Shown: piece after piece, positions 1 to 64,000 of the stretch
How positions within the stretch are numbered: position 1 is the first letter of the stretch
Layout of the letters: every line of letters starts with the position of its first letter
From: Candidatus Poribacteria bacterium
Lineage (GTDB): Bacteria > Poribacteria > WGA-4E > WGA-3G
Length of the DNA stretch: 64,000 bases
Direction of reading: 5' to 3'
Assembly (NCBI GenBank): GCA_965197475.1
Contig: CBDANF010000003.1
Span: 3,744,001 to 3,808,000, forward strand
Program-made: the position numbers and the translations under genes
The notes under the pieces: generated by a model
What the model was told of the DNA's origin: nothing
Database searches by the model: none
What the model saw: the letters and a program-made list of their open reading frames with translations, nothing else

Positions 1-2
1 CT

Positions 3-3000
3 GAATAGGTCAAGTGCTTCCAACACTGTCATCTGTAATACTTCGGCAATGTTTTTGCCCTTGTAACGAACTTCAAGTGTTTCAGCATTATACCCTGTGC
101 TGTTACAGTTCTCGCAAGGTATCCATACGTCAGGAAGGAAGTGCATCTCCACGCGATTAAAACGGTGCCCATCACATACTTCGCACTGCCCGTAAGAAAG
201 GTTAAAACTGAAGCGTCCGCGGTTAAATCCGCGAAGTTTAGCATCCGGTAACTCGGCAAACATTTCACGAATTTTGGTGAATAGATCAGTATAGGTTGCA
301 GGATTTGAACGAGGTGTCTCACCAATCGGTTTCTGATCAACGTGGATAACCCGTTCGATTGAACTTGTTCCTTGGATACTATCGTACTTGGCTGTTCCAT
401 ACGGATTGTTTGTTTGTTCGCTTCCTTTTCTGATGGAGCGTCGAGTTTCCAAAGCCGGTCTTAGTGTGCCTTCAATAAGTGAACTCTTTCCGCACCCTGA
501 AACACCTGTAACGCATGTGAGTGTTCCATACGGGATTTCAATGTCTATGTTTTTAAGGTTGTTTGTCTTCGCACCGAACAACTTCAGCCATTTTCCTGAG
601 CCTTTGCGCCGAACAGCTGGCACAGGGATTTGCATCTCATTAGAGAGATAGGCTTGTGTCACCCCCTTAACTTGAGTGTTAAGTGTTGTTTCACCTGAGT
701 CCCCTGCAGTCTTTGTAAGTGTTGGGGAGGGATAGGATATAGGTTCCGAATCGGTAAAGGCAGTAGGCGAACCGGTAGCGACTATTTCACCCCCCTGCTT
801 ACCCGCTTTAGGACCGAAATCAATGATATGGTCTGCGGCTAAAATAGTATCCCGATCGTGTTCAACCACAAGCACGCTATTGCCAATATCGCGTAAATCC
901 TTCATCGCTAAAATCAACCGTTCTTGATCGCGTGGGTGCAAACCGATACTCGGTTCATCAAGGATGTAAGTTACGCCAGTGAGTCCAGTGCCAAGTTGGC
1001 TCGCGAGACGTATTCTGCGGATTTCTCCGCCAGAGAGCGTTGGGGCAGGTCTGTCCAATCCAAGATATCCGAGTCCGATGTCCTCTAAGAAATTGAGACG
1101 AATCTGAATTTGACGTAGCAGCTGCGCTTCAAACTCAGGCGAAGTATGGGCGTGGAGTGTAGGATGCGTTGCTCTTGAGGTAGATACATCCCTTACCTGC
1201 TCTCTGGCTGCTATTGCTGCTTGCGCACCCGCGCTTGTTGTGAGGTGTTTTTCTATTGCTTTCACGCGCGTGCCGAAAAATTTTATGATCTCCGAAATTG
1301 ACATCGCCATCAATTCAGCAATGGTTTTATCAGAGAATTTGACGTTACGGGGGAATTCATCCAACCGAGTACCCTGGCAGGCTGTACATATTTTATGTCT
1401 TACCGAATCAGATCCACCGAGACCATCACAGTAGCCGCATGCCCCTAACTTATTGTTAAATGAGAAGTGTCGAGGAGTCAGCTGCGGAAAATTCCGACCG
1501 CATTTTGAACACATCGCATGTTCACTGAAGAAATATCTGTTTGGTTTCCCACTATCTTTTTTCTCCTCTATAATAACAAAGCCTTCACTTTCTATCAGTG
1601 CTAATTCTACTGCTTCTGTGAAACGGCTCTTTTCGTCATCAGCAAGTTGAACGCGGTCAATAACAAGAAAGACTTCATGGCGACGCCGTTTGTGGATTTC
1701 TGGTGTTTCATCAAGTCGACAAATCTCACCGTCAATTTGGACACGCGCGAAACCTCTTTTTTGCAACCTGCGAAACGCATCGGCATAGTCCTCATTCCCT
1801 TTCAAGCCTGGGGTACGGTCCGCATCTATTACCACTTCAAAATCAGTCATTCGAGAAAGGTTATCAGAGATTTTCTGTATATTTTGAATACGAAAATTTG
1901 TAAGTGGTGACAAAATATCTACTCTCTTTTCTGGTACGAGTTGGTAAACATGCTCAACTATTTCCTGTGCGGTCTGAGGGCGGACCTCTATTTGGCAATC
2001 AGGGCAGTGCGGTTGCCCCCATCTTGCATAAAGGGTTCGTAGACCTTCATGGATTTCGGTAATCGTTGCCACTGTGGAGCGCGGGTTTTGGCTGGGACTT
2101 GAATGCGATATTGCAATCGCTGGCGACAACCCTTCAATCTTTGAGACTTTAGGCTTTTCCATAGTTCCAATAAATTGGCGAGCATAAGTGCTAAGCGTCT
2201 CAATATAACGACGTTGTCCTTCAGCATAAATGGTATCAAGCGCAAGCGATGTTTTGCCAGACCCGCTAACGCCAGTAAATGCGGTTAACCGTTGATGCGG
2301 AATTTCAATATCAATGCTTTTCAGATTGTTTTCTTGCGCACCACGTACGAGAATGGATTTAGAGGTTACAGTGTCCGTTTCATCAAGAACGGGCTGCGGC
2401 ACGATACCGTTTTCTGTGATATTGTGTTTTGTGTCTAAGGACTTCCAGAGATCGAATTCACCATGGAGGGCTTGCCCCGTATAGGATTCTGGTATATCTT
2501 TAACCTCTTCAGGCGTGCCTATAGCGACAATTTCACCGCCACCGATACCACCTTCAGGACCTAAGTCAATAAGATAATCCGCTGAATTGACTACCTCAAG
2601 ATTGTGTTCAACCACGACCACAGTGTTACCATCGTCAACCAAGCGATGGAGAATGGTCAAAAGTTTGTTTACATCGTCAAAGTGTAGACCAGTTGTGGGT
2701 TCATCAAGTATGTAGAGCGTTTTGCCAGTGCTTCGTTTAGAAAGTTCCTTTGAGAGTTTAATCCGTTGTGCTTCACCACCGGAAAGCGTAGGCGCAGGTT
2801 GTCCAAGTTTGATATATTCCAAACCAACATCGTGAAGTAATTGTAATCCTCTCGCAATTTTGGGGAGATCGGAGAAATGGGCAAGGGCAGTTTCAATATC
2901 CATTTCAAGCACATCGGAAATACTTTTCTCTTTATATTTAATGGTGAGCGTTTCGTTGTTATAACGTTTTCCGTTACACACATCGCATTCTACCCAAACG

Positions 3001-5333
3001 TCTGCAAGCAATCCCATGTCAACTTTTTTAGCACCATTGCCGGTGCATGCTTCACATCTTCCACCGGGAACGTTGAAACTAAATCGTCCCGGTTTATATC
3101 CGCGTAGTTTGGCATCAGGCAAGTTCGTATAGAAGGCTCGGATTGCATCAAATACCTTTGTATAGGTTGCGGGATTAGAGCGGGGTGTCCGTCCGATGGG
3201 TGCCATGTTAATGTTAATAATTTTATCAATGACATCGGGAACGGGGACGGTTTCGTCTTCAATGATACCTTGAATTCTGTCGTAGTCACCTGGCACAGTT
3301 TTCGCCTTCATTAGGTCTCGTGCAAGTGCGCTGTAGAGAATATCATGGATGAGCGAACTTTTTCCTGAACCGCTCACACCTGTCACACAGCACAAAGTAC
3401 CAACTGGGATTTTAGGACTAATCTCTTTTAGGTTGTTTTGACGCGCGTTGCAGATTTGCACCCACCGATCGCCTATAGATCGTCGCGACTCAGGGTGCAC
3501 AATCTCTTTTTCACCTCGTAGATATTCGCCTGTAAGAGAGTCGCACTCTTTTATGAATTGGTCAGGTGTTCCCATACCGGTAATCTGCCCGCCTTTTATA
3601 CCAGCACCCGGTCCAAAATCAACTAACCAATCGGCAACTAACATAGTCGCTTCATCGTGTTCAACGACGATAACAGTATTGCCTTGATCACGGAGGTTTA
3701 AAAGTGTTTTCAGCAAGCCGGCATGGTCACGAGGATGTAATCCGATGCTTGGTTCATCAAGCACATAAGTCACATCGCGAAGTCCAGCACCGACCTGGCT
3801 TGCCAAGCGGATTCGTTGTGCTTCGCCACCGGACAGTGTCGGCGCGGAACGCGACAAGGTGAGATATCCTAATCCAACGTCCATGAGAAAACCCATGCGT
3901 GATCGGATCTCTTTTAACAGTTCTGACGCGATGAAAGCCTCGCGATCCGGAAGTTCAACAGTATTGAAAAAGGTTGTTGCGTCCTGAATTGACATATCAA
4001 GGACATTAGTGATGTTCATTCCATCTATGGTGGTGGCTTTAACCCCTTCTTTCAAGCGAGTTCCATCACATGCCTGGCACGGCATCTTGACAAAATAATC
4101 GGGAAGGTTAGAGTCTCCATCTTCGTTAACGTCTAACCAGAGAAATCGTTGCTCATGTGCAGGAATCAGTCCTTGAAATCTGCCGCGAAACTTTTTCCGC
4201 CGCCGCCTGCTATCTCTTGAAGGCTGGTAAAAAGTGAGCACAGTGTCACCAGTGCCATATAGGATGGCATGCTGCTGCTCATGTGTCAAATCCTTCCAAG
4301 CGGTTTTTAAACTGAACTTAAGATGTGATGCAAGGGTACGGAGGACAATTTTCTCTTCAGGCCCCGGTTTTTCCCACAAAAGTATCGCGCCTTCAAGGAC
4401 AGGTAGCGTTTCATCTACGATGATTAGCCGTGGAGAAATTGCCATTTGCAGACCTAATCCTCGACAATGCTCACACATACCGTAAGGACTGTTAAAGGAA
4501 AAGTGGCGAGGTTCAGGCACATCGTAACTAATTTGGCAGTTTGTGCAGGCATACTGTCTACTAAATAGGAGATCTTCGCCATTCGAAGCCGTTCGTGAGG
4601 TATCACTATCTGAAGACACAACATTCACAATTAGACTATCATCTCCAATTGTAAGCGCAGTTTCTACGGCATCAGCAACGCGACTATGTATATCGTCTTT
4701 AATAATGATTCTATCGACGACAATATCAATGTTGTGGGTTTGATTCGGGTTGAGCGAGATGTCTGAACTGATTTCGTGTACTTCACCATCAATTCGAGCG
4801 CGAACAAAGCCCATCTTGCGAGCGTCTGATAACTCTTTACGATATTCTCCGCGCCTACCTCTCACGATAGGTGCTAAAATCATGAGGCGTGTACGAGGGG
4901 GGAAACTGATTATCCGTGTAACGATGTCGGCGATCGTTTGTGAACCTACCTCTTGTCCACATTCAAGGCAGTTGAATTGTCCTGCGCGGGCAAATAAAAC
5001 GCGAAGGTAATCGTATATTTCGGTTACGGTCGCAACCGTTGAGCGGGGGTTATGTCCTGTGGAACCTTGGTCAATGGCAATTGATGGTGACAAACCGACT
5101 ATCTTATCAACTTCGGCTTTACCGAGTTGTCCCAAAAATTGTCGTGCATAAGCGGAGAGCGATTCTATATATCGCCTTTGTCCTTCGGCATACACGGTAT
5201 CAATAGCAAGTGAGGATTTGCCTGAACCACTGACCCCAGTGAAAACAATCAACTTATCTTTCGGTAATTGGATATCAATATTTTTTAGGTTATGTTCTCT
5301 TGCGCCGTGTATGTCAATTGACGCTTCTGCCAT
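3..5333 (-). CDS. uvrA: Excinuclease ABC subunit A, double-length (two UvrA modules fused); 3' end outside window
   Basis: Manual translation from ATG at 5333: [18 protein letters not shown]...[34 protein letters not shown], second ABC half with LDEPTTGLH. An in-frame linker (~2470-2360) leads to a second start motif [19 protein letters not shown]...[13 protein letters not shown], then [12 protein letters not shown] and [12 protein letters not shown]. No stop seen in the stretches read; absence from the ORF track fits an ORF running off the edge. Confidence 0.95.
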
Positions 5334-5398
5334 AGCATTATTCCTCTTTTAATAGTTGTCGGTTATCGGTAGACTATCCGCTTTTTAACCTTCATCTG

Positions 5399-6352
5399 CT
5401 ATAAATCTAAAAACCCACCTAATTCTCTGAGTTTACGCACGTCTCTACGCCAATCCGATTTGACAGTCACGTATAATTCTAAAAAGACAGAGGTATCCAA
5501 GAACTTCTCTATATCAAGACGTGCCAATTCGCCAACGCGTTTAATCAACTTCCCGCCTTTACCAATAATTATCTGCTTTTGTGACTGCCTTTCAGTGTAA
5601 ACAATTGCTCGGATATAAATGATTTCTTCCGAGTTGCGGCGTTGCCTTTTCTCAAATTCCTCTATCACAACAGCAGATGCATAAGGGACTTCACGTTGCG
5701 TGATAAGCATTATTTTCTCTCTGATTGTTTCGGAGATGAAAAATCGTTCCGGTAGATCGCTGAGTTGATCTTCCGGGAAATAGCGCGGTCCTGGCAGCAA
5801 ATAGGACTCGGTTTGCTCCAGCAGAAGCGGCACACCATCAGCAGTTTGGGCAGAGATCGGTATCATTGCACCAAATTCAAACTTTTCACTGTAATTGTCG
5901 AAAAGAGGTAATAGGGTCGGTTTGGCAACCAGGTCTATCTTGTTTAGAACGAGAATTGTTTTGGCAACTTTGATGCGGCGAAGTCGTTCTATAATCTTGT
6001 CTTCAATCTCTTTAATAGGGTGTGCAACATCAATAACGAAAAGAATTACGTCCGCATCGCGTAAAGCCCCATAAGCAGTTCGCACCATCTCAGATTGCAA
6101 GCGGTACTTCGGATCCATCAGTCCTGGCGTATCAACAAAAACCATCTGATGTGTGTCGGTGGTAACAATCCCGCGAATCTGATTGCGAGTTGTTTGCGGT
6201 TTGGGGGTGACTATCGCTAATTTCTGTCCTAAGATGGTATTAAGCAGGGTTGATTTTCCAACGTTGGGTGCACCGATGATACTTACGTATCCAGACCTGA
6301 AGTTTTCATCTTCGGGCAAGTTTTCCGAACCTTGATATGTAACTTCTGACAT
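5399..6352 (-). CDS. era: GTPase Era
   Basis: GAPNVGKS, PQTTR, DTPG and NKID GTPase motifs; C-terminal KH domain (IIGKGG). Confidence 0.97.
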   Translation of the reverse strand: MSEVTYQGSENLPEDENFRSGYVSIIGAPNVGKSTLLNTILGQKLAIVTPKPQTTRNQIRGIVTTDTHQMVFVDTPGLMDPKYRLQSEMVRTAYGALRDADVILFVIDVAHPIKEIEDKIIERLRRIKVAKTILVLNKIDLVAKPTLLPLFDNYSEKFEFGAMIPISAQTADGVPLLLEQTESYLLPGPRYFPEDQLSDLPERFFISETIREKIMLITQREVPYASAVVIEEFEKRQRRNSEEIIYIRAIVYTERQSQKQIIIGKGGKLIKRVGELARLDIEKFLDTSVFLELYVTVKSDWRRDVRKLRELGGFLDL

Positions 6353-6438
6353 GTGTTGACCTAATACTTGAATAATATGTGTGGTATGAAAAAATAAACG
6401 ACATAAACTTAATTACCACGGTGTTGTGTTTTTGTACC

Positions 6439-6672
6439 TTAACTATTCTTTGAGAAATCTCGTTTACAAGAAAGACATTTTGGAATATTTGTAATTATCC
6501 TCAAACCGCATCCTGGACAGAATCGCCCTGGGTAGAACAAATGTCTACGGTATCTTCTGCCAAATCTGTCTATTTCGGTATAGTTGGAATTTGGAAAAAC
6601 CACTATAAACAATAGTATAATGAAAACAACAAGAAATCCGAAGAAAATACTGAAACCAGAAAGAGGATCCAT
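6439..6672 (-). CDS. Small membrane protein with C-terminal zinc ribbon
   Basis: N-terminal hydrophobic helix; CPGC-x9-CLSC; AAGGAG RBS upstream. Confidence 0.6.
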   Translation of the reverse strand: MDPLSGFSIFFGFLVVFIILLFIVVFPNSNYTEIDRFGRRYRRHLFYPGRFCPGCGLRIITNIPKCLSCKRDFSKNS

Positions 6673-6803
6673 TTTTTTACTCCTTCAACAATAATTATCA
6701 TAAAATATGGATAGTGTTGCGAATTTCAAAGCTTGATTCAATACAGAATAAATTGCTTCTTAATCATTATAATAATTTAGTCCAAAACTAAAGTGTCTTT
6801 TCT

Positions 6804-6826
6804 GTAGGAGCGACCCTCCTGGTCGC
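6804..6826 (+). repeat. GTAG-type REP-like hairpin
   Basis: gtag-ga-gcgacc-ctcct-ggtcgc. Confidence 0.55.
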
Positions 6827-6866
6827 GACTTCATAAAAAACGTGAACACCACGCCTGCGTTGTTTC

Positions 6867-7667
6867 CTAAGCAGTTTTAGCTAAATCTTCCACGCTCAAC
6901 GCGTCTTCACCGAATACGCTTCTAAAGGTTGAACCGTGACGGGATCGCGTTTCGCCATGCATGTAGCAGACACTAAAAGCCCGTCGTGGAATATCCGTTT
7001 GGTTTGTACCTGAACTGTGAAGCATCCAATTATGTAGCAAAACCACCTCTCCTGCTTTCAATTCCAGAGGATGCGGTGTAGAATTTTCAACAATGTCGTC
7101 AATCTGTTCTTGTGTCAGAAATCCAGAACCGTGTGAAGGATTAATAAGGCTGCTGTGTGAACCGGGAATAATGTGCATACATCCATTCTCTATCGTTGCT
7201 GGGTCCAAGGCGGTATAAATGGTAATCTGCGGGTCACGGTCAAGGTCTGTCCATCTATCTTGATGCCAAACGAGATAGGTGCCTTCGCGTGCAGGCTTAT
7301 TCATAAACATTGCTCGGAAACATAAAATTGGAACGTCATCCCCATAGATTTTCGCACACGCTTCCTTGAAGGTAGGGTTCTGGAGATACGATAAAAAATA
7401 CGGATCAAATTCAAGATTCTGAATTTTCCGATACAACAACGTTGCCCCCTTATGTCCTGCAGACTGAGGGCCGGGGGCGTTTGTTCCGGGTGCTCTGTCA
7501 AGCTGCATCATGATTTGGTTATAATCAAGGGGTGCCTTACCCAGCATGATGTCATCCATGCGTTGCTGTAAATCAGCTAATTCATCATCAGTGGCAACCT
7601 GACCGATGCGAACGTAACCGTATTCCGAAAAATGCTCCCACTGTTCATCTGTTATCAGCTGTTCCAT
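6867..7667 (-). CDS. Phytanoyl-CoA dioxygenase (PhyH) family Fe(II)/2OG dioxygenase
   Basis: WHQD, ALDPATIENGCM, GEVVLLH..LHSS..N..D..RR motifs. Confidence 0.9.
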   Translation of the reverse strand: MEQLITDEQWEHFSEYGYVRIGQVATDDELADLQQRMDDIMLGKAPLDYNQIMMQLDRAPGTNAPGPQSAGHKGATLLYRKIQNLEFDPYFLSYLQNPTFKEACAKIYGDDVPILCFRAMFMNKPAREGTYLVWHQDRWTDLDRDPQITIYTALDPATIENGCMHIIPGSHSSLINPSHGSGFLTQEQIDDIVENSTPHPLELKAGEVVLLHNWMLHSSGTNQTDIPRRAFSVCYMHGETRSRHGSTFRSVFGEDALSVEDLAKTA

Positions 7668-7839
7668 TCATTGCCTCCATCCATGTGAACATATCGGGTT
7701 ATAAAATCTTTTTTATTGAAGTGTTCGTCTTTTAAAGTATAGCATGTAAGTATAACATAATTGCCAACAAAATTGAAAAATATTATTGAGTTACAACATA
7801 AAAAGTTAAAATAGATTAATTTTCAATATTTGAAAATAA

Positions 7840-7869
7840 TGCAACATTTTATAACCTAAAGTGCGTCTA
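7840..7869 (+). promoter_or_regulatory. Putative ECF-type promoter TGCAAC-N17-GCGTCTA
   Basis: Matches the general ECF AAC / CGTC consensus and recurs upstream of paralogous ECF genes. Confidence 0.7.
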
Positions 7870-7906
7870 ATTAATCAAGTGAATGTAAAAACTCCGGAGG
7901 ATTCCC

Positions 7907-10876
7907 ATGAAAAAGAAGGATGCTGAGATGATTCAGCGTACATTAGACGGTGACCAATCGGCATTCACCGCTTTAGTAGAAAAATACCAAAAGGGTGTGC
8001 ACGCACTCGCATGGCAGAAAATTGGCGATTTCCATATTGCCCAGGAGATTACACAAGACGCTTTTCTCCGAGCATACCAGAAACTCGGGACATTGAAGAA
8101 CCATAACCTGTTTTCTGGATGGCTCTATGTTATTGCCACACGCTTGTGTTGTGAATGGCTCCGTAAGAAACGTCTACCCATGCAATCCTTAGAAACCGTT
8201 GATAACAATGAGGTGGACCAAGTGGCATATACACAATACATGGAAGAACAGCGAGAGGCAGATGCCGACGAAAATCGGCGTGAACTGGTTAGAGATTTGC
8301 TCAAAAAATTACCAGAGAGTGAACGCACAGTGATGACACTTCACTATCTTGGTGAAATGACGTGTGAATCGATTGGCGAATTCCTTGGTGTATCTTCAAA
8401 TACCATTAGGAGTCGTCTGAGTCGCGCACGTAATAGATTAAAGAAGGAGGAAAATATGATAAAAGAAAACCTTAGCAGTTTCCAACTCCCGACACAAATG
8501 ACAGAAAACATTATGAAGGAAATTTCACGATTTAATCCAGTAGCACCTTCAGGTAGTAAACCGTTGGTACCATTGGCTGTTTCTGCTGTCTCTGCTGTTT
8601 TTGTTTTATTACTGATGGGAATTGGGGCACAAAACCTATACCGCTTTCAGAAACCGTATAGCTTAAACGCACAATCAGAACCGATGATTGAAATATCAGA
8701 AGCACAACTTGTCATTGATTCTCCAGCAAGACCTGCTGTTAGAAATCATGTCGGACATTCGGATATAACAGGTAAGAGCAACGGTGAAGGTCAGAAACCC
8801 GATGATCCGCTATTCGCTGCAGCAAATGCAGATGGAACTGAAGTATCAAAGTCGAAATCACAGTGGGTACAAACAAAAGGACCAGAAGGCGGTGCAGTAT
8901 CCACCCTCTTCAAAACAACGCGTGGGAACATATACGCCGGTGCCGAGCACGGTCTCTACAGACTCACAGATGATGGACAGGCGTGGAAATTTATTAGCAA
9001 AATCAAGGGACCTTCACGCTCTACAAAAGCAACAAGAAGGATGTGGTGGCCCGTCGTAGAACGTCAGGATATTCTCTACCTTGCGACCAATAAAGAGATA
9101 TTAGCTTCTTCAGATAGAGGCGAAAATTGGGAAACACTCTGTAAGTGTCCAGAAGGTCAACTTGTCGGCATGGTGATAACTGATGGGAACCAAGGCTCGC
9201 GAAGCAACATAGTTGTTTATTTAGCTTATACTAACGGAATATATCGCACGGTTGATTTTGGTAAATCATGGATTCCGCTCTCAGGGAGGGTAACAGACAG
9301 GAAAATTCGCGCAATAGCTGCCATTGAAAATACTGTCTTTGCTGGTACCGATAAGGGGCTTTTTCGTTTCAATAATGAAATATGGGAACATTTACCCATC
9401 AGTCAAGAGGATAGATCTGGCAAAACAACTGATTCAATTTTTGCATTAACAACCTCAGACAATAGGTTATACGTCTCAGCAAAGAAGAAGAATGCAGCAA
9501 TAAATCGTAACCAGACACATCAACAAATTGAAATAAAGACATCATCAGGCGACCTTGATCGGATAGAAGTAACTGATAATACGGGCGATTCTCAACTACC
9601 TAATGATTTTGCTATTTATCGTTCAATTGACCTCGGCGAGTCGTGGGATTCTATTACTCCGAAATTAGATGGTGACTTGAAAAAAGATAGTTATACGGTT
9701 GATGTTCCATCTTTATTGACCAACAAGGATGGCATCATAAACCCATTACTATTAAATATAACAGAGATCACTGCATCCGGGAAAAAGGTAATAGTGATGA
9801 CGAGTAAAGCAGAATATTATTCAGGTGATGCAGGTGAAAATTGGACACGCATAGAACATCCTGACAATGTAGCGTATGCTTCAGATACAGCACTGTTGAA
9901 TGGGAACACTTTCTATAGAGGCGGAACACAAGGAATTCAGCGTTCTACTGATGCGGGCAAATCATGGCATCAATTTAATACCGGACTTGTGAATACAAAT
10001 GTCAAACATTTAAATGTTATAAACGGGGTACTCTTTGCTAACACAGAAACAGGGTTTGTCAATTCTACTGATAGAGGTGAATCGTGGACTCCAGTTCTCG
10101 GACATATAGGCCACCTCACACATATTGTAGAATTCGACGATGAACTCTATGTAAGAGCTTATGCAAAAGGAACATCCAGATACTTGCGATTATCTTCTGA
10201 AGACAATAGTCTCAAAAGTATATCTGAAATACCCAGTTTAAAATTTATGAAAGATAACAAGTCGATTGAAATTGTGATAGACGAAAATAGAATTCGCATG
10301 AAACCATCTCTCGGAAGTTTTGCTGTTACAGACACTGCTTACTACGTGAAATATAATGACAAACTTTTCAGATGGAGTATTGGCACTCTGAATTGGTACG
10401 ACATTGGAGTAACGGATATGGATAAATTTGCCGTTTCAGGTGAAACTGTTTACGTTGGTAAGCAGAATGGACATCTGCTGCAATCGTTTGATGAGGGAAA
10501 CACTTGGAACGATATGAGTACTGTCATTGCAAATTTACCGTTTACTGTTGAAAGTTTCAATACAATTACGTTTGCTGGTGAAACTGTCTATGTAGCAACC
10601 GACAAAGGTGTTATTCGTTCAAGTTATGGTACTGATTGGCACATTCTCACCGACGTAGAGGGAACACCTCTCGTCGTAGACAGGTTTGCAGTGGATGGTA
10701 CAACGGTATTCGGTCATGCTGGGCAAAAGGTGTATCAGGTTAAAGAAGATTCGGATACATGGGAGCAGATCAAGCGAGAAATCCCATATCCTGTTAACTG
10801 TTTTGATGTGGATGGGAATATGCTTTATGTTGGAACAAGCGGACGAGGTGTGCTCAGCTTCACGCTTGACGAGTAG
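7907..10876 (+). CDS. Membrane-anchored ECF sigma factor fused to BNR/Asp-box beta-propeller
   Basis: sigma2 (AQEITQDAFL..FSGWLY), sigma4 (LPESER..TIRSRLSRAR), TM LVPLAVSAVSAVFVLLLMGIGA, repeated S-x-D-x-G-x-x-W Asp boxes; GGAGG RBS. Confidence 0.92.
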   Translation: MKKKDAEMIQRTLDGDQSAFTALVEKYQKGVHALAWQKIGDFHIAQEITQDAFLRAYQKLGTLKNHNLFSGWLYVIATRLCCEWLRKKRLPMQSLETVDNNEVDQVAYTQYMEEQREADADENRRELVRDLLKKLPESERTVMTLHYLGEMTCESIGEFLGVSSNTIRSRLSRARNRLKKEENMIKENLSSFQLPTQMTENIMKEISRFNPVAPSGSKPLVPLAVSAVSAVFVLLLMGIGAQNLYRFQKPYSLNAQSEPMIEISEAQLVIDSPARPAVRNHVGHSDITGKSNGEGQKPDDPLFAAANADGTEVSKSKSQWVQTKGPEGGAVSTLFKTTRGNIYAGAEHGLYRLTDDGQAWKFISKIKGPSRSTKATRRMWWPVVERQDILYLATNKEILASSDRGENWETLCKCPEGQLVGMVITDGNQGSRSNIVVYLAYTNGIYRTVDFGKSWIPLSGRVTDRKIRAIAAIENTVFAGTDKGLFRFNNEIWEHLPISQEDRSGKTTDSIFALTTSDNRLYVSAKKKNAAINRNQTHQQIEIKTSSGDLDRIEVTDNTGDSQLPNDFAIYRSIDLGESWDSITPKLDGDLKKDSYTVDVPSLLTNKDGIINPLLLNITEITASGKKVIVMTSKAEYYSGDAGENWTRIEHPDNVAYASDTALLNGNTFYRGGTQGIQRSTDAGKSWHQFNTGLVNTNVKHLNVINGVLFANTETGFVNSTDRGESWTPVLGHIGHLTHIVEFDDELYVRAYAKGTSRYLRLSSEDNSLKSISEIPSLKFMKDNKSIEIVIDENRIRMKPSLGSFAVTDTAYYVKYNDKLFRWSIGTLNWYDIGVTDMDKFAVSGETVYVGKQNGHLLQSFDEGNTWNDMSTVIANLPFTVESFNTITFAGETVYVATDKGVIRSSYGTDWHILTDVEGTPLVVDRFAVDGTTVFGHAGQKVYQVKEDSDTWEQIKREIPYPVNCFDVDGNMLYVGTSGRGVLSFTLDE

Positions 10877-10910
10877 TTTTACCTAATCACCTAACCTTCT
10901 TTATTTGAAA

Positions 10911-11004
10911 GAAAAAACAGTTTGTTTTACTTTTCCGGACAATAGGTAGGAGTGCTTACTGACAAGTACACCTCATAAGTTAGGTAGAACTCGTGAAACC
11001 TAAC
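10911..11004 (+). repeat. Dispersed composite repeat, similar to 12651-12760
   Basis: Shared aaaaaacagttt..tacttttcc.gaca ... tagaactcg.gaaacc.aaca. Confidence 0.6.
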
Positions 11005-11151
11005 AAATTCGGTAATCCACATAAAGTTGTCGCTGAAAATGAATTGAAACCTTAATTCACAAAATCTATTTTGCAGGTATATATTAAATTCACAGATGAC
11101 TGTGTAGTTTTTATATATAACGTGAGTCGTGAGTTCGGTATAAGCAATTTT

Positions 11152-11212
11152 TTGTAGAGCAAACTTTTAGTTTGCGTTCCACGGGCGCATAAACTAAAAG
11201 TTTGTGCTACAA
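11152..11212. repeat. Palindromic REP doublet
   Basis: tgtag.gcaaacttttagtttg ... aaactaaaagtttgtgctaca; second copy at 54367-54427. Confidence 0.75.
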
Positions 11213-11648
11213 CACACTCGGTAAATCTGGTTTCCTAAACACACCGAATCAAAGTGTCCAAGTAATTCTAAAATTCACTATATTAGCGAAATGCATCATT
11301 TGCAATTTCCGTTCTTAAGTAATACGCAATTAACGCGATTTGTAGCGCGAGGTCTCCGTGCCTCGCAATGCTAACCGCTATTAGAAAACTTCTAATCCCG
11401 TTAATTTGGTATAAGTTGTTGATAGTCTAACAAAATAGAAACTAAATAGGAAAGAATATCCATTTTAATACCCAATCATTATACAATTTTGTAATACAGA
11501 AAAGGGACTCTCTTTTCTGCTTTGGTCTCTAAAATATAATAAATTCCCAAACATAGTATAATTTTACTATAGTACGAACAATTTTATTCTGTCAGGACTT
11601 CCGTTCTGATCAGGTAAAGAAAGTTAAATACAAATTGGAGGATAAACA

Positions 11649-12563
11649 ATGTTGAATTATTTTCGGTCAATTTCCGCTTTACTGCTTATATTTTGTTTAG
11701 GTGTAACGCTACTCGCTAACGAACAAGCAACCTACTATTTTCCGGATAAACTCGGTAGTTCTTGGGTTTATGTAGATCAAGATGGAAATGAACTCACTCG
11801 GTACGCTATTGAGGAAAAAGATGTTGAAGGTGAGACATTTCGTGCCTTTAGTTATGAACCCGCAATTGAAGATTGGGAAAATTATGATTGGATTATACAT
11901 CCCTTCCTATATCAAGTCAATGAAAATTGGATTTCATTTTATGCCGGTAGTGATATAGAAGATGTGATCAAATCGCGCATGAGTGAAAATATGCAGGAAA
12001 CACAGGAGCAATTACAGGAGCAGTTGAACCAACAAGAGATTGTCGATCAACTCCCACCTGGAGTCACCATTGATTTGGATTATACCGTTGATCCCACAGC
12101 ACAAGATCATTTCTATCTTTTGCTAACACCTGCTACTTTTAATGAAGAATGGATTGCTATGGAATATCAATATAAATTGGATATGTCTCTTAGTATTCAG
12201 GTTGATCTGCACACAACCGAAGATCACCCTATCAATTCATCCTCGGTTAAAGTTGTACAAACCGGAAAAGTTATTGGAACAGAAACCGTTGAAACTGAAG
12301 CAGGAACTTTTAAAGACTGCTTAAAAATTGAGTATCGTACTGTTGAAACTACTACAAGCACAAAACTTCCTGCAGAGCAATCTCAACCTCTTCTTGAACA
12401 AGAAGCCAACGAAGAACAAGAAGTTGACGAATCAATTAAAACATTGTGGCTAGCCCCAAACGTGGGAATCGTCAAATTCAAGAATGAAGATGAGGATATA
12501 GCTCTTGAATTAAAAAGTTATGAAATCAAATCTGATAACTCGGAAAACGAGGAGAACAAATAA
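11649..12563 (+). CDS. Secreted acidic hypothetical protein
   Basis: Signal peptide; ETVETEAGTFKDCLKI...LWLAPNVGIVK, resembling DUF3108-like beta-sheet proteins; GGAGG RBS. Confidence 0.75.
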   Translation: MLNYFRSISALLLIFCLGVTLLANEQATYYFPDKLGSSWVYVDQDGNELTRYAIEEKDVEGETFRAFSYEPAIEDWENYDWIIHPFLYQVNENWISFYAGSDIEDVIKSRMSENMQETQEQLQEQLNQQEIVDQLPPGVTIDLDYTVDPTAQDHFYLLLTPATFNEEWIAMEYQYKLDMSLSIQVDLHTTEDHPINSSSVKVVQTGKVIGTETVETEAGTFKDCLKIEYRTVETTTSTKLPAEQSQPLLEQEANEEQEVDESIKTLWLAPNVGIVKFKNEDEDIALELKSYEIKSDNSENEENK

Positions 12564-12679
12564 TCCATAAGACTTGCTTGAACTCACTTACCTCGGATCA
12601 ATGATCCTTGAAGTAGAAATTCACAATGTAGAATAAACTGTGTCTTTTCTAAAAAAACAGTTTATTCTACTTTTCCAGA

Positions 12680-12718
12680 CAGTAGATAGGCGCGCTTACA
12701 AAGCGCGCCTATCTACTG
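12680..12718. repeat. Perfect 18-bp stem REP hairpin, possible terminator
   Basis: cagtagataggcgcgctt-aca-aagcgcgcctatctactg; related copies at 15901-16034 and 37468-37487. Confidence 0.75.
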
Positions 12719-12953
12719 CAAGTATACCCCATAGATTAAGTAGAACTCGCGAAACCCAACACGACACTTTTCAGTCATTTTGACAAAATACTACACACCA
12801 TCCTGATTTACTATAGTTGGCAATTGTCTAACTTTGTGCTATACTCCTTAAAGCAATACTCTCCAATAAAGCGATTTCTTCATAATCTTTTTACCGAAGC
12901 AAACTGCACCAAATTAGTTTGCCGCTCTCAATCACGTACTTTTTTCTCAAAAA

Positions 12954-12981
12954 TGCAACCTTCAAATGCCAAATAGCATCT
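12954..12981 (+). promoter_or_regulatory. Putative ECF-type promoter TGCAAC-N16-GCATCT
   Basis: Same motif and position as upstream of the other ECF fusions. Confidence 0.65.
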
Positions 12982-13018
12982 TTAACTTAAAAGATTAGTT
13001 TTGTTTGTGAGGTGTTCC

Positions 13019-15313
13019 ATGAAACATGATGATGCTGAGTTGATTGAACGCACACTTGAAGGTGATTCCCAAGCCTTTGCTGCACTTGTAGAAAAATACC
13101 AAGAGCAGATACACGCGCTGGCGTGGCAGAAAATTGGTGATTTTCACATCGCGCAAGAGATAACACAAGATGCCTTCATCACAGCGTATCAAAAACTTTC
13201 AACCCTCACACATCACAACCGCTTTGCGGGATGGCTATATGTCATTACCAGTAACAAGTGTAATATGTGGCACCGAAAGAAAAAACCGCAACTTCAATCT
13301 CTGGAGGAAACAGACCCTATGGAGTTAGAAGAGGTGTATTATTCAGATTATGTGTCTCGGCAACGTGAAGAAGCAGCGAATAAAAATCAGCGAGCGATTG
13401 TTCGGAAGTTGCTCAATAAACTCCGAGAAAGTGAACGGACAGTCGTAACGATGCATTACCTTGCAGGCTTAACATGTGAAGAGATTGGTAGGTTTTTGGG
13501 TGTGTCGCCGAACACGGTTAAAAGTCGGCTGCATCGCGCCCGAGAGAGGTTAAAGAAGGAGGAAGCAGTGATTCAAGAAAATCTTAGCAGTTTCCAACTG
13601 CCAGCACAAATGACAGAAAACATCATGAAGGAAATTTCACGTCTTAATCCAATAGCACCTTCAGGAAATAAACCTTTAGTACCGTTAGCAATATCCGCTG
13701 CATCAGCAATAATAGTTTTTTTGCTGATAGGCTTTGGGGCGCAAAATCTAATTCGGTTTCAAAAGCCTTATAGTATAAAGGCAACATCAAAACCAACGAT
13801 TGAAATCGTTGACACACAAATAGTCTTGGAATCCTCTGCCAAACCTTCAATAAACAATCAAGTTGGACGTTCGGATGTTCTCAGTAACAATGATGGAACG
13901 GGACAGGAACCGGATACATCACTATTTACTGGAGCACAGACGGATGATACTGAAAGAACTAATTTCAAAGGTAAATGGAAACAGACGAATGGACCTTACG
14001 GTGGCAAGATAACAACGCTTTATGAAACCACTAATGGCGTGCTCTTCGCGGGGACAGAGAACGCAGGTATTTTTCGCTCCACTGATAATGGAAACAACTG
14101 GACACCAGTTAATACTGGATTAAACAATGAAGGGCGATTTATGGATGTTACTGCATTCGCGGAAAAGGGGAATAAGATCTATGCAGGCAGGTGGGAGGCA
14201 TTATACGTTTCTACTGATATTGGCAACACCTGGCAACCTGTATCTGCTATCCAACGCCCTGGGGAAATCAGTGGTATTGTGATCCTTGATGACCATATCT
14301 ACGTTAGTACACATTTCAAAGGTGTTTGGCAGTCTAAAGATGGTAATTCATGGGCACAAATCAATGACGGACTTGGAACGACGACGTTTCATGGGATGCT
14401 CTTAGAGAATGACCTGCTAACAGTGATGGAGGTTTTTAGACTCTCAAGTCATGGGACAATGCTGGTTGCTACTACAAGAAAAGGACTCTTTCGTAGAACA
14501 GGGAATGAAGACTCGTGGACACTTACCAATCCAGTTGACGTTGAGCATTCAGATGGGGTTGAGTCGGAAAACAATTCGCAAGATAAACCAGGATTAAATT
14601 CTTCACCTAAGCAACATTCTTCATCTGATTTACATGTTGAGTCGTTCGCTTCAATGAAACATTTACTTTTTTTGAGTGGATATATGGGGAAAAAATCTGG
14701 GATCTTCCGGTCAAATGACGTAGGCGACTCATGGACGCTCATCACCCCAGAAAAAGTAAAAGAAGAAAGTGATGACGTTCAGACAATTGCCGTGCAAGGT
14801 GGGAGGCTATACGCTGGCACTTCTGACGGTTTGATCTATCTTTCGGAGGATATGGGTGATTCATGGATATCAATCAATGATGGGGTAATGCATGGTGATG
14901 TATTATCATTGTTACCAATCAATGATAATACTGTCTTCATAGGCACATCTAAAAATGGAGTCTTTCGCACAACAGACGCAGGGGATTCTTGGGTAGAATG
15001 TAACACTGGCATAATAAATACATCTGTCAGAAAATTAGAGGTCATTGGTGATAAACTATACACCGTTGTTGGTAGAAAAATTGTCTATTCTGCCGACGGT
15101 GGAGATACATGGTTGCCTATAAACGATCCTTCAAAGCAGAGCAAATGTGGTGTTCTAACCATTTGTGTATCAGATGGAGAGCTCTACATCGGTGCTTACT
15201 TTGGTGATGATAAATATATTCCATCTCATCTTGGTGGTGAGGGTGATAGTGTTTACAGGTTGAATAGAAAAAATAAAACTTTGGTTGAACTTTTCACAGA
15301 TATGGAATTGTAA
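13019..15313 (+). CDS. Membrane-anchored ECF sigma factor with BNR beta-propeller, probably frameshifted into 15316-15861
   Basis: Start ATG 13019 (GAGG RBS; aligns with paralogues); sigma2/sigma4, TM, many Asp boxes. Confidence 0.88.
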   Translation: MKHDDAELIERTLEGDSQAFAALVEKYQEQIHALAWQKIGDFHIAQEITQDAFITAYQKLSTLTHHNRFAGWLYVITSNKCNMWHRKKKPQLQSLEETDPMELEEVYYSDYVSRQREEAANKNQRAIVRKLLNKLRESERTVVTMHYLAGLTCEEIGRFLGVSPNTVKSRLHRARERLKKEEAVIQENLSSFQLPAQMTENIMKEISRLNPIAPSGNKPLVPLAISAASAIIVFLLIGFGAQNLIRFQKPYSIKATSKPTIEIVDTQIVLESSAKPSINNQVGRSDVLSNNDGTGQEPDTSLFTGAQTDDTERTNFKGKWKQTNGPYGGKITTLYETTNGVLFAGTENAGIFRSTDNGNNWTPVNTGLNNEGRFMDVTAFAEKGNKIYAGRWEALYVSTDIGNTWQPVSAIQRPGEISGIVILDDHIYVSTHFKGVWQSKDGNSWAQINDGLGTTTFHGMLLENDLLTVMEVFRLSSHGTMLVATTRKGLFRRTGNEDSWTLTNPVDVEHSDGVESENNSQDKPGLNSSPKQHSSSDLHVESFASMKHLLFLSGYMGKKSGIFRSNDVGDSWTLITPEKVKEESDDVQTIAVQGGRLYAGTSDGLIYLSEDMGDSWISINDGVMHGDVLSLLPINDNTVFIGTSKNGVFRTTDAGDSWVECNTGIINTSVRKLEVIGDKLYTVVGRKIVYSADGGDTWLPINDPSKQSKCGVLTICVSDGELYIGAYFGDDKYIPSHLGGEGDSVYRLNRKNKTLVELFTDMEL

Positions 15314-15315
15314 GT

Positions 15316-15861
15316 ATGGATGTAGTTGGCAATACATTTTATATGGGCACATGGGACAGTGGAGTCTTCCAGTGGGATCAGAAAACGGGTCTTACCAAAC
15401 TTGGTTTGGTACATCACAACATCTGGCTAATATCTGCAAATAGTGAGAATGTGATTGCGGTTACTGGAGATAGTGAAATCTACCGTTTTAAAGAGAACCG
15501 TTGGGAGCCTATTCACTCAACGGATATGATTGATGGCGGTTTGTCTGATCTCAAATGGGTTGGTTCAACGTTATATGTAACCATTTGGAACAAGGGGGTA
15601 TTTCGTTCCAGGGATGGAGGCGATACTTGGGCACCCATCAACGATGGTCTGGATGAGATATCTGCTACATCAATTGGAACAGATGGTACTGAGGTGTATG
15701 TCAGTACATCTACAGGTATTTTCCAATGGATAGAAGAGAAACAACATTGGAAGTCGATTGGTTCTCTTACACAACAGGTTTCATCTTTAGCAGTAGTTGA
15801 CGGTTTTCTTTACGCTGGTACTGTCAATAGCGGAGTGTATAAAATTCGGATTGAGCAATAA
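15316..15861 (+). CDS. C-terminal beta-propeller fragment of the preceding ECF fusion
   Basis: Asp box RSRDGGDTW and C-terminal LYAGTVNSGVY like the paralogue ends; upstream in-frame YGIVS continues the blade pattern. Confidence 0.7.
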   Translation: MDVVGNTFYMGTWDSGVFQWDQKTGLTKLGLVHHNIWLISANSENVIAVTGDSEIYRFKENRWEPIHSTDMIDGGLSDLKWVGSTLYVTIWNKGVFRSRDGGDTWAPINDGLDEISATSIGTDGTEVYVSTSTGIFQWIEEKQHWKSIGSLTQQVSSLAVVDGFLYAGTVNSGVYKIRIEQ

Positions 15862-15900
15862 ACTGCTTATAGTTGATTTACAGTTTACATTATTCTTTTC

Positions 15901-16034
15901 GGCGCGCTTACATGAAGATTAAGAAAACAAATCGGTCCTTTGGCGAGGTTAGGAAACCTCGCCAGCAAGGGTAAACCTGCCTCGTGTGGACAGAAAAGGA
16001 CCGAATTTTAAAATTAATCTTCATCAAGCGCGCC
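15901..16034. mobile_element. MITE with atgaagattaa/ttaatcttcat ends inserted in a REP hairpin loop
   Basis: Nested inverted repeats: ggcgcgctt/aagcgcgcc, atgaagattaa/ttaatcttcat, tcggtccttt/aaaggaccga, ggcgaggtt/aacctcgcc. Confidence 0.7.
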
Positions 16035-16181
16035 TACCAGTAAATTATAATGCGCGCCTATTAGTAGGTTTTATAACACTCCTATTAGTAGGGTGCTTTT
16101 TTATAATTCTCCACAAATCCCTTCTCACATTTGAAAAAAATTATCGTTCTTCCCTCCAAATTTGCATTTTTTTCCAAAATA

Positions 16182-16210
16182 TGCAATTCTATACCACAAA
16201 ATCGCGTCTA
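16182..16210 (+). promoter_or_regulatory. Putative ECF-type promoter TGCAAT-N16-GCGTCTA
   Basis: Conserved motif about 40 nt upstream of the ECF start. Confidence 0.7.
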
Positions 16211-16247
16211 TATATTATGAAAGATCAATTTGCTATTGAGGTATCAG

Positions 16248-19223
16248 ATGACATACGATGATTCTGATCTGATTCAACAAACATTAGAAGGTGATCAGCA
16301 AGCGTTTGCTGCACTTGTGGAAAAATACCAAAAACAGATACACGCGTTGGCGTGGCAGAAAATTGGTGATTTCCACATTGCGCAAGAGATTACGCAGGAT
16401 GCGTTCTTTACAGCATTCCAAAAACTTTCGACGCTCACAGACCATAATCGTTTTGCGGGGTGGCTATACGTGATTGCAAACCGCAAATGTATTGCGTGGC
16501 ACAGAAAGAAATCACCACAACCACAATCGTTAGAAGCGACAGACACAGTTGAATTAGAGGAGGTGTACTATTCAGAATATATGACCCAACAACGCGAAGA
16601 AGCAGCAAATCAAAAAAGACGTGCAATAGTCCAGAAATTGCTAAGTAAGCTACAAGAAAGCGAGCGAACAGTAGTCAATCTGTATTACATCGCAGAGATG
16701 ACATGTGAAGACATCGGCAAGTTTTTGGGTGTATCTCCGAACACGGTTCGCAGTAGACTTCACCGTGCAAGGAATAAAATGAAAAAGGATGAAACAATGA
16801 TTAAAGAAAACCTTAGCAGTTTCCAACTGCCGACACAATTAACGGAAAATATTATGAAAGAGATTTCACGCCTCAATCCAATAGTACCTTCTGGAAGCAA
16901 ACCTCTGGTGCCGTTAGCCATATCTGCTGCCTCAGCCATTTTAGTTGTCCTATTGATGGGAATTGGTGCGCAACATCTATATCGTTTTCAGAAACCGTAT
17001 CGTTTTGATGCGCAATCAGAACCGACAATTGAAATAACAGAAACGCAACTTGTCATTGACACGCCAGCAAAACCTGCTGTTCGGACCGCAATTGGTCGTT
17101 CAAATGTTTCAGGTAAGAACAACGGTACGGGACAGAAATCAGATGCCTCTCTGTTCGCTGCAGCACAAGCTCAAGAGTCAGAGATTCTAAAGTCCAAACA
17201 GAAATGGATTCAGGCAAAGGGACTGGAAGGGGGTGCAGTCACTTATCTCTTTGCAACAACTCGCGGTGACATGTACGCAGGCACACTCAGTGGTCTCTAT
17301 AGGCTTACAGATGATGGAAGTGCGTGGAAACTCATCAACACCCGTAATATACTTTCACCCAGCGCAGAAATTGAGGGAGAGGGTTGGGGACAAATGGTAG
17401 AGAGTGGTGATACCCTCTACTTTGCCACGAAAACAGAAGTGTTAGCGTCTACAGATAGAGGTGAAAAATGGAGGACGCTCGGCAAGCATCCGGGAGGTGT
17501 GCCTATTGGCATGGTAATAACGGATCACACATTTTATCTCGGTCACCGTGAAGGGGTATTCCGTTCCAAGGATGGTGGCACATCATGGATGCCGTGGACA
17601 CATTTAATCAATGAGCAAACAGGCAACAAAATTCGCGCAATTGCCGCTATTAAAAGTACTCTCTTTGCAGGAACCGATAAAGGTCTTTATCGTCTCAATG
17701 ACGATATCTGGGAAAAAATATCCATCGGCCAGGGGAATGCACAGGAAAAAGAAATTGGCATTCATGATTTGGCAGTTGTAGGAAATCAACTCTTTGTTGT
17801 AGTCTTACCGATAAAACTAAGAGGGACCTATGCAGTTAAGTTGCCCTTAGGAGATAAAAAATCAGTTAGTAATTTCGGTTGGAAGCTTTATCATTCAATT
17901 GATAGCGGTGATTCATGGAATTTGATTGCACACAAAGACAAAATTATCAATATGAGAAAGTCTTATTTTCCATTACAAGTATTAGGACCCAGGATGCACC
18001 AATTTCCGTTTACAGGGATGGGACCCAACTTGAATGTAAAGATAGCCGCAGTAAAAGGTAGAATCGTAGTAATAGATAGCGATTACCAGTCCTACTCAAT
18101 TGATGGAGAAGGAAATTGGGTATTAGATGATACTTCAAATAACGGCAGTATACACAACATAACTCCAGTCCCTGTGATGTTAAACCCAAATACCATATAT
18201 ACTTCCAACGCATACGGCATTTATCGTAGTACGGATGGTGGCAAGTCATGGCAACAATTTAATTCAGGGTTAACAGGAACCTCCATCTTGACTTTAGTTG
18301 CTGTTAATGATGCCCTTTATGCGATTACACCTGAAGGACTTGTCACCTCAACTGATGGAGGTGAATTGTGGACAAATGTTTTCCTCGTAGGGGGAGATTT
18401 TACTATGAGTCTGAAGATTTTCCACGAGTCAGTCTATGTAAGAACTGATAGAATGTTAGCGCAAGCAAGTACCATTGTCAAAAATGTGCAAGTTCCCGAG
18501 ATGAAAATAGGGGATATGAAAATTAATCGTTTATCAACAAAAAACGGTAAGAAAACCTTCATTCGTGAAACCCCCACTTTTGAACAAAGTAACCTACCTG
18601 CTATTGGAACGGTACCCGGAAACTTTGCCGTTAGTGGTACAACCTATTATGCAGAATACACCAAAAAACTCTTCAGATGGAAACCTGGTGCTACTGAATG
18701 GTACGACACAGGATTAATAGATAAAGGTGAACCGCCTCCTTTTGACGAATTCGCTGACATCCTTGATTATACCGGTTTCAAACTTGCTGTTTCGGGTGAG
18801 ACGGTTTACGTCGGCAAAAGAGATGGACACCTCATGCAATCTTTTGATGAAGGAGATACTTGGAACGATGTCACAGCAAATTTACCACTTTCTGTTGACC
18901 ATTTTAACTCAATAGCCTTCGTGGGACAAACTATCTATGTGGCAACCGACAAAGGTGTCGTGTCGTCAAGAAACGGCACTGATTGGCATATTATAACTGA
19001 TGGAAAAGAAAAACACCTTGTCGTTGATAGATTTGCAGTAGATGGCACAACGGTATATGGTCAAGTTGGGCAAAAAGTATACCAATTAAAAAAGAATTCA
19101 GACGTATGGGAACAGATTACACCAGAAATTCCATACCCTGTTTCTTGTTTTGATGTTGATCGGAAGACACTCTATGTTGGAACGTTCGGTAGTGGTGTGC
19201 TTCGTTTCATGCTTGATGAATAA
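16248..19223 (+). CDS. Membrane-anchored ECF sigma factor fused to BNR/Asp-box beta-propeller
   Basis: Start ATG 16248 (GAGG RBS); close paralogue of 7907-10876 in sigma, linker, TM and terminal blades. Confidence 0.92.
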   Translation: MTYDDSDLIQQTLEGDQQAFAALVEKYQKQIHALAWQKIGDFHIAQEITQDAFFTAFQKLSTLTDHNRFAGWLYVIANRKCIAWHRKKSPQPQSLEATDTVELEEVYYSEYMTQQREEAANQKRRAIVQKLLSKLQESERTVVNLYYIAEMTCEDIGKFLGVSPNTVRSRLHRARNKMKKDETMIKENLSSFQLPTQLTENIMKEISRLNPIVPSGSKPLVPLAISAASAILVVLLMGIGAQHLYRFQKPYRFDAQSEPTIEITETQLVIDTPAKPAVRTAIGRSNVSGKNNGTGQKSDASLFAAAQAQESEILKSKQKWIQAKGLEGGAVTYLFATTRGDMYAGTLSGLYRLTDDGSAWKLINTRNILSPSAEIEGEGWGQMVESGDTLYFATKTEVLASTDRGEKWRTLGKHPGGVPIGMVITDHTFYLGHREGVFRSKDGGTSWMPWTHLINEQTGNKIRAIAAIKSTLFAGTDKGLYRLNDDIWEKISIGQGNAQEKEIGIHDLAVVGNQLFVVVLPIKLRGTYAVKLPLGDKKSVSNFGWKLYHSIDSGDSWNLIAHKDKIINMRKSYFPLQVLGPRMHQFPFTGMGPNLNVKIAAVKGRIVVIDSDYQSYSIDGEGNWVLDDTSNNGSIHNITPVPVMLNPNTIYTSNAYGIYRSTDGGKSWQQFNSGLTGTSILTLVAVNDALYAITPEGLVTSTDGGELWTNVFLVGGDFTMSLKIFHESVYVRTDRMLAQASTIVKNVQVPEMKIGDMKINRLSTKNGKKTFIRETPTFEQSNLPAIGTVPGNFAVSGTTYYAEYTKKLFRWKPGATEWYDTGLIDKGEPPPFDEFADILDYTGFKLAVSGETVYVGKRDGHLMQSFDEGDTWNDVTANLPLSVDHFNSIAFVGQTIYVATDKGVVSSRNGTDWHIITDGKEKHLVVDRFAVDGTTVYGQVGQKVYQLKKNSDVWEQITPEIPYPVSCFDVDRKTLYVGTFGSGVLRFMLDE

Positions 19224-19242
19224 TTTTAAGGAGTTAAAACAC

Positions 19243-19950
19243 ATGAAAACCTTATACTCAATATCCGCAACTATAGTTATTCTTGCTATTGGGTTTACCG
19301 CCTACATGTGGTACGATACAAACAAGTTTGTTGAAAGTCTCCCACAAGTAAAAGAGGTCGGTTCAGAGGGCGAGAAACCTATAGACACGAATTCTGGGGT
19401 GCCGCTGCAAACAGTAGGTGAGCAGGACACCTCCGAAAAAACCGAATCGGGACACGGAACCCATCACCACCATGATATGGGGGAAGAGGCACCCAATTCG
19501 CTAGAAGTAACCAAACTGGAAGATGACATGAATCATTCCCATGCACTTAAGCATTCGGATACTTCACAAAAAGTTTCCGAAGAACACAAAAGTACCGTCC
19601 GCTTTTTCGATATGACGACAAACCAACAAATAGCGAAACTGAGAACGTGGCTTGTTAAGAATCATGACAATCCTGCTGAAATCGACGAATTTTTGCAATT
19701 GGAGAGAAAGACTATAGAGAATCGCGTTTCTCTTTCAAATGGATATTCCGTACTGAACATGCACATAGATGATCAGATAAGACATGCGGAACTTCAAGTG
19801 AAACTTTATCCACATCTCGGAAACGAGGGTCATCTTCAACATTTACTCAAAACAAAGACAGAAATAGAGTCTGGGAAATTAATCCCCATAAACGAGTTTC
19901 CCAGAGAAATGTGGGAACAAATCACCCTTAACATAGATCCAATTGAGTAG
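19243..19950 (+). CDS. Hypothetical N-terminally anchored protein with His-rich patch
   Basis: AAGGAG RBS then ATG 19243; N-terminal TM; GHGTHHHHD. Confidence 0.7.
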   Translation: MKTLYSISATIVILAIGFTAYMWYDTNKFVESLPQVKEVGSEGEKPIDTNSGVPLQTVGEQDTSEKTESGHGTHHHHDMGEEAPNSLEVTKLEDDMNHSHALKHSDTSQKVSEEHKSTVRFFDMTTNQQIAKLRTWLVKNHDNPAEIDEFLQLERKTIENRVSLSNGYSVLNMHIDDQIRHAELQVKLYPHLGNEGHLQHLLKTKTEIESGKLIPINEFPREMWEQITLNIDPIE

Positions 19951-20318
19951 TTTTATGTCGGCTTTCTATCAGAAAATTCTAAGTTGTTTACTGTTTTTCT
20001 GCTTCCTGTTTTTCGCCTTCTGGATCCGCATCCAAGGCGTAGAACGTATCATCCCATGTCAGTTTACCGAAAATGCTGCCTATTTCTACTAAAGATGGGA
20101 ATCACCAAGCATTGTAAAAAACAGGTGTACACCGACTAACATAGTGCAGTAAATTCTTGCTATCCTTTTTAACGTTAAAAGACTCTATTATGTATACCGA
20201 ATCGATCAGAGTGTAATCAGGATGGACAGGAAAAACAGCCTTGTCCACTCTCCAAACGGTCCTGCTTGCTGGATGCAGCAGAACAAAAGGATAACTTCAA
20301 TCTTATAGGAGGAACACC

Positions 20319-21071
20319 ATGAAACGCAAACAATACTGGGGGCTTGTCGCTCTCATTATTCTAATGGCTGGGGTCGCCGTGTTATGGGTTCAACACGAAC
20401 GCTCAGATATCCGGCAACCTCAACAGGAGGCTGCTGAGGCAGACAAGTTAAAGGAAAGCGACAAGAAAAAAGAAACGCCAGAGGTGGTAAATGATCGCAG
20501 TGTCGGTGCTGAAAAAGCTAATATAGGAAAGGTCTCTGATGCAGATGTAGAAAAATTACACAAGGAGGTTGCTGCGGAGGGAAAAGTTTCTGATGCAGAT
20601 GTAGAAAAATTACTCAAGAAGGTTACTGCGGAGGAAGAAGAGGTGAAGGAAGTCCTCTCGGTTGAAGAGATAGCAAAACGAGAAATCAGGCAGCAACAGA
20701 AGAAGATTTTTACGCAAATCAAGGCATTGATAGCAGCAGAAGGAGGAGCTGTAAGCACTTCAACAATTGGCCGACAAAAGATGGATGAGTTCCTCCAGCT
20801 GCAAAGAGAGTTGTTTAATCTTCAGCAAGAAATAGATGGAATCCCGAATCTCAAGGTGAAGACCTTCTTTGATCTTGCAGTGATGGTGAACAGCAGCTTG
20901 AACCGAAATGATCAAATGCCTGTTTCTGAATATATAAAATTAGCGGATTACATGGAAACAGCAGGTGATGTTGAAGCCTCAATTAAGATGCGCGCCGTGG
21001 CACAACGTGCCATTGACAATGGAGACGAAGTTATTAAACCTGAGCACATAGCGGCAGAGGCAGCTAAATAA
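20319..21071 (+). CDS. Hypothetical N-terminally anchored coiled-coil protein with 18-aa internal duplication
   Basis: AGGAGG RBS; MKRKQYWGLVALIILM TM; GKVSDADVEKL..V.AE twice (20526-20633). Confidence 0.75.
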   Translation: MKRKQYWGLVALIILMAGVAVLWVQHERSDIRQPQQEAAEADKLKESDKKKETPEVVNDRSVGAEKANIGKVSDADVEKLHKEVAAEGKVSDADVEKLLKKVTAEEEEVKEVLSVEEIAKREIRQQQKKIFTQIKALIAAEGGAVSTSTIGRQKMDEFLQLQRELFNLQQEIDGIPNLKVKTFFDLAVMVNSSLNRNDQMPVSEYIKLADYMETAGDVEASIKMRAVAQRAIDNGDEVIKPEHIAAEAAK

Positions 21072-21125
21072 TAAAGCACCTGCTGTCACCTCTATGAGGT
21101 TTTATGAAACGTCTGAATTATCTAC

Positions 21126-22479
21126 CTGATATTTCTCAGAATGGTCTTCAACCTAATAATCATCAATAGAAACAAGGTGTAACACCATGGAAATGCGTTT
21201 TTGCTGTGTCCATTTTCCTTGACTTTTATAGCATGAGAGCCCATCCTAATTACAGTTTCAGACATAAAATGCATTAGGAGGACATCTCATGCTAACTCAG
21301 CTTATCAAATCTATAACCTTTTTTCAACTACTTCTATCTTCACAGTTTCGCACCTTGAAACAGGGTCTTGTTCATACCTTAGTGTTTTTGTCAATCTGTC
21401 ATCTGTTTGGACTTACTAACCCGAATCAAGTGGCGGATGCGCTGTCTATTCCGAAAGCGAGACTATATCGGGCACTGAATACGATGAGTCTTTATCTCTG
21501 GCAGCATCTTTTTGTGCGTATCGGGTGTTCTATTGCGTTAGAGGTGCTACAGGAGGCAGTATCAAAAAGTGCTTCTACCCTATCGCGTCTGTGTATCGTC
21601 ATCAGTTGGATGATACCTTTGTTTTCCGTTATGGAGCGGAACTCTCCTACGTATCTGATTGGTGGTCTTCTCAAGCAAATCAGCCGATGAAGGGACAAAA
21701 TATATTGGGGATCACAATAAAGATTAAAAATCAGATCATTCCGCTGAATATGCGACTGATCAGCAAACAAGGACGCGGGAACACGGATAAACCCTCCTGT
21801 GTCATCACTATGTTCAAGGAAGTGGTGTTCTTCTTTGAAGAGACCGGAATAGATATCCGAAACTATCCGATCACCTTCGATGCGTGGTATGGCAGCCACC
21901 ACTTGATTGACACCTTGCGAGAAATGGGATTTGAAACGATCCTTGTGCACGGAAAAAGCAACTATGTGATGACGATTGATGAAAAAAAGGTGAAACTCTC
22001 GGAGCATAAAAAGTCGATCAAACTCCTCTCCAATCAATGGGGTTGCGATAAACCGGTCTATCGCACTAAAGCCACAAGTCCAACTTTTGGAAAAGTAGTG
22101 GTGTTGTTCTTGGCAGACCGTGGCAAAATCCGAACAATGCTGGTATTCGGGAAACCGCTGCGTGCGTGTGAAATCCTACGGATATGGTCTCAACACCACG
22201 GTATAGAACAGTATTGGCGGCATCTAAAAACAGACCTAAACCTCGCATCCATGAGCCTAAAAGGACGGAATGGCGCGTATGCGAACTTAGGTGTGAAAGT
22301 GATGAGCTACCTTTTGATACAGCAGGTCAGTCGCTCCGTGCGAAAAACCTTTCATCAAGGACAACTTGAACTTTCAGGACAGAGGCAGATGCTGTCTGAT
22401 CTCAGCGAGCATTTTCATGAACAAATACCAAGAAAACATTGATAAACATTGACATATGAAGAATTTTGATAAATATCAG
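21126..22479 (+). mobile_element. Insertion sequence (IS4/IS701-like DDE) with 17-bp imperfect terminal inverted repeats
   Basis: Left ctgatatttctcagaat (21126) and right attttgataaatatcag (22479) enclose the transposase. Confidence 0.8.
21289..22442 (+). pseudogene. Frameshifted DDE transposase
   Basis: ORFs 21289-21690 and 21525-22442 join near 21607 (CIVIS / DDT); motifs DDT, FDAWY, HHGIEQYWRHLK. Confidence 0.8.
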
Positions 22480-22570
22480 TCATTATTCTTTTGACGTGTG
22501 GTGTTTGTAGTCGCGCAATTCACGTGCCTCTTATTTTCATTTTCAAACAATTTATTAAGGAGTATTTGAT

Positions 22571-24415
22571 ATGCTTACCAAAGATTTCGTGCAGAACTAT
22601 CCACAAGAAAACCGGCTCTTTTTACCGGAAAAGGCAATTGCTCGGTTCGCCAGAGGGAGTGTATCTGCGACGGCAATATCCCCAGATGGAAATCTTATTG
22701 CTGTGGCATCCCGCATTGGTGTGTGGCTCTACGAAGCGCATACCGAGGATTTTGTAAGGCTAATCGCAGTAGATGGCACAGGTCTCCTTTCAAGGGTCGC
22801 CTTTTCTCCAGATGGCACTCAGATCGCAACGGGGGATTGGGATGGTATTGCGACACTGTGGGATGTTGCTACCGGAACAGAACTTGTTTCCTTCACTAAT
22901 ACAGATTATGTGACTTCAGTCGCTTTTTCTCCGGATGGAAAGTTTTTGGCAACTGGCACTCGGAATGATAAAGCAACACTGTGGGATATTGATACCGGTG
23001 TGGCACGATGGACTATTTCCCACGAAGATTGTGTGACTTCAACTACATTTTCGCTGGATGGATTGCTTTTGGCAACCAGTAGTTGGGATAGCACGGCAAA
23101 TTTGTGGGATGTAGAAACGGGTGAAAATCGTCGGTGTTTCAGCCATCAGAAGAAGGAGGTAGATATTACATTTGACTCGGGGCATGATTTCACCGTTAAT
23201 GATGGTGGTATTAATTGCATTGCCTTTTCACCGAATGGTCAATTTTTCGCCACAGGCGATCGCATTGCAAGCGACAGAGATGGTTGCACGACACTGTGGG
23301 ATGTTTAGAGTGGCGAAGCAATATGGGATTTCACTCATGAAAAATCTGCTACATCCATTGTTTTCTCAATAGATAATAGGTATATGGCAACCCGTTTTTC
23401 GGGCGGAGAGACGGACGTGCGTTGTATTACTGATGGTACTTCGGCATCTCTTAATGAGGGAAAATGGCCAAAAAGTACAAGGAAACCGCCTCTAAATCAT
23501 CCACGGGATTTATACGGTTGGCTCGTAAGTTTTTCGCCGGATGGGAAACACTTGATTAGTATGGCAGAATGTTCTGCAATCAAGGTGTGGGATGTCATAT
23601 CTGGAAAAAACATCAAGACAATTGATCGGGATATGGGACAAGCGGAATCTTTAACGTTTTCTGCCGAAGGCAACTATATTGGATTAAGCCGTTTCGTCGA
23701 GGATACAGCCACGTTATGGGTAGATGAGGAACAGATGGCAGTGTTCTCTATCAAAGATATTACGGCTGCTGCTATCTCTTTAGATAGCAAACTTGTGGCA
23801 ATTGGCGGTTTTGATGGAATGATCAACCTCTGGAGCGTAGAGACACAAGCACAGTTACAGACATTTTTTGGGCATACAGGATTAATTAAGACCCTTGCTT
23901 TCTCGCCTGATTGCACACGGTTAGTGAGTGGGGGTGGGCACAAAATGGAAATACAGGAAAAAGATGGAGCTGAATATATATTCATGAGTGGAGATAGCCC
24001 TATGGACCAAACCGCCAAAGTCTGGGATATTGAAACAGGAATGGAGATTGCCATTCTTCAACATCCCACCGTAGTTGGGGTGGTTGTCTTCTCACCTGAT
24101 AGCACACGCCTTGCCACAGCCTCTGGAAAAAAAGTTTATCTATGGGATACAAGGACGTGGCAAGAAAATGTTGCATTTGAAACAGGATCGGTTGAGTCAT
24201 TTGCATTTTCACCGAATGGCACTTTCCTTGCCGTTGGAGGTACAGGTCGGAACCCGAAAATTCAGATATGGAATGTAGAGACGGCAGAACTCGTTGTAGA
24301 ATTTTCTGGACATAAGAGTGATGTGGAATCTGTTGCGTTTTCTCCCGATGGCACGCTACTCGCAAGTGGAGGCTTTGACGGTGTTATCTATTTATGGGAT
24401 ATGATACCAAATTAA
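22571..24415 (+). pseudogene. WD40-repeat protein interrupted by an in-frame TAG at 23306-23308
   Basis: WDV*SGEAIWDFTHEKSATSIVFS continues in frame into 23384-24415; paralogue of 25117-26652. Confidence 0.85.
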
Positions 24416-24494
24416 CTTGATCCCACTCGGTAGGTGCCGTTTCTAACCGCACCCATAGGCGTCAATTTAGTGGTTTTTCAAATATGAGAATGCT

Positions 24495-24697
24495 CTTTAG
24501 TCCCGCCGAATGCCATACGCGCATTCGGCGTTGATTTGGTAGGGACGATATGTTTATAGCAACAGAAGCACCCCCAATTCTTTGGTTTTCCCATAGGGGC
24601 GGAATGTTTATAGCGTTTTATTTCACATTTCGCTCGGACGGAGTTAAAGAGATGGATTATCTCGTTTCTATAAACATATTGTCCCTATAGGACTAAA
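24495..24697. repeat. REPIN-like repeat cluster (tttagtccc..tagggacgatatgtttatag / ctataaacatattgtccctataggactaaa)
   Basis: Inverted copies of one unit; related units at 37495-37565 and 56660-56833. Confidence 0.65.
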
Positions 24698-24760
24698 TAT
24701 AGGACAGTCTCAATAGTCAGGCCTATTGAGAAGTGTTCATAAACGGACAGACATTTTCTT

Positions 24761-25021
24761 CTGATATTTCTCATAATTATTCCGAACCTAATAACCACCA
24801 CCCTAAAGCACGTGGACAGACATAAAAATGCGTATTCGTCATGATGATTTTGCCTGTTTTTTTCGTAGGTAAACCCATTTAATTGACAATTTCACTCTGT
24901 TTTGTGTTGAAAATAAAGTGATTTTCTCGGACAATAGGTGCATATCAATTAGCATTTTCATTATCTCATATTGAGAAAGCGTTGATAGATATTGACTTCT
25001 GAGCGTTTTGAGAAATATCAG
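24761..25021. mobile_element. 261-bp MITE derived from the IS at 21126-22479
   Basis: Perfect 13-bp TIR ctgatatttctca/tgagaaatatcag, flanking CTT on both sides, subterminal similarity to both IS ends. Confidence 0.8.
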
Positions 25022-25116
25022 CTTAGTTATTGTTCTTTTGACGTGTGCTGTTTGTAGTCGCGCAATTCACGTGCCTCTTATTTTTATTTTCAAATTGTTT
25101 TTACGGAGTGTTTAAT

Positions 25117-26652
25117 ATGCAAACCAAAGATTTCGTGCAGAACTATCCACAAGAAAACAGGCTCTTTTTACCTGAAAAGGCAATTGCTCGGTTCGGCAGG
25201 GGAGGTATATCTGATACTGCCATTTCTCCAGATAGGAATCTTATTGCTGTGGCATCCCGTATCGGTGTATGGCTCTACGAAGCGCACACTGAGGATTTTG
25301 TAAGATTATTCGCTGTAGAAGGCACGGGACTTCTCTCTGCTGTTACTTTTTCTCCAGACAGTACCCGAATCGCAACGGGAAATTGGGATGGTATTGCGAC
25401 ACTGTGGGACGTTGCTACCGGAACAGAGATCGTTGCCTTCAAGAATACAGATTATGTGAGTTCAGTTGCCTTTTCGCCCGATGGCACGCTTTTGGCAGCT
25501 GGCACTCGGAATGGTAATGCGACACTGTGGGATATTGATACTGGTGAAGCGCGTTGGACTATCCCTCACAACGATTCTGTGTCTTCAGTTGATTTTTCTC
25601 AGGATGGGTTGCTTTTGGCTACCCGTTTTTCGGAGGGTGAAACCGATGTGCGTTGTGTTGCTGATGGCACTTCGGCATATCTTCAAGACGGAAGATGGAC
25701 AGATAGAAAAATAAAGGATCTCTCTCTCACGCATCCACGCAGTTGGTACAGTTGGCTTGTCAGTTTTTCGCCTGATGGAAGACACGTAGTTGGTATGTCA
25801 GAACTTTCTGCTATCAAGGTATGGGATATCGTATCTGGAAAAGACATCAAGACAATTGATCGAGAGGTGGGACAAGCGAAATCACTAACGTTTTCAGCCG
25901 AAGGAAACTATATTGGATTAAGCCGTTCAGAAAATGCAGCTATTCTATTGATAGATGAAGAACAGAAAGCTGCATTTGATCATCAGACAGAAGTTCTGTC
26001 TGCCGCAGTTTCTCCAAGTGCTATGCTTGCAGCTACGGGCGGTATAGATAGAGAGGTCAAACTCTGGAATATCGCGACACAAGAACATTTACGGACGTTT
26101 TCTGGTCATATAGGGGCAGTGTATGTTGTCACATTCTCACCTGATGATACACTTCTGGTAAGTGGGGGAGGACGCAATTTTGAAATACAGGAAGAAGATG
26201 GATTCCTTTATTTCATTTCTCCTGAGGGGAGTCCTATTGACCAGACTGCAAAGGTCTGGGAGGTTGGCACAGGGAAAGAGATTGCTACCCTCGAACATCC
26301 TTCTTTGGTCAGAGAAGTTACCTTTTCACCTGATAGCACCTATCTTGCCACAACCTCTGAAAACAAGGTTTATCTATGGGATACAAAGACGGGGCAGAAA
26401 AATGTGACACTTGAAACAGTCAGGGTTGAGTCATTTGTATTTTCTCCGAACAGTTCTCTTCTCGTTGTTGGCGGTAGAGGAAAAAATGCGAATATTCAAA
26501 TCTGGGATGTGGAAACAGCACAGCTCGTTGTAGAATTTTCTGGTCATAAAAGTGATGTAGAATCTGTTACTTTTTCGCCAGATGGGACGCTTTTGGCAAG
26601 TGGAGGCTATGACGGTGTCATCTATTTATGGGATATGAAACCGTATCAGTAA
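25117..26652 (+). CDS. WD40-repeat protein
   Basis: GGAG RBS then ATG 25117 (aligns with 22571); LPEKAIARFGRG N-cap; many FSPDG..LA..G..D..LWD repeats. Confidence 0.9.
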   Translation: MQTKDFVQNYPQENRLFLPEKAIARFGRGGISDTAISPDRNLIAVASRIGVWLYEAHTEDFVRLFAVEGTGLLSAVTFSPDSTRIATGNWDGIATLWDVATGTEIVAFKNTDYVSSVAFSPDGTLLAAGTRNGNATLWDIDTGEARWTIPHNDSVSSVDFSQDGLLLATRFSEGETDVRCVADGTSAYLQDGRWTDRKIKDLSLTHPRSWYSWLVSFSPDGRHVVGMSELSAIKVWDIVSGKDIKTIDREVGQAKSLTFSAEGNYIGLSRSENAAILLIDEEQKAAFDHQTEVLSAAVSPSAMLAATGGIDREVKLWNIATQEHLRTFSGHIGAVYVVTFSPDDTLLVSGGGRNFEIQEEDGFLYFISPEGSPIDQTAKVWEVGTGKEIATLEHPSLVREVTFSPDSTYLATTSENKVYLWDTKTGQKNVTLETVRVESFVFSPNSSLLVVGGRGKNANIQIWDVETAQLVVEFSGHKSDVESVTFSPDGTLLASGGYDGVIYLWDMKPYQ

Positions 26653-26670
26653 AACGCAAGGAGATATTTT

Positions 26671-28761
26671 ATGGAAAACAAAAAGTCAGTAGTTCCCGTT
26701 CCAGTAGGGAACTACGGAGATGACGTAACTACATGGGCACTCCCCGAAGGTGCAGTTGCTCGATTAGGGCGCGGCTGGGTGCCTGATATTGCGTTTTCCT
26801 CAGATGAACGTTATCTTGCTGTCGGAACTTGGGTAGGACTATGGTTGTATGACTTGGAAATGCTATCTCCTGTCGCATTATGGGAAACGAAACGGGGTAT
26901 GGTTGGATGTGTTACCTTTTCACCTAACGGAAAATGGATTGCTGTCAGCAATTCAGATCGAATTTTAAAAGTATTGGATATCCGGAATAGTGCATGCTTA
27001 ACACAAGTAGAGTCGGATGATTATATTACAGGACTAACTTTTTCACCTGATAGTCAATATCTTGCAGCTGCCTATGCAAGTTCTCATACCGTTGAAATCT
27101 GGCATGCAAAAACTGGCGAACTGTTTGCTAAATTCACTGCAAACGTTAAGAAAGCTCGTTTTACCCGTCCTATCTGTTTTTCACCTGATACGCAACTGAT
27201 AGCATCTACGTGCATCATTGACACGGATCACAATGCAGATGCAATAGTAGTCTGGGATATGGAAAGTGGTCAACAAATTGCATCTCTCATTGCACACACC
27301 AAAGAGATAACTAAGATCTGCTTTTCACCGTGTGGACAGTTTCTCGCCTCTGGCGGTGAAGATGGCGCAGTGTACGTCTGGAATGTTAACACTTGGCAAC
27401 AGGTGCAGGCATACACAGATTTTGGTGACGTATATCGCATCATTCCTTCCTATTCACCGGAGGGAATCCTCCGTGCTGCGATTATGGCTTATGAGGATAC
27501 CGCTCCTTCCACTATCTCTGTTTGTAACTTGGAAAGCGGAGAACAACTTTATACTGATCAAATATTAGGAAATACCGAAGACTATTCCTATTTCAATCAT
27601 TGGGGTAAAACCATAGTCTTTTCGAACGGTTCGCAGCTTGCTTATGAATGCAGACACGATTTCATCAACGTGTGGACACTTGCTAACTCTAACACGCGCC
27701 AGCTTACCCATTCGCCTATCTCTTATCCTACATCGGTAGTGTTTTCGGATGATGGAAACACCTTAGCCGCTGAACATTATCACGAGGGTGTAGTGTTATG
27801 GGATGTTGCAAGCAGGCGTTCACGTCCTGCAGTTAAAGTGGAATCTGCTGAGAAAAATCAGTTTGTATATAAATCTGAGAGCGAAAAACTCCATGTCGCT
27901 AGCATCAAAGATGACACTGTTACACTTTGGGAGGCTGATCGCGATAGAACTCCGCTTATTGAAGGAACAGGACGCAAATATTGGAGTGCATTTCCTGCAT
28001 TATCACCAACAGGAACACTTTTCGCTTATGCTGACGCAGATGGCAACCTAAAAGTGTGGGATGTGCAAAGTGGGGAGAAACTTCATGAATTAACACATCC
28101 GCTTTATCAAGACGATGAAGATGATGAAGATGATGAAGATAACGAAGATAAAATTAGTGAGTTAGCGTTCAGTCCCGATGGAAGTCTTCTCACAAGTGAG
28201 TCGCGTTTCACACCTATTCGGCTGTGGGATATGGAACATGGTGAAGAAATAATCGCATTTCCGGGTGATAGCCTTGGAGGAATCATAGGATTTTCTCCCT
28301 GTGGCAAGTATCTCGCTTGTCTTGGAGAATATGTCCAATTGTGGGACATCACCCATGGCGAAATGTTCATAACGTCTATAACACAAGATCAGGTGACAGA
28401 CGAGTTCGCGTTTTCGCCGTGTGGGCGGTACTTGGCTGCAGGTATGAACGAAATTATGCTGTGGGACATCACGCGCTGTGAACTCCACATGCATCTCTCG
28501 CTGCCAAAGGAATGTCAGAAAATGTTTCCATTAGCATTTTCGCAGTGTGGGGACTATTTTGCCGCAGGCGCATGGTGGCAACCCGGTATGGAGAAGATGC
28601 CGATCTGTTTGTGGGAAGTAGAAACGGGTAAACATCTTGTCACCTTTTGGGGACATGGCACAGACATGCAGGCACTGGCATTTTCACCTGATAATAAACT
28701 CTTAGCGAGTGCAAGTTATGATGGCTCCATACTCCTATGGGATTTGATGCCTTATCTGTAA
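26671..28761 (+). CDS. WD40-repeat protein
   Basis: LPEGAVARLGRG N-cap, WD40 repeats (FSPCG variants), acidic DDE tract. Confidence 0.9.
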   Translation: MENKKSVVPVPVGNYGDDVTTWALPEGAVARLGRGWVPDIAFSSDERYLAVGTWVGLWLYDLEMLSPVALWETKRGMVGCVTFSPNGKWIAVSNSDRILKVLDIRNSACLTQVESDDYITGLTFSPDSQYLAAAYASSHTVEIWHAKTGELFAKFTANVKKARFTRPICFSPDTQLIASTCIIDTDHNADAIVVWDMESGQQIASLIAHTKEITKICFSPCGQFLASGGEDGAVYVWNVNTWQQVQAYTDFGDVYRIIPSYSPEGILRAAIMAYEDTAPSTISVCNLESGEQLYTDQILGNTEDYSYFNHWGKTIVFSNGSQLAYECRHDFINVWTLANSNTRQLTHSPISYPTSVVFSDDGNTLAAEHYHEGVVLWDVASRRSRPAVKVESAEKNQFVYKSESEKLHVASIKDDTVTLWEADRDRTPLIEGTGRKYWSAFPALSPTGTLFAYADADGNLKVWDVQSGEKLHELTHPLYQDDEDDEDDEDNEDKISELAFSPDGSLLTSESRFTPIRLWDMEHGEEIIAFPGDSLGGIIGFSPCGKYLACLGEYVQLWDITHGEMFITSITQDQVTDEFAFSPCGRYLAAGMNEIMLWDITRCELHMHLSLPKECQKMFPLAFSQCGDYFAAGAWWQPGMEKMPICLWEVETGKHLVTFWGHGTDMQALAFSPDNKLLASASYDGSILLWDLMPYL

Positions 28762-28822
28762 CGTGCTTCACATTGTCTTTGTTTCTAAATATCTACTGAG
28801 AATAACACTAAGGAATTTAGTC

Positions 28823-30934
28823 ATGCAAAAAACGATTCAAATTCAGGATATGTCAGATAGGGATGCTTTCACCACCTGGAGATTACCACAGGGTGCAATT
28901 GCGCGCTTCGGACAAGGGCAGGTCATTGATTTAGCTGTTTCACCGGATGGGAGGTGTCTCGCTGTTGGAAGTTGGGCAGGCGTGTGGTGGTATGACCTCA
29001 CCACACGCACCCCTATTACGCTGTTTGAAACGGATCGGGGTATGATTGACTGTATTGCCCTATGCTCCGCAACTGAAAAACCGTGGTTAGCCATCTTAAA
29101 TTCTGATAGTAATGGTAATCAGGTGGTCAAAGTGTGGAATGTGCAAACAGGGGATTTGGGGGCTGTTATGGACATGCCTCCGCAGCCTATTAGAGATTTA
29201 CTCTGTTTTTCTCCATCGGGACAATGGCTTGCTGCGATTTGTGGAAGTATTGCAGAACTAAATGCCGAGTGTGCTGTTTATATCTGGCATGCGGCAACTG
29301 GTGCCCTGGACACAGAACTAAAGGACGTTCCTGAAGAAATTGGATTGCCTAACGATGAAAATGAACAATTTTACAATTCACCAGGTGCTTTGACATTTTC
29401 ACACGACAATCGCTTTCTTGCATGGTGTATCACTCCCTATGCGCTTGCAAGTGCGGGGTTCGCCGATTTCATTTCCGTATGGGATATAACAACCTGTGAA
29501 CGCATCACTCGCCTCATGGGACATCCCGAAGGTGTGCAATCTCTCAGTTTTTCACCTTGTGGACAGTTCCTTGCCGCTGGAGGGGTAAAGGGGACTGTTC
29601 AAATATGGGATACTTCCACTTGGCAGCTGCATCAGACATATCCATCGTTCGGTGATCATCTGATGAATGTTTCCTATACCCCCGATGGCATCCTGCGTGC
29701 AGCGGGCATCTCTCATGATGAGACCACAATTGCTATATGGGACGTGGGACAGCGTGAAAAACGTTACGTTTTTGAGAATTGGGAGATTGAAAGTTCTCGC
29801 TTTTCCCACGGAATGCATCTCGCTTTGAAAAGCGATTTTGAAGTGAAAGTAAAGACGGTGAGGGATACTGATGCTTTATCTATACTGCCATGGGAACTCG
29901 GTTATCCACATTCTATGGTATTTTCACTTGATGGAAAAACACTCTGTACAGGGTACCGTAATTTTGGAGGTATTGTGCTATGGGACGTAGCAAGTCATTG
30001 CCACCAGCATGTAGACGTTGAACCGCGCTGTGAGACCTATGCCGTTTTTGTAACCTACATAGGAAAACTCTGTGTCGCCGGTTTCCCACCGGAACCTTCT
30101 GATGAGTCCTTCTGGGGAGATGTGCTTTTTTTGTGGGAGCTTGGACAAAGTGAACCGATAGCCAAACTGACGGTTCCTGAGCCTGATCGGTTCGCGATGG
30201 CATATTCACCCACCACAAATCTCCTTGCCTGTGGGAATGGAACCGATATTGATGACTGGCATGAAAATGACCCTGAAAACGGTGCCGTCTATGTATGGGA
30301 TGTCGCAAGCGGACAGATGCAACACATACTCAGAGGTAAACATACGGATGGTATCAATTTTGTGAAGTTCAGTCCAGATGGCACACGCCTTATCAGCAGA
30401 GATACTGACAGCACAGTTCGGTTGTGGGACGTGATGTGCGGTGAAGAAATCGGTGAATTCCCAGAAAATTTTTTGATGCATGGTCCTTTTGACGAGGAAT
30501 ACATAGACACGTTAGAAGAACGGTTTGAAGAGTTAACCGCTTTTGTACCCCAGGTGTTTTCTCCATGTGGAAATCTAATTGCTGGTAAGTTTAGCGATGA
30601 TAGAATACTTGTGTGGGATATTGAGCAGTGTGAAGCACGCGTGGCAATACACATACCTCTTGTAGTGTCAAATACTGAAACTAGTATCCCCTCTGTAGAT
30701 CCGATAGAGTTTTCTCCTTGCGGACAGTATTTGGCTTATGGTGAAGTTTGGGAACCAGGTGTAGAGAAAGTTCCTGTTCGGTTATGGGATATTCGCACCG
30801 GTGAAAATATCGTCACTTTTCTGGGACATCCAACAGATATTCAATGTCTTGCGTTTTCACCGGATAGCACTATCTTGGCAAGTGGTGGTTTTGATGGCAC
30901 CATCCTCCTTTGGGATCTAACGCCATATCTGTAA
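28823..30934 (+). CDS. WD40-repeat protein
   Basis: AAGGA RBS then ATG 28823; LPQGAIARFGQG N-cap; paralogue of 26671-28761. Confidence 0.88.
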   Translation: MQKTIQIQDMSDRDAFTTWRLPQGAIARFGQGQVIDLAVSPDGRCLAVGSWAGVWWYDLTTRTPITLFETDRGMIDCIALCSATEKPWLAILNSDSNGNQVVKVWNVQTGDLGAVMDMPPQPIRDLLCFSPSGQWLAAICGSIAELNAECAVYIWHAATGALDTELKDVPEEIGLPNDENEQFYNSPGALTFSHDNRFLAWCITPYALASAGFADFISVWDITTCERITRLMGHPEGVQSLSFSPCGQFLAAGGVKGTVQIWDTSTWQLHQTYPSFGDHLMNVSYTPDGILRAAGISHDETTIAIWDVGQREKRYVFENWEIESSRFSHGMHLALKSDFEVKVKTVRDTDALSILPWELGYPHSMVFSLDGKTLCTGYRNFGGIVLWDVASHCHQHVDVEPRCETYAVFVTYIGKLCVAGFPPEPSDESFWGDVLFLWELGQSEPIAKLTVPEPDRFAMAYSPTTNLLACGNGTDIDDWHENDPENGAVYVWDVASGQMQHILRGKHTDGINFVKFSPDGTRLISRDTDSTVRLWDVMCGEEIGEFPENFLMHGPFDEEYIDTLEERFEELTAFVPQVFSPCGNLIAGKFSDDRILVWDIEQCEARVAIHIPLVVSNTETSIPSVDPIEFSPCGQYLAYGEVWEPGVEKVPVRLWDIRTGENIVTFLGHPTDIQCLAFSPDSTILASGGFDGTILLWDLTPYL

Positions 30935-30957
30935 TTTCTTTCCAATTATGACAATTC

Positions 30958-30986
30958 TGCAACCTTTCCACCTAATAATCGCGTCA
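30958..30986 (+). promoter_or_regulatory. Putative ECF-type promoter TGCAAC-N17-GCGTCA
   Basis: Same motif about 40 nt upstream of the true ATG at 31027. Confidence 0.65.
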
Positions 30987-31026
30987 CCAAGAATTGTAAG
31001 TCTAAATTGATTATAGGAGTTCTCAA

Positions 31027-33759
31027 ATGGAAAGAGACGATGTTGAACTGATTCAAAGTATATTATCAGGTGACCAAGCTGCTTTCAGTATTTTGGTAAA
31101 AAATACCAAAAAAGTGTTCACGCGCTTGCATGGCGGAAAATTGGCGATTTCCATATCGCTGAAGAAATTACACAAGACACCTTCCTCCATGTGTACAAGA
31201 AACTGACCACACTGAAGAACCCAAAGCAGTTTGCGGGATGGTTGTATGTAATCGCTGATCGACGTTGCATCGCGTGGCTACGAAAGAAGAAACTGGATAT
31301 GCAATTGATGGAAGCCATCAGTGAAGAAACATTGGAGAAGACTGCTTATGCCAGTTATGTAACAAAACAGCGTGAAAAAGCAGCAGTTGAACATCAACGT
31401 AAAATTGTTCAAAGACTTCTGGAAAAACTACCGGAGAGCGAACGTACGGTGATGGTCCTCCACTATCTCGGAGAAATGACCTGCAAGGAGATAAGCAAGT
31501 TTTTAGGTGTGTCCCCGAACACGGTTAAAAGCCGACTTCAACGTGCTCGCAAACGATTAAGAAATGAAGAATCTATAATTCGAGAAACCCTTGGCGGGAT
31601 CCGACTCCCTGCCAACCTAACTGAGAACATCAGGCAGCAGATTGACAAAGTGAAACAGATGTCCCCATCGGGAGCGAAACCGTTTTCACCTCTTGCAGCT
31701 TTAGGCATATCTGCTATTTTGGTAATTTTGCTAATGGGAGCGAGCAATCAAATCATCACTAATTTTCAGCAACCGTATAGTGTTGACGCAGAATCAGAAA
31801 CTACAATTGAAATTGTTGACGCGCCTCTTGTTCTTGATATACAATCAAAACCCGATTTACAAAATCGGGTTGGGCGTGATGCTATTGTTGATAAAAACAG
31901 CGACAAAGGTCTAACAAAAGGAACAAAAAAAGTGGAAAATAACTTGGCACAAGATCCTATGCAATGGCACTTACCTGAAGATGCTAAAGCCCGTTTCGGT
32001 AAAGGAAGGATAAATGAAATACAGTATTCTCCCGATGGAAAGTTTCTTGCTGTTGCAAGTGGAATTGGTATTTGGCTTTATGATGTAACAGTATATCAAG
32101 AAGCTAGTCTTCTCACTGGACATAAGGGAACAGTTGACTGCCTTGCATTTAGTCCGGATGGACGCATCCTCGCGAGTGGAAGTAGCGACTACGGCACCAT
32201 CATCCTGTTGGATAGAAATACGGGGACGCAAAAAACGCTTACCGGACATACATATTTGATCTCAAACGTGGCATTCAGTCCAGATGGAAAAACACTCGCA
32301 AGTGATAGTCGGGACGGCACTATCTGTTTATGGGACACAATCACTGGAGAACAGATGTATACACTCACGAAAGATTCTGAACGCCTAACTATGTTATCAT
32401 TCACGCCAGATGGACAGACAATTGTGGGTGTAAGTTGGGACGACAAAATCAGTCTGTGGAATTCAATCACGGGTAAACACAAGAAGACCTTTGCTTTGCA
32501 TCCCGATTGTTCTGTTACGGGCGCGGCGTTTAATCCGGATGTGAAAACAGTCGCGATTGGCAGTGACAATGGCACAATCTACCTCCACGACTTGGATACA
32601 GGCAAACTCAAGATGACACTCACCGAACATAAGGAACGTATTGACAACTTAGCGTTTAGTCCTGATGGAAATACACTCGCTACTGCGTCATTCAGAGATG
32701 AAACTATCCGTCTATGGGATGCCAACACAGGCAAACACAGACTAACACTCACTGGACCACAGGCGCAATATGCACACACCCGGTATGTTCGAGGCTTCGT
32801 GTTTAACCCTGATGGAAAAACCCTTGCAAGTGGAAGTGGTGATGGCACTATCCGTTTTTGGGATACCCGCACTGGTGCCGAAAAACACAGATTCACTGGA
32901 CATTCAGAATCTGCCTTGAGTGTTGCGTTCAACAAGGATGGCAACATCATTGCAAGTGGGTCTACCGATGATCTTGTTCGCTTGTGGAATGCGGGACACA
33001 GGACAACACATCAAAACGATCAATCGGTCTAAGGATATCACTCACTGGACACGCAGCATGCTGTTCAGTCCAGATGGAAAAATTCTTGTTTGCGGAACTG
33101 ACGAAGGTATAGGTATATGGAATTTACACACAGGTGAAAACAAGAATAAATTCTATGTGGATAGTCCCTGTACCCCCGCACTTAGTCCCGATGGGAATAC
33201 ATTTGCAAGTGGGGTTGACGAGAAAACTATATCCTTATGGGATGTACACACAGGCAAACACAAGAAAACTCTTACCGGAGATTTAGATCAGATGAGTTGC
33301 TTAGTATTCAGCCTGGATGGTAGAATTCTTGCGGGTGGGAGTTTGGACGGCACCATCCGCCTTTGGGATATTGACACTGGCAAAAACAAGACACTTAGAG
33401 GACATGTAGATTGGGTGAATGCTTTAACGTTCACCCCAGACGGAAAAACCCTTGCGAGTGGGAGTGACGACACTACCATCCGCTTTTGGGATGTTGACAC
33501 AGGCAAGAACAAGATGATGCTCAGAGGATCGGATTGGCATCACAGTTATGCGTTAGCTTTTAGTCCAGATGGAAAAACCCTTGTGAGTGGAGATAGAAGT
33601 AAGAACATCTGTCTCTTTGATGCACACACCGGTGAGCAGAAGAATACACTTACAGGTCATACTGATCAGGTCAGCAGTCTCGCGTTCAGTCCTGATGGCA
33701 ACATCCTCGTTAGCAGTAGTCATGATGGCTCTGTGCTTCTCTGGGAAATAGATCCCTAA
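31027..33759 (+). pseudogene. Membrane-anchored ECF sigma factor fused to WD40 propellers, with two frameshifts
   Basis: ATG 31027 (AGGAG RBS) MERDDVELIQSILSGDQAAFSILV; 1 nt missing at the A-run 31098-31103; extra G near 32993-32995 (WNA/DTGQHIKT); ORF-track pieces 31191-33032 and 32920-33759. Confidence 0.85.
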
Positions 33760-33887
33760 ATACTAAACCTCTCAGTGTAGACTTCCTAATTTTGATTCAG
33801 GAAGTTCAAAACTTTATATTAACCTATCTCATAAATCAAAGAAATGACGAGGACTCCGTGCCTCGCCATTTCTTTGGAGAGAAACCG

Positions 33888-34808
33888 ATGGAAATTCATC
33901 AATACACCACCGATATACAAACACCCTTAACTCAATTTTATAATCGACAAACTATCAATGTTCCACACTGTTATCCTGTAAAAGAAGAGGAAATGGCGAT
34001 TGCGTTGTGCGGTGTTACAACAGGAAAATCCGATGCTAAAGAAGGTGGACTTGATTCCGAAACTGCCTATGTAGCTATAACAGATGGTGAAGTACAGGCA
34101 CTTATTCACGTCGGTGTCGGACACATTGGAAAAAACAGAGAAGAGGACATTGGTGTTATTCGGTTTTTTGGTTACGAGCGCGGTACACGGCAGGCGGGGC
34201 AAGCAGTGCTTGAAAAGGCAGAAACTTATCTGAAAACATATAACGTTCCCAAAATTTTCGCTTTCTCATTGGACTGTCGGTATCGTTTCTATCATTTTGA
34301 GCACGCATGTTTATCCGATGCACTTGATCATGTTCAAGCACTTCTCCGCTTGAACGGTTATAGCCCTGATGACAATCAAGTCTTTTTAGATTGGGAAAAC
34401 TACGCCGTTACTCCAAGACCTTCAGATCTGCTAGTAACGCTTTCTGTAAATTGGGAACATGGACGTGGACAACGTCCGAACTGCACCGTAAAAGCCTATC
34501 AAGACGATAAGGAAGTAGGTGAGTGTAATTCTGTCTCCGGTGGAGAGTTTTCAAGTCATCCGGATGCACAAGATTGGCTTCATACCTTGTGGCTCGGTGT
34601 AGAAAATGAGTTTCAAGGACAAGGTTTGGGACGTTACCTACTCCAGTACACGCTTCAAGAAATGCATCAAATCGGATACCGACATGCAGCTATTAGCACG
34701 AATTTATACAACCATCGCGCATTTCTCTTTTACAGCAACTGTGGTTATCGGGCAGTGGATTGGACTTATGAGTTCGTTAAAGTCCTTTCAAAAGATTCTT
34801 CAAACTAA
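33888..34808 (+). CDS. GNAT family N-acetyltransferase
   Basis: LGVENEFQGQGLGRYLL...N.RA..FY...GY; GGAG RBS before ATG 33888. Confidence 0.85.
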   Translation: MEIHQYTTDIQTPLTQFYNRQTINVPHCYPVKEEEMAIALCGVTTGKSDAKEGGLDSETAYVAITDGEVQALIHVGVGHIGKNREEDIGVIRFFGYERGTRQAGQAVLEKAETYLKTYNVPKIFAFSLDCRYRFYHFEHACLSDALDHVQALLRLNGYSPDDNQVFLDWENYAVTPRPSDLLVTLSVNWEHGRGQRPNCTVKAYQDDKEVGECNSVSGGEFSSHPDAQDWLHTLWLGVENEFQGQGLGRYLLQYTLQEMHQIGYRHAAISTNLYNHRAFLFYSNCGYRAVDWTYEFVKVLSKDSSN

Positions 34809-34883
34809 TCTCAAATCGTTTTTTTTAAACCTTTTGCCCAAAAACCTTCCCTCTATATATTAAAACCTAATTGGGATTTTTTT

Positions 34884-36518
34884 ATGTACAATGATTTAGA
34901 ATTCATTGAAAGTCTAAAAGATGAAGAACTTATACGATTAGTACAAAACCTTAATGAAGCAGCTTTTTCTGAACTTATGTCTCGGTATACGCCACGAATC
35001 TGGCATGTGATAATAGCTAACTCGCGCCAAATTCAGGATGCTGAAGAAATACTCACAGATATATGGGTAGCAATATGGGATAACATCGGCAGGCTTAAGA
35101 AAGTAGATAGTTTTGGACCATGGCTGCAGAAAATTGCTTATACCGCTTGTAACAGGTACTACGCTTCTGCTAATCGCTCAAGAGATGAAATCCCGCACAC
35201 CGATGCAGAGTTAGTTGAGCAGATTGACCGAGAGGCAGCACCACGCTTCCGGGAAAATGAGCTTCGTACTGAGGTAAGAGAAGCAGTCCGGCATCTTCCT
35301 CAGCGGGTGCGTTCCGTTGCAGTATTGTACTATTTAGAATCATGGCGTATGAAAGAGATTGCCGAAGAGCTTGACCTGCTGATCGGCACCGTCAAGACGA
35401 AACTCAGAGAAATACGATCACTCCTGCGAAAGGAGTTTGATGTGGAACCAAACAAAGGAGAAATTATGTCGTCAGAATTTGTTCAAACGCAAAATCAAAA
35501 CGATATGGAGACATACGAAAAACTAATTACCGCAGCAACAAAAGGTGATTGTGAAGCAACAGAATTGCTAAAAGACCGATTAAAACCCTTGATCCGAAAT
35601 GTTCTTGAGAGTTTCTTTAGGAGTTATGATGATGAGATAAAAACACTTGAGTCCCGTACGTTGGGTAAGGTAATCAATTCGTTAGATTCTTTTCTATTAA
35701 TAAGATCATTCGAAACATGGGTACGGAACGTAGCTAGGCATACCGCTATACAGCATAATAACCAATATTTCTTTAACACTGTAAACCCTAATTCCAAAAG
35801 GATGAATTCAAAGAAGGTAGAACAAAAAGAGTCTTCAGGTTGCGGTTGTGGACCGCCACGCGAACTCGTTGAAGCATTTGAAAAAGCGACAATAATTCCA
35901 AAAGAACTCCTTGCAGTAAAGGTAGAATTACCGCCAACTATTGATGGGAATTTGGATGATCCTTGTTGGCAAATTGCACCCAAGGCAGTTGATTTTACCG
36001 ACAGAAATACCGGTGGTGAACTTGCCAAAAACCAAACTGAAGTCAGAATGGTCTATACCGATAAAGCGATTTATACGGGATGGTATCTTTACGATGACAA
36101 GCCTGAGGAAATCGTTGCACATCAGACAGAACATCAAGTCAGACCAAAACGCGAGGATTGGGTTTTGTTTACAATTGATCCGTTTCATACGCATCAATTT
36201 AGGGATCGGACATTTTTTATGGCAAATCCTCTTGGCAGTAAATATGTCAGTCGTCCTCCAAAAGATGTCCAAAAGAGCGATGCGCCGAACTTATGGAAGG
36301 TTGCAGCGAATATAGTGGATGACGGTTGGGTTGTTGAGATGGAGATACCATGGGAAATGTTGGATTATCCACAGACTACAACCCCTATTCAGATAGGAAT
36401 TAATTTTGACCGGTGGCACCCGAGAAATCGAGAAAATTCATGGTGGTCAAAAGCAGGTCTTCGGGAAAATGGCAGACCGGATGGACATTGGCAAGATGTG
36501 TTGCCACCACAAAAATAA
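34884..36518 (+). CDS. ECF sigma factor fused to a second sigma2-like domain and a CBM9/DOMON-like sugar-binding domain
   Basis: DAEEILTDIWV..SFGPWLQKIA; GTVKTKL; second GD.EA..L..R...SFETWVRNVARH; PTIDGNLDDPCW, WVVEMEIPW; no TM seen. Confidence 0.85.
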   Translation: MYNDLEFIESLKDEELIRLVQNLNEAAFSELMSRYTPRIWHVIIANSRQIQDAEEILTDIWVAIWDNIGRLKKVDSFGPWLQKIAYTACNRYYASANRSRDEIPHTDAELVEQIDREAAPRFRENELRTEVREAVRHLPQRVRSVAVLYYLESWRMKEIAEELDLLIGTVKTKLREIRSLLRKEFDVEPNKGEIMSSEFVQTQNQNDMETYEKLITAATKGDCEATELLKDRLKPLIRNVLESFFRSYDDEIKTLESRTLGKVINSLDSFLLIRSFETWVRNVARHTAIQHNNQYFFNTVNPNSKRMNSKKVEQKESSGCGCGPPRELVEAFEKATIIPKELLAVKVELPPTIDGNLDDPCWQIAPKAVDFTDRNTGGELAKNQTEVRMVYTDKAIYTGWYLYDDKPEEIVAHQTEHQVRPKREDWVLFTIDPFHTHQFRDRTFFMANPLGSKYVSRPPKDVQKSDAPNLWKVAANIVDDGWVVEMEIPWEMLDYPQTTTPIQIGINFDRWHPRNRENSWWSKAGLRENGRPDGHWQDVLPPQK

Positions 36519-36660
36519 TTCCGCATTCTGAAAATAAACTTGCAATTATGAGACGTTGAAACTTATACGAAGGTAAATGTCCGAGGTGACAATACCGTAA
36601 GTGTATTAGTCGCCTCGGACATTTACGGTAGCGCAATTCATTGTACTCGGACATCTGTGT

Positions 36661-36686
36661 ACGGCACGCAGAGGGTGCCTACTACC
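36661..36686 (-). repeat. GTAG-type REP copy
   Basis: acggcacgcagag..tgcctactac also at 42579-42604. Confidence 0.65.
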
Positions 36687-36785
36687 TTTAAGCACATATT
36701 TTACATTGAATAATTTATGCATACCCTTCAATCAATTATTGTAGACTTACTACAATGAACCGATTACAATAAAAAGGAGTACACA

Positions 36786-37388
36786 ATGTTAAGGTCTTTA
36801 TCCGGGATTATAATTGTTACTTTTCTCTTAGCGGGTGTTGTCCTTGTTTCAAACATAAATGCGATCCCACAGAATGATACACAAAAATCCGATAAATCGA
36901 AAAATGAAAATCCGCCGAAACTTACCAAAAATTCAGAATTAGAATCGTTTGTTCCGCTTACACAAAGCGGCTATAAGTTAGCGATCCGTTTTGCATCTCA
37001 TGAAGATTTAAGAAAGGAACTTGCACCACTTTTCTTAAGCGAATTACGAAACATAAAAGACGTTATACTTGTTGAAAATGATAGAGAAGCCGATCTGATA
37101 ATCCCGGTTACGGCAATATGGGTACAGAAAGATAATGAAGAAAAAACGAAGTCAATTATTTCACTATGCGCTAATTTTCTCAAACCACTTGATATTGATA
37201 GGATTAAACCGAATATCATTCCAGAAAAATGGGAAGAAACTAACCAACTTCTACAAAATACATTTGTTATGGTGACGACAGCAGTTTACACGTCTTCGCT
37301 TAAGAAACTTCCGGAGTTAGTGAAAGAAGTTGTTAGCGTAATGGATAAGGAAATTTTAGAAGTTGATCGAAAAAGGCGGCGCAAATAA
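36786..37388 (+). CDS. Secreted hypothetical protein
   Basis: AAGGAG RBS, signal peptide, 200 aa. Confidence 0.7.
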   Translation: MLRSLSGIIIVTFLLAGVVLVSNINAIPQNDTQKSDKSKNENPPKLTKNSELESFVPLTQSGYKLAIRFASHEDLRKELAPLFLSELRNIKDVILVENDREADLIIPVTAIWVQKDNEEKTKSIISLCANFLKPLDIDRIKPNIIPEKWEETNQLLQNTFVMVTTAVYTSSLKKLPELVKEVVSVMDKEILEVDRKRRRK

Positions 37389-37699
37389 ATATATCAGATT
37401 TACATCCTCAACTTATAGTGGCAAATACATTTATTGAGAAATATAAAATAAATAGACACTTATTGCTAGGCGCGCTTACAAAGCGCGTTTACTAATGTTA
37501 TAGACATATCGTCCCTACGGGACTAAAGAGATAGGATAACCTGTCTACAAACATATCGTCCCCACCGAATGCCATAGGTGCATGTTGAGTGCAAACGGTA
37601 ATTGAATCGAAATAGCAGATCGGTAAATTTGCATAATCTATAATCCGCTGGGCACGCACTTCATGTTTGACAGAATATTTACACATCTGCCCTAACCTG

Positions 37700-37877
37700 T
37701 CCCAATGAAGAATCTCTTGCATTTTGCCGGAAACCTGTGTTAGTATAGACTTTGGAACACCTTTTCTGTAGAATAAAATAGATTTGTTCTCTACATGATA
37801 CAAAAGGTGTTCCCACTTTACAACACTATTTCATAATCAAAAATACGCTGAACTTTGCTTAAATTGACAGCTATGGG
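37700..37877 (-). mobile_element. Truncated IS left end with TIR cata(g/a)(g/c)tgtcaatttaag and transposase-like N-terminus remnant
   Basis: Homologous to 56354-56530 (SILTQVS..MQEIL); the end abuts a REP hairpin at 37875-37902. Confidence 0.6.
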
Positions 37878-37931
37878 TTTCGCTGCGCTCTACCCAACCT
37901 ACACTTCATTTCTTATTTTGAACTCACGTTA

Positions 37932-39188
<1,257 letters not shown>

Positions 39189-39211
39189 CTACCTCCTTCG
39201 CCATGTGATTG

Positions 39212-39740
39212 TTACCATGCCTCTTCAATCCACTCGTTGTCGTGATCTGGATTATAGATTAACCCTTTTCTAATACCATTTCTATTTGAAAAACTTACAT
39301 AACGACTATTCTTTAAAAGTCCCCCTGATAAGGGGGTTTCTTCCACGGACAAATCCCTAATGAAAGATAATTTATTAGAAATGGTATAATGTCTAAACAG
39401 AGGTCAAGTTGTTCCAGGACCATGTGTCCAACAAGGACAGGTGCATCCGCTGGCAGGTCCGTTACCGGAAGCGTTCCCTCCCGTTCCAATACGGTAAATC
39501 GCACTTCTGAATAAATAATCCGGTCTACGGTACCATTTGCGGTTTTCGCCTTTGCTCTACCGAAGGGTGTCAAGCCGAGCTGTTCAATGATCGGTTTCGG
39601 CAATGATAACCGCGTCGCCCCAGTATCAATAAGTGCGTCTTTAACAATGACACGGCGGACATCTTTAGGGTCAATAAAACCGCTGTTTGCCAAATTCAGA
39701 TCTTTAATGTTTGTAAGTACGATTTCCGTTGACCGAATGA
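39212..39740 (-). pseudogene. Clan AA (retropepsin-like) aspartyl protease disrupted by a MITE
   Basis: ALIDTGAT and VLVGHMVLEQLDL; removing the MITE restores LDIRKGLIYNPDHDNEWIEEAW*; no clear start codon. Confidence 0.8.
39274..39386. mobile_element. 113-bp MITE with TAA target-site duplication
   Basis: TIR taccatttcta/tagaaatggta flanked by TAA (39271-73, 39387-89); internal ccccct-gata-aggggg hairpin. Confidence 0.85.
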
Positions 39741-39879
39741 ATCAAAGAATTCTTGAAAATTGTCAAAGTGGCGATGTTTTAGTTTTCAACGTTCTTATTC
39801 TAAGTATACCACACAATGCTTCCGAGTTCAAGCATTTTGCAGACACCACGCCATCATGTTCATGAGAAACCATCTGAAC

Positions 39880-41025
39880 CTAATACTCCCGTTTATGCCA
39901 ATCATCTTCCCAGAGGTTGAATGACCCTTCGCGATACGGATGCGCCGCAATGAGGTCTTCATTCAATTTCATGCCGAGTCCTGGTCCATCGGGAAGACTA
40001 AAGTATCCATCTATAACCTCTGGACAGCCGGTTGCGGCTTCTTTTACCCAAGCTTCAGAAAAATCGTTGAAATGCTCCTGAATTTTGAAGTTGGTTGTAC
40101 ATGCAGCGAAGTGCAAGGCAGTCGCTGTTGAAACCGGTCCGCCGACGTTATGTGGGGCGACCGTCATATAACACATATCTCCCATCGCAGCGATTTTCTT
40201 GGTTTCCAAAAATCCACCAGTCTGGGTAATGTCGGGTTGTAGGATATCCGCCGCTTGCAAGTTAATCAACTCGCGATACTCATATTTGCTATGAAGTCGT
40301 TCTCCTGTGGCAATAGGTAGATTGATCTTTTCAGCTGCTTTTGCGAGTGCTGCGATGTTATCAGGCGGTACCGGCTCCTCGACCCAACTCGGTTGAAATT
40401 GCTCCAATTCTGCGGCTATCTCTATTGCAGTGTACGGACTAAATCGACCATGCATCTCAACGAGTATTTCGACATCGGGTCCAACAGCATCGCGCACGGA
40501 TTCTACAAGTGAAACAGATTTCAATTTCTCCTCATAAGAGAGTTCATAATAGCCTGCCCCAAATGGATCAAACTTGAGTGCTTTATAACCTTTTTCAAGC
40601 ACCTTTTTTGCAGCATCGTGAAATTCTTCAGGTGTCCGTTCAACACGATACCAACCGTTAGCGTAAGCCTTGATTTTATTGCGGCAGGCACCGCCAAGCA
40701 AACGATAGACGGGTTGATTCAACGCCTTGCCGATAATATCCCAACACGCGATCTCAATGACGCTAATGCCAGTTGCCACGATTTCACCAGCACGTCCATA
40801 GTCGTCCCGAAACATACGTTGGTAAAGGTCTTCCGTATTGAACGGGTCGCTTCCGATAACATGTCTACGTTTTGCACCGTCAATATATGCAACGAGTGCA
40901 TCTGTGCGGTTGTTCATCCGCACCTCGCTAATACCGGTTAATCCTTCGTCAGTTTCAACTTTAACGAAAGTTAAATTTCGCCAACTTGTCCCCATTACCA
41001 GGGTAATGACATCTGTAATTTTCAT
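39880..41025 (-). CDS. Mandelate racemase/enolase superfamily dehydratase (DgoD-like)
   Basis: IEIACWDIIGK, YANGW, KFDPFG, EMHGR, EEP, ATGER, QPD, APHN. Confidence 0.9.
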   Translation of the reverse strand: MKITDVITLVMGTSWRNLTFVKVETDEGLTGISEVRMNNRTDALVAYIDGAKRRHVIGSDPFNTEDLYQRMFRDDYGRAGEIVATGISVIEIACWDIIGKALNQPVYRLLGGACRNKIKAYANGWYRVERTPEEFHDAAKKVLEKGYKALKFDPFGAGYYELSYEEKLKSVSLVESVRDAVGPDVEILVEMHGRFSPYTAIEIAAELEQFQPSWVEEPVPPDNIAALAKAAEKINLPIATGERLHSKYEYRELINLQAADILQPDITQTGGFLETKKIAAMGDMCYMTVAPHNVGGPVSTATALHFAACTTNFKIQEHFNDFSEAWVKEAATGCPEVIDGYFSLPDGPGLGMKLNEDLIAAHPYREGSFNLWEDDWHKREY

Positions 41026-41027
41026 TG

Positions 41028-42395
41028 CTAACCTCTCGCTTCTCCTTTAGATGCGCGGCGTTGTCCGCTTCCTTGTTGCGGTGCTGGTTCAATAGTCGGT
41101 GCATCTTCACCTGCTTCAACCATCCGCCGAATAAGTCGTTCCCGCATTACTTCTGCCACATTTTCATGCGAACGAAGTCCTACGAGATTTCGCAACTCGT
41201 AGGGATCTGCGTCAAGGTCATAAAGGTACTGCTCTACATATACGTCAGAGCCAGCGTCTTTTCCGCCACTCTTTTTAGGGGCATCTACACCATATTTCCA
41301 ACGTTGGGTGCGGACAGCACGTCCTACCTGAGCTTCGCTAATTTGGACGAACACCTCATCAGGCCAATCTTCTGTTTCACCCCGCAATAACGGCAGAATC
41401 GACCGACCTTGCATCTCATCAGGCACAGCCAAACCTGCTGCATCCAGAAGTGTCGGCGGAAGGTCTACAAGACTCACGAGCTGTTGAATCTGTCCACCGC
41501 CTATGAACCTTGGTCCGTGGAAAGCCGTTGGCACGCGGATAGAACTTTCATGGCACGAACGCTTATATTCACTATTGCGCGTTTTGAAATGGCACCCGTG
41601 GTCAGAGGTGAACAGAATAATTGTATTCTCAAGTAGATGAAGGCTTTTGAGAGTATCTAATAGTCTTCCGAGTGCTTCGTCCAATCTTTTCACCATGCCG
41701 TAGTAGCCTCCTAAGTGCTGATGTGTTGAACCACCCAGCGCGGCTAAATCAGGTGGTATCCACTTCCCTGTATACCTTTCCCTATATCCATCCGGCGGCG
41801 GATAATCGTCCAGATGGTTTTGGTGATGCGGTTCAATATACGATGTAAAAAGATAGAAAGGATCGTTTTTGTGTTGGTCAACATAACGTATAACCGCATC
41901 GGTTACCGCATCTACACGATAGCCGGGCAGGTCAACAGGTTGATTGTCGTTATCAAATAGTCTTGTCTGGTATGCATCAGAGGTCATTTCCAGCACATTG
42001 GACGCTAACCAATAGTTATATCCACCGCGATGTTCAGGTGGCACAGGTCCGGGTCCAGTGCCACCTGAATAGAGGTGCCACTTTCCGATGTATCCAGTAG
42101 CGTAGCCTGCATCACCGAAATGATGGGCAAGTGTTTTAAGATTGGGTGATAACGGGATGCCGTTACGGAAACATCCAGTGCGTGTCGCGTATAGTCCGGT
42201 TTGTAGGCATGAACGCGCGGGTCCGCAGACAGGTTGACATGTAAAAGAACGGTGGACATGCGTGCCTCGTTGTGCCATCCGATCAAAGTTTGGCATTAAA
42301 TCAAGCGGATTGCCGTGCAAGCCAGAGGTGTCCCACCGCTGTTGGTCCGTAAAAAAGACAATAACATTCGGTTGATTTGCGTCAGTTTGTGACAT
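41028..42395 (-). CDS. Sulfatase
   Basis: PNVIVFFTDQQRWD, CGPAR formylglycine motif, GKWHL, FTSDHG. Confidence 0.93.
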   Translation of the reverse strand: MSQTDANQPNVIVFFTDQQRWDTSGLHGNPLDLMPNFDRMAQRGTHVHRSFTCQPVCGPARSCLQTGLYATRTGCFRNGIPLSPNLKTLAHHFGDAGYATGYIGKWHLYSGGTGPGPVPPEHRGGYNYWLASNVLEMTSDAYQTRLFDNDNQPVDLPGYRVDAVTDAVIRYVDQHKNDPFYLFTSYIEPHHQNHLDDYPPPDGYRERYTGKWIPPDLAALGGSTHQHLGGYYGMVKRLDEALGRLLDTLKSLHLLENTIILFTSDHGCHFKTRNSEYKRSCHESSIRVPTAFHGPRFIGGGQIQQLVSLVDLPPTLLDAAGLAVPDEMQGRSILPLLRGETEDWPDEVFVQISEAQVGRAVRTQRWKYGVDAPKKSGGKDAGSDVYVEQYLYDLDADPYELRNLVGLRSHENVAEVMRERLIRRMVEAGEDAPTIEPAPQQGSGQRRASKGEARG

Positions 42396-42592
42396 ATCTC
42401 TGTTTTCCTCTCCTTCAGGTTTAGCTACTCACATTTTAAAGATTTTTTTGACAGATGTCAAGAGGAAAAGTAGTAGATGGTTGCAGATAAGTGTGAGAAA
42501 AGCTGTGAACAGTGATATAATTCTTACATAAACGTGAGATCAACTTAAGTGCGTAGCAAATCAACATTGAATGCGGTTACGGCACGCAGAGC

Positions 42593-43273
42593 ATGCCTAC
42601 TACTTTGCATAAGGATAAAAATCGCTTGAAAGATTATCCGATCACAAACACTGCTATTTCGTTAGGGAATGAAACGATTCAACTGACGATTGTAGATAAC
42701 CCTGACCGTTTCTTGGATAAATTGAGTCGAGAAGATTGTGACGGCACACTCTATTTACCTTATTGGACGTATCTCTGGGAGTCTGCTATCGCTTTAGCGC
42801 GGCACGTATCGGAATTGGAGGGAACACTCTCGGGTCAACATATACTTGAGATCGGTTGCGGTTTTGGACTCGCTGGAATTGTCGCATGTAAAGCGGGTAG
42901 TAAAGTTGTTTTTACAGACTTTGAACATGACGCACTTCAATTTGCATTGCACAATTCGCAACAAAACGGCATCGATTTTGCGGTTTTTGTCCAGATGGAT
43001 TGGAACGCACCATGCTTTCAAAGCAAATTTGACGTTATCCTCGCTTCAGATGTGATATATGAGGAACAAAATTGGCAACCGATTTTAGGTTTACTTCAGA
43101 ATCTACTTACTACTGACGGTATCGCTATTTTTTCTGAACCGAATAGAAAAAATGCAGATGGATTTCTCAAATGCATCCGTGAAAACGGATTTACTTTTGA
43201 AAAATCCACCTGCTCAATTTCCTTGGATCAAAAGACAACTGAAATAAATATTTATACGATTAAGCGGGTTTAA
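42593..43273 (+). CDS. Class I SAM-dependent methyltransferase (Methyltransf_16-like)
   Basis: PYW..LWESA, LEIGCGFGL, DVILASDVIY; true start may be TTG 42626 because the ATG lies inside a REP. Confidence 0.88.
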   Translation: MPTTLHKDKNRLKDYPITNTAISLGNETIQLTIVDNPDRFLDKLSREDCDGTLYLPYWTYLWESAIALARHVSELEGTLSGQHILEIGCGFGLAGIVACKAGSKVVFTDFEHDALQFALHNSQQNGIDFAVFVQMDWNAPCFQSKFDVILASDVIYEEQNWQPILGLLQNLLTTDGIAIFSEPNRKNADGFLKCIRENGFTFEKSTCSISLDQKTTEINIYTIKRV

Positions 43274-43290
43274 TGAGAAGGATTTTGGAA

Positions 43291-45480
43291 CTACTCTTGC
43301 GGCTGCTTAGGTGGATGTATTTCATAACATGTTCCCTTGTAGCAAACGATCACATGCTTTCCGATTGAAAGATATTTTGCCAATTCAGTCTCTTTCGTAA
43401 GCAACTCAAAATAGGCATCACTTCCGAATTCTATCTTCGTTGTGTCGGTTTCCGATTTGTGTGTACTATCCACCCAGACTTTTTCACGGAGATGAAAGGT
43501 CTTGTTTTTGACGTTTTTAATAGTGATAACCGAATCTGCAACTTGTTCTTGCGTCCGAAGTTGCTGTAGTGCTTTGCTTGTTTCGACTTTTGCGACTTCT
43601 GGAGCGCGTTTTGGTAGTGCTTTGCTTGTTTCTTCGCCTTCTGAAGCACTATACTCAGATATTTTTGGAGCGGGTCTCATTGCTGCTCGTGGTATTGATC
43701 TTCCCCCTCCCGCTCTTGCGGCTGAATCTGAACTGAGTACGGATTCCTCTTCGGTAACAAGAAATGAGGTGTATGGGGTCATAATTCCGTATTTTTCACT
43801 GAGACGCACAATTTCGTCAATCAATTCTTTGTTTTTACCGTTGAGCCTAACTTCGTCAACGAGATATGCCACCTTGCGCTGTGCCCACAACCTCGGCAGA
43901 AATTGATGATCCGATTCCTGTCTTGGGAACTTTGCCGTGTTAGAGAATTCCTGTTGTTTGCCGTTGATGTCTCCGCGTAGGGTCATCTTTGTTTTTCCGC
44001 TTCCCGCATACCTGCCAAGTACTGTCAACTGTGAACCGCGAAACAGATGTGGCAGTTTCTGTGGATAGAGGTTTTTGGTTTTGATGTTCTGGATATTCAA
44101 AGCCAAATTGACGAGAACAGGTTCACTTACCTTCGTGAAGAAAGCGGATACGGCAACTTCTAAGTTCTCTTGTGGTTTAACATATTGACGGGTGCCGCCA
44201 TTTTGCTCAGCCATTTTATCGAGCAAATTGACGTTGACATCGTAGCCTACACCAAACACAAAGACACGGGATTTATCATCGTTTGCGCCAGAGACGTTCT
44301 TGAGAATTCGTGCGGTATCTGTTTCACCGACGGTTGCTTCCCCGTCAGTTAAGAAAATAACAATGCGTGGCCGCTTCGTATCTGGTTTATCGGCTAAAGC
44401 AGCGAGCAAAGCGTCATTGATATTTGTGCCGCCGTTTCCCGCAATATCGTCAATGAAAGTAAGCGCGTTTTCACGCGCCTGTTTCACTGAAACTAAATTT
44501 TCAGAGAACGGCTCAACATCTGTATTGAATAGGATCAGGTTAAATCGGTCTTTATCGTTTAGATTGTTTACGCAAAAGCGGAGTGCTTTTTTCGCCTGTT
44601 CTATTTTTGGTCCTTTCATACTCCCAGAACGGTCAAGGATAAAGATGAAATCCTTCTCAATAATATCCTTCTTCTTCACCTCATATTTTGGGGAGATCAG
44701 AAGCATAAAAAAGCCGTCTTCGTCAACATCGTCGCGATGGGTAATCAGGTCAATACCGAAATCTTTGTCGGAAAGGGAATAGTAGCAGGTGAAATCGCGT
44801 TTTACGTGGACGTTTGTGCCTTCATAACTGATGTTAGCACGATGATCGTTTTTGCGGTTGACTGCTACCTCATGTGATGGTGAATAGATTGTTTTAAGCG
44901 CGTGTTGGCTTTTAAGGTCGATTGAAACTGCGAGACTCCCTACGGGTTGGTGGGTAAATTTGTCGGTTCGCAGCGGGTAGGTATACTTGGCGAGACCAGA
45001 ATCCACATCAATAATCTGTGAGTATTCAAGTTGGATACGTCTTTCCCCGTTGGGCGGGATGGGGAACACCCTTGCTTGAAAAGCACGAGTGCCAACATAC
45101 TCAAGAAGTGCTGGGTCTTGCATGGAACGGACAATGCCTTCGTAGATATTACGCGCCCTGTCTTTCGCAAGCAATTCCGCTTTGACCGGCTTTCCATCTA
45201 TGTATAGCACGAAATCTGAAACGGCTACATCATCTTCAAGTGGGAAAAGATATGTGCCTTCAAGTTGTAAGTTGTTTGGGTTGGCAAAAATCTGATCAAT
45301 TTTCGTTGTTGCAAGTTGGTTGTCAATAGAGACGTTCACATGGTGTTTTTCAATTCTTAGGGTTTCAATTCGCGAGACGTTGTTTGTACGTGTGACAATG
45401 ATGCCTTGTGCCTGCACGAATTGGGCAAATCCTATAAAGAACAGGATTAACAACGCCGCTGGAAAATGTAGTCTTTTCAT
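43291..45480 (-). CDS. Secreted VIT + von Willebrand A protein (inter-alpha-trypsin-inhibitor-like)
   Basis: GGAGG RBS, ATG 45480, signal peptide; VIT (LEGTYLFP..DPALLE); MIDAS DRSGSM, FLTDG; RLWAQRK, TPYTSFLV. Confidence 0.92.
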   Translation of the reverse strand: MKRLHFPAALLILFFIGFAQFVQAQGIIVTRTNNVSRIETLRIEKHHVNVSIDNQLATTKIDQIFANPNNLQLEGTYLFPLEDDVAVSDFVLYIDGKPVKAELLAKDRARNIYEGIVRSMQDPALLEYVGTRAFQARVFPIPPNGERRIQLEYSQIIDVDSGLAKYTYPLRTDKFTHQPVGSLAVSIDLKSQHALKTIYSPSHEVAVNRKNDHRANISYEGTNVHVKRDFTCYYSLSDKDFGIDLITHRDDVDEDGFFMLLISPKYEVKKKDIIEKDFIFILDRSGSMKGPKIEQAKKALRFCVNNLNDKDRFNLILFNTDVEPFSENLVSVKQARENALTFIDDIAGNGGTNINDALLAALADKPDTKRPRIVIFLTDGEATVGETDTARILKNVSGANDDKSRVFVFGVGYDVNVNLLDKMAEQNGGTRQYVKPQENLEVAVSAFFTKVSEPVLVNLALNIQNIKTKNLYPQKLPHLFRGSQLTVLGRYAGSGKTKMTLRGDINGKQQEFSNTAKFPRQESDHQFLPRLWAQRKVAYLVDEVRLNGKNKELIDEIVRLSEKYGIMTPYTSFLVTEEESVLSSDSAARAGGGRSIPRAAMRPAPKISEYSASEGEETSKALPKRAPEVAKVETSKALQQLRTQEQVADSVITIKNVKNKTFHLREKVWVDSTHKSETDTTKIEFGSDAYFELLTKETELAKYLSIGKHVIVCYKGTCYEIHPPKQPQE

Positions 45481-45561
45481 GGAAAACCTCCGTTGTATGT
45501 GAAAACGTTGCATTTATCGGATTTCTTGAAAATGTTGTAAGGACGCGCCAATCGCTAAAAA

Positions 45562-45588
45562 TAGACGCGCCAATTGAGAATTACTTTC
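45562..45588 (-). promoter_or_regulatory. Possible ECF-type promoter GAAAG-N16-CGTCTA overlapping an 11-bp direct repeat
   Basis: Minus-strand gaaagtaattctcaattggcgcgtcta; GACGCGCCAAT at 45542 and 45564. Confidence 0.4.
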
Positions 45589-45608
45589 GTCCTACAAGAT
45601 AAACGGCA

Positions 45609-47882
45609 TTAACTTGCTTGTGCTTCAGCCTTGTCTTTTAATTCACGTGCTTTACGCACAAGATGGAACAGTTCTTTTTTCTGCTCCTCGTGCTGTGGTA
45701 TTTTGGCTTGGATGTTCGGCAGGATACCTTTAAGCGTTCGTTGTACTGCACTTAAACTATCATCCTTTGCCCAATAACTTTCCCGTAGGATTTCAGCAAA
45801 TTGCGCCACTGCAGCAGCAAACTGAAAATCTGGGGAAGCATCTTCAAATTTACCTTTAATATCTTCAACGAGAAGTTTTTCACTGACTTCCGTAACCTTT
45901 GCTGTATCGGGGTCTTCATGTCTGATATAGACGGTGGCGAGTTTGCCTTGGTCCACACCTTTGTTGAGTTTGATTTCATAAAGAGCAGTAACGCTGTGTC
46001 CCGAACCGATTTCACCTGCATCCGCATCGTCGTTACGGAAATCTTCATGATCCATTCTGCGATTTTCGTATCCTAACAATCGGAATCGACTGACCGTTTT
46101 CTCGTTAAACTCAACCTGAATTTTAGCATCTTTAGCAATTACTTGCAACGTACCAGTCAGATTTTCGACAAAGATACGTTTCGCCTCTTTGAGTGTGTCA
46201 ACATAAGCATAATTCCCGTTGCCTTTCTTGGCAAGTTCCTCCATCAGAACATCGTTGTAATTTCCCATGCCGAAACCGATTGTGGTCAAGAAAATTCCAT
46301 CGTCAACATAATCTCGAATTTCTTTGAGGAGCGATTCAGGTGCAGTTTGACCGGAGTTCGCAACACCATCTGAACAGAGAATAACACGGTTGATGCAATC
46401 AGTCTGTGCGTTCCTGCTCGCAAGTTCGTAGGCCTGCTGAAGTCCGTCTTCAAGATTCGTCACACCTTCTGGACATAGCGAATCGATTTTTTCCAATATG
46501 TGATCGCGATTCACATTGCTGGTATGCGGGAGGACGACCCGTGCATCGGTACCGTACACAACAATGCCTATCTTGTCGGTGGGACGGAGTTGGTCCACTA
46601 AAAGTCGCAATGCCTTCTTCACAAGTTCTAACCGACTTTCCATCTGCATTGAACCAGAGACATCAATTACAAAAGTGAGGACTGCATCTTTACGGTCAGT
46701 GTCTGGGATGACATGCCCTTGAATTCCGATATGCAGCAACTGAAGCCGTTTGCCCGTGCCAAATTTTGAAGGTGCGCCTTCAAGATGCACAGCAAAGGCT
46801 GCGTCCGTTGGGGGTGTATAGTCATAATCAAAAGTGTTGATAAATTCCTCAACCCTTACTGCCTCTGGTGGCGGGAGATGTTCGTCTCGGAGATAGCGGC
46901 GCGTCACGGCATAGGAAGCAGAATCAGCATCCATGCCGAATGTTGAAAGGTTATCATCTTCCGTATCAATAAATGGATTGGTTCCGTGTCCCTTGAAGAA
47001 CACATCGTGATAAGCTGCCCCATTTGGCGGATTTAATCCAAATCCCCACGATAAGTTTCTTTTCAACTGCCTCATTTCCCCAAGTCTTTGCGCTCCTCTG
47101 TGGAGAGAGGTCTGCTCTCTAACAGCAGTAGGGGTAGCAAGTTTATTAATAGACATTGATAAAACATCTGAAACTTCCATTTGTTCCTCAAAATTGAGCA
47201 GTTCAACTCCATCGGAATCGTGACTGGTGAAGGAATAGGAACACACGAAATCCTTATCTAACTTAACATCAGTTGCTTGGTAGGTGATACGTGCAAGAGA
47301 ACCACTTTCTTGGTCAATCCTGACGTCATGCGAAAGAGACTCTATTGTCCCAATAGCATGTTTACCTTCAATTGCTATTGACATCGCGAGACTACCAATA
47401 GGTTGGTTGGATCGCAAATGGTGGGTGTACACGAAGTTTTCATCAACCGCCTCAACACATTCATTATAACGAATCTGAACCTTGCACTCATCACCAGCGA
47501 GGATTGACAACACTTCTACCTTCAGTGCTGAACTGCCAATTTCCTGTAGAATTTGGGTGTCCTGTGCTTGGAGGACGCTTTTATAGAATTTCGCTAAACT
47601 ATTTTTTCCGAGGAAGTCCGGTTCTACCAAATTACCATCAGTGCGAATATCAACATCTACGGTGTCTGCACCATCAGGCAGCGGGAAAATAAATATACCT
47701 TCAATGGGAAAGTCGTTAGGATTAGTAAAAACGACCTCAACATCTGTTGTTGCTTGTTGATTTTCTATTGAAACATTAGCAAGATAATGCTTGATAATTA
47801 GATTTTCAAATTGACGTACTTCGTCTAAGCGGGGAACGAAAAGGCTTCGTGCCAATGTGTAGAAACCTGATTTTTTCATCAT
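45609..47882 (-). CDS. VIT domain fused to YfbK-type vWA module (vWF_A + VWA + DUF3520-like)
   Basis: N-terminal VIT (IEGIFIFPLP); STFGMDADSASY, AVRVEEFIN, DVSGSM, RLLGYENR, DAGEIGSGHSVTALYE. Confidence 0.9.
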   Translation of the reverse strand: MMKKSGFYTLARSLFVPRLDEVRQFENLIIKHYLANVSIENQQATTDVEVVFTNPNDFPIEGIFIFPLPDGADTVDVDIRTDGNLVEPDFLGKNSLAKFYKSVLQAQDTQILQEIGSSALKVEVLSILAGDECKVQIRYNECVEAVDENFVYTHHLRSNQPIGSLAMSIAIEGKHAIGTIESLSHDVRIDQESGSLARITYQATDVKLDKDFVCSYSFTSHDSDGVELLNFEEQMEVSDVLSMSINKLATPTAVREQTSLHRGAQRLGEMRQLKRNLSWGFGLNPPNGAAYHDVFFKGHGTNPFIDTEDDNLSTFGMDADSASYAVTRRYLRDEHLPPPEAVRVEEFINTFDYDYTPPTDAAFAVHLEGAPSKFGTGKRLQLLHIGIQGHVIPDTDRKDAVLTFVIDVSGSMQMESRLELVKKALRLLVDQLRPTDKIGIVVYGTDARVVLPHTSNVNRDHILEKIDSLCPEGVTNLEDGLQQAYELASRNAQTDCINRVILCSDGVANSGQTAPESLLKEIRDYVDDGIFLTTIGFGMGNYNDVLMEELAKKGNGNYAYVDTLKEAKRIFVENLTGTLQVIAKDAKIQVEFNEKTVSRFRLLGYENRRMDHEDFRNDDADAGEIGSGHSVTALYEIKLNKGVDQGKLATVYIRHEDPDTAKVTEVSEKLLVEDIKGKFEDASPDFQFAAAVAQFAEILRESYWAKDDSLSAVQRTLKGILPNIQAKIPQHEEQKKELFHLVRKARELKDKAEAQAS

Positions 47883-48034
47883 GATCTCCTTTATTTTTTT
47901 AGTTTTGGGTTTACTTGATTAGTGAGTTGCTCTACTAAATTAGCGAAGGTTAGAGTCGCTTGACACAGGTTATTGAATTGCGCCATCAACACACCATGGA
48001 ATGAGAAGGTGCATCTCAACTCTACACGTTTGTT

Positions 48035-48061
48035 TAGACGTTTAAGTAAGAAAAAAGTTTA
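48035..48061 (-). promoter_or_regulatory. Putative ECF-type promoter TAAAC-N16-CGTCTA
   Basis: Minus-strand taaacttttttcttacttaaacgtcta, about 150 nt upstream of 47882. Confidence 0.55.
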
Positions 48062-48091
48062 ATATTTCAGGTCAGCGAAAACTCATACTTG

Positions 48092-50668
48092 CTATTCGGA
48101 TTGTAATTTGACAAGTGTGTCCCGAGCATGCATTCGGGTTGAAGAATCATTTGCATATAAATCCTTTTTAATATAGTGGACTCCAGATCTGTCACCACGA
48201 TATGCAAGTTCATAAGCAGCGGCGCGTTGAATAATGAGATTTTCGTGTTTCAGCAATTCCTTTAAACCGCTAAGCATTGCTGCTTTTTCTCGAATAATTG
48301 CCCAATTTAGAAATAAATCGTAGTTTTTAGCATAGAACCGAGGATTTCTCAGGTTGTGCAATCGTGTGGTAATTCGCTCTTTTCGCGGATATAGACTATT
48401 AAGTATCCAAACCCCTTTCTCACGTTTGTCCTTTTGCCAGTGTCGCAGTTTGCGATATGCCACCTTTTTGAACCATTCAACACCACTATTGTCACCAAGT
48501 TGTTGAAGCGCAAGGGCAGCTTTTTCTGGCAGTCCATAATTACCTGGACAGAAAGCGATTTGTCGGAGAGGTTCAATAGCGCGTGCGTCACCACTTGTGC
48601 CTAATGCTTCTATACAATCGTGTATAGTTTGATATCCTATATTGAGCATTTCAATCCATGTCGGTACTAGATCAGGATCAGAAAACTTCAGTAACGCATC
48701 ACCTGCAGCGGTTCGGACCATTTGACGCGAATGATCAAGGTCTTCATCTTTTATCAGCGCAAGTTTTTTCAGAGTCGGAATTGCTTCAGGCTTCCGTAAT
48801 TCACCTAACAAGCCACAAGTATTGGCTATTTCTCTGCTATTTTCCTCTGTAATCAATTCAGGATCTATGCTTGCAATCATCTGATTGAACTTGTCAACAG
48901 GAGGCGGTTCAATATTGAAATGCATTTTGGGGGAGATGAGGGTATATGGCCATGCAAAAAAACTGGGTTTTATTTGTAGATTGAGTGGTATCCTTCTGTC
49001 AAATGTTGGGAACGTAGATGGCAGGATTAATCCACCCTTTCTTTGTGAGACCCGTAATTGTACAGTGTAACGACCTGGTTGCCGTAGTTTATAATATTTT
49101 GTAAAGAGAATTGTCCCAGTTATTTCATCATCGGGTTGTAGTGTTTGGAAATCATTTAATGTTAATGGAGCAAGTTTTGCTATTGGACCAATATATTTGG
49201 CGAAGGTTCCATCCGGTTGTTGAATTTCTAACTTTAAAAAAGTTGACTTAAGTGTTTTATATAAGGCAATTTTAATGGGATGATCACTAATATTTGTGAT
49301 GCGATAAGTTAATGAAATAGGTTGTCCATAATCATATCGTTCCTTGCTCAATTCAATTCCAAGTTCCAACTGTGGTTTATCATGTAGAATGTCATATACC
49401 ATGTGTGCGGCATTCTGAGTACTTCCTTTAGCCTCCTCTGTGAGTTTTTTCAATGCTGGTGCCATAACGGTAAGGTTCATTCGTCGAATAAGATCAATTG
49501 TCAAAAGTCTCACCTCAAGATCGGTATCAGCAAGTAATAACAGCATGTGTTCAAAGATCTCTGCTTTCCATGAACTCCCATATTGCAATAGTGCTTGAAT
49601 AGCTTCCGTGCGAAGCGTGAAAGATTCATCTAATGCCAATGATGTAACTGCATCAATCGCAGCTGAACTGTTATACGTTGCTAAAACTCTTAAAGCCATT
49701 GAATTTGGTTTCTGCCGCACAATTTTCAATAGAGATTCAAAACCTTTTTCTCCCATATTTCCCAAAGCACGTGCCATTGCAGCTTGGAGGTTAGAATCAT
49801 CTGTTTCAAGAATAACTTTCTCGTAGACAGGAATAAATGCGGGATCCGTTTGATTTCCAAGTATGTCGAAAATTGCCCATCGCATGTATGAAGATTTATT
49901 AGATTTAAGCTGTTCTAATTTCTCTAATAGTGGTTGTACAATTGAAGGGTCCGATTGTGAGAATGCGTTTATGATTTTTATTGATAAGTTACTGTGTTTA
50001 ATAAGATAATTGAGTAAGACAGGAAGTGCTCTAACATCTCCAATATTGGCAAGTTTTTCTGCGACTTTTTCTTTTTCCTGCCATTGATATTTCAAGGCAT
50101 CATATTTTTTAAGAAGAGCAGGAACTACGCTTTTTTGTTTAAAATCTGCCAATATAGAAGCAATATACCACCTAATATTCTGATCTATTTTTGGGTCCTC
50201 AAATCTCTTAACCAGTCTTGGAATAACTCTTTCATCCCCAAGGTGTATCAGCATATTTTGGGCAATGTCTTGTCTCTCAACATCATTCAGGAATTGAACC
50301 ATCAACTGTCGAGCATACTCCGCATCTACACTCGCGATTAAGCTCGCAGCATTACCACAAATTAAACTATCTTCATTTGTTAGAAATAATTCGGTAAGTG
50401 CTGATAAGACGTGTGTATCTGCGTAAAATCTATCCAAAAAATAGTGCGCATGCCACCGCGCATGTTCATTTTCATCTGCAAGTACTTGGACTAAAAACGG
50501 AGCGGCCTTATCACCCATTAGGGCAAGGTCATATCCACCATCTCCAAGCCAAACATCCCAGTCCGGTGTTCGTAATTTTTCGAGTGTGTCAAGTTCTGCA
50601 GCTGTACTGCCACACATCGCAACAATGAATAGGCAAATGAGCCACGTTGTTCTGTATTTCATAGACAT
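48092..50668 (-). CDS. Secreted HEAT-repeat protein with central Ig-like domain
   Basis: Signal peptide; repeated ALG..GD.RA..PL; beta-rich YGQPISLTYRITN...PGRYTVQ insert. Confidence 0.85.
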   Translation of the reverse strand: MSMKYRTTWLICLFIVAMCGSTAAELDTLEKLRTPDWDVWLGDGGYDLALMGDKAAPFLVQVLADENEHARWHAHYFLDRFYADTHVLSALTELFLTNEDSLICGNAASLIASVDAEYARQLMVQFLNDVERQDIAQNMLIHLGDERVIPRLVKRFEDPKIDQNIRWYIASILADFKQKSVVPALLKKYDALKYQWQEKEKVAEKLANIGDVRALPVLLNYLIKHSNLSIKIINAFSQSDPSIVQPLLEKLEQLKSNKSSYMRWAIFDILGNQTDPAFIPVYEKVILETDDSNLQAAMARALGNMGEKGFESLLKIVRQKPNSMALRVLATYNSSAAIDAVTSLALDESFTLRTEAIQALLQYGSSWKAEIFEHMLLLLADTDLEVRLLTIDLIRRMNLTVMAPALKKLTEEAKGSTQNAAHMVYDILHDKPQLELGIELSKERYDYGQPISLTYRITNISDHPIKIALYKTLKSTFLKLEIQQPDGTFAKYIGPIAKLAPLTLNDFQTLQPDDEITGTILFTKYYKLRQPGRYTVQLRVSQRKGGLILPSTFPTFDRRIPLNLQIKPSFFAWPYTLISPKMHFNIEPPPVDKFNQMIASIDPELITEENSREIANTCGLLGELRKPEAIPTLKKLALIKDEDLDHSRQMVRTAAGDALLKFSDPDLVPTWIEMLNIGYQTIHDCIEALGTSGDARAIEPLRQIAFCPGNYGLPEKAALALQQLGDNSGVEWFKKVAYRKLRHWQKDKREKGVWILNSLYPRKERITTRLHNLRNPRFYAKNYDLFLNWAIIREKAAMLSGLKELLKHENLIIQRAAAYELAYRGDRSGVHYIKKDLYANDSSTRMHARDTLVKLQSE

Positions 50669-50777
50669 CTCCGTTATGTTGCTGGATCTGTTTCTTAAGA
50701 ATACCGAAAAACATCTTTAGAATCAAGGGCGATTTTGCTTGCAGTAAATGCGAAAACGAAATCGCCCTGTAAAAAGA

Positions 50778-52667
50778 TTATCCCTCTTTCTGTTCCTTCA
50801 AGCGGCGCGCCTCACGAACAAGGTTTAACAGTTCTTCTTTGCGCTGTTTGTGTTGAGGCGTTTTTGAGTGGATATTCGGTAGAACACCTTCAATCGTCTG
50901 TTGGACAGATGCCATACTCCCTTCTTTTGCCCAAAAACTTTCCCGAAGGATTTCAGCAAATTCCGCTACAGCTGCGACAAGCTGGTATTCAGAAGATGTA
51001 TCTGCAAACGCCTCTTTTAGTTGATTCGTGGAAATTGTCTCACTAACCTCTGTAACACGTTGTGTATCGGGGTCTTCGTGTCTAATAAAGACGGTGGCGA
51101 GTTTGCCATCAGCATTTTCGTGGAGTTTAATCTCATAGAGCGCGGTTACACTATGCCCTGAACCGATTTCACCCGCATCCACATCGTCTTTTCGGAAATC
51201 TTCGTGTGCAAGGGATCGATTCTCATAACCGAGGAGTCGAAAACGACTGACAGTTTTCGAATTGAACTCAACCTGAATTTTGGCATCTTTGGCAATAACT
51301 TGCAGCGTGCCTGTCAGATTTTCTACAAAGACGCGTTTTGCCTCTTTGAGCGTATCGACGTAGGCGTAACTGCCGTTGCCTTTGTTGGCAAGTTGTTCCA
51401 TCAGAACGTCGTTGTAATTTCCCATGCCGAAGCCAACTGTAGTAAGTGTTACACCTTCCTTGAGATATGTGTTTATCTCTTTAAGAATTGCATCTGGACC
51501 TGTTTGTCCCACGTTTGCTACACCATCCGAACAGAGAACTACGCGGTTGATGCAGTCAGATTTTGAATTCTTTAGCGCGAGTTTGTATCCCATCCGAAGC
51601 CCTGCCTCAGCATTCGTTGATCCATCTGGGTGAAGTTTATTGATAGCTTGTAAGATATGTTCACGATTTTCAATACCAGTGTGTGGAAGCACGACACGTG
51701 CATTAGATCCGTAAACAACGATACCGACCGCATCCCCAGGACGGAGTTGATCAAGTAGAAGTGCTAATGCTTTTTTTACTAACTCCAACCTGTTTTCACG
51801 TTCCATTGAACCGGAGACATCAATCACAAAAGTAAGTATTGCGTCTTTGCGGTCATTGTCTGAGATGACGCGACCTTGAATGCCGATTCGCAACAATTGA
51901 AGCCGTTTACCTTCACCAAATTTTGAAGGTGCGCCTTCAATATGAACGGCGAATGCTTCTTCGGATGGAGGTTTATAGTTGTAATCAAACGCGTTAACAA
52001 ATTCTTCAACGCGTACTGCATCTGATGGTGGAAGGATCCCATCACGGAGATAACGCCGCATTACAGAGTATGAAGCGGTATCTACATCCATACCAAAGGT
52101 TGAGAAATTGTCGTCTTCTGTATCAATAAATGGATTGGTGCCATGGTTTTTATAGAAAACATCGTCATAAGCAGCACCGTTTGGTGGATTTAGTTGCGAT
52201 GCTGGCATAGCACCTTGTAGTGCTGCTATTTGTGGCGCACGTGTAGGTAGAACTTTGGCTTGATCACTACTTTTTGGGATATAACCGCTATAATCGGATA
52301 TTGCCGATTTAGCTTCGTCTGTAGCCACTTTGACTTGAACACTACTTCCGGCGGCACCTCTCACGGTGGCAGGTGCACTTGAAGCAGGCCCAGAAAAAGC
52401 TAAGGACGATGACTTATTGGATATAGGTTGATTAGTATGGGTGACCACCGTTGGCAATGGAGCATTTGGTGGACTCATTATAGATTTGACAATTGGTTTA
52501 CGCAGCTTTGCTTTCGGTGCTTCTGGAGCTGAAAATGTATCTAAACGAACAAGGTCTTTCAACACTAGTGTTTCTTGGTTCGTTAAATGAAATCCGATGA
52601 AAAACACAACGATGAAATGGAACACTAACGAAATTAAAAGTGCTCCTGAAAATCTTTTGATACGCAT
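50778..52667 (-). CDS. Membrane-anchored YfbK-type vWA protein
   Basis: GGAGG RBS, ATG 52667; TonB-like anchor SLVFH; low-complexity linker; vWA module highly similar to 45609-47040. Confidence 0.9.
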   Translation of the reverse strand: MRIKRFSGALLISLVFHFIVVFFIGFHLTNQETLVLKDLVRLDTFSAPEAPKAKLRKPIVKSIMSPPNAPLPTVVTHTNQPISNKSSSLAFSGPASSAPATVRGAAGSSVQVKVATDEAKSAISDYSGYIPKSSDQAKVLPTRAPQIAALQGAMPASQLNPPNGAAYDDVFYKNHGTNPFIDTEDDNFSTFGMDVDTASYSVMRRYLRDGILPPSDAVRVEEFVNAFDYNYKPPSEEAFAVHIEGAPSKFGEGKRLQLLRIGIQGRVISDNDRKDAILTFVIDVSGSMERENRLELVKKALALLLDQLRPGDAVGIVVYGSNARVVLPHTGIENREHILQAINKLHPDGSTNAEAGLRMGYKLALKNSKSDCINRVVLCSDGVANVGQTGPDAILKEINTYLKEGVTLTTVGFGMGNYNDVLMEQLANKGNGSYAYVDTLKEAKRVFVENLTGTLQVIAKDAKIQVEFNSKTVSRFRLLGYENRSLAHEDFRKDDVDAGEIGSGHSVTALYEIKLHENADGKLATVFIRHEDPDTQRVTEVSETISTNQLKEAFADTSSEYQLVAAVAEFAEILRESFWAKEGSMASVQQTIEGVLPNIHSKTPQHKQRKEELLNLVREARRLKEQKEG

Positions 52668-52712
52668 TGTTCTTACCTCCAAGGAATATCATAAGCATTA
52701 TGCAAACATGTT

Positions 52713-52729
52713 AGCAATTTACGTGCCAA
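52713..52729 (-). promoter_or_regulatory. Sigma54 (-24/-12) promoter
   Basis: Minus-strand TTGGCACGTAAATTGCT matches TGGCACG-N4-TTGCW, 45 nt upstream of ATG 52667. Confidence 0.8.
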
Positions 52730-52835
52730 TTCCATGATCGCTAATTACAAGCGTTTTTCCTACATAACAATCAGAATTATGCACCAAATGGGGCAAATTT
52801 AACGTCATGCTGCACGAAAAAGGGCAACCATTCTA

Positions 52836-54209
52836 TTACTTTTGAGTTTGAAATAGATGTTCTAAAATTTGCAACCGTAATTCTGTCTCTAATTCTTTCA
52901 TCTCGGGTAACCCCGCGAGATTATTTGTTTCATCGGGATCGTTTTGCACATTAAATAAGAGATACGGTTTACCATCTGTATTTAATGCGATTTTCCATTC
53001 CTGATTTAACAACATAATTTCACCTGATATTTCAGAAATAGCAAATTCACGGTGCGTTGATTCTGTATCAGCAAGAACAGGATTCAAGGATTTTCCGAAT
53101 TGACGGTGCTTTAACTCGCCACCTGCCAATTCAACAAGTGTAGGTCCAATATCAATCCATTCAACAGGACTTTCACACACAAGATCTTCTGCAGCATTTT
53201 TCACTGTTTCGGGAGTTCGGACAAGTAGTGGGACGCGGACAGCACCGTTGAGGAAGTTGCTTTTGTAAATCAACCCATAATCGCCATTCATTTCTCCGTG
53301 ATCGGAGCAGTGGATGATGACGGTATTTTCGAGTTCACCGCGCTCCTGAATTGCTTCAAGAATTTCGCCAATCTGCGCATCAATGAGCGTGACATTACCG
53401 GCATAGTCTGCGCGGAGTTTTCCGATTTCACCTTCTTCAAATTTGGGGTTCATCCGATTCATCATATTATCCAAATTGCCACGAGGGCGAACTCCGGCTG
53501 CTTGTCGGGGAATTGGTGGTGGCATATCATTCGGGTCATACATGCTGGCGTAGGGTTCAGGTGTATCCCAAGGTTCATGGGGTCCTCCGAAACTAACCCA
53601 ACAGCACCACGGTTCTTGGTGGTCATAGTTTTGAAGATACTGCTTTGCTTGCTGTCCAACATAGACATCCGCGTAGTTTTCAAGTCCGAGTGTTGAGGGA
53701 CGGACAAGGTAAGGTTTTGTGCTGAATCGTTCACGATAATCGGCACGGTATGCATCCCACAACCCTTTCTCTTCCCACATTGCTGTCATGTGTGACTTGA
53801 GACGCGTACTCGCCCGTGGCCCTCCGATCTCGTCCACATCGTCTAAGCCATAGGCGTTCAACAAATCTTCACACTCACGCATGTCGTTGTTGCCTTGAGG
53901 GTGAAGGTGTGTTTTACCGAACAGGCTTGTTTGATAACCAGCGTCTCGAACTGCCTGCATCCATGTCGGCGTTTCTGCCGACATGGTATGTCTCATATTA
54001 TTCCAAACACCGGTATTATGCGGATATAAACCTGTTGCTAAACTGAGCCGTGTAGGGACACAAACCGGAGAGGTAGTGACGCAGTTGGTGAATCGAACAC
54101 CTTCACCTGCAATTCGATCTAAATTTGGGGTTTGAACCCAGTCTCCACTGCAGCCCATTGCATCCCATCGCTGCTGATCTGTCATGAGAAGAAGAATGTT
54201 TGGTTTCAT
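52836..54209 (-). CDS. Sulfatase (choline-sulfatase-like family)
   Basis: PNILLLMTDQQRWD, CVPTR, GKTH, PHEP, SDHG. Confidence 0.93.
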   Translation of the reverse strand: MKPNILLLMTDQQRWDAMGCSGDWVQTPNLDRIAGEGVRFTNCVTTSPVCVPTRLSLATGLYPHNTGVWNNMRHTMSAETPTWMQAVRDAGYQTSLFGKTHLHPQGNNDMRECEDLLNAYGLDDVDEIGGPRASTRLKSHMTAMWEEKGLWDAYRADYRERFSTKPYLVRPSTLGLENYADVYVGQQAKQYLQNYDHQEPWCCWVSFGGPHEPWDTPEPYASMYDPNDMPPPIPRQAAGVRPRGNLDNMMNRMNPKFEEGEIGKLRADYAGNVTLIDAQIGEILEAIQERGELENTVIIHCSDHGEMNGDYGLIYKSNFLNGAVRVPLLVRTPETVKNAAEDLVCESPVEWIDIGPTLVELAGGELKHRQFGKSLNPVLADTESTHREFAISEISGEIMLLNQEWKIALNTDGKPYLLFNVQNDPDETNNLAGLPEMKELETELRLQILEHLFQTQK

Positions 54210-54231
54210 AGCTTTCCTGCTGTTTGTAGTC

Positions 54232-54516
54232 TGTAGGTTAGGTTGAACTTGCGAAACCCATAACTGTCAATTTAAGGAGATGAATCCGTTTTTCTTGTCA
54301 GAATCTCGAATTGTCTGAACCAAGATTGACAGGATTATCGGATTTACAAGATTGTAGTGTTCTCTTTGTAGCGCAAACTTTTAGTTTGCGTCCCTTTTTG
54401 ATGCACAAACTAAAAGTTTGTGCTACAGTCCAATATATTCGGGCTTACAAAGCCCTCCTACAAGAATATCTATCACTAAATTGACACCTATGGGGTAGAG
54501 CAAAGCAAACCCGACA
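54232..54516. mobile_element. MITE with cata.(c/g)tgtcaattta ends inserted in a REP and containing a REP doublet
   Basis: cccataactgtcaatttaagg (~54257) and ctaaattgacacctatggg (~54477), flanked by halves of gtaggtt.ggttgaacttgcgaaaccc. Confidence 0.65.
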
Positions 54517-54518
54517 AT

Positions 54519-54767
54519 TTATTCCTTGTTCAGGGAGAACAATTCCAATGACTGCTTTAGCTCCAAACGAATAGAGTCGTCAAATGGAATATGAAGCATC
54601 TCAAAAAATTCATCAACATCAGCTAAACCAAGGTTGTCCATTACCGATTTAAGTTTATCGATCAAATCCTTTCTACTGAGTTGACTCAAATTCGGATCCA
54701 ACAGTGGGTACGAATCACGATTATCGTTTTCTACAAATAGTCCTGATTTATCCTATAATTCGTTCAT
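54519..54767 (-). pseudogene. Small hypothetical gene with an amber stop at codon 5
   Basis: AGGAGG RBS and ATGA overlap with the upstream gene; MNEL*DKSGLFVEND..LLDPNLSQ in frame with ORF 54519-54701. Confidence 0.5.
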
Positions 54768-56305
54768 TTTATCCTCCTTTTGAGTTTTGCCCAAGAGGTT
54801 GTGAGTTTATTGTGTGAACTGACTGATAAATTTTCTTCAACTTCAACCACATTGTTATCAAGAGGCTCAGAAATAAACACGCGCGCATTTCCTAAAACAA
54901 AATGGTCACAAAATATATCATCTTTTGCATCTGTTATTTTTATCGTGAATGTTTTTGTGTCACTCGGAAAATCTACTACAATCTGCTTATTTTGTGCAGC
55001 AGGAGGACGCAATGTACCGGACCAGTAAACTTCAACGTCATCTGCTAAACAAATCACTTCTATATCTGCTGCGCCATCGCATGGATTCGGCATATAAAGA
55101 GTGGCTTCAAATCTGTTATAATCACCACTACTAACATCATAGACAAAACGACTTTTCGCGTGTGAATAGAACCAACTATCCCACTCATTTAATTTTGGTA
55201 CATCAATATACCAATCCGGTAATCGTGGTCTGGGTCTATTCGGTTGCTTTTCAAAAATACCAGCGTTTTCCCAACCGCACCACTCGTTGGGATTATTTGT
55301 GGGAACAAGTGAATCGGCTCGCATATCTCTAATCGTTAGGTATTTCAGCTTACCATCGTTTGCAGATATAGGCTGCTCGGGTAAAACATAATTTTTAGGA
55401 TACCATAACCAATTACCGTTATTATCCATAAGTTGTATCCAAACAGTCGTATTATTTTCAATAAATCTGTGTTCTACATCTATAATTGCTGTATCATTGT
55501 TGCCATTGAGAAAATCCCAACCGATGATGTTTGTATTCAAAAATGCATAGGCTTGGTGTAGTCCATTGGGGTCTGAAACATCTATACGAAAACGAATATC
55601 GTCACCAAATGCTTCAGCACCATGAAACTTCACTATACTCGGTGCAAAACCAAAAATCCATACATCGTTGAAATAATAGGACTTGGATAACCACTTTGCT
55701 TCGTGTAAAGAGAGTTTTTTGCCTGAGCCTAATATAAATTCCTGCGGATCATATAACACTATATGCCATAAGCCAAAAGCATGTCCCAACTCATGCAATA
55801 TAACTTGCTCTGTGTTCGCTTTCGTGGTTTCTCCACTAAGAACATAAGCGTGATCTTCCCCTTTATCCCACCATCCGCCAGGGTTGGTATCGGCTGTGCC
55901 TCCTGCCCTTCCGTCCTGAAGTGCAGGCATACCCGCCATAACAATGACATATATATTTTTCTTATCATTAAATTTTTTCTCTAATTCCTGTTTAACTAAA
56001 GATATTGTGTCGCCACTATAATGTGCTTTATTATGTTTGCCGTTAAATTTATGGACAATAACTTGCCCTTGGTTATCGGTTTCTAATCTAAAGGTCTTGC
56101 CGGGAAACCCATGACGATCCATTTCACTACGATATACTTCCTGATTATTCTTCATGATATTATCCAAATCCAACCAATCAGACCTGTCGATACTATCCGT
56201 CGGCATGAAATATACAGTTTGCACAGTATATTCTACGGACTCGGATGCTACCGGTATCAGAATAGATAGCAGTAAGCAGGCGAGTAGTGGTTTGAGATGT
56301 TTCAT
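54764..56305 (-). CDS. Secreted metzincin-type zinc metallopeptidase with NPCBM-like domain and C-terminal sorting-like motif
   Basis: Signal peptide; HELGHAFGLWH (HExxHxxGxxH); HAKSRFVYD..DHFVLGNAR; VSSHNKLTTSWAKLK. Confidence 0.85.
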   Translation of the reverse strand: MKHLKPLLACLLLSILIPVASESVEYTVQTVYFMPTDSIDRSDWLDLDNIMKNNQEVYRSEMDRHGFPGKTFRLETDNQGQVIVHKFNGKHNKAHYSGDTISLVKQELEKKFNDKKNIYVIVMAGMPALQDGRAGGTADTNPGGWWDKGEDHAYVLSGETTKANTEQVILHELGHAFGLWHIVLYDPQEFILGSGKKLSLHEAKWLSKSYYFNDVWIFGFAPSIVKFHGAEAFGDDIRFRIDVSDPNGLHQAYAFLNTNIIGWDFLNGNNDTAIIDVEHRFIENNTTVWIQLMDNNGNWLWYPKNYVLPEQPISANDGKLKYLTIRDMRADSLVPTNNPNEWCGWENAGIFEKQPNRPRPRLPDWYIDVPKLNEWDSWFYSHAKSRFVYDVSSGDYNRFEATLYMPNPCDGAADIEVICLADDVEVYWSGTLRPPAAQNKQIVVDFPSDTKTFTIKITDAKDDIFCDHFVLGNARVFISEPLDNNVVEVEENLSVSSHNKLTTSWAKLKRRIK

Positions 56306-56331
56306 TTAGAAAACTCCTGTTTTCTGAGGTA

Positions 56332-56896
56332 GTTGGGTTTCGCAAGCTCTACCCATAGGTGTCAATTTAAGGATCGAATATGTGTGTTTTATGTGTCTAA
56401 GTTAAGTGTTGCAAAGTGGAGACACCTCTTGCATAATGTAGAAAATAACACAATTTATTTCTACAAAAGAGGTGTTCCGATGTCTATATTAACACAGGTT
56501 TCCAACATAATGCAAGAGATACTCCAAAATACCAGGGTTATTTAGTTTTAAGAATTTTCAGTTGATGAGTGTTACTGAAAGTTTATATTGTAGGTTGTGT
56601 TGAGTTTGCGAAACCAATAACTGTCAACTTCAGGATTTTAACCTCTATTTTATTTGTGTTTTAGCCCCAGAGGGGCGACAGGTGTATAGAAAACGCGCGG
56701 TAGCACACAGACAAAGCTCCAGAGGGGCGAAAGGTGTATCACAACACACATATAATACACACCTGTCGCACCGCTGGTGCTAAAGAAGGGTTTCGCAGCG
56801 TACTATAAACATAGCGTTTCTACAGGACTGAAAAGCATTATTTATATTCGAAAATCCTTAAGTTGACACCTATGGGTAGAGCTTGCGAAACCCAAC
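56332..56896. mobile_element. 565-bp composite non-autonomous element bounded by 43-bp inverted repeats
   Basis: gttgggtttcgcaagctctacccataggtgtcaatttaaggat and its reverse complement (1 mismatch) at 56854-56896; holds an IS-end remnant and REPIN-like repeats. Confidence 0.8.
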
Positions 56897-56907
56897 AATC
56901 TTAACGG

Positions 56908-57801
56908 TCAATGCGAGTTTAATTTTGACACATTCAAATTTGCGTAAGTCCTTGTCCGTTCAACCCGATTAATTCCAGCATCAACAAATGCTTTGGACAA
57001 CGTCTCATAAGATAACGTAACAGCCGCAAGCGGATCGTAGTTTTCACGTGCCTGTACCATAAAACTGACTTCAGCAGTGATAAACCCATCATATCCATGT
57101 GCCTGCATCGCCTTAAGATAACCGACATAATCAAAAGTGCCCTCACCGGGGATAAGGAATTCAAAGTCTGGTGCGATACCGCGCTGATCTTTGACGTGTG
57201 TATGTGCAGAGACTGCAGCTAAGGCAGACACAGTGTCTTCCGTGGGCATTCCAACGATGTCAAAATGGCTAATGTCGAAGTTAACTTTGAAATAAGGGGA
57301 ATTAACGATTTCAAGAAGTTCAAGCACTTTATCGGGAGTATCAATGGTTGCGCCGATGTGCGGTTCCATCGCAATCGTAACACCTTTGGATGCCCCATAA
57401 TCAACCAACTCACCAACCCTCTCAGCGAGGAAGTCTTTTTTTGTATCCCACTCTTCCGGTTTTCCACGAGAGGTAGTATTCACTACTGGTAGTTCCTCCC
57501 CCTGTGCAAGTTCCACAGCCAAATCAACACCGCCTTTAAGCCGCCACATATTTCTTGCATGAGACTCTGGATCGATATCCATCAGATTAGAATGCGCAGC
57601 GATTGCTGGTAATGCCAAGTTATGCTGTTTCAGCATTGACGCAATGCGTTTTCGTTCTACCGCATCAAGTGTGCTAAGCTCGGTCGTAAAGGGCGGAATG
57701 ATGGTCAGTTCAATCCCATCGAATCCAAGGTTAGCAATGTGGGATATTGCGGTATTTATAGGGACAGTAGGCATTCCCCATGTGCTATATCCGAGTTTCA
57801 T
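56908..57801 (-). CDS. Sugar phosphate isomerase/epimerase (xylose-isomerase-like TIM barrel)
   Basis: GFDGIEL, MEPH, NFDISHF, HTHVKD, PGEG.FD, GY.G.ITAE. Confidence 0.9.
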   Translation of the reverse strand: MKLGYSTWGMPTVPINTAISHIANLGFDGIELTIIPPFTTELSTLDAVERKRIASMLKQHNLALPAIAAHSNLMDIDPESHARNMWRLKGGVDLAVELAQGEELPVVNTTSRGKPEEWDTKKDFLAERVGELVDYGASKGVTIAMEPHIGATIDTPDKVLELLEIVNSPYFKVNFDISHFDIVGMPTEDTVSALAAVSAHTHVKDQRGIAPDFEFLIPGEGTFDYVGYLKAMQAHGYDGFITAEVSFMVQARENYDPLAAVTLSYETLSKAFVDAGINRVERTRTYANLNVSKLNSH

Positions 57802-57848
57802 GTAGATTTCTCCTTATATGATGAACATTGCAGTTTGAGGTGAGGTCC

Positions 57849-58544
57849 TCATCCGAAAAACGCAACAATTGAATCGAGCCAATCGTTTATTAGAAAATCA
57901 ACACGTTGAATTAGTAGAGCCACACGCCCCATAACGGTGTTTCCAAATGCTGAACCGAACCCTATCATGAGAAAGGCAATTCCGACCTTTGATATCCATT
58001 TGACGGGACCTCTGTGTTCTACCGAAAAGAAAAAATATGTGAGTGTGCAAATTACGCCAATTACCATAAGGGCTGCCCCGATAACGAGAGCAGTAAATTC
58101 TCCAGGAGGCATTGCTTCTACACTGACCCCTGTAATTTGATTATGAATTTCTGAAAACGGTTCAACTGTTCCACGTGTTTGCTCAAAAATATGGGCTCGA
58201 AGAACATTTGGAATAGCAAGCCCACAACCCACACCGATGAGGATCGCACTCGGAAACCGAATCAACCAAGTATGTCGTGGTGATAACCCAGCGAAAAATA
58301 ACAACCCAACCCCAATGGGAATTAGCTTAATTAAACCTAATAGCGATTCCCCTGTTACTGCTGCCCAAAATGGTTGCCATGCAAACGGTATAAATCCTTG
58401 ATGATAAGAAAGGACGATACCGTATCCGACTGACATACCTACGAAGAGATATTCTGCAAACCGATAAAACGGATTGTCTCGGTAAAGAAAACTATATATG
58501 CATAATGTTAAAAATGCGGCAATCCAGATGCCCAAAAGTTCCAT
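57849..58544 (-). CDS. Uncharacterised integral membrane protein (4th gene of the DUF6754-like module)
   Basis: GAGGAG RBS, ATG 58544; LTLCIYSFLYRDNPFYRFAEYLFVG, L.YFFFS.EH.G, M.GFG.AFG.TVMGR; about 6 TM. Confidence 0.8.
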   Translation of the reverse strand: MELLGIWIAAFLTLCIYSFLYRDNPFYRFAEYLFVGMSVGYGIVLSYHQGFIPFAWQPFWAAVTGESLLGLIKLIPIGVGLLFFAGLSPRHTWLIRFPSAILIGVGCGLAIPNVLRAHIFEQTRGTVEPFSEIHNQITGVSVEAMPPGEFTALVIGAALMVIGVICTLTYFFFSVEHRGPVKWISKVGIAFLMIGFGSAFGNTVMGRVALLIQRVDFLINDWLDSIVAFFG

Positions 58545-58548
58545 TAAT

Positions 58549-59364
58549 TTACTCCTCTTGCTTTCTCTGAACAAAGAAGGCGATGTTGCCAATAATCACC
58601 AATAAAACGATCAACAGATGTACAAACGATTCAACATTTATCCACAACATCCCTTTTGCGGGGGCGTTAATTAAATGTTCATATTCGGCAGCACCAGCAA
58701 TACCTGATATCAGACCTATTAATTGTCCGGTTTGCAAATAAGGATACATTTGCGAGATAATGACACCTGTGACACCCGCGGCGATTTGCTGATTGAATTG
58801 CACATTCGCAAAGGTAATCCATGACTCTGTTAAACTTCCAGAAGATAGATCAATAACTAATTCAATCTGATCGTAGTTCGTAATGTTTTCCATCATCGGT
58901 AATTCGGCAATAGGTGTTCGGTAATAATCATTTTCATAGATACTTGCGATATCAGTTCCCATGCCGAGAATCACTAATTCGATACCAGGACGAAATCCGA
59001 GGAAAACATAATCTTCACCGTTGACAGCATCTTTTTCTTTTGCGACTTCCTCCATCAGATCACTTCCCATAGTTGTTCCCACGGCATAAAGCGTAAGTCC
59101 GATAACTTTAACATCTTTTTCAAAACACTGTTTCAGTATTGCTTTAGCCATAGGATTCAGTTCCGCTAAAGAGGAGGGACCGTAGTCAAAAACAAGCATA
59201 ATCGTTGATCCTGCGGGAAGTTGATCAATAAAGTCGTAGAGTTTCTGAGTCGGTTCGGAAATTGATACGGGTAAACTGACAGATAACAACATGGGGATGA
59301 TGACTGCCAACGCAACCAGAATAAAAACAATTCGTCGATCCATATTTACCAATTTAGTTAGCAT
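58549..59364 (-). CDS. Uncharacterised protein with TM-soluble alpha/beta domain-TM layout
   Basis: DRRIVF TM, FDYGPSS.AEL.P, GEDYV.LGF.PG, YPYLQTGQL.GL..G..GAAEYE, C-terminal TM. Confidence 0.8.
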   Translation of the reverse strand: MLTKLVNMDRRIVFILVALAVIIPMLLSVSLPVSISEPTQKLYDFIDQLPAGSTIMLVFDYGPSSLAELNPMAKAILKQCFEKDVKVIGLTLYAVGTTMGSDLMEEVAKEKDAVNGEDYVFLGFRPGIELVILGMGTDIASIYENDYYRTPIAELPMMENITNYDQIELVIDLSSGSLTESWITFANVQFNQQIAAGVTGVIISQMYPYLQTGQLIGLISGIAGAAEYEHLINAPAKGMLWINVESFVHLLIVLLVIIGNIAFFVQRKQEE

Positions 59365-59367
59365 GCG

Positions 59368-60030
59368 TTAATCTCCTCCACCAAGATATGAACGTTCAAT
59401 ACCTAAGATAATGCGGATGGACTGTGAAATAACTCCTAAACTCACACCGAGGATAATACCACGTCTGGCAGAGAGATTCGGATTGTCTAAAATCCACTGT
59501 TTCATGCCTGAGGAACCATTAGCTAATGTTTCTGCCCAAGGTGTCCACGATATTAAAGTGTTCCAAATTAAATCACCAACAGGCACATTTCCCAACATAA
59601 CAATTACTGCAGTAATTAGGAGTAGCGTTGCCTCAGTGTTTCGTGCGCGGAATGCACGGTACGCTGCCGATGCGATAAAGAAAGCGAGCAGCGAAAACAT
59701 AGTCGCATCCATCGGCAGTTGCACATTGTTAAATAACCATTCAAAGATGGGGTGTTGGGGACCAAAGGGGATTCCCACCGCCACCATAATTGCGATTCCC
59801 GCAAAAACAAGAAAACTGTACTGCCAATGTTCAGTACGGCGACTAATACGGGTGACATGAGTTTGGAGAAGTGTTATTGTGCTGAACACTAAGGCGAAAG
59901 GTGTTATAATCCGTGCCCAACTCATTATTTCTTCATAAACTCCTTGAGAAAATGAATGTGGACTGAACTGTGTAAAAATTATAACTACCCCGAAAAGAAA
60001 GCAGAGAATTAAGGGAATTTGTCTCTTCAT
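59368..60030 (-). CDS. Uncharacterised integral membrane protein
   Basis: ATMFSLLAFFIASAAYRAFRAR, ARRGIILG..LG, R.ILG.ERSYLG; 5-6 TM. Confidence 0.8.
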   Translation of the reverse strand: MKRQIPLILCFLFGVVIIFTQFSPHSFSQGVYEEIMSWARIITPFALVFSTITLLQTHVTRISRRTEHWQYSFLVFAGIAIMVAVGIPFGPQHPIFEWLFNNVQLPMDATMFSLLAFFIASAAYRAFRARNTEATLLLITAVIVMLGNVPVGDLIWNTLISWTPWAETLANGSSGMKQWILDNPNLSARRGIILGVSLGVISQSIRIILGIERSYLGGGD

Positions 60031-60038
60031 TATACCTC

Positions 60039-61187
60039 CTAATCCAACCGTTGTAAGAGCGTTGTTATCCAGTTAACACCGAATAGTTCAAGAACCACGC
60101 CAAGAACAATGGTTGCAAAAATGAGTATTTTTCCCCAATCTTGTCCTCTGAGGCTTCCGAGTAGCATCGGTTCATTGGAGAGGTAGGCACTTGCGGCGTA
60201 CAATTCTTCACCAATCAAGGTATAATCACATGCTGTGATTAAGAAGGGGAGTTGGTGTTCAGAATCTGTTCCAGCAATCTGAATCGCGCCGATGGAATTA
60301 CCGGTTTCTGCAAGGATAAGTGATTCTGCGTAGAATGTACCTTGTAAAAATATGGCAGCAGGTTTTTCACGTAGCATCATCCCGTCTACACCAGCAGCAT
60401 AAGCGAATTGGCTATCGGTGAGAAAGAAGATATTCTCCTCGCTATAGGCATCGGGACGACCTTCATCAAGATATGAGGCTTTTACCATTTCACGAACTAC
60501 GTTCAGGACAATCGGATCATTACAGGGTACGCGTAGGGTTGTTTCATAATCTGCGGTTCGTCGTGCGACCTGTCCGAGAATTGTCATACTCGCGATAGTG
60601 GCAGGTCCACTGACACCGCCTAACCCTAACACGTATAAAATGGATCGTCCCATCTCGGTTGCTCTGCCGATTGCCTCATCTACTGCTTCAAGTCCAGGAA
60701 TACGGCGAACGAATACCTCTTTGCTATTTCGGGAAAGGTATATACTTCCAAGAATCGCTGCTGAAAAAATTAGCATTGCAATAAAAAGTTGGATTTTGCC
60801 GGGGTGAAACCATTGGTCTGTCGCTTTGGCAGGAGCGGATTTTTCTGAATCCACTGTCACTTCGGTGTCGGTAACAGCACGGACAATATATTCGTAAGTC
60901 TCACCTTGTTGTATGTCCTTGTCTTTGTATCTTGTTTCGCCTGCTTTCAATATTTCAGCAATCATCTCAAATGTTCCATCGGGTGTACTACGTAGTATTT
61001 GATAGCCTGTGATACCACTATCTTTTTGAGCTTTATCCCATGTAATGGTGATGCTGGTGGTATCGTTTGGGGTATCCTTTGCAGTTACGTTTGATGGAGG
61101 CGCAGGCTCTTGGCTAAACGCGTAGGTGCCGCATAAAAATAAAACCGAGCAAACGACTACCCATAAAATTGTTTTATTGTATGTCAT
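60039..61187 (-). CDS. Fibronectin type III + DUF6754-like membrane protein
   Basis: Signal peptide, FN3 (PSNVTA..ITITW..GYQILR..YEYIVRAV), TM, RRIPGLEAVDEAIGRATEMGR, FYAESLILAETG, IGEELYAASAYL, C-terminal TM. Confidence 0.82.
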   Translation of the reverse strand: MTYNKTILWVVVCSVLFLCGTYAFSQEPAPPSNVTAKDTPNDTTSITITWDKAQKDSGITGYQILRSTPDGTFEMIAEILKAGETRYKDKDIQQGETYEYIVRAVTDTEVTVDSEKSAPAKATDQWFHPGKIQLFIAMLIFSAAILGSIYLSRNSKEVFVRRIPGLEAVDEAIGRATEMGRSILYVLGLGGVSGPATIASMTILGQVARRTADYETTLRVPCNDPIVLNVVREMVKASYLDEGRPDAYSEENIFFLTDSQFAYAAGVDGMMLREKPAAIFLQGTFYAESLILAETGNSIGAIQIAGTDSEHQLPFLITACDYTLIGEELYAASAYLSNEPMLLGSLRGQDWGKILIFATIVLGVVLELFGVNWITTLLQRLD

Positions 61188-61218
61188 ACATTCCTCAAAA
61201 AAGAGTTGGAATTATAAA

Positions 61219-62307
61219 CTAATAACATTGTGAAATTGCTTCTATAATCTGTGTGTCTGTCACATCGTCTCGGATAACGACTTCTCCAATACATGTCGGT
61301 AATATGAGGCGCAGTTTACCACCGAGTGTTTTTTTATCTAAATACATGGCATCGCATATCGCTACGGGAGAAAGATCAGATGGAAAAGTCAGCGGCAATT
61401 TTGCGCGATTTAAAAGAGTGTGTTGACGTTCAAAGTCGGTTTCAGAGAACATTCCCAAATTGACTGCTAATCGTGCTGCGCAATTTATGCCGATAGAAAC
61501 AGCTTCTCCATGTCTATATTTTTTGTAGTGTGTTAATGCCTCAAGTGCATGACCGAAGGTGTGTCCATAGTTAAGCACCATTCGCAAACCGCTCTCTTTT
61601 TCATCTTTTGCGACTATATCTGCTTTGTTCGCACATGCACAAGCGATCATCTCAATTAACGTTGCTACATCTAAATTTAATATCGCGTCAAGGTATTCTT
61701 CTACCATTTCAAACAAAGACTCATCGCGGATGACACCCATCTTGATCACTTCAATGAGTCCTGCACGGATATCCCGTTGCGGTAAGGTTTCAAGCGTATT
61801 GACATCAATCAGCACTAATTTTGGTTGGTGGAACACACCGATAAGATTTTTGCCTTTGGGGTGATTAATTGCTGTTTTACCGCCGACGCTTGCGTCAACT
61901 TGTGCCTGCAAGGTGGTTGGGATTTGCACGTAAGCGATACCTCGCATGTATACTGCTGCCGCAAACCCACCCAAATCTCCCACCACACCGCCACCGAGAG
62001 CAATGAGCGTTGAACTCCTATCAAGTTGGTTATCAATTAAGCTATCCAGTATTTGGGATAATTGCTCTAACGATTTACTTCCTTCACCGACAGGAACATC
62101 AAAGGTAGCAATGTCAAACCCCGCATCTTTTAGATTTTCCGAGACAAGGGGAGCATAACGATGATTAACGAAAGTATCTGTAACAATTAGCACCTTTGTA
62201 GATTTAGCATAAGACTTCAGAAATTTCCCAATCCGGTTGAGAATCCCCGCCCCGACGAATAGCGGATAACTGTTCTCATTAAGTTCAACGTGTAAGGTTT
62301 TTATCAT
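61219..62307 (-). CDS. aroB: 3-dehydroquinate synthase
   Basis: GGGVVGDL, PTTL..QVDASVGGKT, LNYGHTFGHALE, HGEAV; likely start ATG 62307. Confidence 0.96.
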   Translation of the reverse strand: MIKTLHVELNENSYPLFVGAGILNRIGKFLKSYAKSTKVLIVTDTFVNHRYAPLVSENLKDAGFDIATFDVPVGEGSKSLEQLSQILDSLIDNQLDRSSTLIALGGGVVGDLGGFAAAVYMRGIAYVQIPTTLQAQVDASVGGKTAINHPKGKNLIGVFHQPKLVLIDVNTLETLPQRDIRAGLIEVIKMGVIRDESLFEMVEEYLDAILNLDVATLIEMIACACANKADIVAKDEKESGLRMVLNYGHTFGHALEALTHYKKYRHGEAVSIGINCAARLAVNLGMFSETDFERQHTLLNRAKLPLTFPSDLSPVAICDAMYLDKKTLGGKLRLILPTCIGEVVIRDDVTDTQIIEAISQCY

Positions 62308-62896
62308 TTTGTTTTCTCGGGTGTTTTTGAGGGGCTGCGTCCGTATAGTAGATTTTTTTAATGTGCGCGATAATTTCACTGAACGATCTTCCGGTTGTTT
62401 CCACCGTATAATCCGCTTGTGCATAATGAGGTGTACGTTCCACTAACATATTTCGAATTGTTTCCATCGCATCGGGGGTTTGGAGCAGGGGACGGTGTGT
62501 TTGATGACCAACGCGCCGATAGATTTCCTCAGGCGTTGCTGTTAAGCAGAAAACAACACCGTTTTCTTTAAGTTTCGCGACGTTTGCCTCTTTCAAAACG
62601 ACACCACCTCCAGTCGAAATAACATGATTGTGTAGTTCTGAAACTTTGTGAACAGCCTCACTCTCAAGTTGACGAAAAACAACTTCACCGTCTTGCGCAA
62701 AAATATCACTGATGCGTCTCCGATTATCTTTTTCAATAACACTGTCAGTATCAATGAATCGCATCCGCAATTGCGAGGAAAGCCTTTTACCGACAGAGGT
62801 TTTTCCTGTCCCCATATAACCGACAAGAACGATATTAGGGTTTCTTTTAAGCGGTCGATTCACCTGTTTTCGCGCCTTTCTACATACTTTTTGCAA
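62285..62896 (-). CDS. aroK: Shikimate kinase
   Basis: GYMGTGKT, D.D, FR..E, STGGG, RPLL; start possibly GTG 62863. Confidence 0.94.
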   Translation of the reverse strand: MQKVCRKARKQVNRPLKRNPNIVLVGYMGTGKTSVGKRLSSQLRMRFIDTDSVIEKDNRRRISDIFAQDGEVVFRQLESEAVHKVSELHNHVISTGGGVVLKEANVAKLKENGVVFCLTATPEEIYRRVGHQTHRPLLQTPDAMETIRNMLVERTPHYAQADYTVETTGRSFSEIIAHIKKIYYTDAAPQKHPRKQNDKNLTR

Positions 62897-63052
62897 GTGA
62901 AGGTTATCTATTACGTACGAACATCATACAGTGTTGATTTCAATTATAGCATTTTCCAAAAATAATGTAAAGGTTTTGCTGGTATTTTTTATATGTGATA
63001 TAATGATGTCGGGCACAGATTAAAAATTTGCAAAATCGGAAGGAATTAGCAG

Positions 63053-63649
63053 ATGGCACGACAACTCAGAATGGTCAGAGCGAACCTGAAAGATCTACCG
63101 AAATTAGAACTCCCTGCTGGCTACGCTATCCGAACCTACCGAGAAGGTGACGAGGTGTATTGGGCAAACATCATCAGCAATTCTTTCGGTGGAAGAGAAC
63201 GCACTGCACAAGACACACGGAATGAGATTACGGGCCGAGATGTGTTTGTACCAGATGGACTCTATTTTGTAACATACCAAGATACCCCGGTTAGTACAGC
63301 ATGTGCGTGGCGGCAATCCATTGATGAGACAGATGTTGGATACGTCCACATGGTAGGCGTTTTAGACGTACATACGGGGCATAAACTCGGTAAATGGGTA
63401 TCGCTTGCTGTTCTCTACTATTTTCGCGACAATGACTTTACCTGTTCTATGCTTGACACGGATGATTTTCGTCTGCCCGCGATAAAAACCTATCTTAATT
63501 TAGGGTTTGTACCTGTCTACGTTGATAGCACTCAGTCTAAACGATGGAAAGAAATCTTTAAAAAATTAGAACTCCCGTTAATGACAAAAGAGATCGCCCG
63601 CATCCGAGAAATATTTCCTACCGAATTGTGGACAAAAGTGTCGCGTTAA
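63053..63649 (+). CDS. GNAT family N-acetyltransferase
   Basis: VHMVGV...HTGHKLGK, TDDFRLPAIKTYLNLGF. Confidence 0.85.
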   Translation: MARQLRMVRANLKDLPKLELPAGYAIRTYREGDEVYWANIISNSFGGRERTAQDTRNEITGRDVFVPDGLYFVTYQDTPVSTACAWRQSIDETDVGYVHMVGVLDVHTGHKLGKWVSLAVLYYFRDNDFTCSMLDTDDFRLPAIKTYLNLGFVPVYVDSTQSKRWKEIFKKLELPLMTKEIARIREIFPTELWTKVSR

Positions 63650-63658
63650 GCGTCTAAA

Positions 63659-64000
63659 ATGAAATTACCGATTACCCTTCGAGATAACTCATACAATTTT
63701 GACCTTTTTGTAATGCCTGCCATTCTTGCTATCGGTTTTGTACTCCGCATTCTCGGCATAGGTGTTGGTTTACCCGATTCACCTGATCCTCGTGAAACCC
63801 TCATTGCACGAGACATCCAAAATCTCATCAGTTTCACAGCAGCACCTGAAATCTATAACTGGCCCGGAACAGCGTGGTTCTACCTGATTGCTCTGGTGGG
63901 CAAAGTTCTTTCGAGCTGCGACGTAGATATGACTGAAGCGCGTGTAATCTGGATAGCACGGTTTTTCAATGTGTCGTTGTCAACAGGGACGATTTGGTTA
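63659..64000 (+). CDS. GT-C (ArnT/PMT-like) membrane glycosyltransferase, 3' partial
   Basis: Manual translation MKLPITL...ILAIGFVLRILGIGVGLP..PDPRE...YNWPG...IARFFNV; runs off the window. Confidence 0.65.
   Translation, partial: MKLPITLRDNSYNFDLFVMPAILAIGFVLRILGIGVGLPDSPDPRETLIARDIQNLISFTAAPEIYNWPGTAWFYLIALVGKVLSSCDVDMTEARVIWIARFFNVSLSTGTIWL

Follow-up and report, generated by a model that had tools for sequence, protein, structure and literature searches.

Membrane-anchored ECF sigma factors with a constant signalling module and exchangeable ectodomains in Poribacteria

Poribacteria are an uncultivated phylum of sponge symbionts known for glycan degradation. The window analysed here is a stretch of 64,000 nt from a Candidatus Poribacteria genome (GCA_965197475.1, contig CBDANF010000003.1, positions 3,744,001-3,808,000, forward strand), the source organism being itself a sponge symbiont. 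Four genes beginning at 7907, 13019, 16248 and 31027 (genes 1 to 4, Table 1) lie on the same strand at the positions where the initial annotation had placed them, and their products share the N-terminal block of approximately 290-300 aa that it had described. Over the first ~300 aa, the other three proteins are 62, 67 and 46% identical to the gene 1 protein, and the alignment of the four shows no or almost no variation in the motifs ENLSSFQLP..., SG.KP and FQ.PY...SE..IEI. Behind this block, Pfam recognizes Sortilin-Vps10/BNR/DUF6242 propellers in three of the genes and WD40 repeats in the fourth (E 5e-65), in agreement with the propellers first noted there. Gene 1 has an orthologue in another locus (L001) with a 99% identical module and a 96.6% identical ectodomain. 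A fifth ECF fusion, which has no TM segment, is located at 34884-36518.

Table 1. Features of the four sigma-ectodomain fusion genes, in nucleotide positions of the window
Feature	Position	Strand	Basis or remark
Gene 1 promoter-like motif, ECF-type TGCAAC-N18-CGTCT	7840..7868	+	pattern match
Gene 1, intact, 989 aa	7907..10876	+	ORF, Pfam, alignment
Gene 1 module, aa 1-285	7907-8761	+	
Gene 1 TM, aa 220-242	8564-8632	+	
Gene 1 Asp-box double-propeller ectodomain	from about 8861	+	
Gene 2 promoter-like motif, ECF-type TGCAAC-N17-CATCT	12954..12981	+	pattern match
Gene 2 first part, 764 aa: module, TM and most of the Asp-box propeller	13019..15313	+	TM at 13676-13744
Gene 2 second part, 181 aa	15316..15861	+	different frame
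Gene 3 promoter-like motif, ECF-type TGCAAT-N17-CGTCT	16182..16209	+	pattern match
Gene 3, intact, 991 aa: module and TM	16248..19223	+	TM at 16905-16973
Gene 3 GH74-like double-propeller ectodomain	from 17202	+	
Gene 4 variant promoter-like motif TGCAAC-N18-CGTCA	30958..30986	+	read from sequence; missed by the strict pattern
Gene 4, sigma-TM-WD40 (about 14 repeats), three frames	31027..33759	+	TM at about 31683-31739

The shared module consists of sigma2 and sigma4 domains, a cytoplasmic linker of ~40 aa, one TM helix and an outer juxtamembrane stub of ~45 aa, which a low-complexity spacer separates from the ectodomain. In the proteins of genes 1 to 3, Sigma70_r2 (aa 23-89) and Sigma70_r4_2 (aa 126-178) are matched above the Pfam cut-offs. 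In gene 4, an ORF at 31191 matches Sigma70_r4_2 (Pfam, E 1e-18), while sigma2, which spans the first frame break, is recognized through translation and alignment. The sigma part is an ECF (group 4) sigma-70 factor, containing sigma2 and sigma4 only and matching curated ECF models (TIGR02937, 92-99 bits; cut-off 42.9). The best NCBIfam sub-family match is SigW (PRK09641), at 102-114 bits and below its cut-off of 209, and by fold and sequence the closest solved relative is likewise B. subtilis SigW (E 4e-24), with AlgU and sigmaE next. Each protein has a single hydrophobic stretch at aa about 220-239 (Kyte-Doolittle 2.25-2.53 over 19 aa), bearing out the one TM segment originally proposed. Positive charges on either side of it are equal in number (2 versus 2-3), so that the positive-inside rule alone does not yield an N-in orientation; N-in/C-out is assigned because the sigma domain has to be cytoplasmic and on account of the kinds of ectodomain, with which a C-out topology is consistent. 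Stand-alone WD40 proteins without a signal peptide are also present in the window, which makes an outside location of WD40 unusual.

Conservation of the module extends well beyond the sigma domains. Among 317 sequences, the mean frequency of the top residue is 0.75-0.78 in the sigma domains, 0.72 in the linker, 0.67 in the TM and 0.66 in the outer stub. P219, P222, G238, Q248, P250 and S257 are invariant in 89 sequences, and in the same set S226, A227, S229 and A230 are each at least 90% conserved within a TM segment that is rich in small residues. Cysteines are present at position 81 in sigma2 (306/317 sequences) and at position 153 in sigma4 (220/317). Median pairwise identity is 0.66 for the module versus 0.38 for the ectodomain, the latter being lower in 2389 of 2415 pairs. 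An AlphaFold2 model of the module is confident for sigma2 and sigma4 only, with pLDDT below 55 for the TM and stub, and predicts a helix in the linker at aa 197-207.

As had been noted from the sequence, no anti-sigma gene is adjacent: the ORFs at 11649, 19240 and 20319, which carry a hydrophobic segment at the extreme N-terminus, match no anti-sigma model in Pfam or NCBIfam. Within the fusions themselves, a linker of ~40 aa is too short for a class I anti-sigma domain. When aa 182-300 of the four proteins were compared with Pfam at E ≤ 10, a single chance-level cadherin match was obtained, and DUF4179, zf-HC2, RskA and FecR were not found. The linker consensus of 89 sequences has no Cys/His motif, and the best look-alike of aa 183-300 in the ESM Atlas scores 0.80, which is at chance level. 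A complex prediction of sigma (aa 1-182) with the linker (aa 183-222), run without controls, scored 0.02, a value that counts neither for nor against an interaction.

Relatives of these proteins are numerous. At E ≤ 1e-5, 5299 of 8000 scored candidates were accepted, and a divergent member used as query retrieved 6156 of 8000 at E ≤ 1e-20. The linker-TM-stub alone, as query, identified 240 representatives (50% clustering), nearly all of which were matched at target aa 182-300. Relatives are encoded in 572 of 602 matched genome stretches; of the 61 loci retained, 60 are labelled Poribacteria and one 'uncultured bacterium'. Every source name in both family searches is Poribacteria, and the family is, as far as sampled, specific to this phylum. 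Tandem arrays of two to five family ORFs, always on one strand, occur in 38 of the 61 loci. A literature search returned no relevant work on ECF sigma factors or sigma-WD40 fusions of Poribacteria; no match to 'Poribacteria' was obtained in the main text of PMC7826278 or in a portion of its supplement, a coverage too partial for a conclusive absence.

The constant/variable architecture proposed for the window is real and holds far beyond it. At least 17 unrelated ectodomain classes are fused to the same module among 299 proteins: Asp-box (234), WD40 (33), GHL15 (8), CarboxypepD_reg with C-type lectin (7), one unnamed class of five and 12 singletons. Curated Pfam families are matched by seven of the singletons (LamG, transglutaminase core, redoxin, trypsin with TPR, Kelch, Reg_prop and CarboxypepD_reg), two resemble M16 and Big_5 through matches that are near the cut-off or lack an accepted stretch, and three have no Pfam match. 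The gene 3 ectodomain gave an AlphaFold2 model with pLDDT 78 and pTM 0.77. Fold searches match the Asp-box ectodomain model to GH74 xyloglucanases (TM 0.62-0.65, E 2e-21), as does a PDB profile search (E 3e-25), indicating that this ectodomain is formed by tandem seven-bladed Asp-box propellers in the clam-like GH74 fold. The likeness to GH74 is one of fold and profile, sequence identity being just 13-16%, and the profile alignments are out of register between repeated blades, so that they provide no reliable mapping onto the GH74 catalytic aspartates; matches to the NCBIfam 'F510_1955 family glycosylhydrolase' are sub-threshold. Bacteroides hybrid two-component glycan sensors also use double propellers, to which the Asp-box ectodomain has a weak match (TM about 0.33). 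The WD40 part of gene 4 aligns with fused WD40 ectodomains of another locus (L020) at 50-60% identity. A local donor for it was considered and rejected, neighbouring stand-alone WD40 ORFs being only 24-36% identical.

The histories of sigma module and ectodomain are incongruent, as the initial annotation had predicted. In a module tree of 101 rows, well-supported branches force at least 11 changes between WD40 and non-WD40 ectodomains and at least five for Asp-box. Mosaic pairs are common: in 253 of 720 pairs whose modules are at least 88% identical, the ectodomains either fall below 45% identity or can be aligned along less than half of their extent. In syntenic arrays, modules and upstream DNA are 85-94% identical while ectodomain segments are often unalignable. 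The exchange had been placed in the cytoplasmic linker, and this was not borne out: all 10 sister pairs that differ in ectodomain show a drop in identity from 50-96% to ≤30% at aa ~270-330, outside the membrane and past the outer stub. Ectodomains have probably been replaced repeatedly via recombination in the spacer.

A shared type of promoter accompanies the module, with the AAC-rich -35 and CGT-containing -10 elements typical of ECF promoters. The pattern TGCAAYN{17,18}CRTCT has three matches in the 64-kb window (0.37 expected), all three upstream of genes 1 to 3. The motif sits about 67 nt upstream of each window gene, in variant form at gene 4, and an identical segment lies upstream of the gene 2 counterpart in locus L003. 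Across loci, 53 of 68 matches fall 40-120 nt upstream of family genes; the other 15 are mostly within family ectodomain coding sequence, one being upstream of a broken copy. A relaxed form (TGCAAY-N17/18-YRTY) is found in 94 of 119 distinct upstream regions (shuffled mean 0.3), these promoter counts being inflated by orthology between loci. A scan for sigma-70-type promoters gave 33 versus 33.4 expected. The presence at each gene of its own ECF promoter of the shared type suggests that the family genes are probably autoregulated and possibly cross-regulated.

Two of the four family genes in the window (13019 and 31027) are interrupted. Gene 2 is split at about 15285-15316 by a net deletion of 10 nt relative to its intact orthologue in L003 (974 aa, DNA identity 91.5%). 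Gene 4, as assembled, contains two 1-nt shifts, in an A-run near 31097-31103 and in a G-run near 32988-32992. With half of its copies broken, the window array may be partly non-functional. In the sampled loci, 12 copies truncated by the locus end were excluded; of the 111 that could be evaluated, 102 are intact, and the nine others comprise four broken ORF pieces from three genes and five short copies. The broken window copies would be consistent with a receptor repertoire that turns over.

Among the routes of ECF signalling, that through fused sigma/anti-sigma proteins is, to our knowledge, the least understood, with IutY as the only such protein dissected experimentally. The reading that we favour, and regard as moderately probable, is that the Poribacteria proteins are single-pass membrane-anchored ECF sigma factors that act as complete one-component receptors with ligand-gated proteolytic release of sigma, a mechanism that we infer by analogy. 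Sigma would be held inactive at the membrane until the ectodomain binds its ligand, for which a glycan from the host or the environment is a plausible candidate in the GH74-like type. Binding would give a site-1 protease access to the constant outer stub, after which a site-2 intramembrane protease would cleave the constant TM segment, and the freed sigma domain with RNA polymerase would transcribe from TGCAAY...CGTCT promoters. IutY and RsiV/SigV serve as the models for such release by site-1 and site-2 proteolysis; the 64-kb window contains no S2P, Prc or DegS-like gene. The family points to a major, previously undescribed sensory system in Poribacteria, apparently a set of interchangeable receptors with which the environment is read. 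It amounts to a natural collection of hundreds of proteins in which the signalling half is constant and the sensor half runs across at least 17 folds. This would be a near-ideal system for the role of the constant stub and TM, for ligand gating of site-1 cleavage and for the wiring of new sensors to an existing output, as well as a candidate scaffold for synthetic one-protein transmembrane sensors on orthogonal ECF promoters.

A wider and more doubtful proposal is that Poribacteria possess a combinatorial surface-receptor system, tuned to glycans and subject to birth-death turnover. Here the sigma domains, linker, TM and protease-recognition stub would form a constant cassette with one promoter type, and propellers, lectins and enzyme-like folds would be exchanged behind it. 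Since all paralogues share the promoter type, a single activated receptor, whichever it is, would be enough to induce the entire set; if true, the system would be a many-input OR gate with cross-feedback, recognizing host (sponge) and food glycans.

Other readings of the constant module have been weighed against proteolytic release. The tethered sigma could be active as it stands, in the manner of ToxR, CadC and TcpP, the full-length protein binding RNA polymerase and nearby promoters at the membrane, with ligand binding to the ectodomain or oligomerization as the switch. The lack of an anti-sigma domain detectable by Pfam in the linker would suit such a protein, as would the finding that within about 10 kb the only promoter targets are the family genes themselves, which could be near the membrane during co-translational insertion, and the conserved small-xxx-small pattern of the TM (S226/A227...S229/A230) could mediate dimerization. 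However, we know of no membrane-tethered sigma that acts without release, the closest solved relatives, SigW, AlgU and sigmaE, are textbook proteolysis-controlled sigmas, and tethering alone poorly explains a conserved outer stub of ~45 aa. The holoenzyme of other ECF groups does tolerate C-terminal extensions (PMC8999054), but the one fused sigma/anti-sigma studied requires proteolysis (PMC5411451), and activity without release is considered improbable.

It is also rather unlikely that the linker helix acts as a minimal anti-sigma element by folding back onto sigma2 and sigma4, whose surfaces a ligand signal through the TM would then free, whether or not proteolysis follows. Linker conservation does rival that of the sigma domains, and the sigma2 and sigma4 cysteines recall the pair of ECF57, a likeness by domain placement only; yet a single helix of 11 residues is much shorter than known anti-sigma domains, conformational signalling across a single TM usually needs dimers, and 97 of 317 sequences are without the sigma4 cysteine. 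The last reading dispenses with a receptor repertoire, the ectodomains being membrane-anchored working enzymes or binding proteins and the sigma part a relic or a means of co-regulation. Several ectodomain classes are indeed enzyme families (GH74-like, GHL15, trypsin-like, redoxin), and the Asp-box type, a homologue of GH74 hydrolases, has the sub-threshold F510_1955 matches. Against this stand the low identity to GH74, the fusion of non-enzymatic classes (WD40, Kelch, lectin, LamG, TPR) and the status of the sigma module as the most conserved part, with a matching promoter, making this reading very unlikely.

The family belongs to the known fused sigma/anti-sigma kind but is unusually modular. 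According to PMC5411451, IutY of Pseudomonas putida (ECF243 in PMC8999054) is a sigma/anti-sigma hybrid that Prc trims to about 50 periplasmic residues before RseP cuts. Like the proteins described here, IutY crosses the membrane once and joins an ECF sigma on the cytoplasmic side to a regulatory domain on the outer side within a single polypeptide, and the length to which it is trimmed is similar to that of the constant stub. IutY has a FecR-type anti-sigma domain, whereas the Poribacteria family matches neither FecR nor any other anti-sigma model in Pfam. IutY, moreover, depends on a TonB-dependent outer-membrane receptor and is described as unique, whereas the present proteins carry their own large, putatively ligand-binding ectodomain and have many paralogues.

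ECF57, as characterized in PMC7826278, recalls the present family in several respects: its C-terminal extension spans the membrane, some members carry WD40-like repeats, genomes encode several copies, release from the membrane has been proposed, and both sigma2 and sigma4 contain cysteines. It is 100% Planctomycetes, with about two TM helices, non-conserved promoters and a fully conserved cysteine pair. Compared with this description, the Poribacteria family departs from ECF57 in TM number (one), phylum (60/61 loci) and promoter conservation, and its sigma4 cysteine, equivalent in position by domain only, is incomplete (220/317). The actinobacterial ECF48/52/53 (e.g., SCO4117) combine sigma, TM and an outer sensor, a carbohydrate-binding domain in ECF52, and proteolytic activation has been proposed for them (PMC8999054). 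In these groups a zinc-finger (ZAS) anti-sigma domain is accompanied by one or two TM helices, whereas neither zf-HC2 nor a Cys/His motif is found here.

Other comparable systems consist of two genes. ECF30 (SigV/RsiV) promoters contain TGCAACA and CGTC, elements that match the motif found here, and RsiV is a receptor-type anti-sigma that, once it has bound lysozyme, is cleaved by signal peptidase and RasP (PMC7826278). According to the same paper, the ECF30 neighbours ECF266 and ECF128s2 have separate propeller-bearing anti-sigma factors, the +1 gene encoding a one-TM beta-propeller protein in ECF266 and BNR, sortilin or YCF48 domains in ECF128s2, whereas sigma and sensor are fused in the present family. 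These three groups are from Firmicutes or Actinobacteria, and their anti-sigmas carry DUF4179, DUF3298 or an N-terminal domain of their own, none of which is matched by the linker. A search for unfused close relatives accepted 475 of 909 candidates at E ≤ 1e-10. Among those listed, the short relatives mostly end in out-of-frame sequence and therefore look like broken copies or assembly shifts, with the exception of one consistent class of 232 aa. Proteins starting 'MIRE/MIKE...' (P0222, P0261, P0147 and others) are candidate products of stand-alone anti-sigma-like genes.

Four genes of the window lie on one strand by ORF listing and translation, and over the first ~300 residues the proteins of the other three are 62, 67 and 46% identical to that of gene 1, with a mean column identity of 69% across the four-protein alignment. 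The initial annotation had described a common block of ~300 aa comprising sigma2, sigma4 and one transmembrane segment (TM), followed by differing propellers and with no separate anti-sigma gene adjacent, and this description is borne out, every motif that it quoted being present in the alignment. Pfam matches Sigma70_r2 (aa 23-89) and Sigma70_r4_2 (aa 126-178) in the proteins of genes 1 to 3, as well as r4_2 in the 31191 ORF, a piece of gene 4 whose sigma2 spans the first frame break and is visible through translation and alignment. By hydropathy scan each protein is strongly hydrophobic in one stretch only, aa ~220-239 (Kyte-Doolittle 2.25-2.53); the sole other peak above the 1.5 threshold, within the gene 3 propeller, is weak (1.57). 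Three ectodomains are of the Asp-box/BNR type (Pfam matches to Sortilin-Vps10, BNR and DUF6242), and that of gene 4 is WD40 (E 5e-65). The small neighbouring ORFs 11649, 19240 and 20319 have a hydrophobic segment at the N-terminus and no anti-sigma signature was found in them, indicating that no separate anti-sigma gene adjoins the four genes. The pattern observed in the window is genuine and goes far beyond what chance would give. Unlike genes 1 and 2, the family members in most related arrays are directly consecutive.

Coordinates of the array genes and of other features (window positions, except for the last row)
Feature	Position	Strand	Description
Gene 1	7907..10876	+	Asp-box ectodomain
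Gene 2	13019..15313, 15316..15861	+	Asp-box ectodomain
Gene 3	16248..19223	+	Asp-box ectodomain
Gene 4	31027..33759	+	WD40 ectodomain
DUF3108-like protein	11649-12563	+	N-terminal hydrophobic segment; between genes 1 and 2
Repeat CCTATTAGTAGG	16057-16092	+	Two exact copies, 24 nt apart, ~90 nt upstream of the gene 3 promoter motif
Stand-alone WD40 protein cluster (25045, 26671, 28763)	22571-30934, with 21525-22442	+	No signal peptides; DDE transposase ORF just before
Fifth ECF sigma	34884-36518	+	TIGR02937, 89 bits; ~350-aa C-terminal extension; adjoins array
UvrA-like ORF	3-5333	-	At least 1777 aa; extends past window edge
Sulfatases (41028, 52836), VIT/VWA/YfbK_C proteins (43291, 45609, 50778), HEAT-repeat protein (48092)	41028-54209	-	
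Family copy without the entire sigma domain	L043 (related locus) 8609-10906		ORF starts at module position 182

The constant N-terminal part, here called the module, consists of the sigma domains, a cytoplasmic linker, the TM and an outer juxtamembrane stub. A search with residues 1-300 of the gene 3 protein found 5299 proteins at E ≤ 1e-5 among 8000 candidates scored, the best 120 of these being 71-100% identical over the module and all source names given being Candidatus Poribacteria. A divergent member (P0229) retrieved 6156 of 8000 at E ≤ 1e-20, among them a further member (P0475), and the names given were Poribacteria only. In species-representative genomes, relatives are encoded in at least 572 stretches (572 of 602 among the matches listed). 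The 61 loci kept, some of which overlap on one contig and thus are not 61 independent observations, comprise 60 from Poribacteria and one from an ‘uncultured bacterium’, and include the single-cell genome WGA-3G; a module HMM over all locus ORFs finds two to five family genes, all on the same strand, in 38 of them, with a median spacing of ~620 nt between stop-to-stop family ORFs in arrays. The linker-TM-stub alone (aa 182-300), searched against 1.84 billion proteins, yields 240 representatives at 50% clustering, 192 of them at E ≤ 1e-10, with the match almost always at target aa 182-300, immediately behind the sigma domain. Other Poribacteria have a consistent 232-aa class (P0292-P0294, P0300-P0302, P0304, P0306, P0311, P0312, P0327), in which the family sigma domain (58-62% identity) is followed by a conserved ~50-aa tail that keeps the L.SF.L motif, without TM or ectodomain, and which may be a soluble paralogue of the same promoter specificity.

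The proposed constant/variable architecture is supported by a pool of 395 proteins (265 from the database, 130 locus or window ORFs), 348 of which have the full module; 317 of these are non-identical and 299 extend at least 200 aa beyond residue 318. All-against-all BLAST of the C-terminal parts of the 299 separates 17 unrelated ectodomain classes, namely Asp-box (234 proteins), WD40 (33), GHL15 glycosidase-like (8), CarboxypepD_reg with C-type lectin (7), an unnamed class (5) and 12 singletons. Curated Pfam models match seven singletons (LamG/pentaxin-like, transglutaminase core, redoxin/AhpC-TSA, trypsin-like with TPR, Kelch, Reg_prop, CarboxypepD_reg), two others (M16-like, Big_5) are matched only close to the cut-off or with no accepted stretch, and in three no Pfam match was found. 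Across the 317 sequences, mean top-residue frequency is 0.72 in the linker, 0.67 in the TM and 0.66 in the outer stub, against 0.75-0.78 in the sigma domains, and falls to 0.50 in the spacer after the stub. In an 89-sequence alignment P219, P222, G238, Q248, P250 and S257 are invariant and S226, A227, S229 and A230 are conserved at 90% or more, indicating that the TM is more than a greasy anchor. An N-in, C-out topology is supported by the Pfam-named ectodomain classes, the majority of which are typically extracytoplasmic; charge balance is the poorer support, positive charges being equal on both TM flanks.

The incongruence of sigma and sensor trees, a check set by the initial annotation, was examined on a maximum-likelihood tree of module aa 1-245 with 101 rows: all 66 non-Asp-box sequences, including the partial module of gene 4, and 35 Asp-box sequences, namely gene 1 and 34 random draws from the other 233, a pool that held genes 2 and 3 under database ids without forcing them into the tree. 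Ectodomain class changes 24 times on this tree (minimum 16), against a shuffled mean of 54.7 with 0 of 200 shuffles as low, indicating that ectodomain class and module are correlated. Well-supported branches nevertheless force at least 11 changes between WD40 and non-WD40, at least five for Asp-box, three each for the lectin and unnamed classes and two for GHL15, and 34 class changes are required on a FastTree built from the full set of 300 rows. All 10 of the supported sister pairs whose ectodomains differ show an identity of 50-96% until aa ~270-300 and of at most 30% past aa ~300-330, which places the junction in the extracellular spacer behind the conserved stub. Sensor shuffling, as initially suggested, is thus supported, whereas its site is not the cytoplasmic linker.

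Within the Asp-box class (70 of 234 proteins compared) median identity is 0.66 for the module and 0.38 for the ectodomain, the latter being lower in 2389 of 2415 pairs, and the two values hardly correlate (Spearman 0.19). Among the 299 proteins, 720 pairs have modules at least 88% identical, and in 253 of these the ectodomains either fall below 45% identity or align along less than half of the sequence (for example, 97% for the module vs 44%, and 95% vs 27%). Four syntenic arrays have upstream regions and modules at 85-94% DNA identity, yet the DNA encoding the ectodomains of these genes often cannot be aligned. Gene 2 and its orthologue in the related locus L003 diverge evenly along their length, suggesting that the mosaics arose by replacement of cassettes or by gene conversion affecting the module, and not through a general rate difference alone.

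Genes 1-3 carry TGCAAY-N17/18-CRTCT ~67 nt ahead of the ATG, and these are the only three matches in the whole window (0.37 expected); TGCAAC-N18-CGTCA lies upstream of gene 4. Related loci totalling 1.1 Mb contain 68 matches, of which 53 precede family genes by 40-120 nt and the remaining 15 fall mostly within a conserved coding motif of the ectodomain. Among 119 distinct upstream regions, with counts inflated by orthology, the strict motif occurs in 51 between -110 and -20 and in 71 anywhere in the 250 nt upstream, TGCAAY-N17/18-YRTY in 94 (shuffled mean 0.3) and TGCAAY in 99 (shuffled mean 4.8). The spacer varies by paralogue type and both elements persist. Judged by its sequence, the motif is an ECF-type promoter; PMC7826278 lists TGCAACA and CGTC elements for ECF30 and the same -35 element for ECF266. 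The family genes thereby appear to be autoregulated, and cross-activation between paralogues would be possible because motif and DNA-binding regions are shared. The repeat CCTATTAGTAGG, with just two matches in the window against 0.12 expected, may be an operator or what is left of a terminator.

In an AlphaFold2 model of the module, sigma2 and sigma4 are confident (pLDDT 80-90), a short helix (aa 197-207) and the TM helix (aa 224-244) are of low confidence, and nothing is ordered beyond. The best structure and sequence matches are SigW, AlgU and sigmaE, and these nearest solved sigmas are controlled by proteolysis. The gene 3 ectodomain model is all-beta (pLDDT 78, pTM 0.77) and matches GH74 xyloglucanases (TM 0.62-0.65, E 2e-21, 13-16% identity) and, weakly, the propellers of Bacteroides hybrid two-component sensors. 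A profile of 69 ectodomains also matches GH74 (E 3e-25), and these matches together predict a GH74-like tandem propeller, for which a glycan is a plausible ligand.

The architecture, the conserved linker, TM and stub, the exchangeable ectodomains and the common promoter are established, and proteolytic release of sigma can reasonably be proposed by analogy. Membrane tethering would hold sigma inactive, a bound ligand would make the constant stub accessible to a site-1 protease, the constant TM would next be cleaved by a site-2 protease, and the freed sigma would switch on TGCAAY promoters. The proposal leans on the proteolytic control of the nearest solved sigmas, on IutY, which Prc trims to about 50 residues before RseP cleaves it (PMC5411451), and on RsiV/SigV, where ligand binding is followed by cleavage by signal peptidase and RasP (PMC7826278). 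One stub and TM across 17 sensor classes would be expected if common proteases process all paralogues. A sigma that stays bound to the membrane throughout is rather unlikely. The conserved linker might itself be a minimal anti-sigma element, a reading held to be just as doubtful. Glycosidase-like ectodomains occur and are joined to sigma domains, and that the proteins are membrane-anchored enzymes is the least probable reading, with about half the chance of either of the other two rivals.

With proteolytic release as the preferred reading, the family appears to work like the fused sigma/anti-sigma kind already known, within which it is new, phylum-wide and highly modular. ECF57 is described as planctomycetal, with a cysteine pair conserved throughout, about two TM helices, WD40 repeats in a minority of members and a promoter that is not conserved (PMC7826278), ECF48/52/53 as having ZAS domains, IutY a FecR-type domain, and ECF266 and ECF128s2 separate anti-sigma factors that span the membrane once and have a propeller or BNR/sortilin ectodomain (PMC8999054, PMC7826278). 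The poribacterial family fails the tested defining features of all of these. No account of it was found in the openly searchable literature.

Gene 2 has a stop at 15313 and resumes in another frame at 15316, with a net 10 nt missing relative to the intact 974-aa L003 orthologue (91.5% DNA identity either side), and this deletion looks real. Gene 4 requires two frame changes, at an A-run near 31097-31103 and a G-run near 32988-32992, and both 1-nt shifts may stem from errors in the long-read assembly of the chromosome. In related genomes, leaving out twelve copies cut by locus ends, 102 copies are intact and nine are not (four broken ORF pieces from three genes, and five short copies), indicating that the family as a whole is maintained and that the window is an unusually decayed sample. 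The L043 copy, which lies only ~216 nt behind the preceding family gene and has no start codon ahead of an internal Met in its linker helix, is either a sensor without sigma or a pseudogene that has lost its 5' end.

No hydrophobic segment was found by hydropathy scan in the protein of the fifth ECF gene, whose extension has a weak, sub-threshold CBM9-like match (E 2e-4), and this is a different, probably soluble, kind of extended ECF. In the stand-alone WD40 cluster, ORF 25045 has a degraded duplicate that is split into 22571 and 23384 (82% and 63% identity), and an N-terminal motif, W.LPE.A.ARFG.G, is common to the cluster and the gene 4 ectodomain, at an identity of just 24-36%. Glycan-processing and eukaryote-like repeat genes, as on the reverse strand of the window, are typical of Poribacteria. 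The UvrA-like ORF matches the UvrA interaction domain in two stretches, also contains several regions of ABC ATPase type, and is about twice as long as a usual UvrA.

Follow-up and report, generated by a model that had tools for sequence, protein, structure and literature searches.

Why should a gene that encodes a sigma factor and a sensor as one polypeptide carry, within its reading frame and at the very end of the sigma domain, what looks like a ribosome-binding site followed by a start codon? The question is raised by a group of fusion genes in the window, a stretch of 64,000 nucleotides from Candidatus Poribacteria, an uncultured sponge symbiont. If the site is used, each fusion gene may also make its sensor without the sigma factor. 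Our preferred answer, to which we give about an even chance, is that the site is an initiation site derived from a gene fusion that appears, from sequence comparison, to be still under selection in most lineages.

Five genes in the window, A to E, encode fusions of this kind (Table 1). All are ECF (group 4) sigma-70 factors, having regions 2 and 4 only and an ECF-type fold. Pfam Sigma70_r2 and Sigma70_r4_2 were both matched in A, B, C and E and only r4_2 in D. TIGR02937 scored 92 (gene A), 99 and 89 bits in the sigma domains of the window (cut-off, 42.9), and SigW, AlgU and RpoE were identified as relatives by Foldseek and phmmer. Gene A, with Pfam matches to Sigma70_r2, Sigma70_r4_2, Sortilin-Vps10 and BNR, consists of sigma regions 2 and 4 (approximately residues 1–183), a 36-aa linker, one TM helix and the propeller; hydropathy revealed a single TM-like segment, and AlphaFold2 placed a helix at 223–247 with low confidence. 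The frame of gene D is broken by 1 nt in an A-run (31098–31103) near its 5′ end, and the remainder lies in the −1 frame. The closest orthologues of gene E are only 305–316 aa long, and a TM helix is absent from E and its relatives in the hydropathy scan. C81 and C153 are invariant in the four window copies; C81 is conserved at ≥90% in 37 copies, and 85 copies of the family have Cys at position 153. Neither FecR nor any other anti-sigma family was detected by Pfam in A to E, and nothing relevant was found at E ≤ 1 in residues 184–331 of A or in the matching part of D. The cytoplasmic piece that follows codon 184 comprises approximately 36 residues.

Table 1. Sigma fusion genes of the window and their internal sites
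Feature	Position (strand)	Description
Gene A	7907..10876 (+)	989 aa; ECF sigma, linker, TM helix, BNR/Sortilin-Vps10-like beta-propeller ectodomain
Gene A internal site	8445..8458 (+)	AGGAGG (8445-8450), aaaat, ATG = codon 184 (8456-8458)
Gene A TM helix, predicted	8552..8641 (+)	Residues 216-245, hydropathy scan
Gene B	13019..15313 (+)	Paralogue of A; 764 aa from ATG 13019
Gene B internal site	13557..13570 (+)	AGGAGG, aagca, GTG = codon 184
Gene C	16248..19223 (+)	Paralogue of A; 991 aa from ATG 16248
Gene C internal site	16785..16799 (+)	AAGGATG (weak SD, core AAGGA), aaaca, ATG = codon 184
Gene D	31027..33032 (+)	Sigma-TM-WD40 fusion, sigma family as in A; start ATG 31027
Gene D, position aligned with codon 184	31575..31577 (+)	ATA (Ile)
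Gene E	34884..36518 (+)	544 aa; unrelated ECF sigma, ~110-aa extension, CBM9-like domain
Gene E internal site	35454..35468 (+)	AAAGGAG, aaatt, ATG = codon 195

The four motifs described in the initial annotation for A, B, C and E are all present and in frame, and an SD-like sequence 5–9 nt before an in-frame ATG, GTG or TTG, the sequence criterion for internal initiation, was found. Its placement of the start codon at codon 184 is exact for A; for B and C, it holds when the codons are counted from the ATGs listed in Table 1, not from the TTGs at 13001 (B) and 16230 (C) given upstream in the ORF list. These ATGs are supported by 120 homologues that align from the same Met, each with an SD-like GAGGT or GGAGG 5–7 nt upstream. 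The loss of the start codon that had been described in the WD40 fusion D was confirmed, and no SD-like motif precedes its ATA (the upstream codons are AGA AAT GAA GAA TCT). Predicted anti-SD pairing energies are −11.7 kcal/mol for both A and B and −8.7 for E, whereas that of C (−5.4, for its peptide class) is weak. The mean over 127 copies of the junction is −8.05, compared with −8.4 at 120 true starts and with −4.64 expected when codons are resampled with the amino acids fixed. In addition, the 45 nt of mRNA around codon 184 form the 5th least structured of 261 such segments.

A single site of this strength is not unusual. Among 12,457 internal in-frame starts from 486 Poribacteria ORFs, a background that includes the family's own junctions, 4.1% have energies of −8 or lower and 1.8% of −10 or lower, roughly one comparable site per gene of A's size; because A, B and C are paralogues, they were treated as a single event. 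Two features exceed chance: the location of the motif, which two unrelated families of sigma factor share at the point where region 4 finishes, and the comparative pattern described below.

With regard to this position, the alignments place codon 184 where free ECF sigma factors naturally end. Residues 8–183 of SigW (187 aa) align to residues 8–181 of the query, ending four residues before the SigW end; positions 4–183 of the 187 in the SigW model fall on residues 4–181 of A, and the AlgU alignment reaches residue 187. Of 120 E-family proteins, 99 have Met in the aligned junction column and 19 more have Asn; both of the Asn-bearing examples inspected have a Met two residues further on. The junction Met sits 13–14 residues ahead of the sequence IKVIGVGG, with position 9 of the FtsZ model at residue 198, three residues past it, and marks the N-terminus of the fused FtsZ-like modules. 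In the three E-type copies for which DNA was used, GGAG lies 5–7 nt ahead of the ATG, with junction peptides RRGT, KGEI and RGGV and energies of −12.7, −8.7 and −12.0, respectively.

The suggestion that the motif is the scar of a gene fusion is supported as an account of its origin: the junction corresponds to the C-terminus of a free ECF sigma and, in the E family, to the N-terminus of an FtsZ-like module. In an unfused Poribacteria sigma gene, the GGAGAG of the next gene lies inside the last sigma codons, and the ATG of that gene follows 8 nt past the stop. A search for split sigma and anti-sigma homologues, which had been proposed as a check, found no extant split class. One natural sigma-less copy (locus L061, 8363–10657) has the GTG of codon 184 as its first codon and keeps an ORF of 764 codons, with a dN/dS of 0.34–0.40, equal to that of full-length orthologues. 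Predicted proteins that begin at codon 184 occur in 8 of the best 150 clusters; however, a similar number (7) begin at Met203, and such gene calls are thus no evidence of use.

Fusion origin is shared with the strongest alternative, a possible but clearly less probable one, in which the ribosome-binding site and start codon are a functionless fossil of an old in-frame fusion that is slowly decaying, and only the full-length protein matters. The two boundaries and the unfused sigma gene described above suit this explanation too, and variation among the relatives gives it further support. Among 126 family copies with DNA, derived from 62 loci plus the window, codon 184 is ATG, GTG or TTG in 105 and has lost start capacity in 21, and the site is missing from most copies in 8 of the 30 clusters separated by dS > 1, including that of D; the internal site is therefore dispensable. 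With at least 22 changes, residue 184 exceeds 52 of 66 hydrophobic columns in variability. Of the 12 copies with Ile there, 10 use ATA (background 22%), and of the 37 with Val, 32 use GTG (background 27%), a choice that recent origin can explain because ATA and GTG are each one transition from ATG.

The pattern of change at codon 184 is difficult to reconcile with simple decay. We divided the copies by the codon used for K180, a split picked after inspection of the data, and counted changes by parsimony on FastTree trees, the DNA tree having been built without codons 176–188. In the 85 copies in which K180 is AAG, codon 184 is ATG in 57, GTG in 25, TTG in 1 and ATA in 2, and only 1 of at least 10 inferred changes breaks start capacity (binomial p = 0.0017 against a neutral expectation of 0.4), whereas 9 of 13 do so in the 41 remaining copies (Fisher p = 0.0097). 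The proposed restriction of codon 184 to ATG, GTG and TTG thus holds where the SD core is kept (83 of 85 copies and 9 of 10 changes) and fails where the core is degraded. A protein tree gave 1 of 10 versus 7 of 13, and the synonymous tree length of the AAG group is twice that of the other (20.7 versus 10.5 changes per fourfold column). Another 12 columns that vary within the AAG group served as controls, and 36–76% of their codon changes alter start capacity (159 of 288, or 55%, when pooled); at the true start column, there were three changes, every one between start codons. Neutral decay should by now have given Ile and Leu codons, as seen in columns 143 and 237. Furthermore, paralogues have diverged to saturated dS (1.5 to above 2.6), yet in 18 of the 24 Lys-bearing clusters, K180 is encoded by AAG in the majority of copies. 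Within the AAG group, all 25 copies with Val at position 184 spell it GTG, and no synonymous change was counted there, compared with a mean of 4.68 changes over 40 fourfold columns in the same sequences, 4 of which have none. Independent events are few because lineages that lack the SD core fall into a small number of clades, and among phylogenetically independent pairs, of which only 5 are supported, no covariation was found. The toggling between ATG and GTG could have its source in gene conversion among tandem paralogues.

The synonymous bias that had been expected in the KKEE codons is present at K180 and E181, but it does not settle the matter. AAG encodes K180 in 85 of 113 copies (background 34%), and GAG encodes E181 in 78 of 111 (background 32%). 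K180 keeps this non-preferred codon with 4 changes in 113 copies, the third lowest of 63 twofold columns. In contrast, the third base of E181 flips between GAG and GAA 15 times in 112 copies, an ordinary rate above the median that is itself consistent with a decaying fossil, and each flip shifts the pairing energy from −11.7 to about −5.7. Other columns are equally skewed: codon use is very uneven from column to column (K87 is 91% AAG and V106 is 91% GTG), so a G-rich codon pair is not rare. Synonymous change in nine-codon windows centred on codons 183–195 is modestly reduced, to 0.74–0.80 of that expected, and the corresponding value at the true 5′ end is 0.65–0.73. Conservation is stronger, and the synonymous rate the lowest of all, at a second SD-like site (codons 102–106), but no start codon lies at the right spacing from it.

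Another explanation is a coincidence of protein constraints, which we regard as improbable: a conserved, charged KKEE that closes the final helix of sigma-4 would happen to precede a hydrophobic helix residue, often Met, at position 184. At the amino-acid level, 119 of 120 close homologues indeed retain K180, 114 retain E181 and 119 retain E182, and AlphaFold2 predicts a single unbroken helix (164–191, pLDDT about 70) across the junction. KKEE encoded by any codons gives −4.6, compared with −2.2 on average across the gene, and the chance of such an arrangement, estimated from two SD-like sites, seven start-majority columns and 253 positions, is ~15%. However, protein constraint does not explain why Met and Val are allowed and Ile and Leu nearly excluded only where K180 is AAG, why Val in this group is invariably GTG, why K180 retains a non-preferred codon, or why a like arrangement, with varying peptides, occurs at the junction of an unrelated sigma family. 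Pauses caused by SD-like sequences have been reported and are disputed in the literature; a programmed pause between the sigma domain and the TM helix that aids folding or membrane targeting, with the start codon irrelevant, would suit the conservation of SD-like sequence at both codons 102–106 and 179–182 with a start codon at only one of them, as well as the beginning of the TM helix ~32 codons past the site, but it is very unlikely, since it explains neither why codon 184 is confined to start codons nor why the same motif occurs in the TM-less E-family proteins.

We therefore return to a fusion-derived site that is still selected. The proteins of A to D are single-polypeptide fusions of an ECF sigma with a transmembrane sensor, and that of E is an ECF sigma joined to cytoplasmic modules. 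The motif and start codon would represent the old translation-initiation region of the downstream gene, located at the former end of the sigma gene and now read through as K-K-E-E-x-M in the A family and K/R-G-G/E-x-M in the E family. The relatives seem to keep the codon-184 site, and selection would keep it initiation-competent in most A-family lineages (A, B and C among them) and probably also in the E family; other lineages, such as that of D, would have given it up, with drift in the start codon as well as in the SD core. The dual-product reading of the initial annotation is thus partly supported, selection for an initiation-competent site being indicated in most lineages and its loss in the others. 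Because selection appears to keep the site competent, the mRNA most likely yields two proteins, the predicted full-length sigma-sensor and a shorter one from codon 184 that would consist of linker, TM helix and propeller without the sigma domain. The sequences show the site, its location at the domain boundary, its competence as judged from sequence and the comparative pattern; initiation by ribosomes at codon 184 and the importance of the short product are what we infer from them. Such a product might act as the built-in anti-sigma or decoy suggested in the initial annotation, as a partner or as a stoichiometric excess of sensor.

Functional internal in-frame initiation sites are found in arcB, infB and clpB. 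In the sigW-rsiW, algU-mucA and rpoE-rseA operons, the gene after that of the sigma encodes a membrane protein whose cytoplasmic N-terminus is short. The sigma domains described here resemble those of canonical sigma/anti-sigma operons in ending within a few residues of codon 184. However, the operons comprise two genes parted by a stop codon, which the fusions lack, and unlike canonical anti-sigmas, the short cytoplasmic piece after codon 184 has no match to an anti-sigma domain.

The closest parallel to the full-length proteins is IutY of Pseudomonas putida (ECF243), which, according to the portions cited, joins an ECF sigma at its cytosolic N-terminus, through a single TM segment, to a sensing domain outside the cytoplasm, the sigma being freed by regulated proteolysis involving Prc and RseP (PMC5411451, PMC8999054). 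Gene A likewise has a single TM segment between the sigma and the outer domain, and by analogy, the IutY mechanism is a likely working model for the full-length A to D proteins. The outer part of IutY, as described there, is a FecR-type anti-sigma that works with a TonB-dependent receptor, whereas A to D carry BNR/Sortilin or WD40 propellers, in which FecR was not found. The cited portion of the IutY paper makes no mention of an internal start. ECF57-type sigmas of Planctomycetes are described in the cited portions as ECF sigmas with WD40-like repeats, present in many copies per genome, in which two conserved cysteines have been proposed to link sigma-2 and sigma-4; these portions describe no internal start (PMC8999054, PMC7826278). 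The WD40 extension of D and the C81/C153 pair of the window resemble the features so described, and A, B and C differ in carrying BNR/Sortilin propellers rather than WD40. For the internal site itself, the best counterpart is ArcB of Escherichia coli, a membrane-anchored signalling protein in which, according to the part of the report cited, an SD-like sequence and a GUG are located exactly at a domain boundary and conserved across species, and a second, N-terminally truncated product, ArcB-C, was demonstrated by ribosome profiling and western blot (bioRxiv 10.1101/520783). ArcB-C is a soluble C-terminal phosphotransfer domain, whereas the short product predicted here would lose the sigma domain and keep both the TM helix and the sensor.

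Four of the five ECF sigma fusion genes in the window carry, at the end of the sigma part, an SD-like motif followed by a 5-nt spacer and an in-frame start codon. The motifs of genes A, B, C and E were all found in frame at the positions reported in the initial annotation, as listed in the table. The start had been placed at codon 184 in A, B and C. This is correct for A and, when counted from their ATGs, for B and C, whose starts were assigned to these ATGs because each is common to 120 homologues and is preceded by its own SD-like sequence (GAGGT or GGAGG); the junction of gene E is at codon 195. The reported loss of the site from gene D was confirmed (ATA, with the SD absent).

The predicted pairing energy to a generic anti-SD sequence is -11.7 kcal/mol at the sites of A and B and -8.7 kcal/mol at that of E, which is as good as at the true starts of the family (mean -8.4 kcal/mol, n=120), and the site of gene C is weak (-5.4 kcal/mol). 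Inside 486 Poribacteria ORFs there are 12,457 in-frame start codons, of which 4.1% reach -8; approximately one such site is therefore expected in each gene of this length, and the strength of the site is not by itself rare. The three paralogous sites of A, B and C were counted as one event.

The position of the site is more informative. Residues 8-183 of SigW (187 aa) align to residues 8-181 of the query, the alignment of AlgU reaches query residue 187, the SigW family model is matched over positions 4 to 183 of 187, and Foldseek hits for the model of the N-terminal region include SigW, AlgU and RpoE. Judged from these alignments, codon 184 is the place where free ECF sigma factors end. The site is followed by 36 residues, a TM helix and the ectodomain, and no anti-sigma family was matched by the 36-residue linker. 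A weak AlphaFold2 model of residues 1-272 (pLDDT 60.8, pTM 0.33), which does not show how the linker packs against the sigma domain, predicts a single helix (residues 164-191) running through the junction. Among 261 positions, only four lie in mRNA that is less structured than that around codon 184. Searches for an internal promoter upstream of the gene A site and upstream of a sigma-less family copy (in locus L061) yielded no plus-strand match, with counts at the level of shuffled sequences.

Features of the window and of related loci (positions in related loci are those of the locus)
Feature	Position	Strand	Junction motif	Description
Gene A	7907-10876		AGGAGG-N5-ATG, 8445-8458	ECF sigma, linker, one TM helix, BNR/Sortilin-Vps10-like beta-propeller ectodomain
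Gene B	13019 (ATG)-15313		AGGAGG-N5-GTG, 13557-13570	Paralogue of A, BNR/Sortilin-Vps10-like ectodomain
Gene C	16248 (ATG)-19223		AAGGATG-N5-ATG, 16785-16799	Paralogue of A, BNR/Sortilin-Vps10-like ectodomain
DDE transposase ORF	21525-22442
WD40 ORF 1	22571-23308			No sigma domain
WD40 ORF 2	23384-24415			No sigma domain
WD40 ORF 3	25045-26652			No sigma domain
WD40 ORF 4	26671-28761			No sigma domain
WD40 ORF 5	28763-30934			No sigma domain
Gene D	31027 (ATG)-33032			Paralogue of A, WD40 ectodomain
Gene E	34884-36518		AAAGGAG-N5-ATG, 35454-35468	Unrelated ECF sigma, cytoplasmic extension, no TM helix
L003, sigma-FtsZ fusion	20789 down to ~20010	minus		E-type sigma fused in frame to FtsZ part; proteins P0472-P0510
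L041, broken copy	10001-10789			In-frame TAA near codon 136
L042, stand-alone sigma	1139-1900			Unfused ECF sigma of another group
L050, stand-alone sigma	551-1260			Unfused ECF sigma of another group
L061, sigma-less copy	8144-10657			Family copy without sigma part

Several irregularities were observed in the window genes. Gene D loses one base of frame near its 5' end, in an A-run at 31098-31103 (GTA AAA AAT) where the paralogues encode V-E-K-Y-Q-K, and the remainder of its protein is in the -1 frame. The zero frame reads A_AAA_AAT, a heptamer of the slippery type X_XXY_YYZ. Gene D could be a pseudogene or contain a -1 frameshift site, or the homopolymer could have been missequenced. Gene E encodes 544 aa, compared with 305-316 aa in its closest orthologues, and contains an extra CBM9-like domain (residues 353-508, a weak Pfam match), which suggests that the next gene has been joined on by another in-frame fusion, although the protein has neither a TM helix nor an export signal. 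In the region 21525-30934, a transposase ORF is followed by five back-to-back WD40 ORFs, which may result from the break-up of larger WD40 genes or form an array of paralogues that are sensors only.

The first 260 residues are matched by more than 6,700 of the 8,000 candidates that were scored, and the linker-TM module is narrow in distribution (281 clusters at 50% identity in a profile search). The DNA sample consisted of the window and 62 related loci, 61 of which are from Poribacteria MAGs or single-cell genomes. It contained 128 distinct junction-covering copies, and 126 were analysed once a stand-alone sigma from a different group and a copy interrupted by an in-frame stop had been removed. 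The KKEE peptide at the junction is conserved at the amino-acid level, and codon 184 is start-capable (ATG, GTG or TTG) in 105 of the 126 copies (ATG 71, GTG 32, TTG 2, ATA 10, GTA 3, GTC 2, CTT 2, CTG 2, ATC 2). The mean SD energy is -10.4 kcal/mol in copies with GTG versus -7.7 kcal/mol in those with ATG, as would be expected if a weaker start codon were compensated, but shared descent confounds the difference, since the majority of GTG copies come from one or two clades. Broken-looking copies are also numerous in the family: in addition to the L041 copy, dozens of short sigma-only proteins (P0271-P0390) carry frameshift-like tails. Rapid turnover of the family, leaving pseudogenes behind, could account for these, as could homopolymer errors in MAGs assembled from long reads.

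Since the codon of residue 181 always begins with GA, the SD core AAGGA requires AAG at K180, and we therefore divided the copies by the codon of K180, a partition chosen post hoc from the listed copies. In the 85 copies with AAG (codon 184: ATG 57, GTG 25, TTG 1, ATA 2), 10 changes occurred at codon 184, only one of which breaks start capacity, whereas in the 41 copies without AAG, in which codon 184 is mixed, 9 of 13 changes do so (Fisher p=0.0097; p=0.0017 for the AAG group against a neutral expectation of 0.4 start-preserving changes). The idea that codon 184 is restricted to ATG, GTG and TTG thus holds where K180 is AAG and fails where it is not. These are parsimony counts on a FastTree DNA tree from which codons 176-188 were left out; the lineages lacking the SD fall into few clades, and gene conversion among tandem paralogues may have occurred. 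A protein tree gave 1/10 versus 7/13 breaking changes. Synonymous tree length is twice as great in the AAG group as in the other (20.7 versus 10.5 changes per fourfold column), and the difference between the groups is therefore not due to time.

Other columns provide controls. In 12 other variable columns rich in start-capable codons in the same 85 copies, 36-76% of the changes alter start capacity (159/288 when pooled, against 1/10 at column 184), and the true start column shows three changes, each within start codons. Val184 in the AAG group is GTG in 25/25 copies without a synonymous change, whereas forty fourfold columns average 4.68 changes and 4/40 have none. The non-preferred codon of K180 is held, with four changes in 113 copies (third lowest of 63). 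Synonymous change in windows centred on codons 183-195 is 0.74-0.80 of the expected level, compared with 0.65-0.73 at the true 5' end, and the observed SD energy is -8.05 kcal/mol, compared with -4.64 when codons are resampled with amino acids fixed. Where residue 180 has changed yet the final G is kept (CAG, GAG, AGG), a start codon is present in 4/5 copies; where it has changed to a codon with another last base, the start is mostly lost. From these comparisons, we consider it an even bet that the site is still under selection in most lineages of the A family, and probably in the E family, and has been abandoned in others, such as gene D.

We rank this reading first, ahead of a functionless relic, a coincidence at the protein level and a pause signal, in that order. 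A relic, in which the motif simply persists from the origin of the gene, is less probable, but several observations favour it. Residue 184 has undergone at least 22 amino-acid changes on the tree and outvaries 52/66 hydrophobic columns, whereas Met1 changes three times and Met203, a later in-frame Met, four times. Ile184 is ATA in 10/12 copies and Val184 is GTG in 32/37, and both codons are one transition from ATG, so that recent origin by itself could explain the codon choice. Against a relic, only 1/10 changes at codon 184 in the AAG group leaves the start-codon set. Independent-pairs tests of SD strength or of AAG at K180 against start capacity gave no signal with five supported pairs, which are too few for significance.

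Coincidence at the protein level, in which the conserved KKEE peptide happens to spell an SD, is improbable. The synonymous bias to AAG GAG anticipated by the initial annotation is high at the junction (AAG 75%, GAG 70%), but other columns are equally skewed: per-column codon use is very uneven, with 91% AAG at K87 and 91% GTG at V106. At E181, 15 switches between GAG and GAA are counted over 112 copies, which exceeds the median for the 63 twofold columns and also argues against a kept start. Opposed to coincidence is the retention of the non-preferred codon at K180. Context-dependent codon use (lysine before glutamate, glutamate after lysine) was rejected as the cause of AAG GAG (36% and 43%, junctions included).

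A pause signal is very improbable at the junction given the retained start capacity, but the gene does contain a second SD-like site, at codons 102-106 in the sigma-2/sigma-4 linker (the same column in 126 copies), that has no start codon at a usable distance. This site, GAG GAG GTG in most copies and GAGGTGG in gene A (window 8210-8224), is the most conserved SD-like site of the gene (weighted energy -9.1) and has its lowest synonymous rate (0.62-0.70 of expected), which counts against a kept start at the junction.

The E family provides another view of the junction. E-type sigma domains are fused to an extension of ~110 aa (orthologues of 305-316 aa), to WD40 propellers (~830-900 aa, without a TM helix) or to the N-terminal GTPase half of FtsZ (~400 aa). 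The junction column is Met in 99 of 120 proteins and Asn in 19 more, and both Asn-type examples inspected have a Met two residues later. In the FtsZ type, the junction Met lies 13-14 residues ahead of IKVIGVGG, and position 9 of the FtsZ model falls three residues past it; by this alignment, the Met is where an FtsZ protein would begin. The sigma-FtsZ fusion matches TIGR00065 over positions 9-200 of 353 (232 bits, below the cut-off of 295) and occurs in many clusters and many assemblies; we know of no earlier description of it. The residues preceding the Met are K/R, G, G/E/D and x. Three DNA copies read AGG AGG GGA, AAA GGA GAA and AGA GGA GGC, and GGAG is present 5-7 nt before the ATG in all three while the peptides differ. 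In this sample of only three copies, the DNA motif therefore seems to have been preserved better than the peptide. The coincidence of codon 184 with the sigma end and of the E-family Met with the FtsZ start bears out, as to origin, the suggestion of a fusion scar, and an origin of the site as a gene-fusion joint is well supported.

Split sigma and sensor genes, which the initial annotation suggested searching for, were sought on both sides of the junction, and no such class was found. On the sigma side, 746 sigma-only proteins of 100-321 aa had E<=0.001, and the best 120 of these end at positions from 149 to 319, with no peak at 183 and with many frameshift-like tails. On the other side, among the best 150 of the 281 linker-TM clusters, 8 start at Met184, 7 at Met203 and 2 near residue 186. 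The predicted proteins starting at Met184 were rejected as split forms because they look like truncated gene calls and are matched by Met203 starts. One 889-aa sigma-less form is represented by two sequence variants on two contigs each, and another short form falls in the same 90% cluster as a 1070-aa fused member. In the L061 copy, ~200 nt of unrelated sequence replaces the sigma part. Homology to full-length orthologues starts ~23 nt before the codon-184 GTG, two in-frame stops lie just upstream of this GTG, and an intact ORF of 764 codons runs from it. Its dN/dS against three full-length orthologues (0.34-0.40) equals the value among those orthologues, as would be expected if the copy is still in use or if the deletion is recent. 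The starting state before fusion is presumably illustrated by the stand-alone Poribacteria sigma genes of L042 and L050, whose last codons (...N-G-E-I-Q-stop) contain GGAGAG and which are followed, 8 nt past the stop, by the ATG of a membrane protein of 815-836 aa.

If the junction is a kept start, each gene that retains it would yield two proteins. More tentatively, and with some doubt, we suggest that such "fused yet split" genes may be a general design in Poribacteria, in which an ECF sigma has been fused in frame to its neighbour and the downstream ribosome-binding site retained, so that one ORF would give a tethered sigma and a free partner, their ratio depending on how strong the SD is and on which start codon is used. 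In the membrane family, the threshold for signalling would then be determined by the free sigma-less sensor, acting as a decoy or within mixed oligomers; in the cytoplasmic family, free WD40 or FtsZ-like modules would be made from the internal start.

A fused sigma/sensor protein is seen as a sigma/anti-sigma pair reduced to one component. For such proteins, to our knowledge, how their activity is restrained is largely unknown except for IutY. If a sigma-less sensor comes from the same gene as well, the cell would recover an adjustable surplus of the sensing or inhibitory part and need no second gene for it. This would add a new regulatory layer to ECF signalling, and the family concerned has thousands of copies in sponge symbionts. 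The junction is a specific example, open to experiment, of a candidate internal start that lies at a domain boundary and can be dated to a gene fusion. It shows that a peptide such as KKEE or RGG at a fusion joint can represent a ribosome-binding site read through as protein, which bears on the annotation of fused genes in metagenomes.

IutY of P. putida is described, in excerpts of PMC8999054 and PMC5411451, as a sigma/anti-sigma hybrid released by Prc and RseP. The full-length fusion proteins most likely work, by analogy, like IutY, but they are not members of its family because the FecR domain is absent. Their sigma part resembles the WD40-extended ECF57 group in a conserved cysteine pair. 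The excerpt of Kamke 2014 (PMC3909097) mentions abundant WD40 domains and not sigma fusions, and our literature search found no description of these Poribacteria fusions or of an internal start in a fused ECF sigma. The nearest precedent is ArcB-C of E. coli, for which an excerpt of bioRxiv 10.1101/520783 describes an SD-like sequence and a GUG placed precisely at the boundary between domains. The arrangement is a variation on two themes already described, the fused sigma/sensor and the internal initiation site.

Follow-up and report, generated by a model that had tools for sequence, protein, structure and literature searches.

Behind the aroB gene of a Candidatus Poribacteria bacterium lie four closely packed genes, here termed A to D, and the locus raises the question of what membrane system their products build. 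The genes are located in a window of 64,000 nucleotides (contig CBDANF010000003.1, positions 3,744,001 to 3,808,000). An earlier note, made from the sequence of this window, had proposed that they encode a heterotetrameric complex, possibly a new secondary transporter or ion-coupled membrane enzyme with a pseudo-symmetric pair of soluble domains.

The four genes and their products

All four genes are on the minus strand. Gene A (60039-61187, 382 aa) is followed by gene B (59368-60030, 220 aa), gene C (58549-59364, 271 aa) and gene D (57849-58544, 231 aa). As read from the sequence, the aroB stop and the start of A are 31 nt apart, the gaps A/B, B/C and C/D are 8, 3 and 4 nt, and an AGGAGG/GGAGG/GAGGAG-type site is found upstream of every start, as the earlier note had described. 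The listed frame of gene D starts with TTG and spans 57849-58592; the ATG at 58544 is the likelier start, because it has GAGGAG in front and lies 4 nt past the stop of gene C. A xylose-isomerase-like TIM-barrel gene is found 47 nt downstream of gene D on the same strand. A promoter and terminator scan of the DNA gave a match count at the level of chance; the best promoter-like site precedes aroK (62971-62943, minus strand). Sponge metatranscriptome contigs from two runs of one study are identical to positions 60099-60257 in A and 59179-59344 in C; these contigs are short and come from an RNA library, which can carry DNA, and they do not suffice as evidence of expression or co-transcription.

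The hydropathy of subunit A shows an N-terminal signal-like stretch and then two more transmembrane (TM) stretches. Residues 1-26 (61110-61187) form the signal-peptide-like hydrophobic stretch (residues 5-26, maximum KD 2.12). Residues 30-108 (60864-61100) match the fibronectin type III (FN3) family PF00041 with 36.7 bits against a cut-off of 25, and this domain is predicted to lie outside the cytoplasmic membrane, given its place after the signal-like stretch and ahead of the first TM helix. Residues 123-377 (60057-60821) constitute a DUF6754 domain, in which two TM helices enclose an alpha/beta domain of six strands. The earlier note had named DUF6754, and the call is confirmed: PF20539 is matched with 394.2 bits (cut-off 27, E = 2.7e-118) over model positions 2-256 of 257. 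In its predicted model (pLDDT 95.5) the fold of the A domain is Rossmann-like. The DUF6754 domain shares 84-100% identity with the best 120 relatives, of which those that are named are Poribacteria, and 48-64% with family representatives of other clusters. An alignment of 118 diverse sequences has 16 invariant columns in this domain, and the invariant acidic or polar residues of A include E59, E169, E175, Q184, Q193, D202 and E209. The stretches of A that carry invariant residues are GRATEMG, AESLxLAETG, AIQIAGT and CDYTLIGEE. The net charge after the first TM helix (+3.65 over 118 rows) indicates that the DUF6754 domain is probably cytoplasmic. The exported domain, by comparison, varies: 9 of 47 long relatives carry BamB-like propellers at this position, and one carries HEAT repeats.

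For the other three subunits, Pfam gives no match that exceeds a family cut-off, and NCBIfam gives no match at all. Subunit B, judged by hydropathy and the charge bias of 87 homologs, is predicted to be polytopic with about 6 TM helices and its N-terminus inside; its best Pfam signal is a sub-threshold one (7TMR-DISM_7TM, 18.1 bits against a cut-off of 29), and one variant of B in relatives bears an FG-GAP propeller. Subunit D is also polytopic, with 6-7 TM stretches by hydropathy. Its loops 3-4 and 5-6 are positive in 82 homologs, and its N-terminus is probably outside. The earlier reading of two polytopic proteins therefore holds for B and D. Subunit C has TM stretches at residues ~12-32 and ~243-266, and its model (pLDDT 96.5) predicts a TM helix, a Rossmann-like alpha/beta domain and another TM helix. 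Over 91 homologs the tails of C carry charges of +1.4 and +1.7 and the flanks of the domain −1.3 and −1.1; by this charge bias the alpha/beta domain probably faces the periplasm.

A and C are thus the two proteins in which a soluble alpha/beta domain is bracketed by TM helices, as had been stated before. The two sets of strings quoted for them, IAGT..LPFL..IGEELYAASAY and AAGVT..YPYL..GIAGAAEY, are both present and lie in conserved columns of the two families. The suggestion that they form a pseudo-symmetric pair survives in part. Their secondary-structure elements follow an identical order in the predicted models, but sequence comparison gives no support for paralogy: the best BLASTP match reaches only E = 0.36, and hhalign gives a probability of 0.4%, confined to the last TM helix. 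Moreover, charge bias in 82-118 homologs per subunit indicates that the two soluble domains probably lie on different sides of the membrane, that of A inside and that of C outside. For paralogy of B and D, too, BLASTP and hhalign found nothing.

Rossmann-like folds are shared by a wide range of proteins in the fold lists of A and C. In these lists, Rossmann-like nucleotide-binding folds are matched at Z 8-10.5, including the GT-B halves of glycosyltransferases, Sir2, SDR, RCK/KTN and transhydrogenase dIII. The rows for A include 4o9u_B (Z 9.3, rmsd 3.6, 141 aligned) and 4j16_C (Z 9.2), that for C is 4j16_C (Z 8.3, rmsd 3.8, 145 aligned), and 1id1_B is matched at Z 8.8 by both. PntB domain III and RCK/KTN are, like A and C, Rossmann-like domains on membrane proteins, but dozens of unrelated Rossmann folds rank level with them, and they have no sequence match to A or C; a resemblance of the A and C domains to PntB domain III shows up just as one of many tied rows, and we do not single it out. 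With Foldseek against solved structures, A has no match at E ≤ 0.001 and C has one row (E = 6e-4, TM-score 0.25). Profile searches of solved structures with A-D returned no match better than E = 0.22, and the lone row at that value, for D, is a 69-aa TrwL protein.

It could be argued from these folds that A-D make up a membrane-bound enzyme of biosynthesis or redox chemistry, with a nucleotide cofactor or a nucleotide-activated precursor as the ligand of the A and C domains, for example for making and exporting a surface polymer. The nucleotide-binding folds at Z 8-10.5 and the many invariant acidic and polar residues in A are consistent with this explanation. Nevertheless, the lists are flat with no family standing out, the classical glycine-rich dinucleotide motif is not conserved after the first strand, where only one glycine is invariant, and no glycosyltransferase or polymerase gene recurs among the clustered neighbors. 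We consider such an enzyme very unlikely.

Gene order and distribution

The earlier note had called for a check of synteny, and the order proved to be widely kept. The arrangement A-B-C-D is found in 18 of 20 loci across the Poribacteria phylum. About a dozen other phyla contribute 86 testable copies, those with enough downstream DNA, and 84 of these keep it as well. (A strict window gives 81 of 86; the higher count adds three copies in which the open reading frame of B begins more than 400 nt early.) This four-gene arrangement is far beyond chance. Whole modules are also found in tandem, two in 7 loci and three in 5 loci. Among the 24 modules of 11 multi-module loci, the nearest module is one from a foreign genome rather than the tandem sister in 19-21 cases, depending on the subunit, and two subunits of one module share their nearest foreign module in 12-17 cases. 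The tandem copies in some loci are old. The fixed order over many phyla, the joint duplication and the common evolutionary history support the view that A-D are one conserved unit. That the four proteins also form a physical complex we infer from synteny only. In complex prediction with A (residues 120-382) and alignments of B, C and D, three runs scored 0.65, 0.66 and 0.65; two controls with A replaced scored 0.00 and 0.00, whereas exchanging C for an unrelated protein as a control gave 0.74. These scores speak neither for binding nor against it.

DUF6754 was detected in 101 of 101 sampled Poribacteria genomes, 94 of which have a single copy, and in none of 14 control genomes. At E ≤ 0.001 the family comprises 2196 clusters at 50% identity, in which the domain is always C-terminal, and the carriers of the module are hundreds of mostly uncultured bacterial species. 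The placement behind aroKB, on the other hand, is true here but local. The genes aroK and aroB adjoin the module in only 3 of the 20 phylum loci, within a close family, and are found ~3 kb away in another arrangement in 2 more. A functional link between the module and aroK/aroB was therefore rejected, because the adjacency is confined to one Poribacteria family and the two genes are local neighbors.

The four-gene PF20539 cassette is catalogued but uncharacterized, and it resembles no studied system. Gene A is a full-length member of the family, and the order of the four genes is the same as in other phyla; compared with the cassettes elsewhere, the one here is single-copy, universal among the sampled genomes of the phylum and located away from the pair of cytoplasmic genes described below. 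Our literature search found no paper on DUF6754/PF20539 or on PF13941.

An actin-fold ATPase and its partner

Genomes with the module usually also encode an actin-fold (ASKHA) ATPase of the PF13941 family. Outside Poribacteria, the module is often preceded by two genes, one for this ATPase and one for a partner of ~375 aa. Among 61 testable loci across several phyla, 21 have both genes immediately before the module and on its strand. The associated ATPase matches PF13941 at E about 1e-130 over all 450 positions and, at ~610 aa, has an extra C-terminal part beyond the family. Its ASKHA phosphate and adenosine motifs are preserved across phyla, and Hydantoinase_A of Pfam also matches it; from the Pfam description, we take PF13941 proteins to be near hydantoinase-type enzymes and not known filament formers. 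The partner is soluble, with a barrel-sandwich-like N-terminus. In profile searches of solved structures, the best match of the partner has E = 0.32 and the ATPase has none at E ≤ 0.01. An apparent neighbor family of 620-810 aa on the opposite strand was rejected, as it consists of antisense shadow reading frames over the ATPase gene in GC-rich loci. PF13941 and the ASKHA motifs are shared with GlmL/MutL of glutamate mutase. The associated ATPase differs from these in its length and in being paired with a barrel-sandwich-like protein and a membrane module: its neighbors in other phyla are the partner and the module, and the E subunit of glutamate mutase (PF06368) was not detected in the genome under study, which is 92.7% complete.

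In a sample of 101 genomes from the phylum of a Nitrospira genome, DUF6754 was found in 15 genomes. The partner was found in those 15, and PF13941 in those 15 and in one fragment at a contig end. In all 15 carriers the ATPase and DUF6754 matches are within 3.6 kb on one contig; these are related genomes, and the co-occurrence may reflect a single evolutionary event. The Poribacteria genome under study has one copy of the ATPase and one of the partner, ~1.5 and 1.7 Mb from the module on the same contig, with the ATPase gene split into two reading frames in this assembly. PF13941 is present in 30 of 31 Poribacteria relatives, and another genome combines 5 DUF6754 genes with a single PF13941 gene.

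These observations bear on the secondary transporter or ion-coupled enzyme proposed earlier, in which A-D would be self-sufficient and the ATPase pair a mere frequent neighbor. The proposal rightly noted that A-D contain no ATPase or recognizable transporter motif; Pfam, NCBIfam and profile searches of solved structures found no such family either. It would be compatible with the lack of an ATPase gene near the module in this genome and with the 39 of 61 testable loci in which neither the ATPase nor the partner gene is directly upstream. In addition, the probable orientations (B in and D out, A in and C out) suggest an inverted two-half layout, and such a layout is found in many secondary transporters. 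This interpretation is nonetheless unlikely, because the ATPase and partner genes stand in front of the module, in the same orientation, in several phyla, an identical set of 15 among the 101 genomes of the Nitrospira-centered sample contains the module and the two cytoplasmic genes, and both genes are also present in this genome, with the ATPase retained in nearly all of its relatives; the lack of any transporter family match is a further point against it.

Another explanation starts from the actin fold of the associated protein. The module could be an anchor or scaffold by which an actin-fold cytoplasmic protein is attached to the envelope, with no substrate being moved, in parallel to RodZ-MreC-MreD with MreB and PilN-PilO with PilM. 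Subunit A has the build of such a link, in that a single TM segment joins its cytoplasmic domain to a protein-binding domain on the exported side (FN3 here, BamB-like in 9 of 47 and HEAT in 1, in addition to the FG-GAP propeller on one variant of B), and the presence of the gene in every sampled genome of the phylum is as expected for a housekeeping envelope function. On the other side, PF13941 resembles hydantoinase-type enzymes rather than known filament formers, and the up to 5 modules per one ATPase suit interchangeable working units better. A pure scaffold is, in our opinion, rather improbable.

A candidate ATP-driven machine of the envelope

The interpretation we prefer, with confidence that falls a little short of even, is that the module serves as the membrane portion of a machine for envelope work or transport that is driven by ATP, and is not a secondary transporter. 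A-D would be the subunits of a conserved inner-membrane complex, the DUF6754 module. In A, a variable exported domain (here FN3) would be followed by two TM helices with the very strongly conserved, cytoplasmic Rossmann-like domain between them; B and D would form the membrane core; and C, of a build like that of A, would direct its Rossmann-like domain toward the periplasm. The PF13941 ATPase, together with its soluble ~375-aa partner, could act as the cytoplasmic engine. ATP would be turned over at the cytoplasmic face, probably on the domain of A; B and D would relay the work to C and to A's exported domain, where a substrate would be moved or handled at or across the inner membrane. The physical assembly, the docking of the ATPase, the direction of work and the substrate are all points that we infer. 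The exported domains (FN3, BamB-like and FG-GAP propellers, HEAT repeats) are protein-binding types and not solute-binding proteins, and as accessory domains they fit envelope work at least as well as uptake.

A layout in which an ATPase in the cytoplasm is combined with a core in the membrane and with exported domains, and which could transmit work or position, is known from mechanotransmission ABC systems such as FtsEX, MacB and LolCDE, and from bitopic partners of actin-fold proteins, namely RodZ with MreB and PilN with PilM. The resemblance is one of layout alone, with no Pfam match of these systems to A-D. ECF and ABC importers share one energizing module among several substrate-specific membrane units, and a genome with one ATPase gene and up to five diverged modules, each A with its own exported domain, is similar in this respect. 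Unlike those importers, the present system has an actin-fold ATPase and no ABC ATPase, ECF T or S component or solute-binding protein family; no ABC ATPase or membrane-domain family was found in A-D at E ≤ 0.01 (Pfam, NCBIfam), and B and D have no sequence match to a transporter family in Pfam, NCBIfam or profile searches of solved structures.

A more specific form of an ATP-driven machine is possible, although we regard it as doubtful. Here the module would be a two-faced, inverted four-subunit translocator driven by the actin-fold ATPase in place of an ABC, P-type or rotary ATPase, with A and B as the inside half and C and D as the outside half. The domain of A and the N-terminus of B would be inside, the domain of C and the N-terminus of D outside, and several substrate-specific modules could plug into one engine. 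Its carriers would be Poribacteria, Nitrospira, anammox-related Planctomycetota, Methylomirabilis and many candidate phyla.

None of A-D, the ATPase or the partner has a characterized or solved relative, and the set of six genes ranks among the most strongly conserved ones in several large bacterial groups. Most members of these groups are uncultured, and some of the groups matter for the environment, such as nitrite oxidizers and sponge symbionts. If the preferred interpretation is true, ATP would be coupled to work in the cell envelope in a new manner, through an actin-fold ATPase that drives a membrane machine; if the inverted translocator is true, it would represent a new class of primary transporter or trans-envelope machine. 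The identity of the substrate would fill a gap in the physiology of these lineages. Poribacteria are a useful case in this regard, as the module is mostly present in one copy, is found in all sampled genomes and is unlinked from its presumed engine.

A conserved four-gene unit

The four open reading frames described in the earlier note are present where it placed them on the minus strand of the window: A (60039-61187, 382 aa), B (59368-60030, 220 aa), C (58549-59364, 271 aa) and D. As listed, D opens at 58592 with a TTG; the ATG at 58544, giving 231 aa, is the likelier start because it is preceded by GAGGAG and the stop codon of C is 4 nt away. As read from the sequence, 31 nt separate the aroB stop from A, the A-B, B-C and C-D spacers measure 8, 3 and 4 nt, respectively, and a Shine-Dalgarno-like site stands ahead of all four starts. 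Upstream of the module are aroK, recognized by a family search, and aroB (TIGR01357, 386.6 bits). The listed aroB frame overlaps aroK by 140 nt (62285-62424); a later aroB start, at Met39, is likely since the family match begins at residue 54. The gene that comes 47 nt after D on this strand (56908-57801) encodes a xylose-isomerase-like TIM-barrel protein. In a simple scan whose match counts were at chance level, the best promoter-like site falls before aroK and a terminator-like site past the TIM-barrel gene. A few kb downstream, a 457-aa frame on the same strand (52836-54209) looks arylsulfatase-like by eye alone.

It is firmly established that A is a DUF6754 protein: residues 123-377 match PF20539 (394.2 bits; cut-off 27), so the DUF6754 call of the earlier note was right. 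Residues 30-108 match fn3 (36.7 bits, cut-off 25). B gave only a sub-threshold match in Pfam, C and D gave none, and NCBIfam added nothing for any of the three. Profile searches with A to D against all solved-structure sequences returned nothing better than E 0.22, and none of the papers in the library searched mentions DUF6754, PF20539 or PF13941.

Gene order was compared in 20 fetched loci spread over Poribacteria and in 80 loci of other species, where profiles built from the window proteins were run against all ORFs. The order A-B-C-D is found in 18 of the 20 phylum loci; one of the remaining two has a solo A with room downstream and the other lies on a contig too short to judge. Among the 100 A matches in the 80 loci, 86 were testable, with 2300 nt or more of downstream DNA. 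B, C and D follow A in order in 81 of these within a strict window, and in 84 once L089, L104 and L107 (three of the five misses) are included, which do have a B match. At these three loci B starts when over 400 nt of the A frame are still to come, because the stop-to-stop ORFs overlap. The two true exceptions are a solo A (L074) and an extra partial A-like ORF (L062). Synteny, the check proposed in the earlier note, is thus kept across these bacterial loci, and the four genes are firmly shown to form one conserved unit. The aroK-aroB neighbourhood is confined to the close family (3 of the 20 phylum loci); in 2 further phylum loci aroK-aroB lies ~3 kb from the module in another arrangement.

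The genome with the solo DUF6754 gene branches deeply within the phylum and holds a complete module besides. The two fetched loci of the solo gene (L033 2942-4138 and L074 9575-10771) are the same contig, and no homolog of B, C or D was found in the ~2.9 kb of DNA downstream. The extra partial A-like ORF adjoins the module on the opposite strand in two related Poribacteria genomes (L048 9917-10594; L062 8070-8894). One complete module was found in 52 loci, two in 7 and three in 5. Among 24 modules from 11 multi-module loci, 19-21, depending on the subunit, have a closer relative in a foreign genome than in their tandem sister, and in 12-17 of the 24 two subunits of one module pick the same nearest foreign module. 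The tandem copies are therefore old, and the module was duplicated whole, its subunits being kept together.

Predicted folds and membrane topology of A and C

AlphaFold2 gave confident models for C (91-homolog alignment, pLDDT 96.5) and for residues 120-382 of A (118 homologs, pLDDT 95.5). Both models show the same order of elements, namely a long TM helix, a helix, six strand-helix units that make up one alpha/beta domain, and a second long TM helix. Foldseek found no convincing match for either model. An independent fold search returned flat lists (Z 8.7-10.5 for A and 8.0-9.9 for C) that include phosphoglycerate kinase, GT-B halves, Sir2, SDR, RCK/KTN and transhydrogenase dIII; by our own reading, 13 of 50 entries are common to the two lists, and 1kjn_B is near the top of each. 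Judged from the predicted models, the resemblance is generic Rossmann-like only. That the module is a membrane enzyme using a cofactor is the least probable of the explanations we weighed.

The charge bias over homolog alignments was used to predict topology. The 15 residues after TM1 of A carry a net charge of +3.65, which places its domain inside, in agreement with a signal-like N-terminus and an exported FN3. In C the tails are positive (+1.4 and +1.7) and the domain flanks negative (-1.3 and -1.1), which places the domain outside. The N-terminus of B is predicted to be inside, because it and alternate loops are positive, and that of D probably outside, because loops 3-4 and 5-6 are positive. 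The two Rossmann-like domains thus probably lie on opposite membrane faces. The earlier idea of a pseudo-symmetric pair of soluble domains therefore fares unevenly: the models bear out a shared architecture, but the opposite charge bias makes it improbable that the two face the same side. The motifs compared in that proposal lie at matching positions within the last two strand-helix units, and the columns there are conserved in both families. This placement is compatible with a very old duplication and inversion, which no sequence test supports; neither A and C nor B and D are related by BLASTP or hhalign.

An actin-fold ATPase and its partner

When the three nearest genes on each side of the module were clustered over 100 loci, three proteins recurred upstream on the same strand outside Poribacteria: a ~375-aa soluble protein (the partner) with weak Biotin_lipoyl and RnfC_N (barrel-sandwich) matches, a ~610-aa ATPase matching PF13941 ('MutL', E about 1e-130), and a ~130-aa protein without a family. 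PF13941 is the actin-fold ATPase family of GlmL, the accessory protein of glutamate mutase. In a tblastn recount, which avoids the antisense shadow ORFs that confuse gene calling, the ATPase and partner are directly upstream in 21, and the small protein in 19, of the 61 loci whose upstream DNA is long enough. At 39 loci neither ATPase nor partner is directly upstream, and 12 of these belong to the closest (Poribacteria-like) relatives; another 5 loci have them elsewhere within the locus. The ATPase keeps the phosphate-binding and adenosine motifs DCGSTTTKA, SGGxDGG, DIGGATTD and GSGGxLSH across phyla.

Among 101 genomes sampled from the phylum of the Nitrospira sp. genome behind L120, DUF6754 is present in 15 and the partner in the identical 15; PF13941 is found in the 15 as well and, beyond them, as a 66-position fragment at the end of one contig. 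In each of the 15 the ATPase match is at most 3.6 kb from the DUF6754 match on one contig; the genomes are related, so one gain or loss may explain this co-occurrence. In one Ignavibacteria genome, five DUF6754 genes are accompanied by a single PF13941 gene. The association of the module with the actin-fold ATPase and its partner is firmly shown.

The genome of the window encodes both proteins, each distant from the module. The partner (C3:2135448-2136557, 374 aa) shares 60% identity with its counterpart in a deep member of the phylum. The ATPase gene (G000:C3:2263168-2264975; L134 8162-9975) is split into two reading frames, broken at a run of G within the conserved SGGxDGG motif. PF13941 is present in 30 of 31 relatives, as a single open frame of ~600-645 aa in 29 of the 30, so the break is an assembly error or strain-specific. 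For the ~130-aa protein there is a weak match, interrupted by a stop codon. This genome (92.7% complete) yielded no glutamate mutase E subunit, and the name 'MutL' is therefore unfit for the role of the ATPase here.

Possible function and distribution

The reading that we tentatively rank first, at somewhat less than even odds, is that the module and the ATPase pair form an ATP-driven membrane machine. A to D would assemble into one complex, the ATPase pair may dock at its cytoplasmic face, and ATP-driven changes would cross the membrane and act on a substrate outside. That the module is instead an envelope scaffold for the actin-fold protein seems unlikely, and a stand-alone secondary transporter, as the earlier note had proposed, a little less likely still.

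The exported parts of the module vary. Among the 47 of 150 representatives of A that reach at least 600 aa, PQQ_2 (BamB-like) propellers were recognized in 9, fn3 in 2 and HEAT repeats in 1, most had no recognized extra domain, and a solute-binding-protein family was found in none. One B homolog (L090 10800-12572) reaches 591 aa through an FG-GAP beta-propeller insert. These exported domains are binding modules for proteins or polymers. B and D variants in L038, L040 and L041 carry inserts of ~100 aa or more without a family. Downstream of the module, 5 loci encode a TonB-dependent-receptor-like outer-membrane protein (CarboxypepD_reg, Plug and barrel; e.g., L080 13121-15919 and L130 13247-16114), and in 5 Nitrospira/Nitrospirota loci a Memo-like protein follows.

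The family is widespread. A library of representatives at 50% identity yielded 2196 clusters at E <= 0.001 and 802 at E <= 1e-30, and at least 616 stretches encoding a relative turned up when one genome per species was scanned. The best 80 loci come from Poribacteria, Stahlbacteria, Zixibacteria, WOR-3, Edwardsbacteria, Eisenbacteria, Fermentibacteria, Aegiribacteria, Ignavibacteria, Coatesbacteria, Latescibacterota, Nitrospira, Nitrospirota, Brocadiaceae, Planctomycetota, Gemmatimonas, Armatimonadota, Methylomirabilis, CSSED10-310 and one MAG labelled Bacillota. In the 150 representatives listed, DUF6754 is at or near the C-terminus, and the variable N-terminal part preceding it has ~0 to more than 1000 residues; the DUF6754 part is 84-100% identical in the 120 best relatives. 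The closest named relatives are annotated as Candidatus Poribacteria. DUF6754 was matched in all 101 sampled Poribacteria genomes, in single copy in 94, and in 0 of 14 control genomes; the genome of the window has one such gene. The window thus contributes a phylum that has the module in every sampled genome, in one copy in most of them, and a module that is physically apart from its presumed engine.
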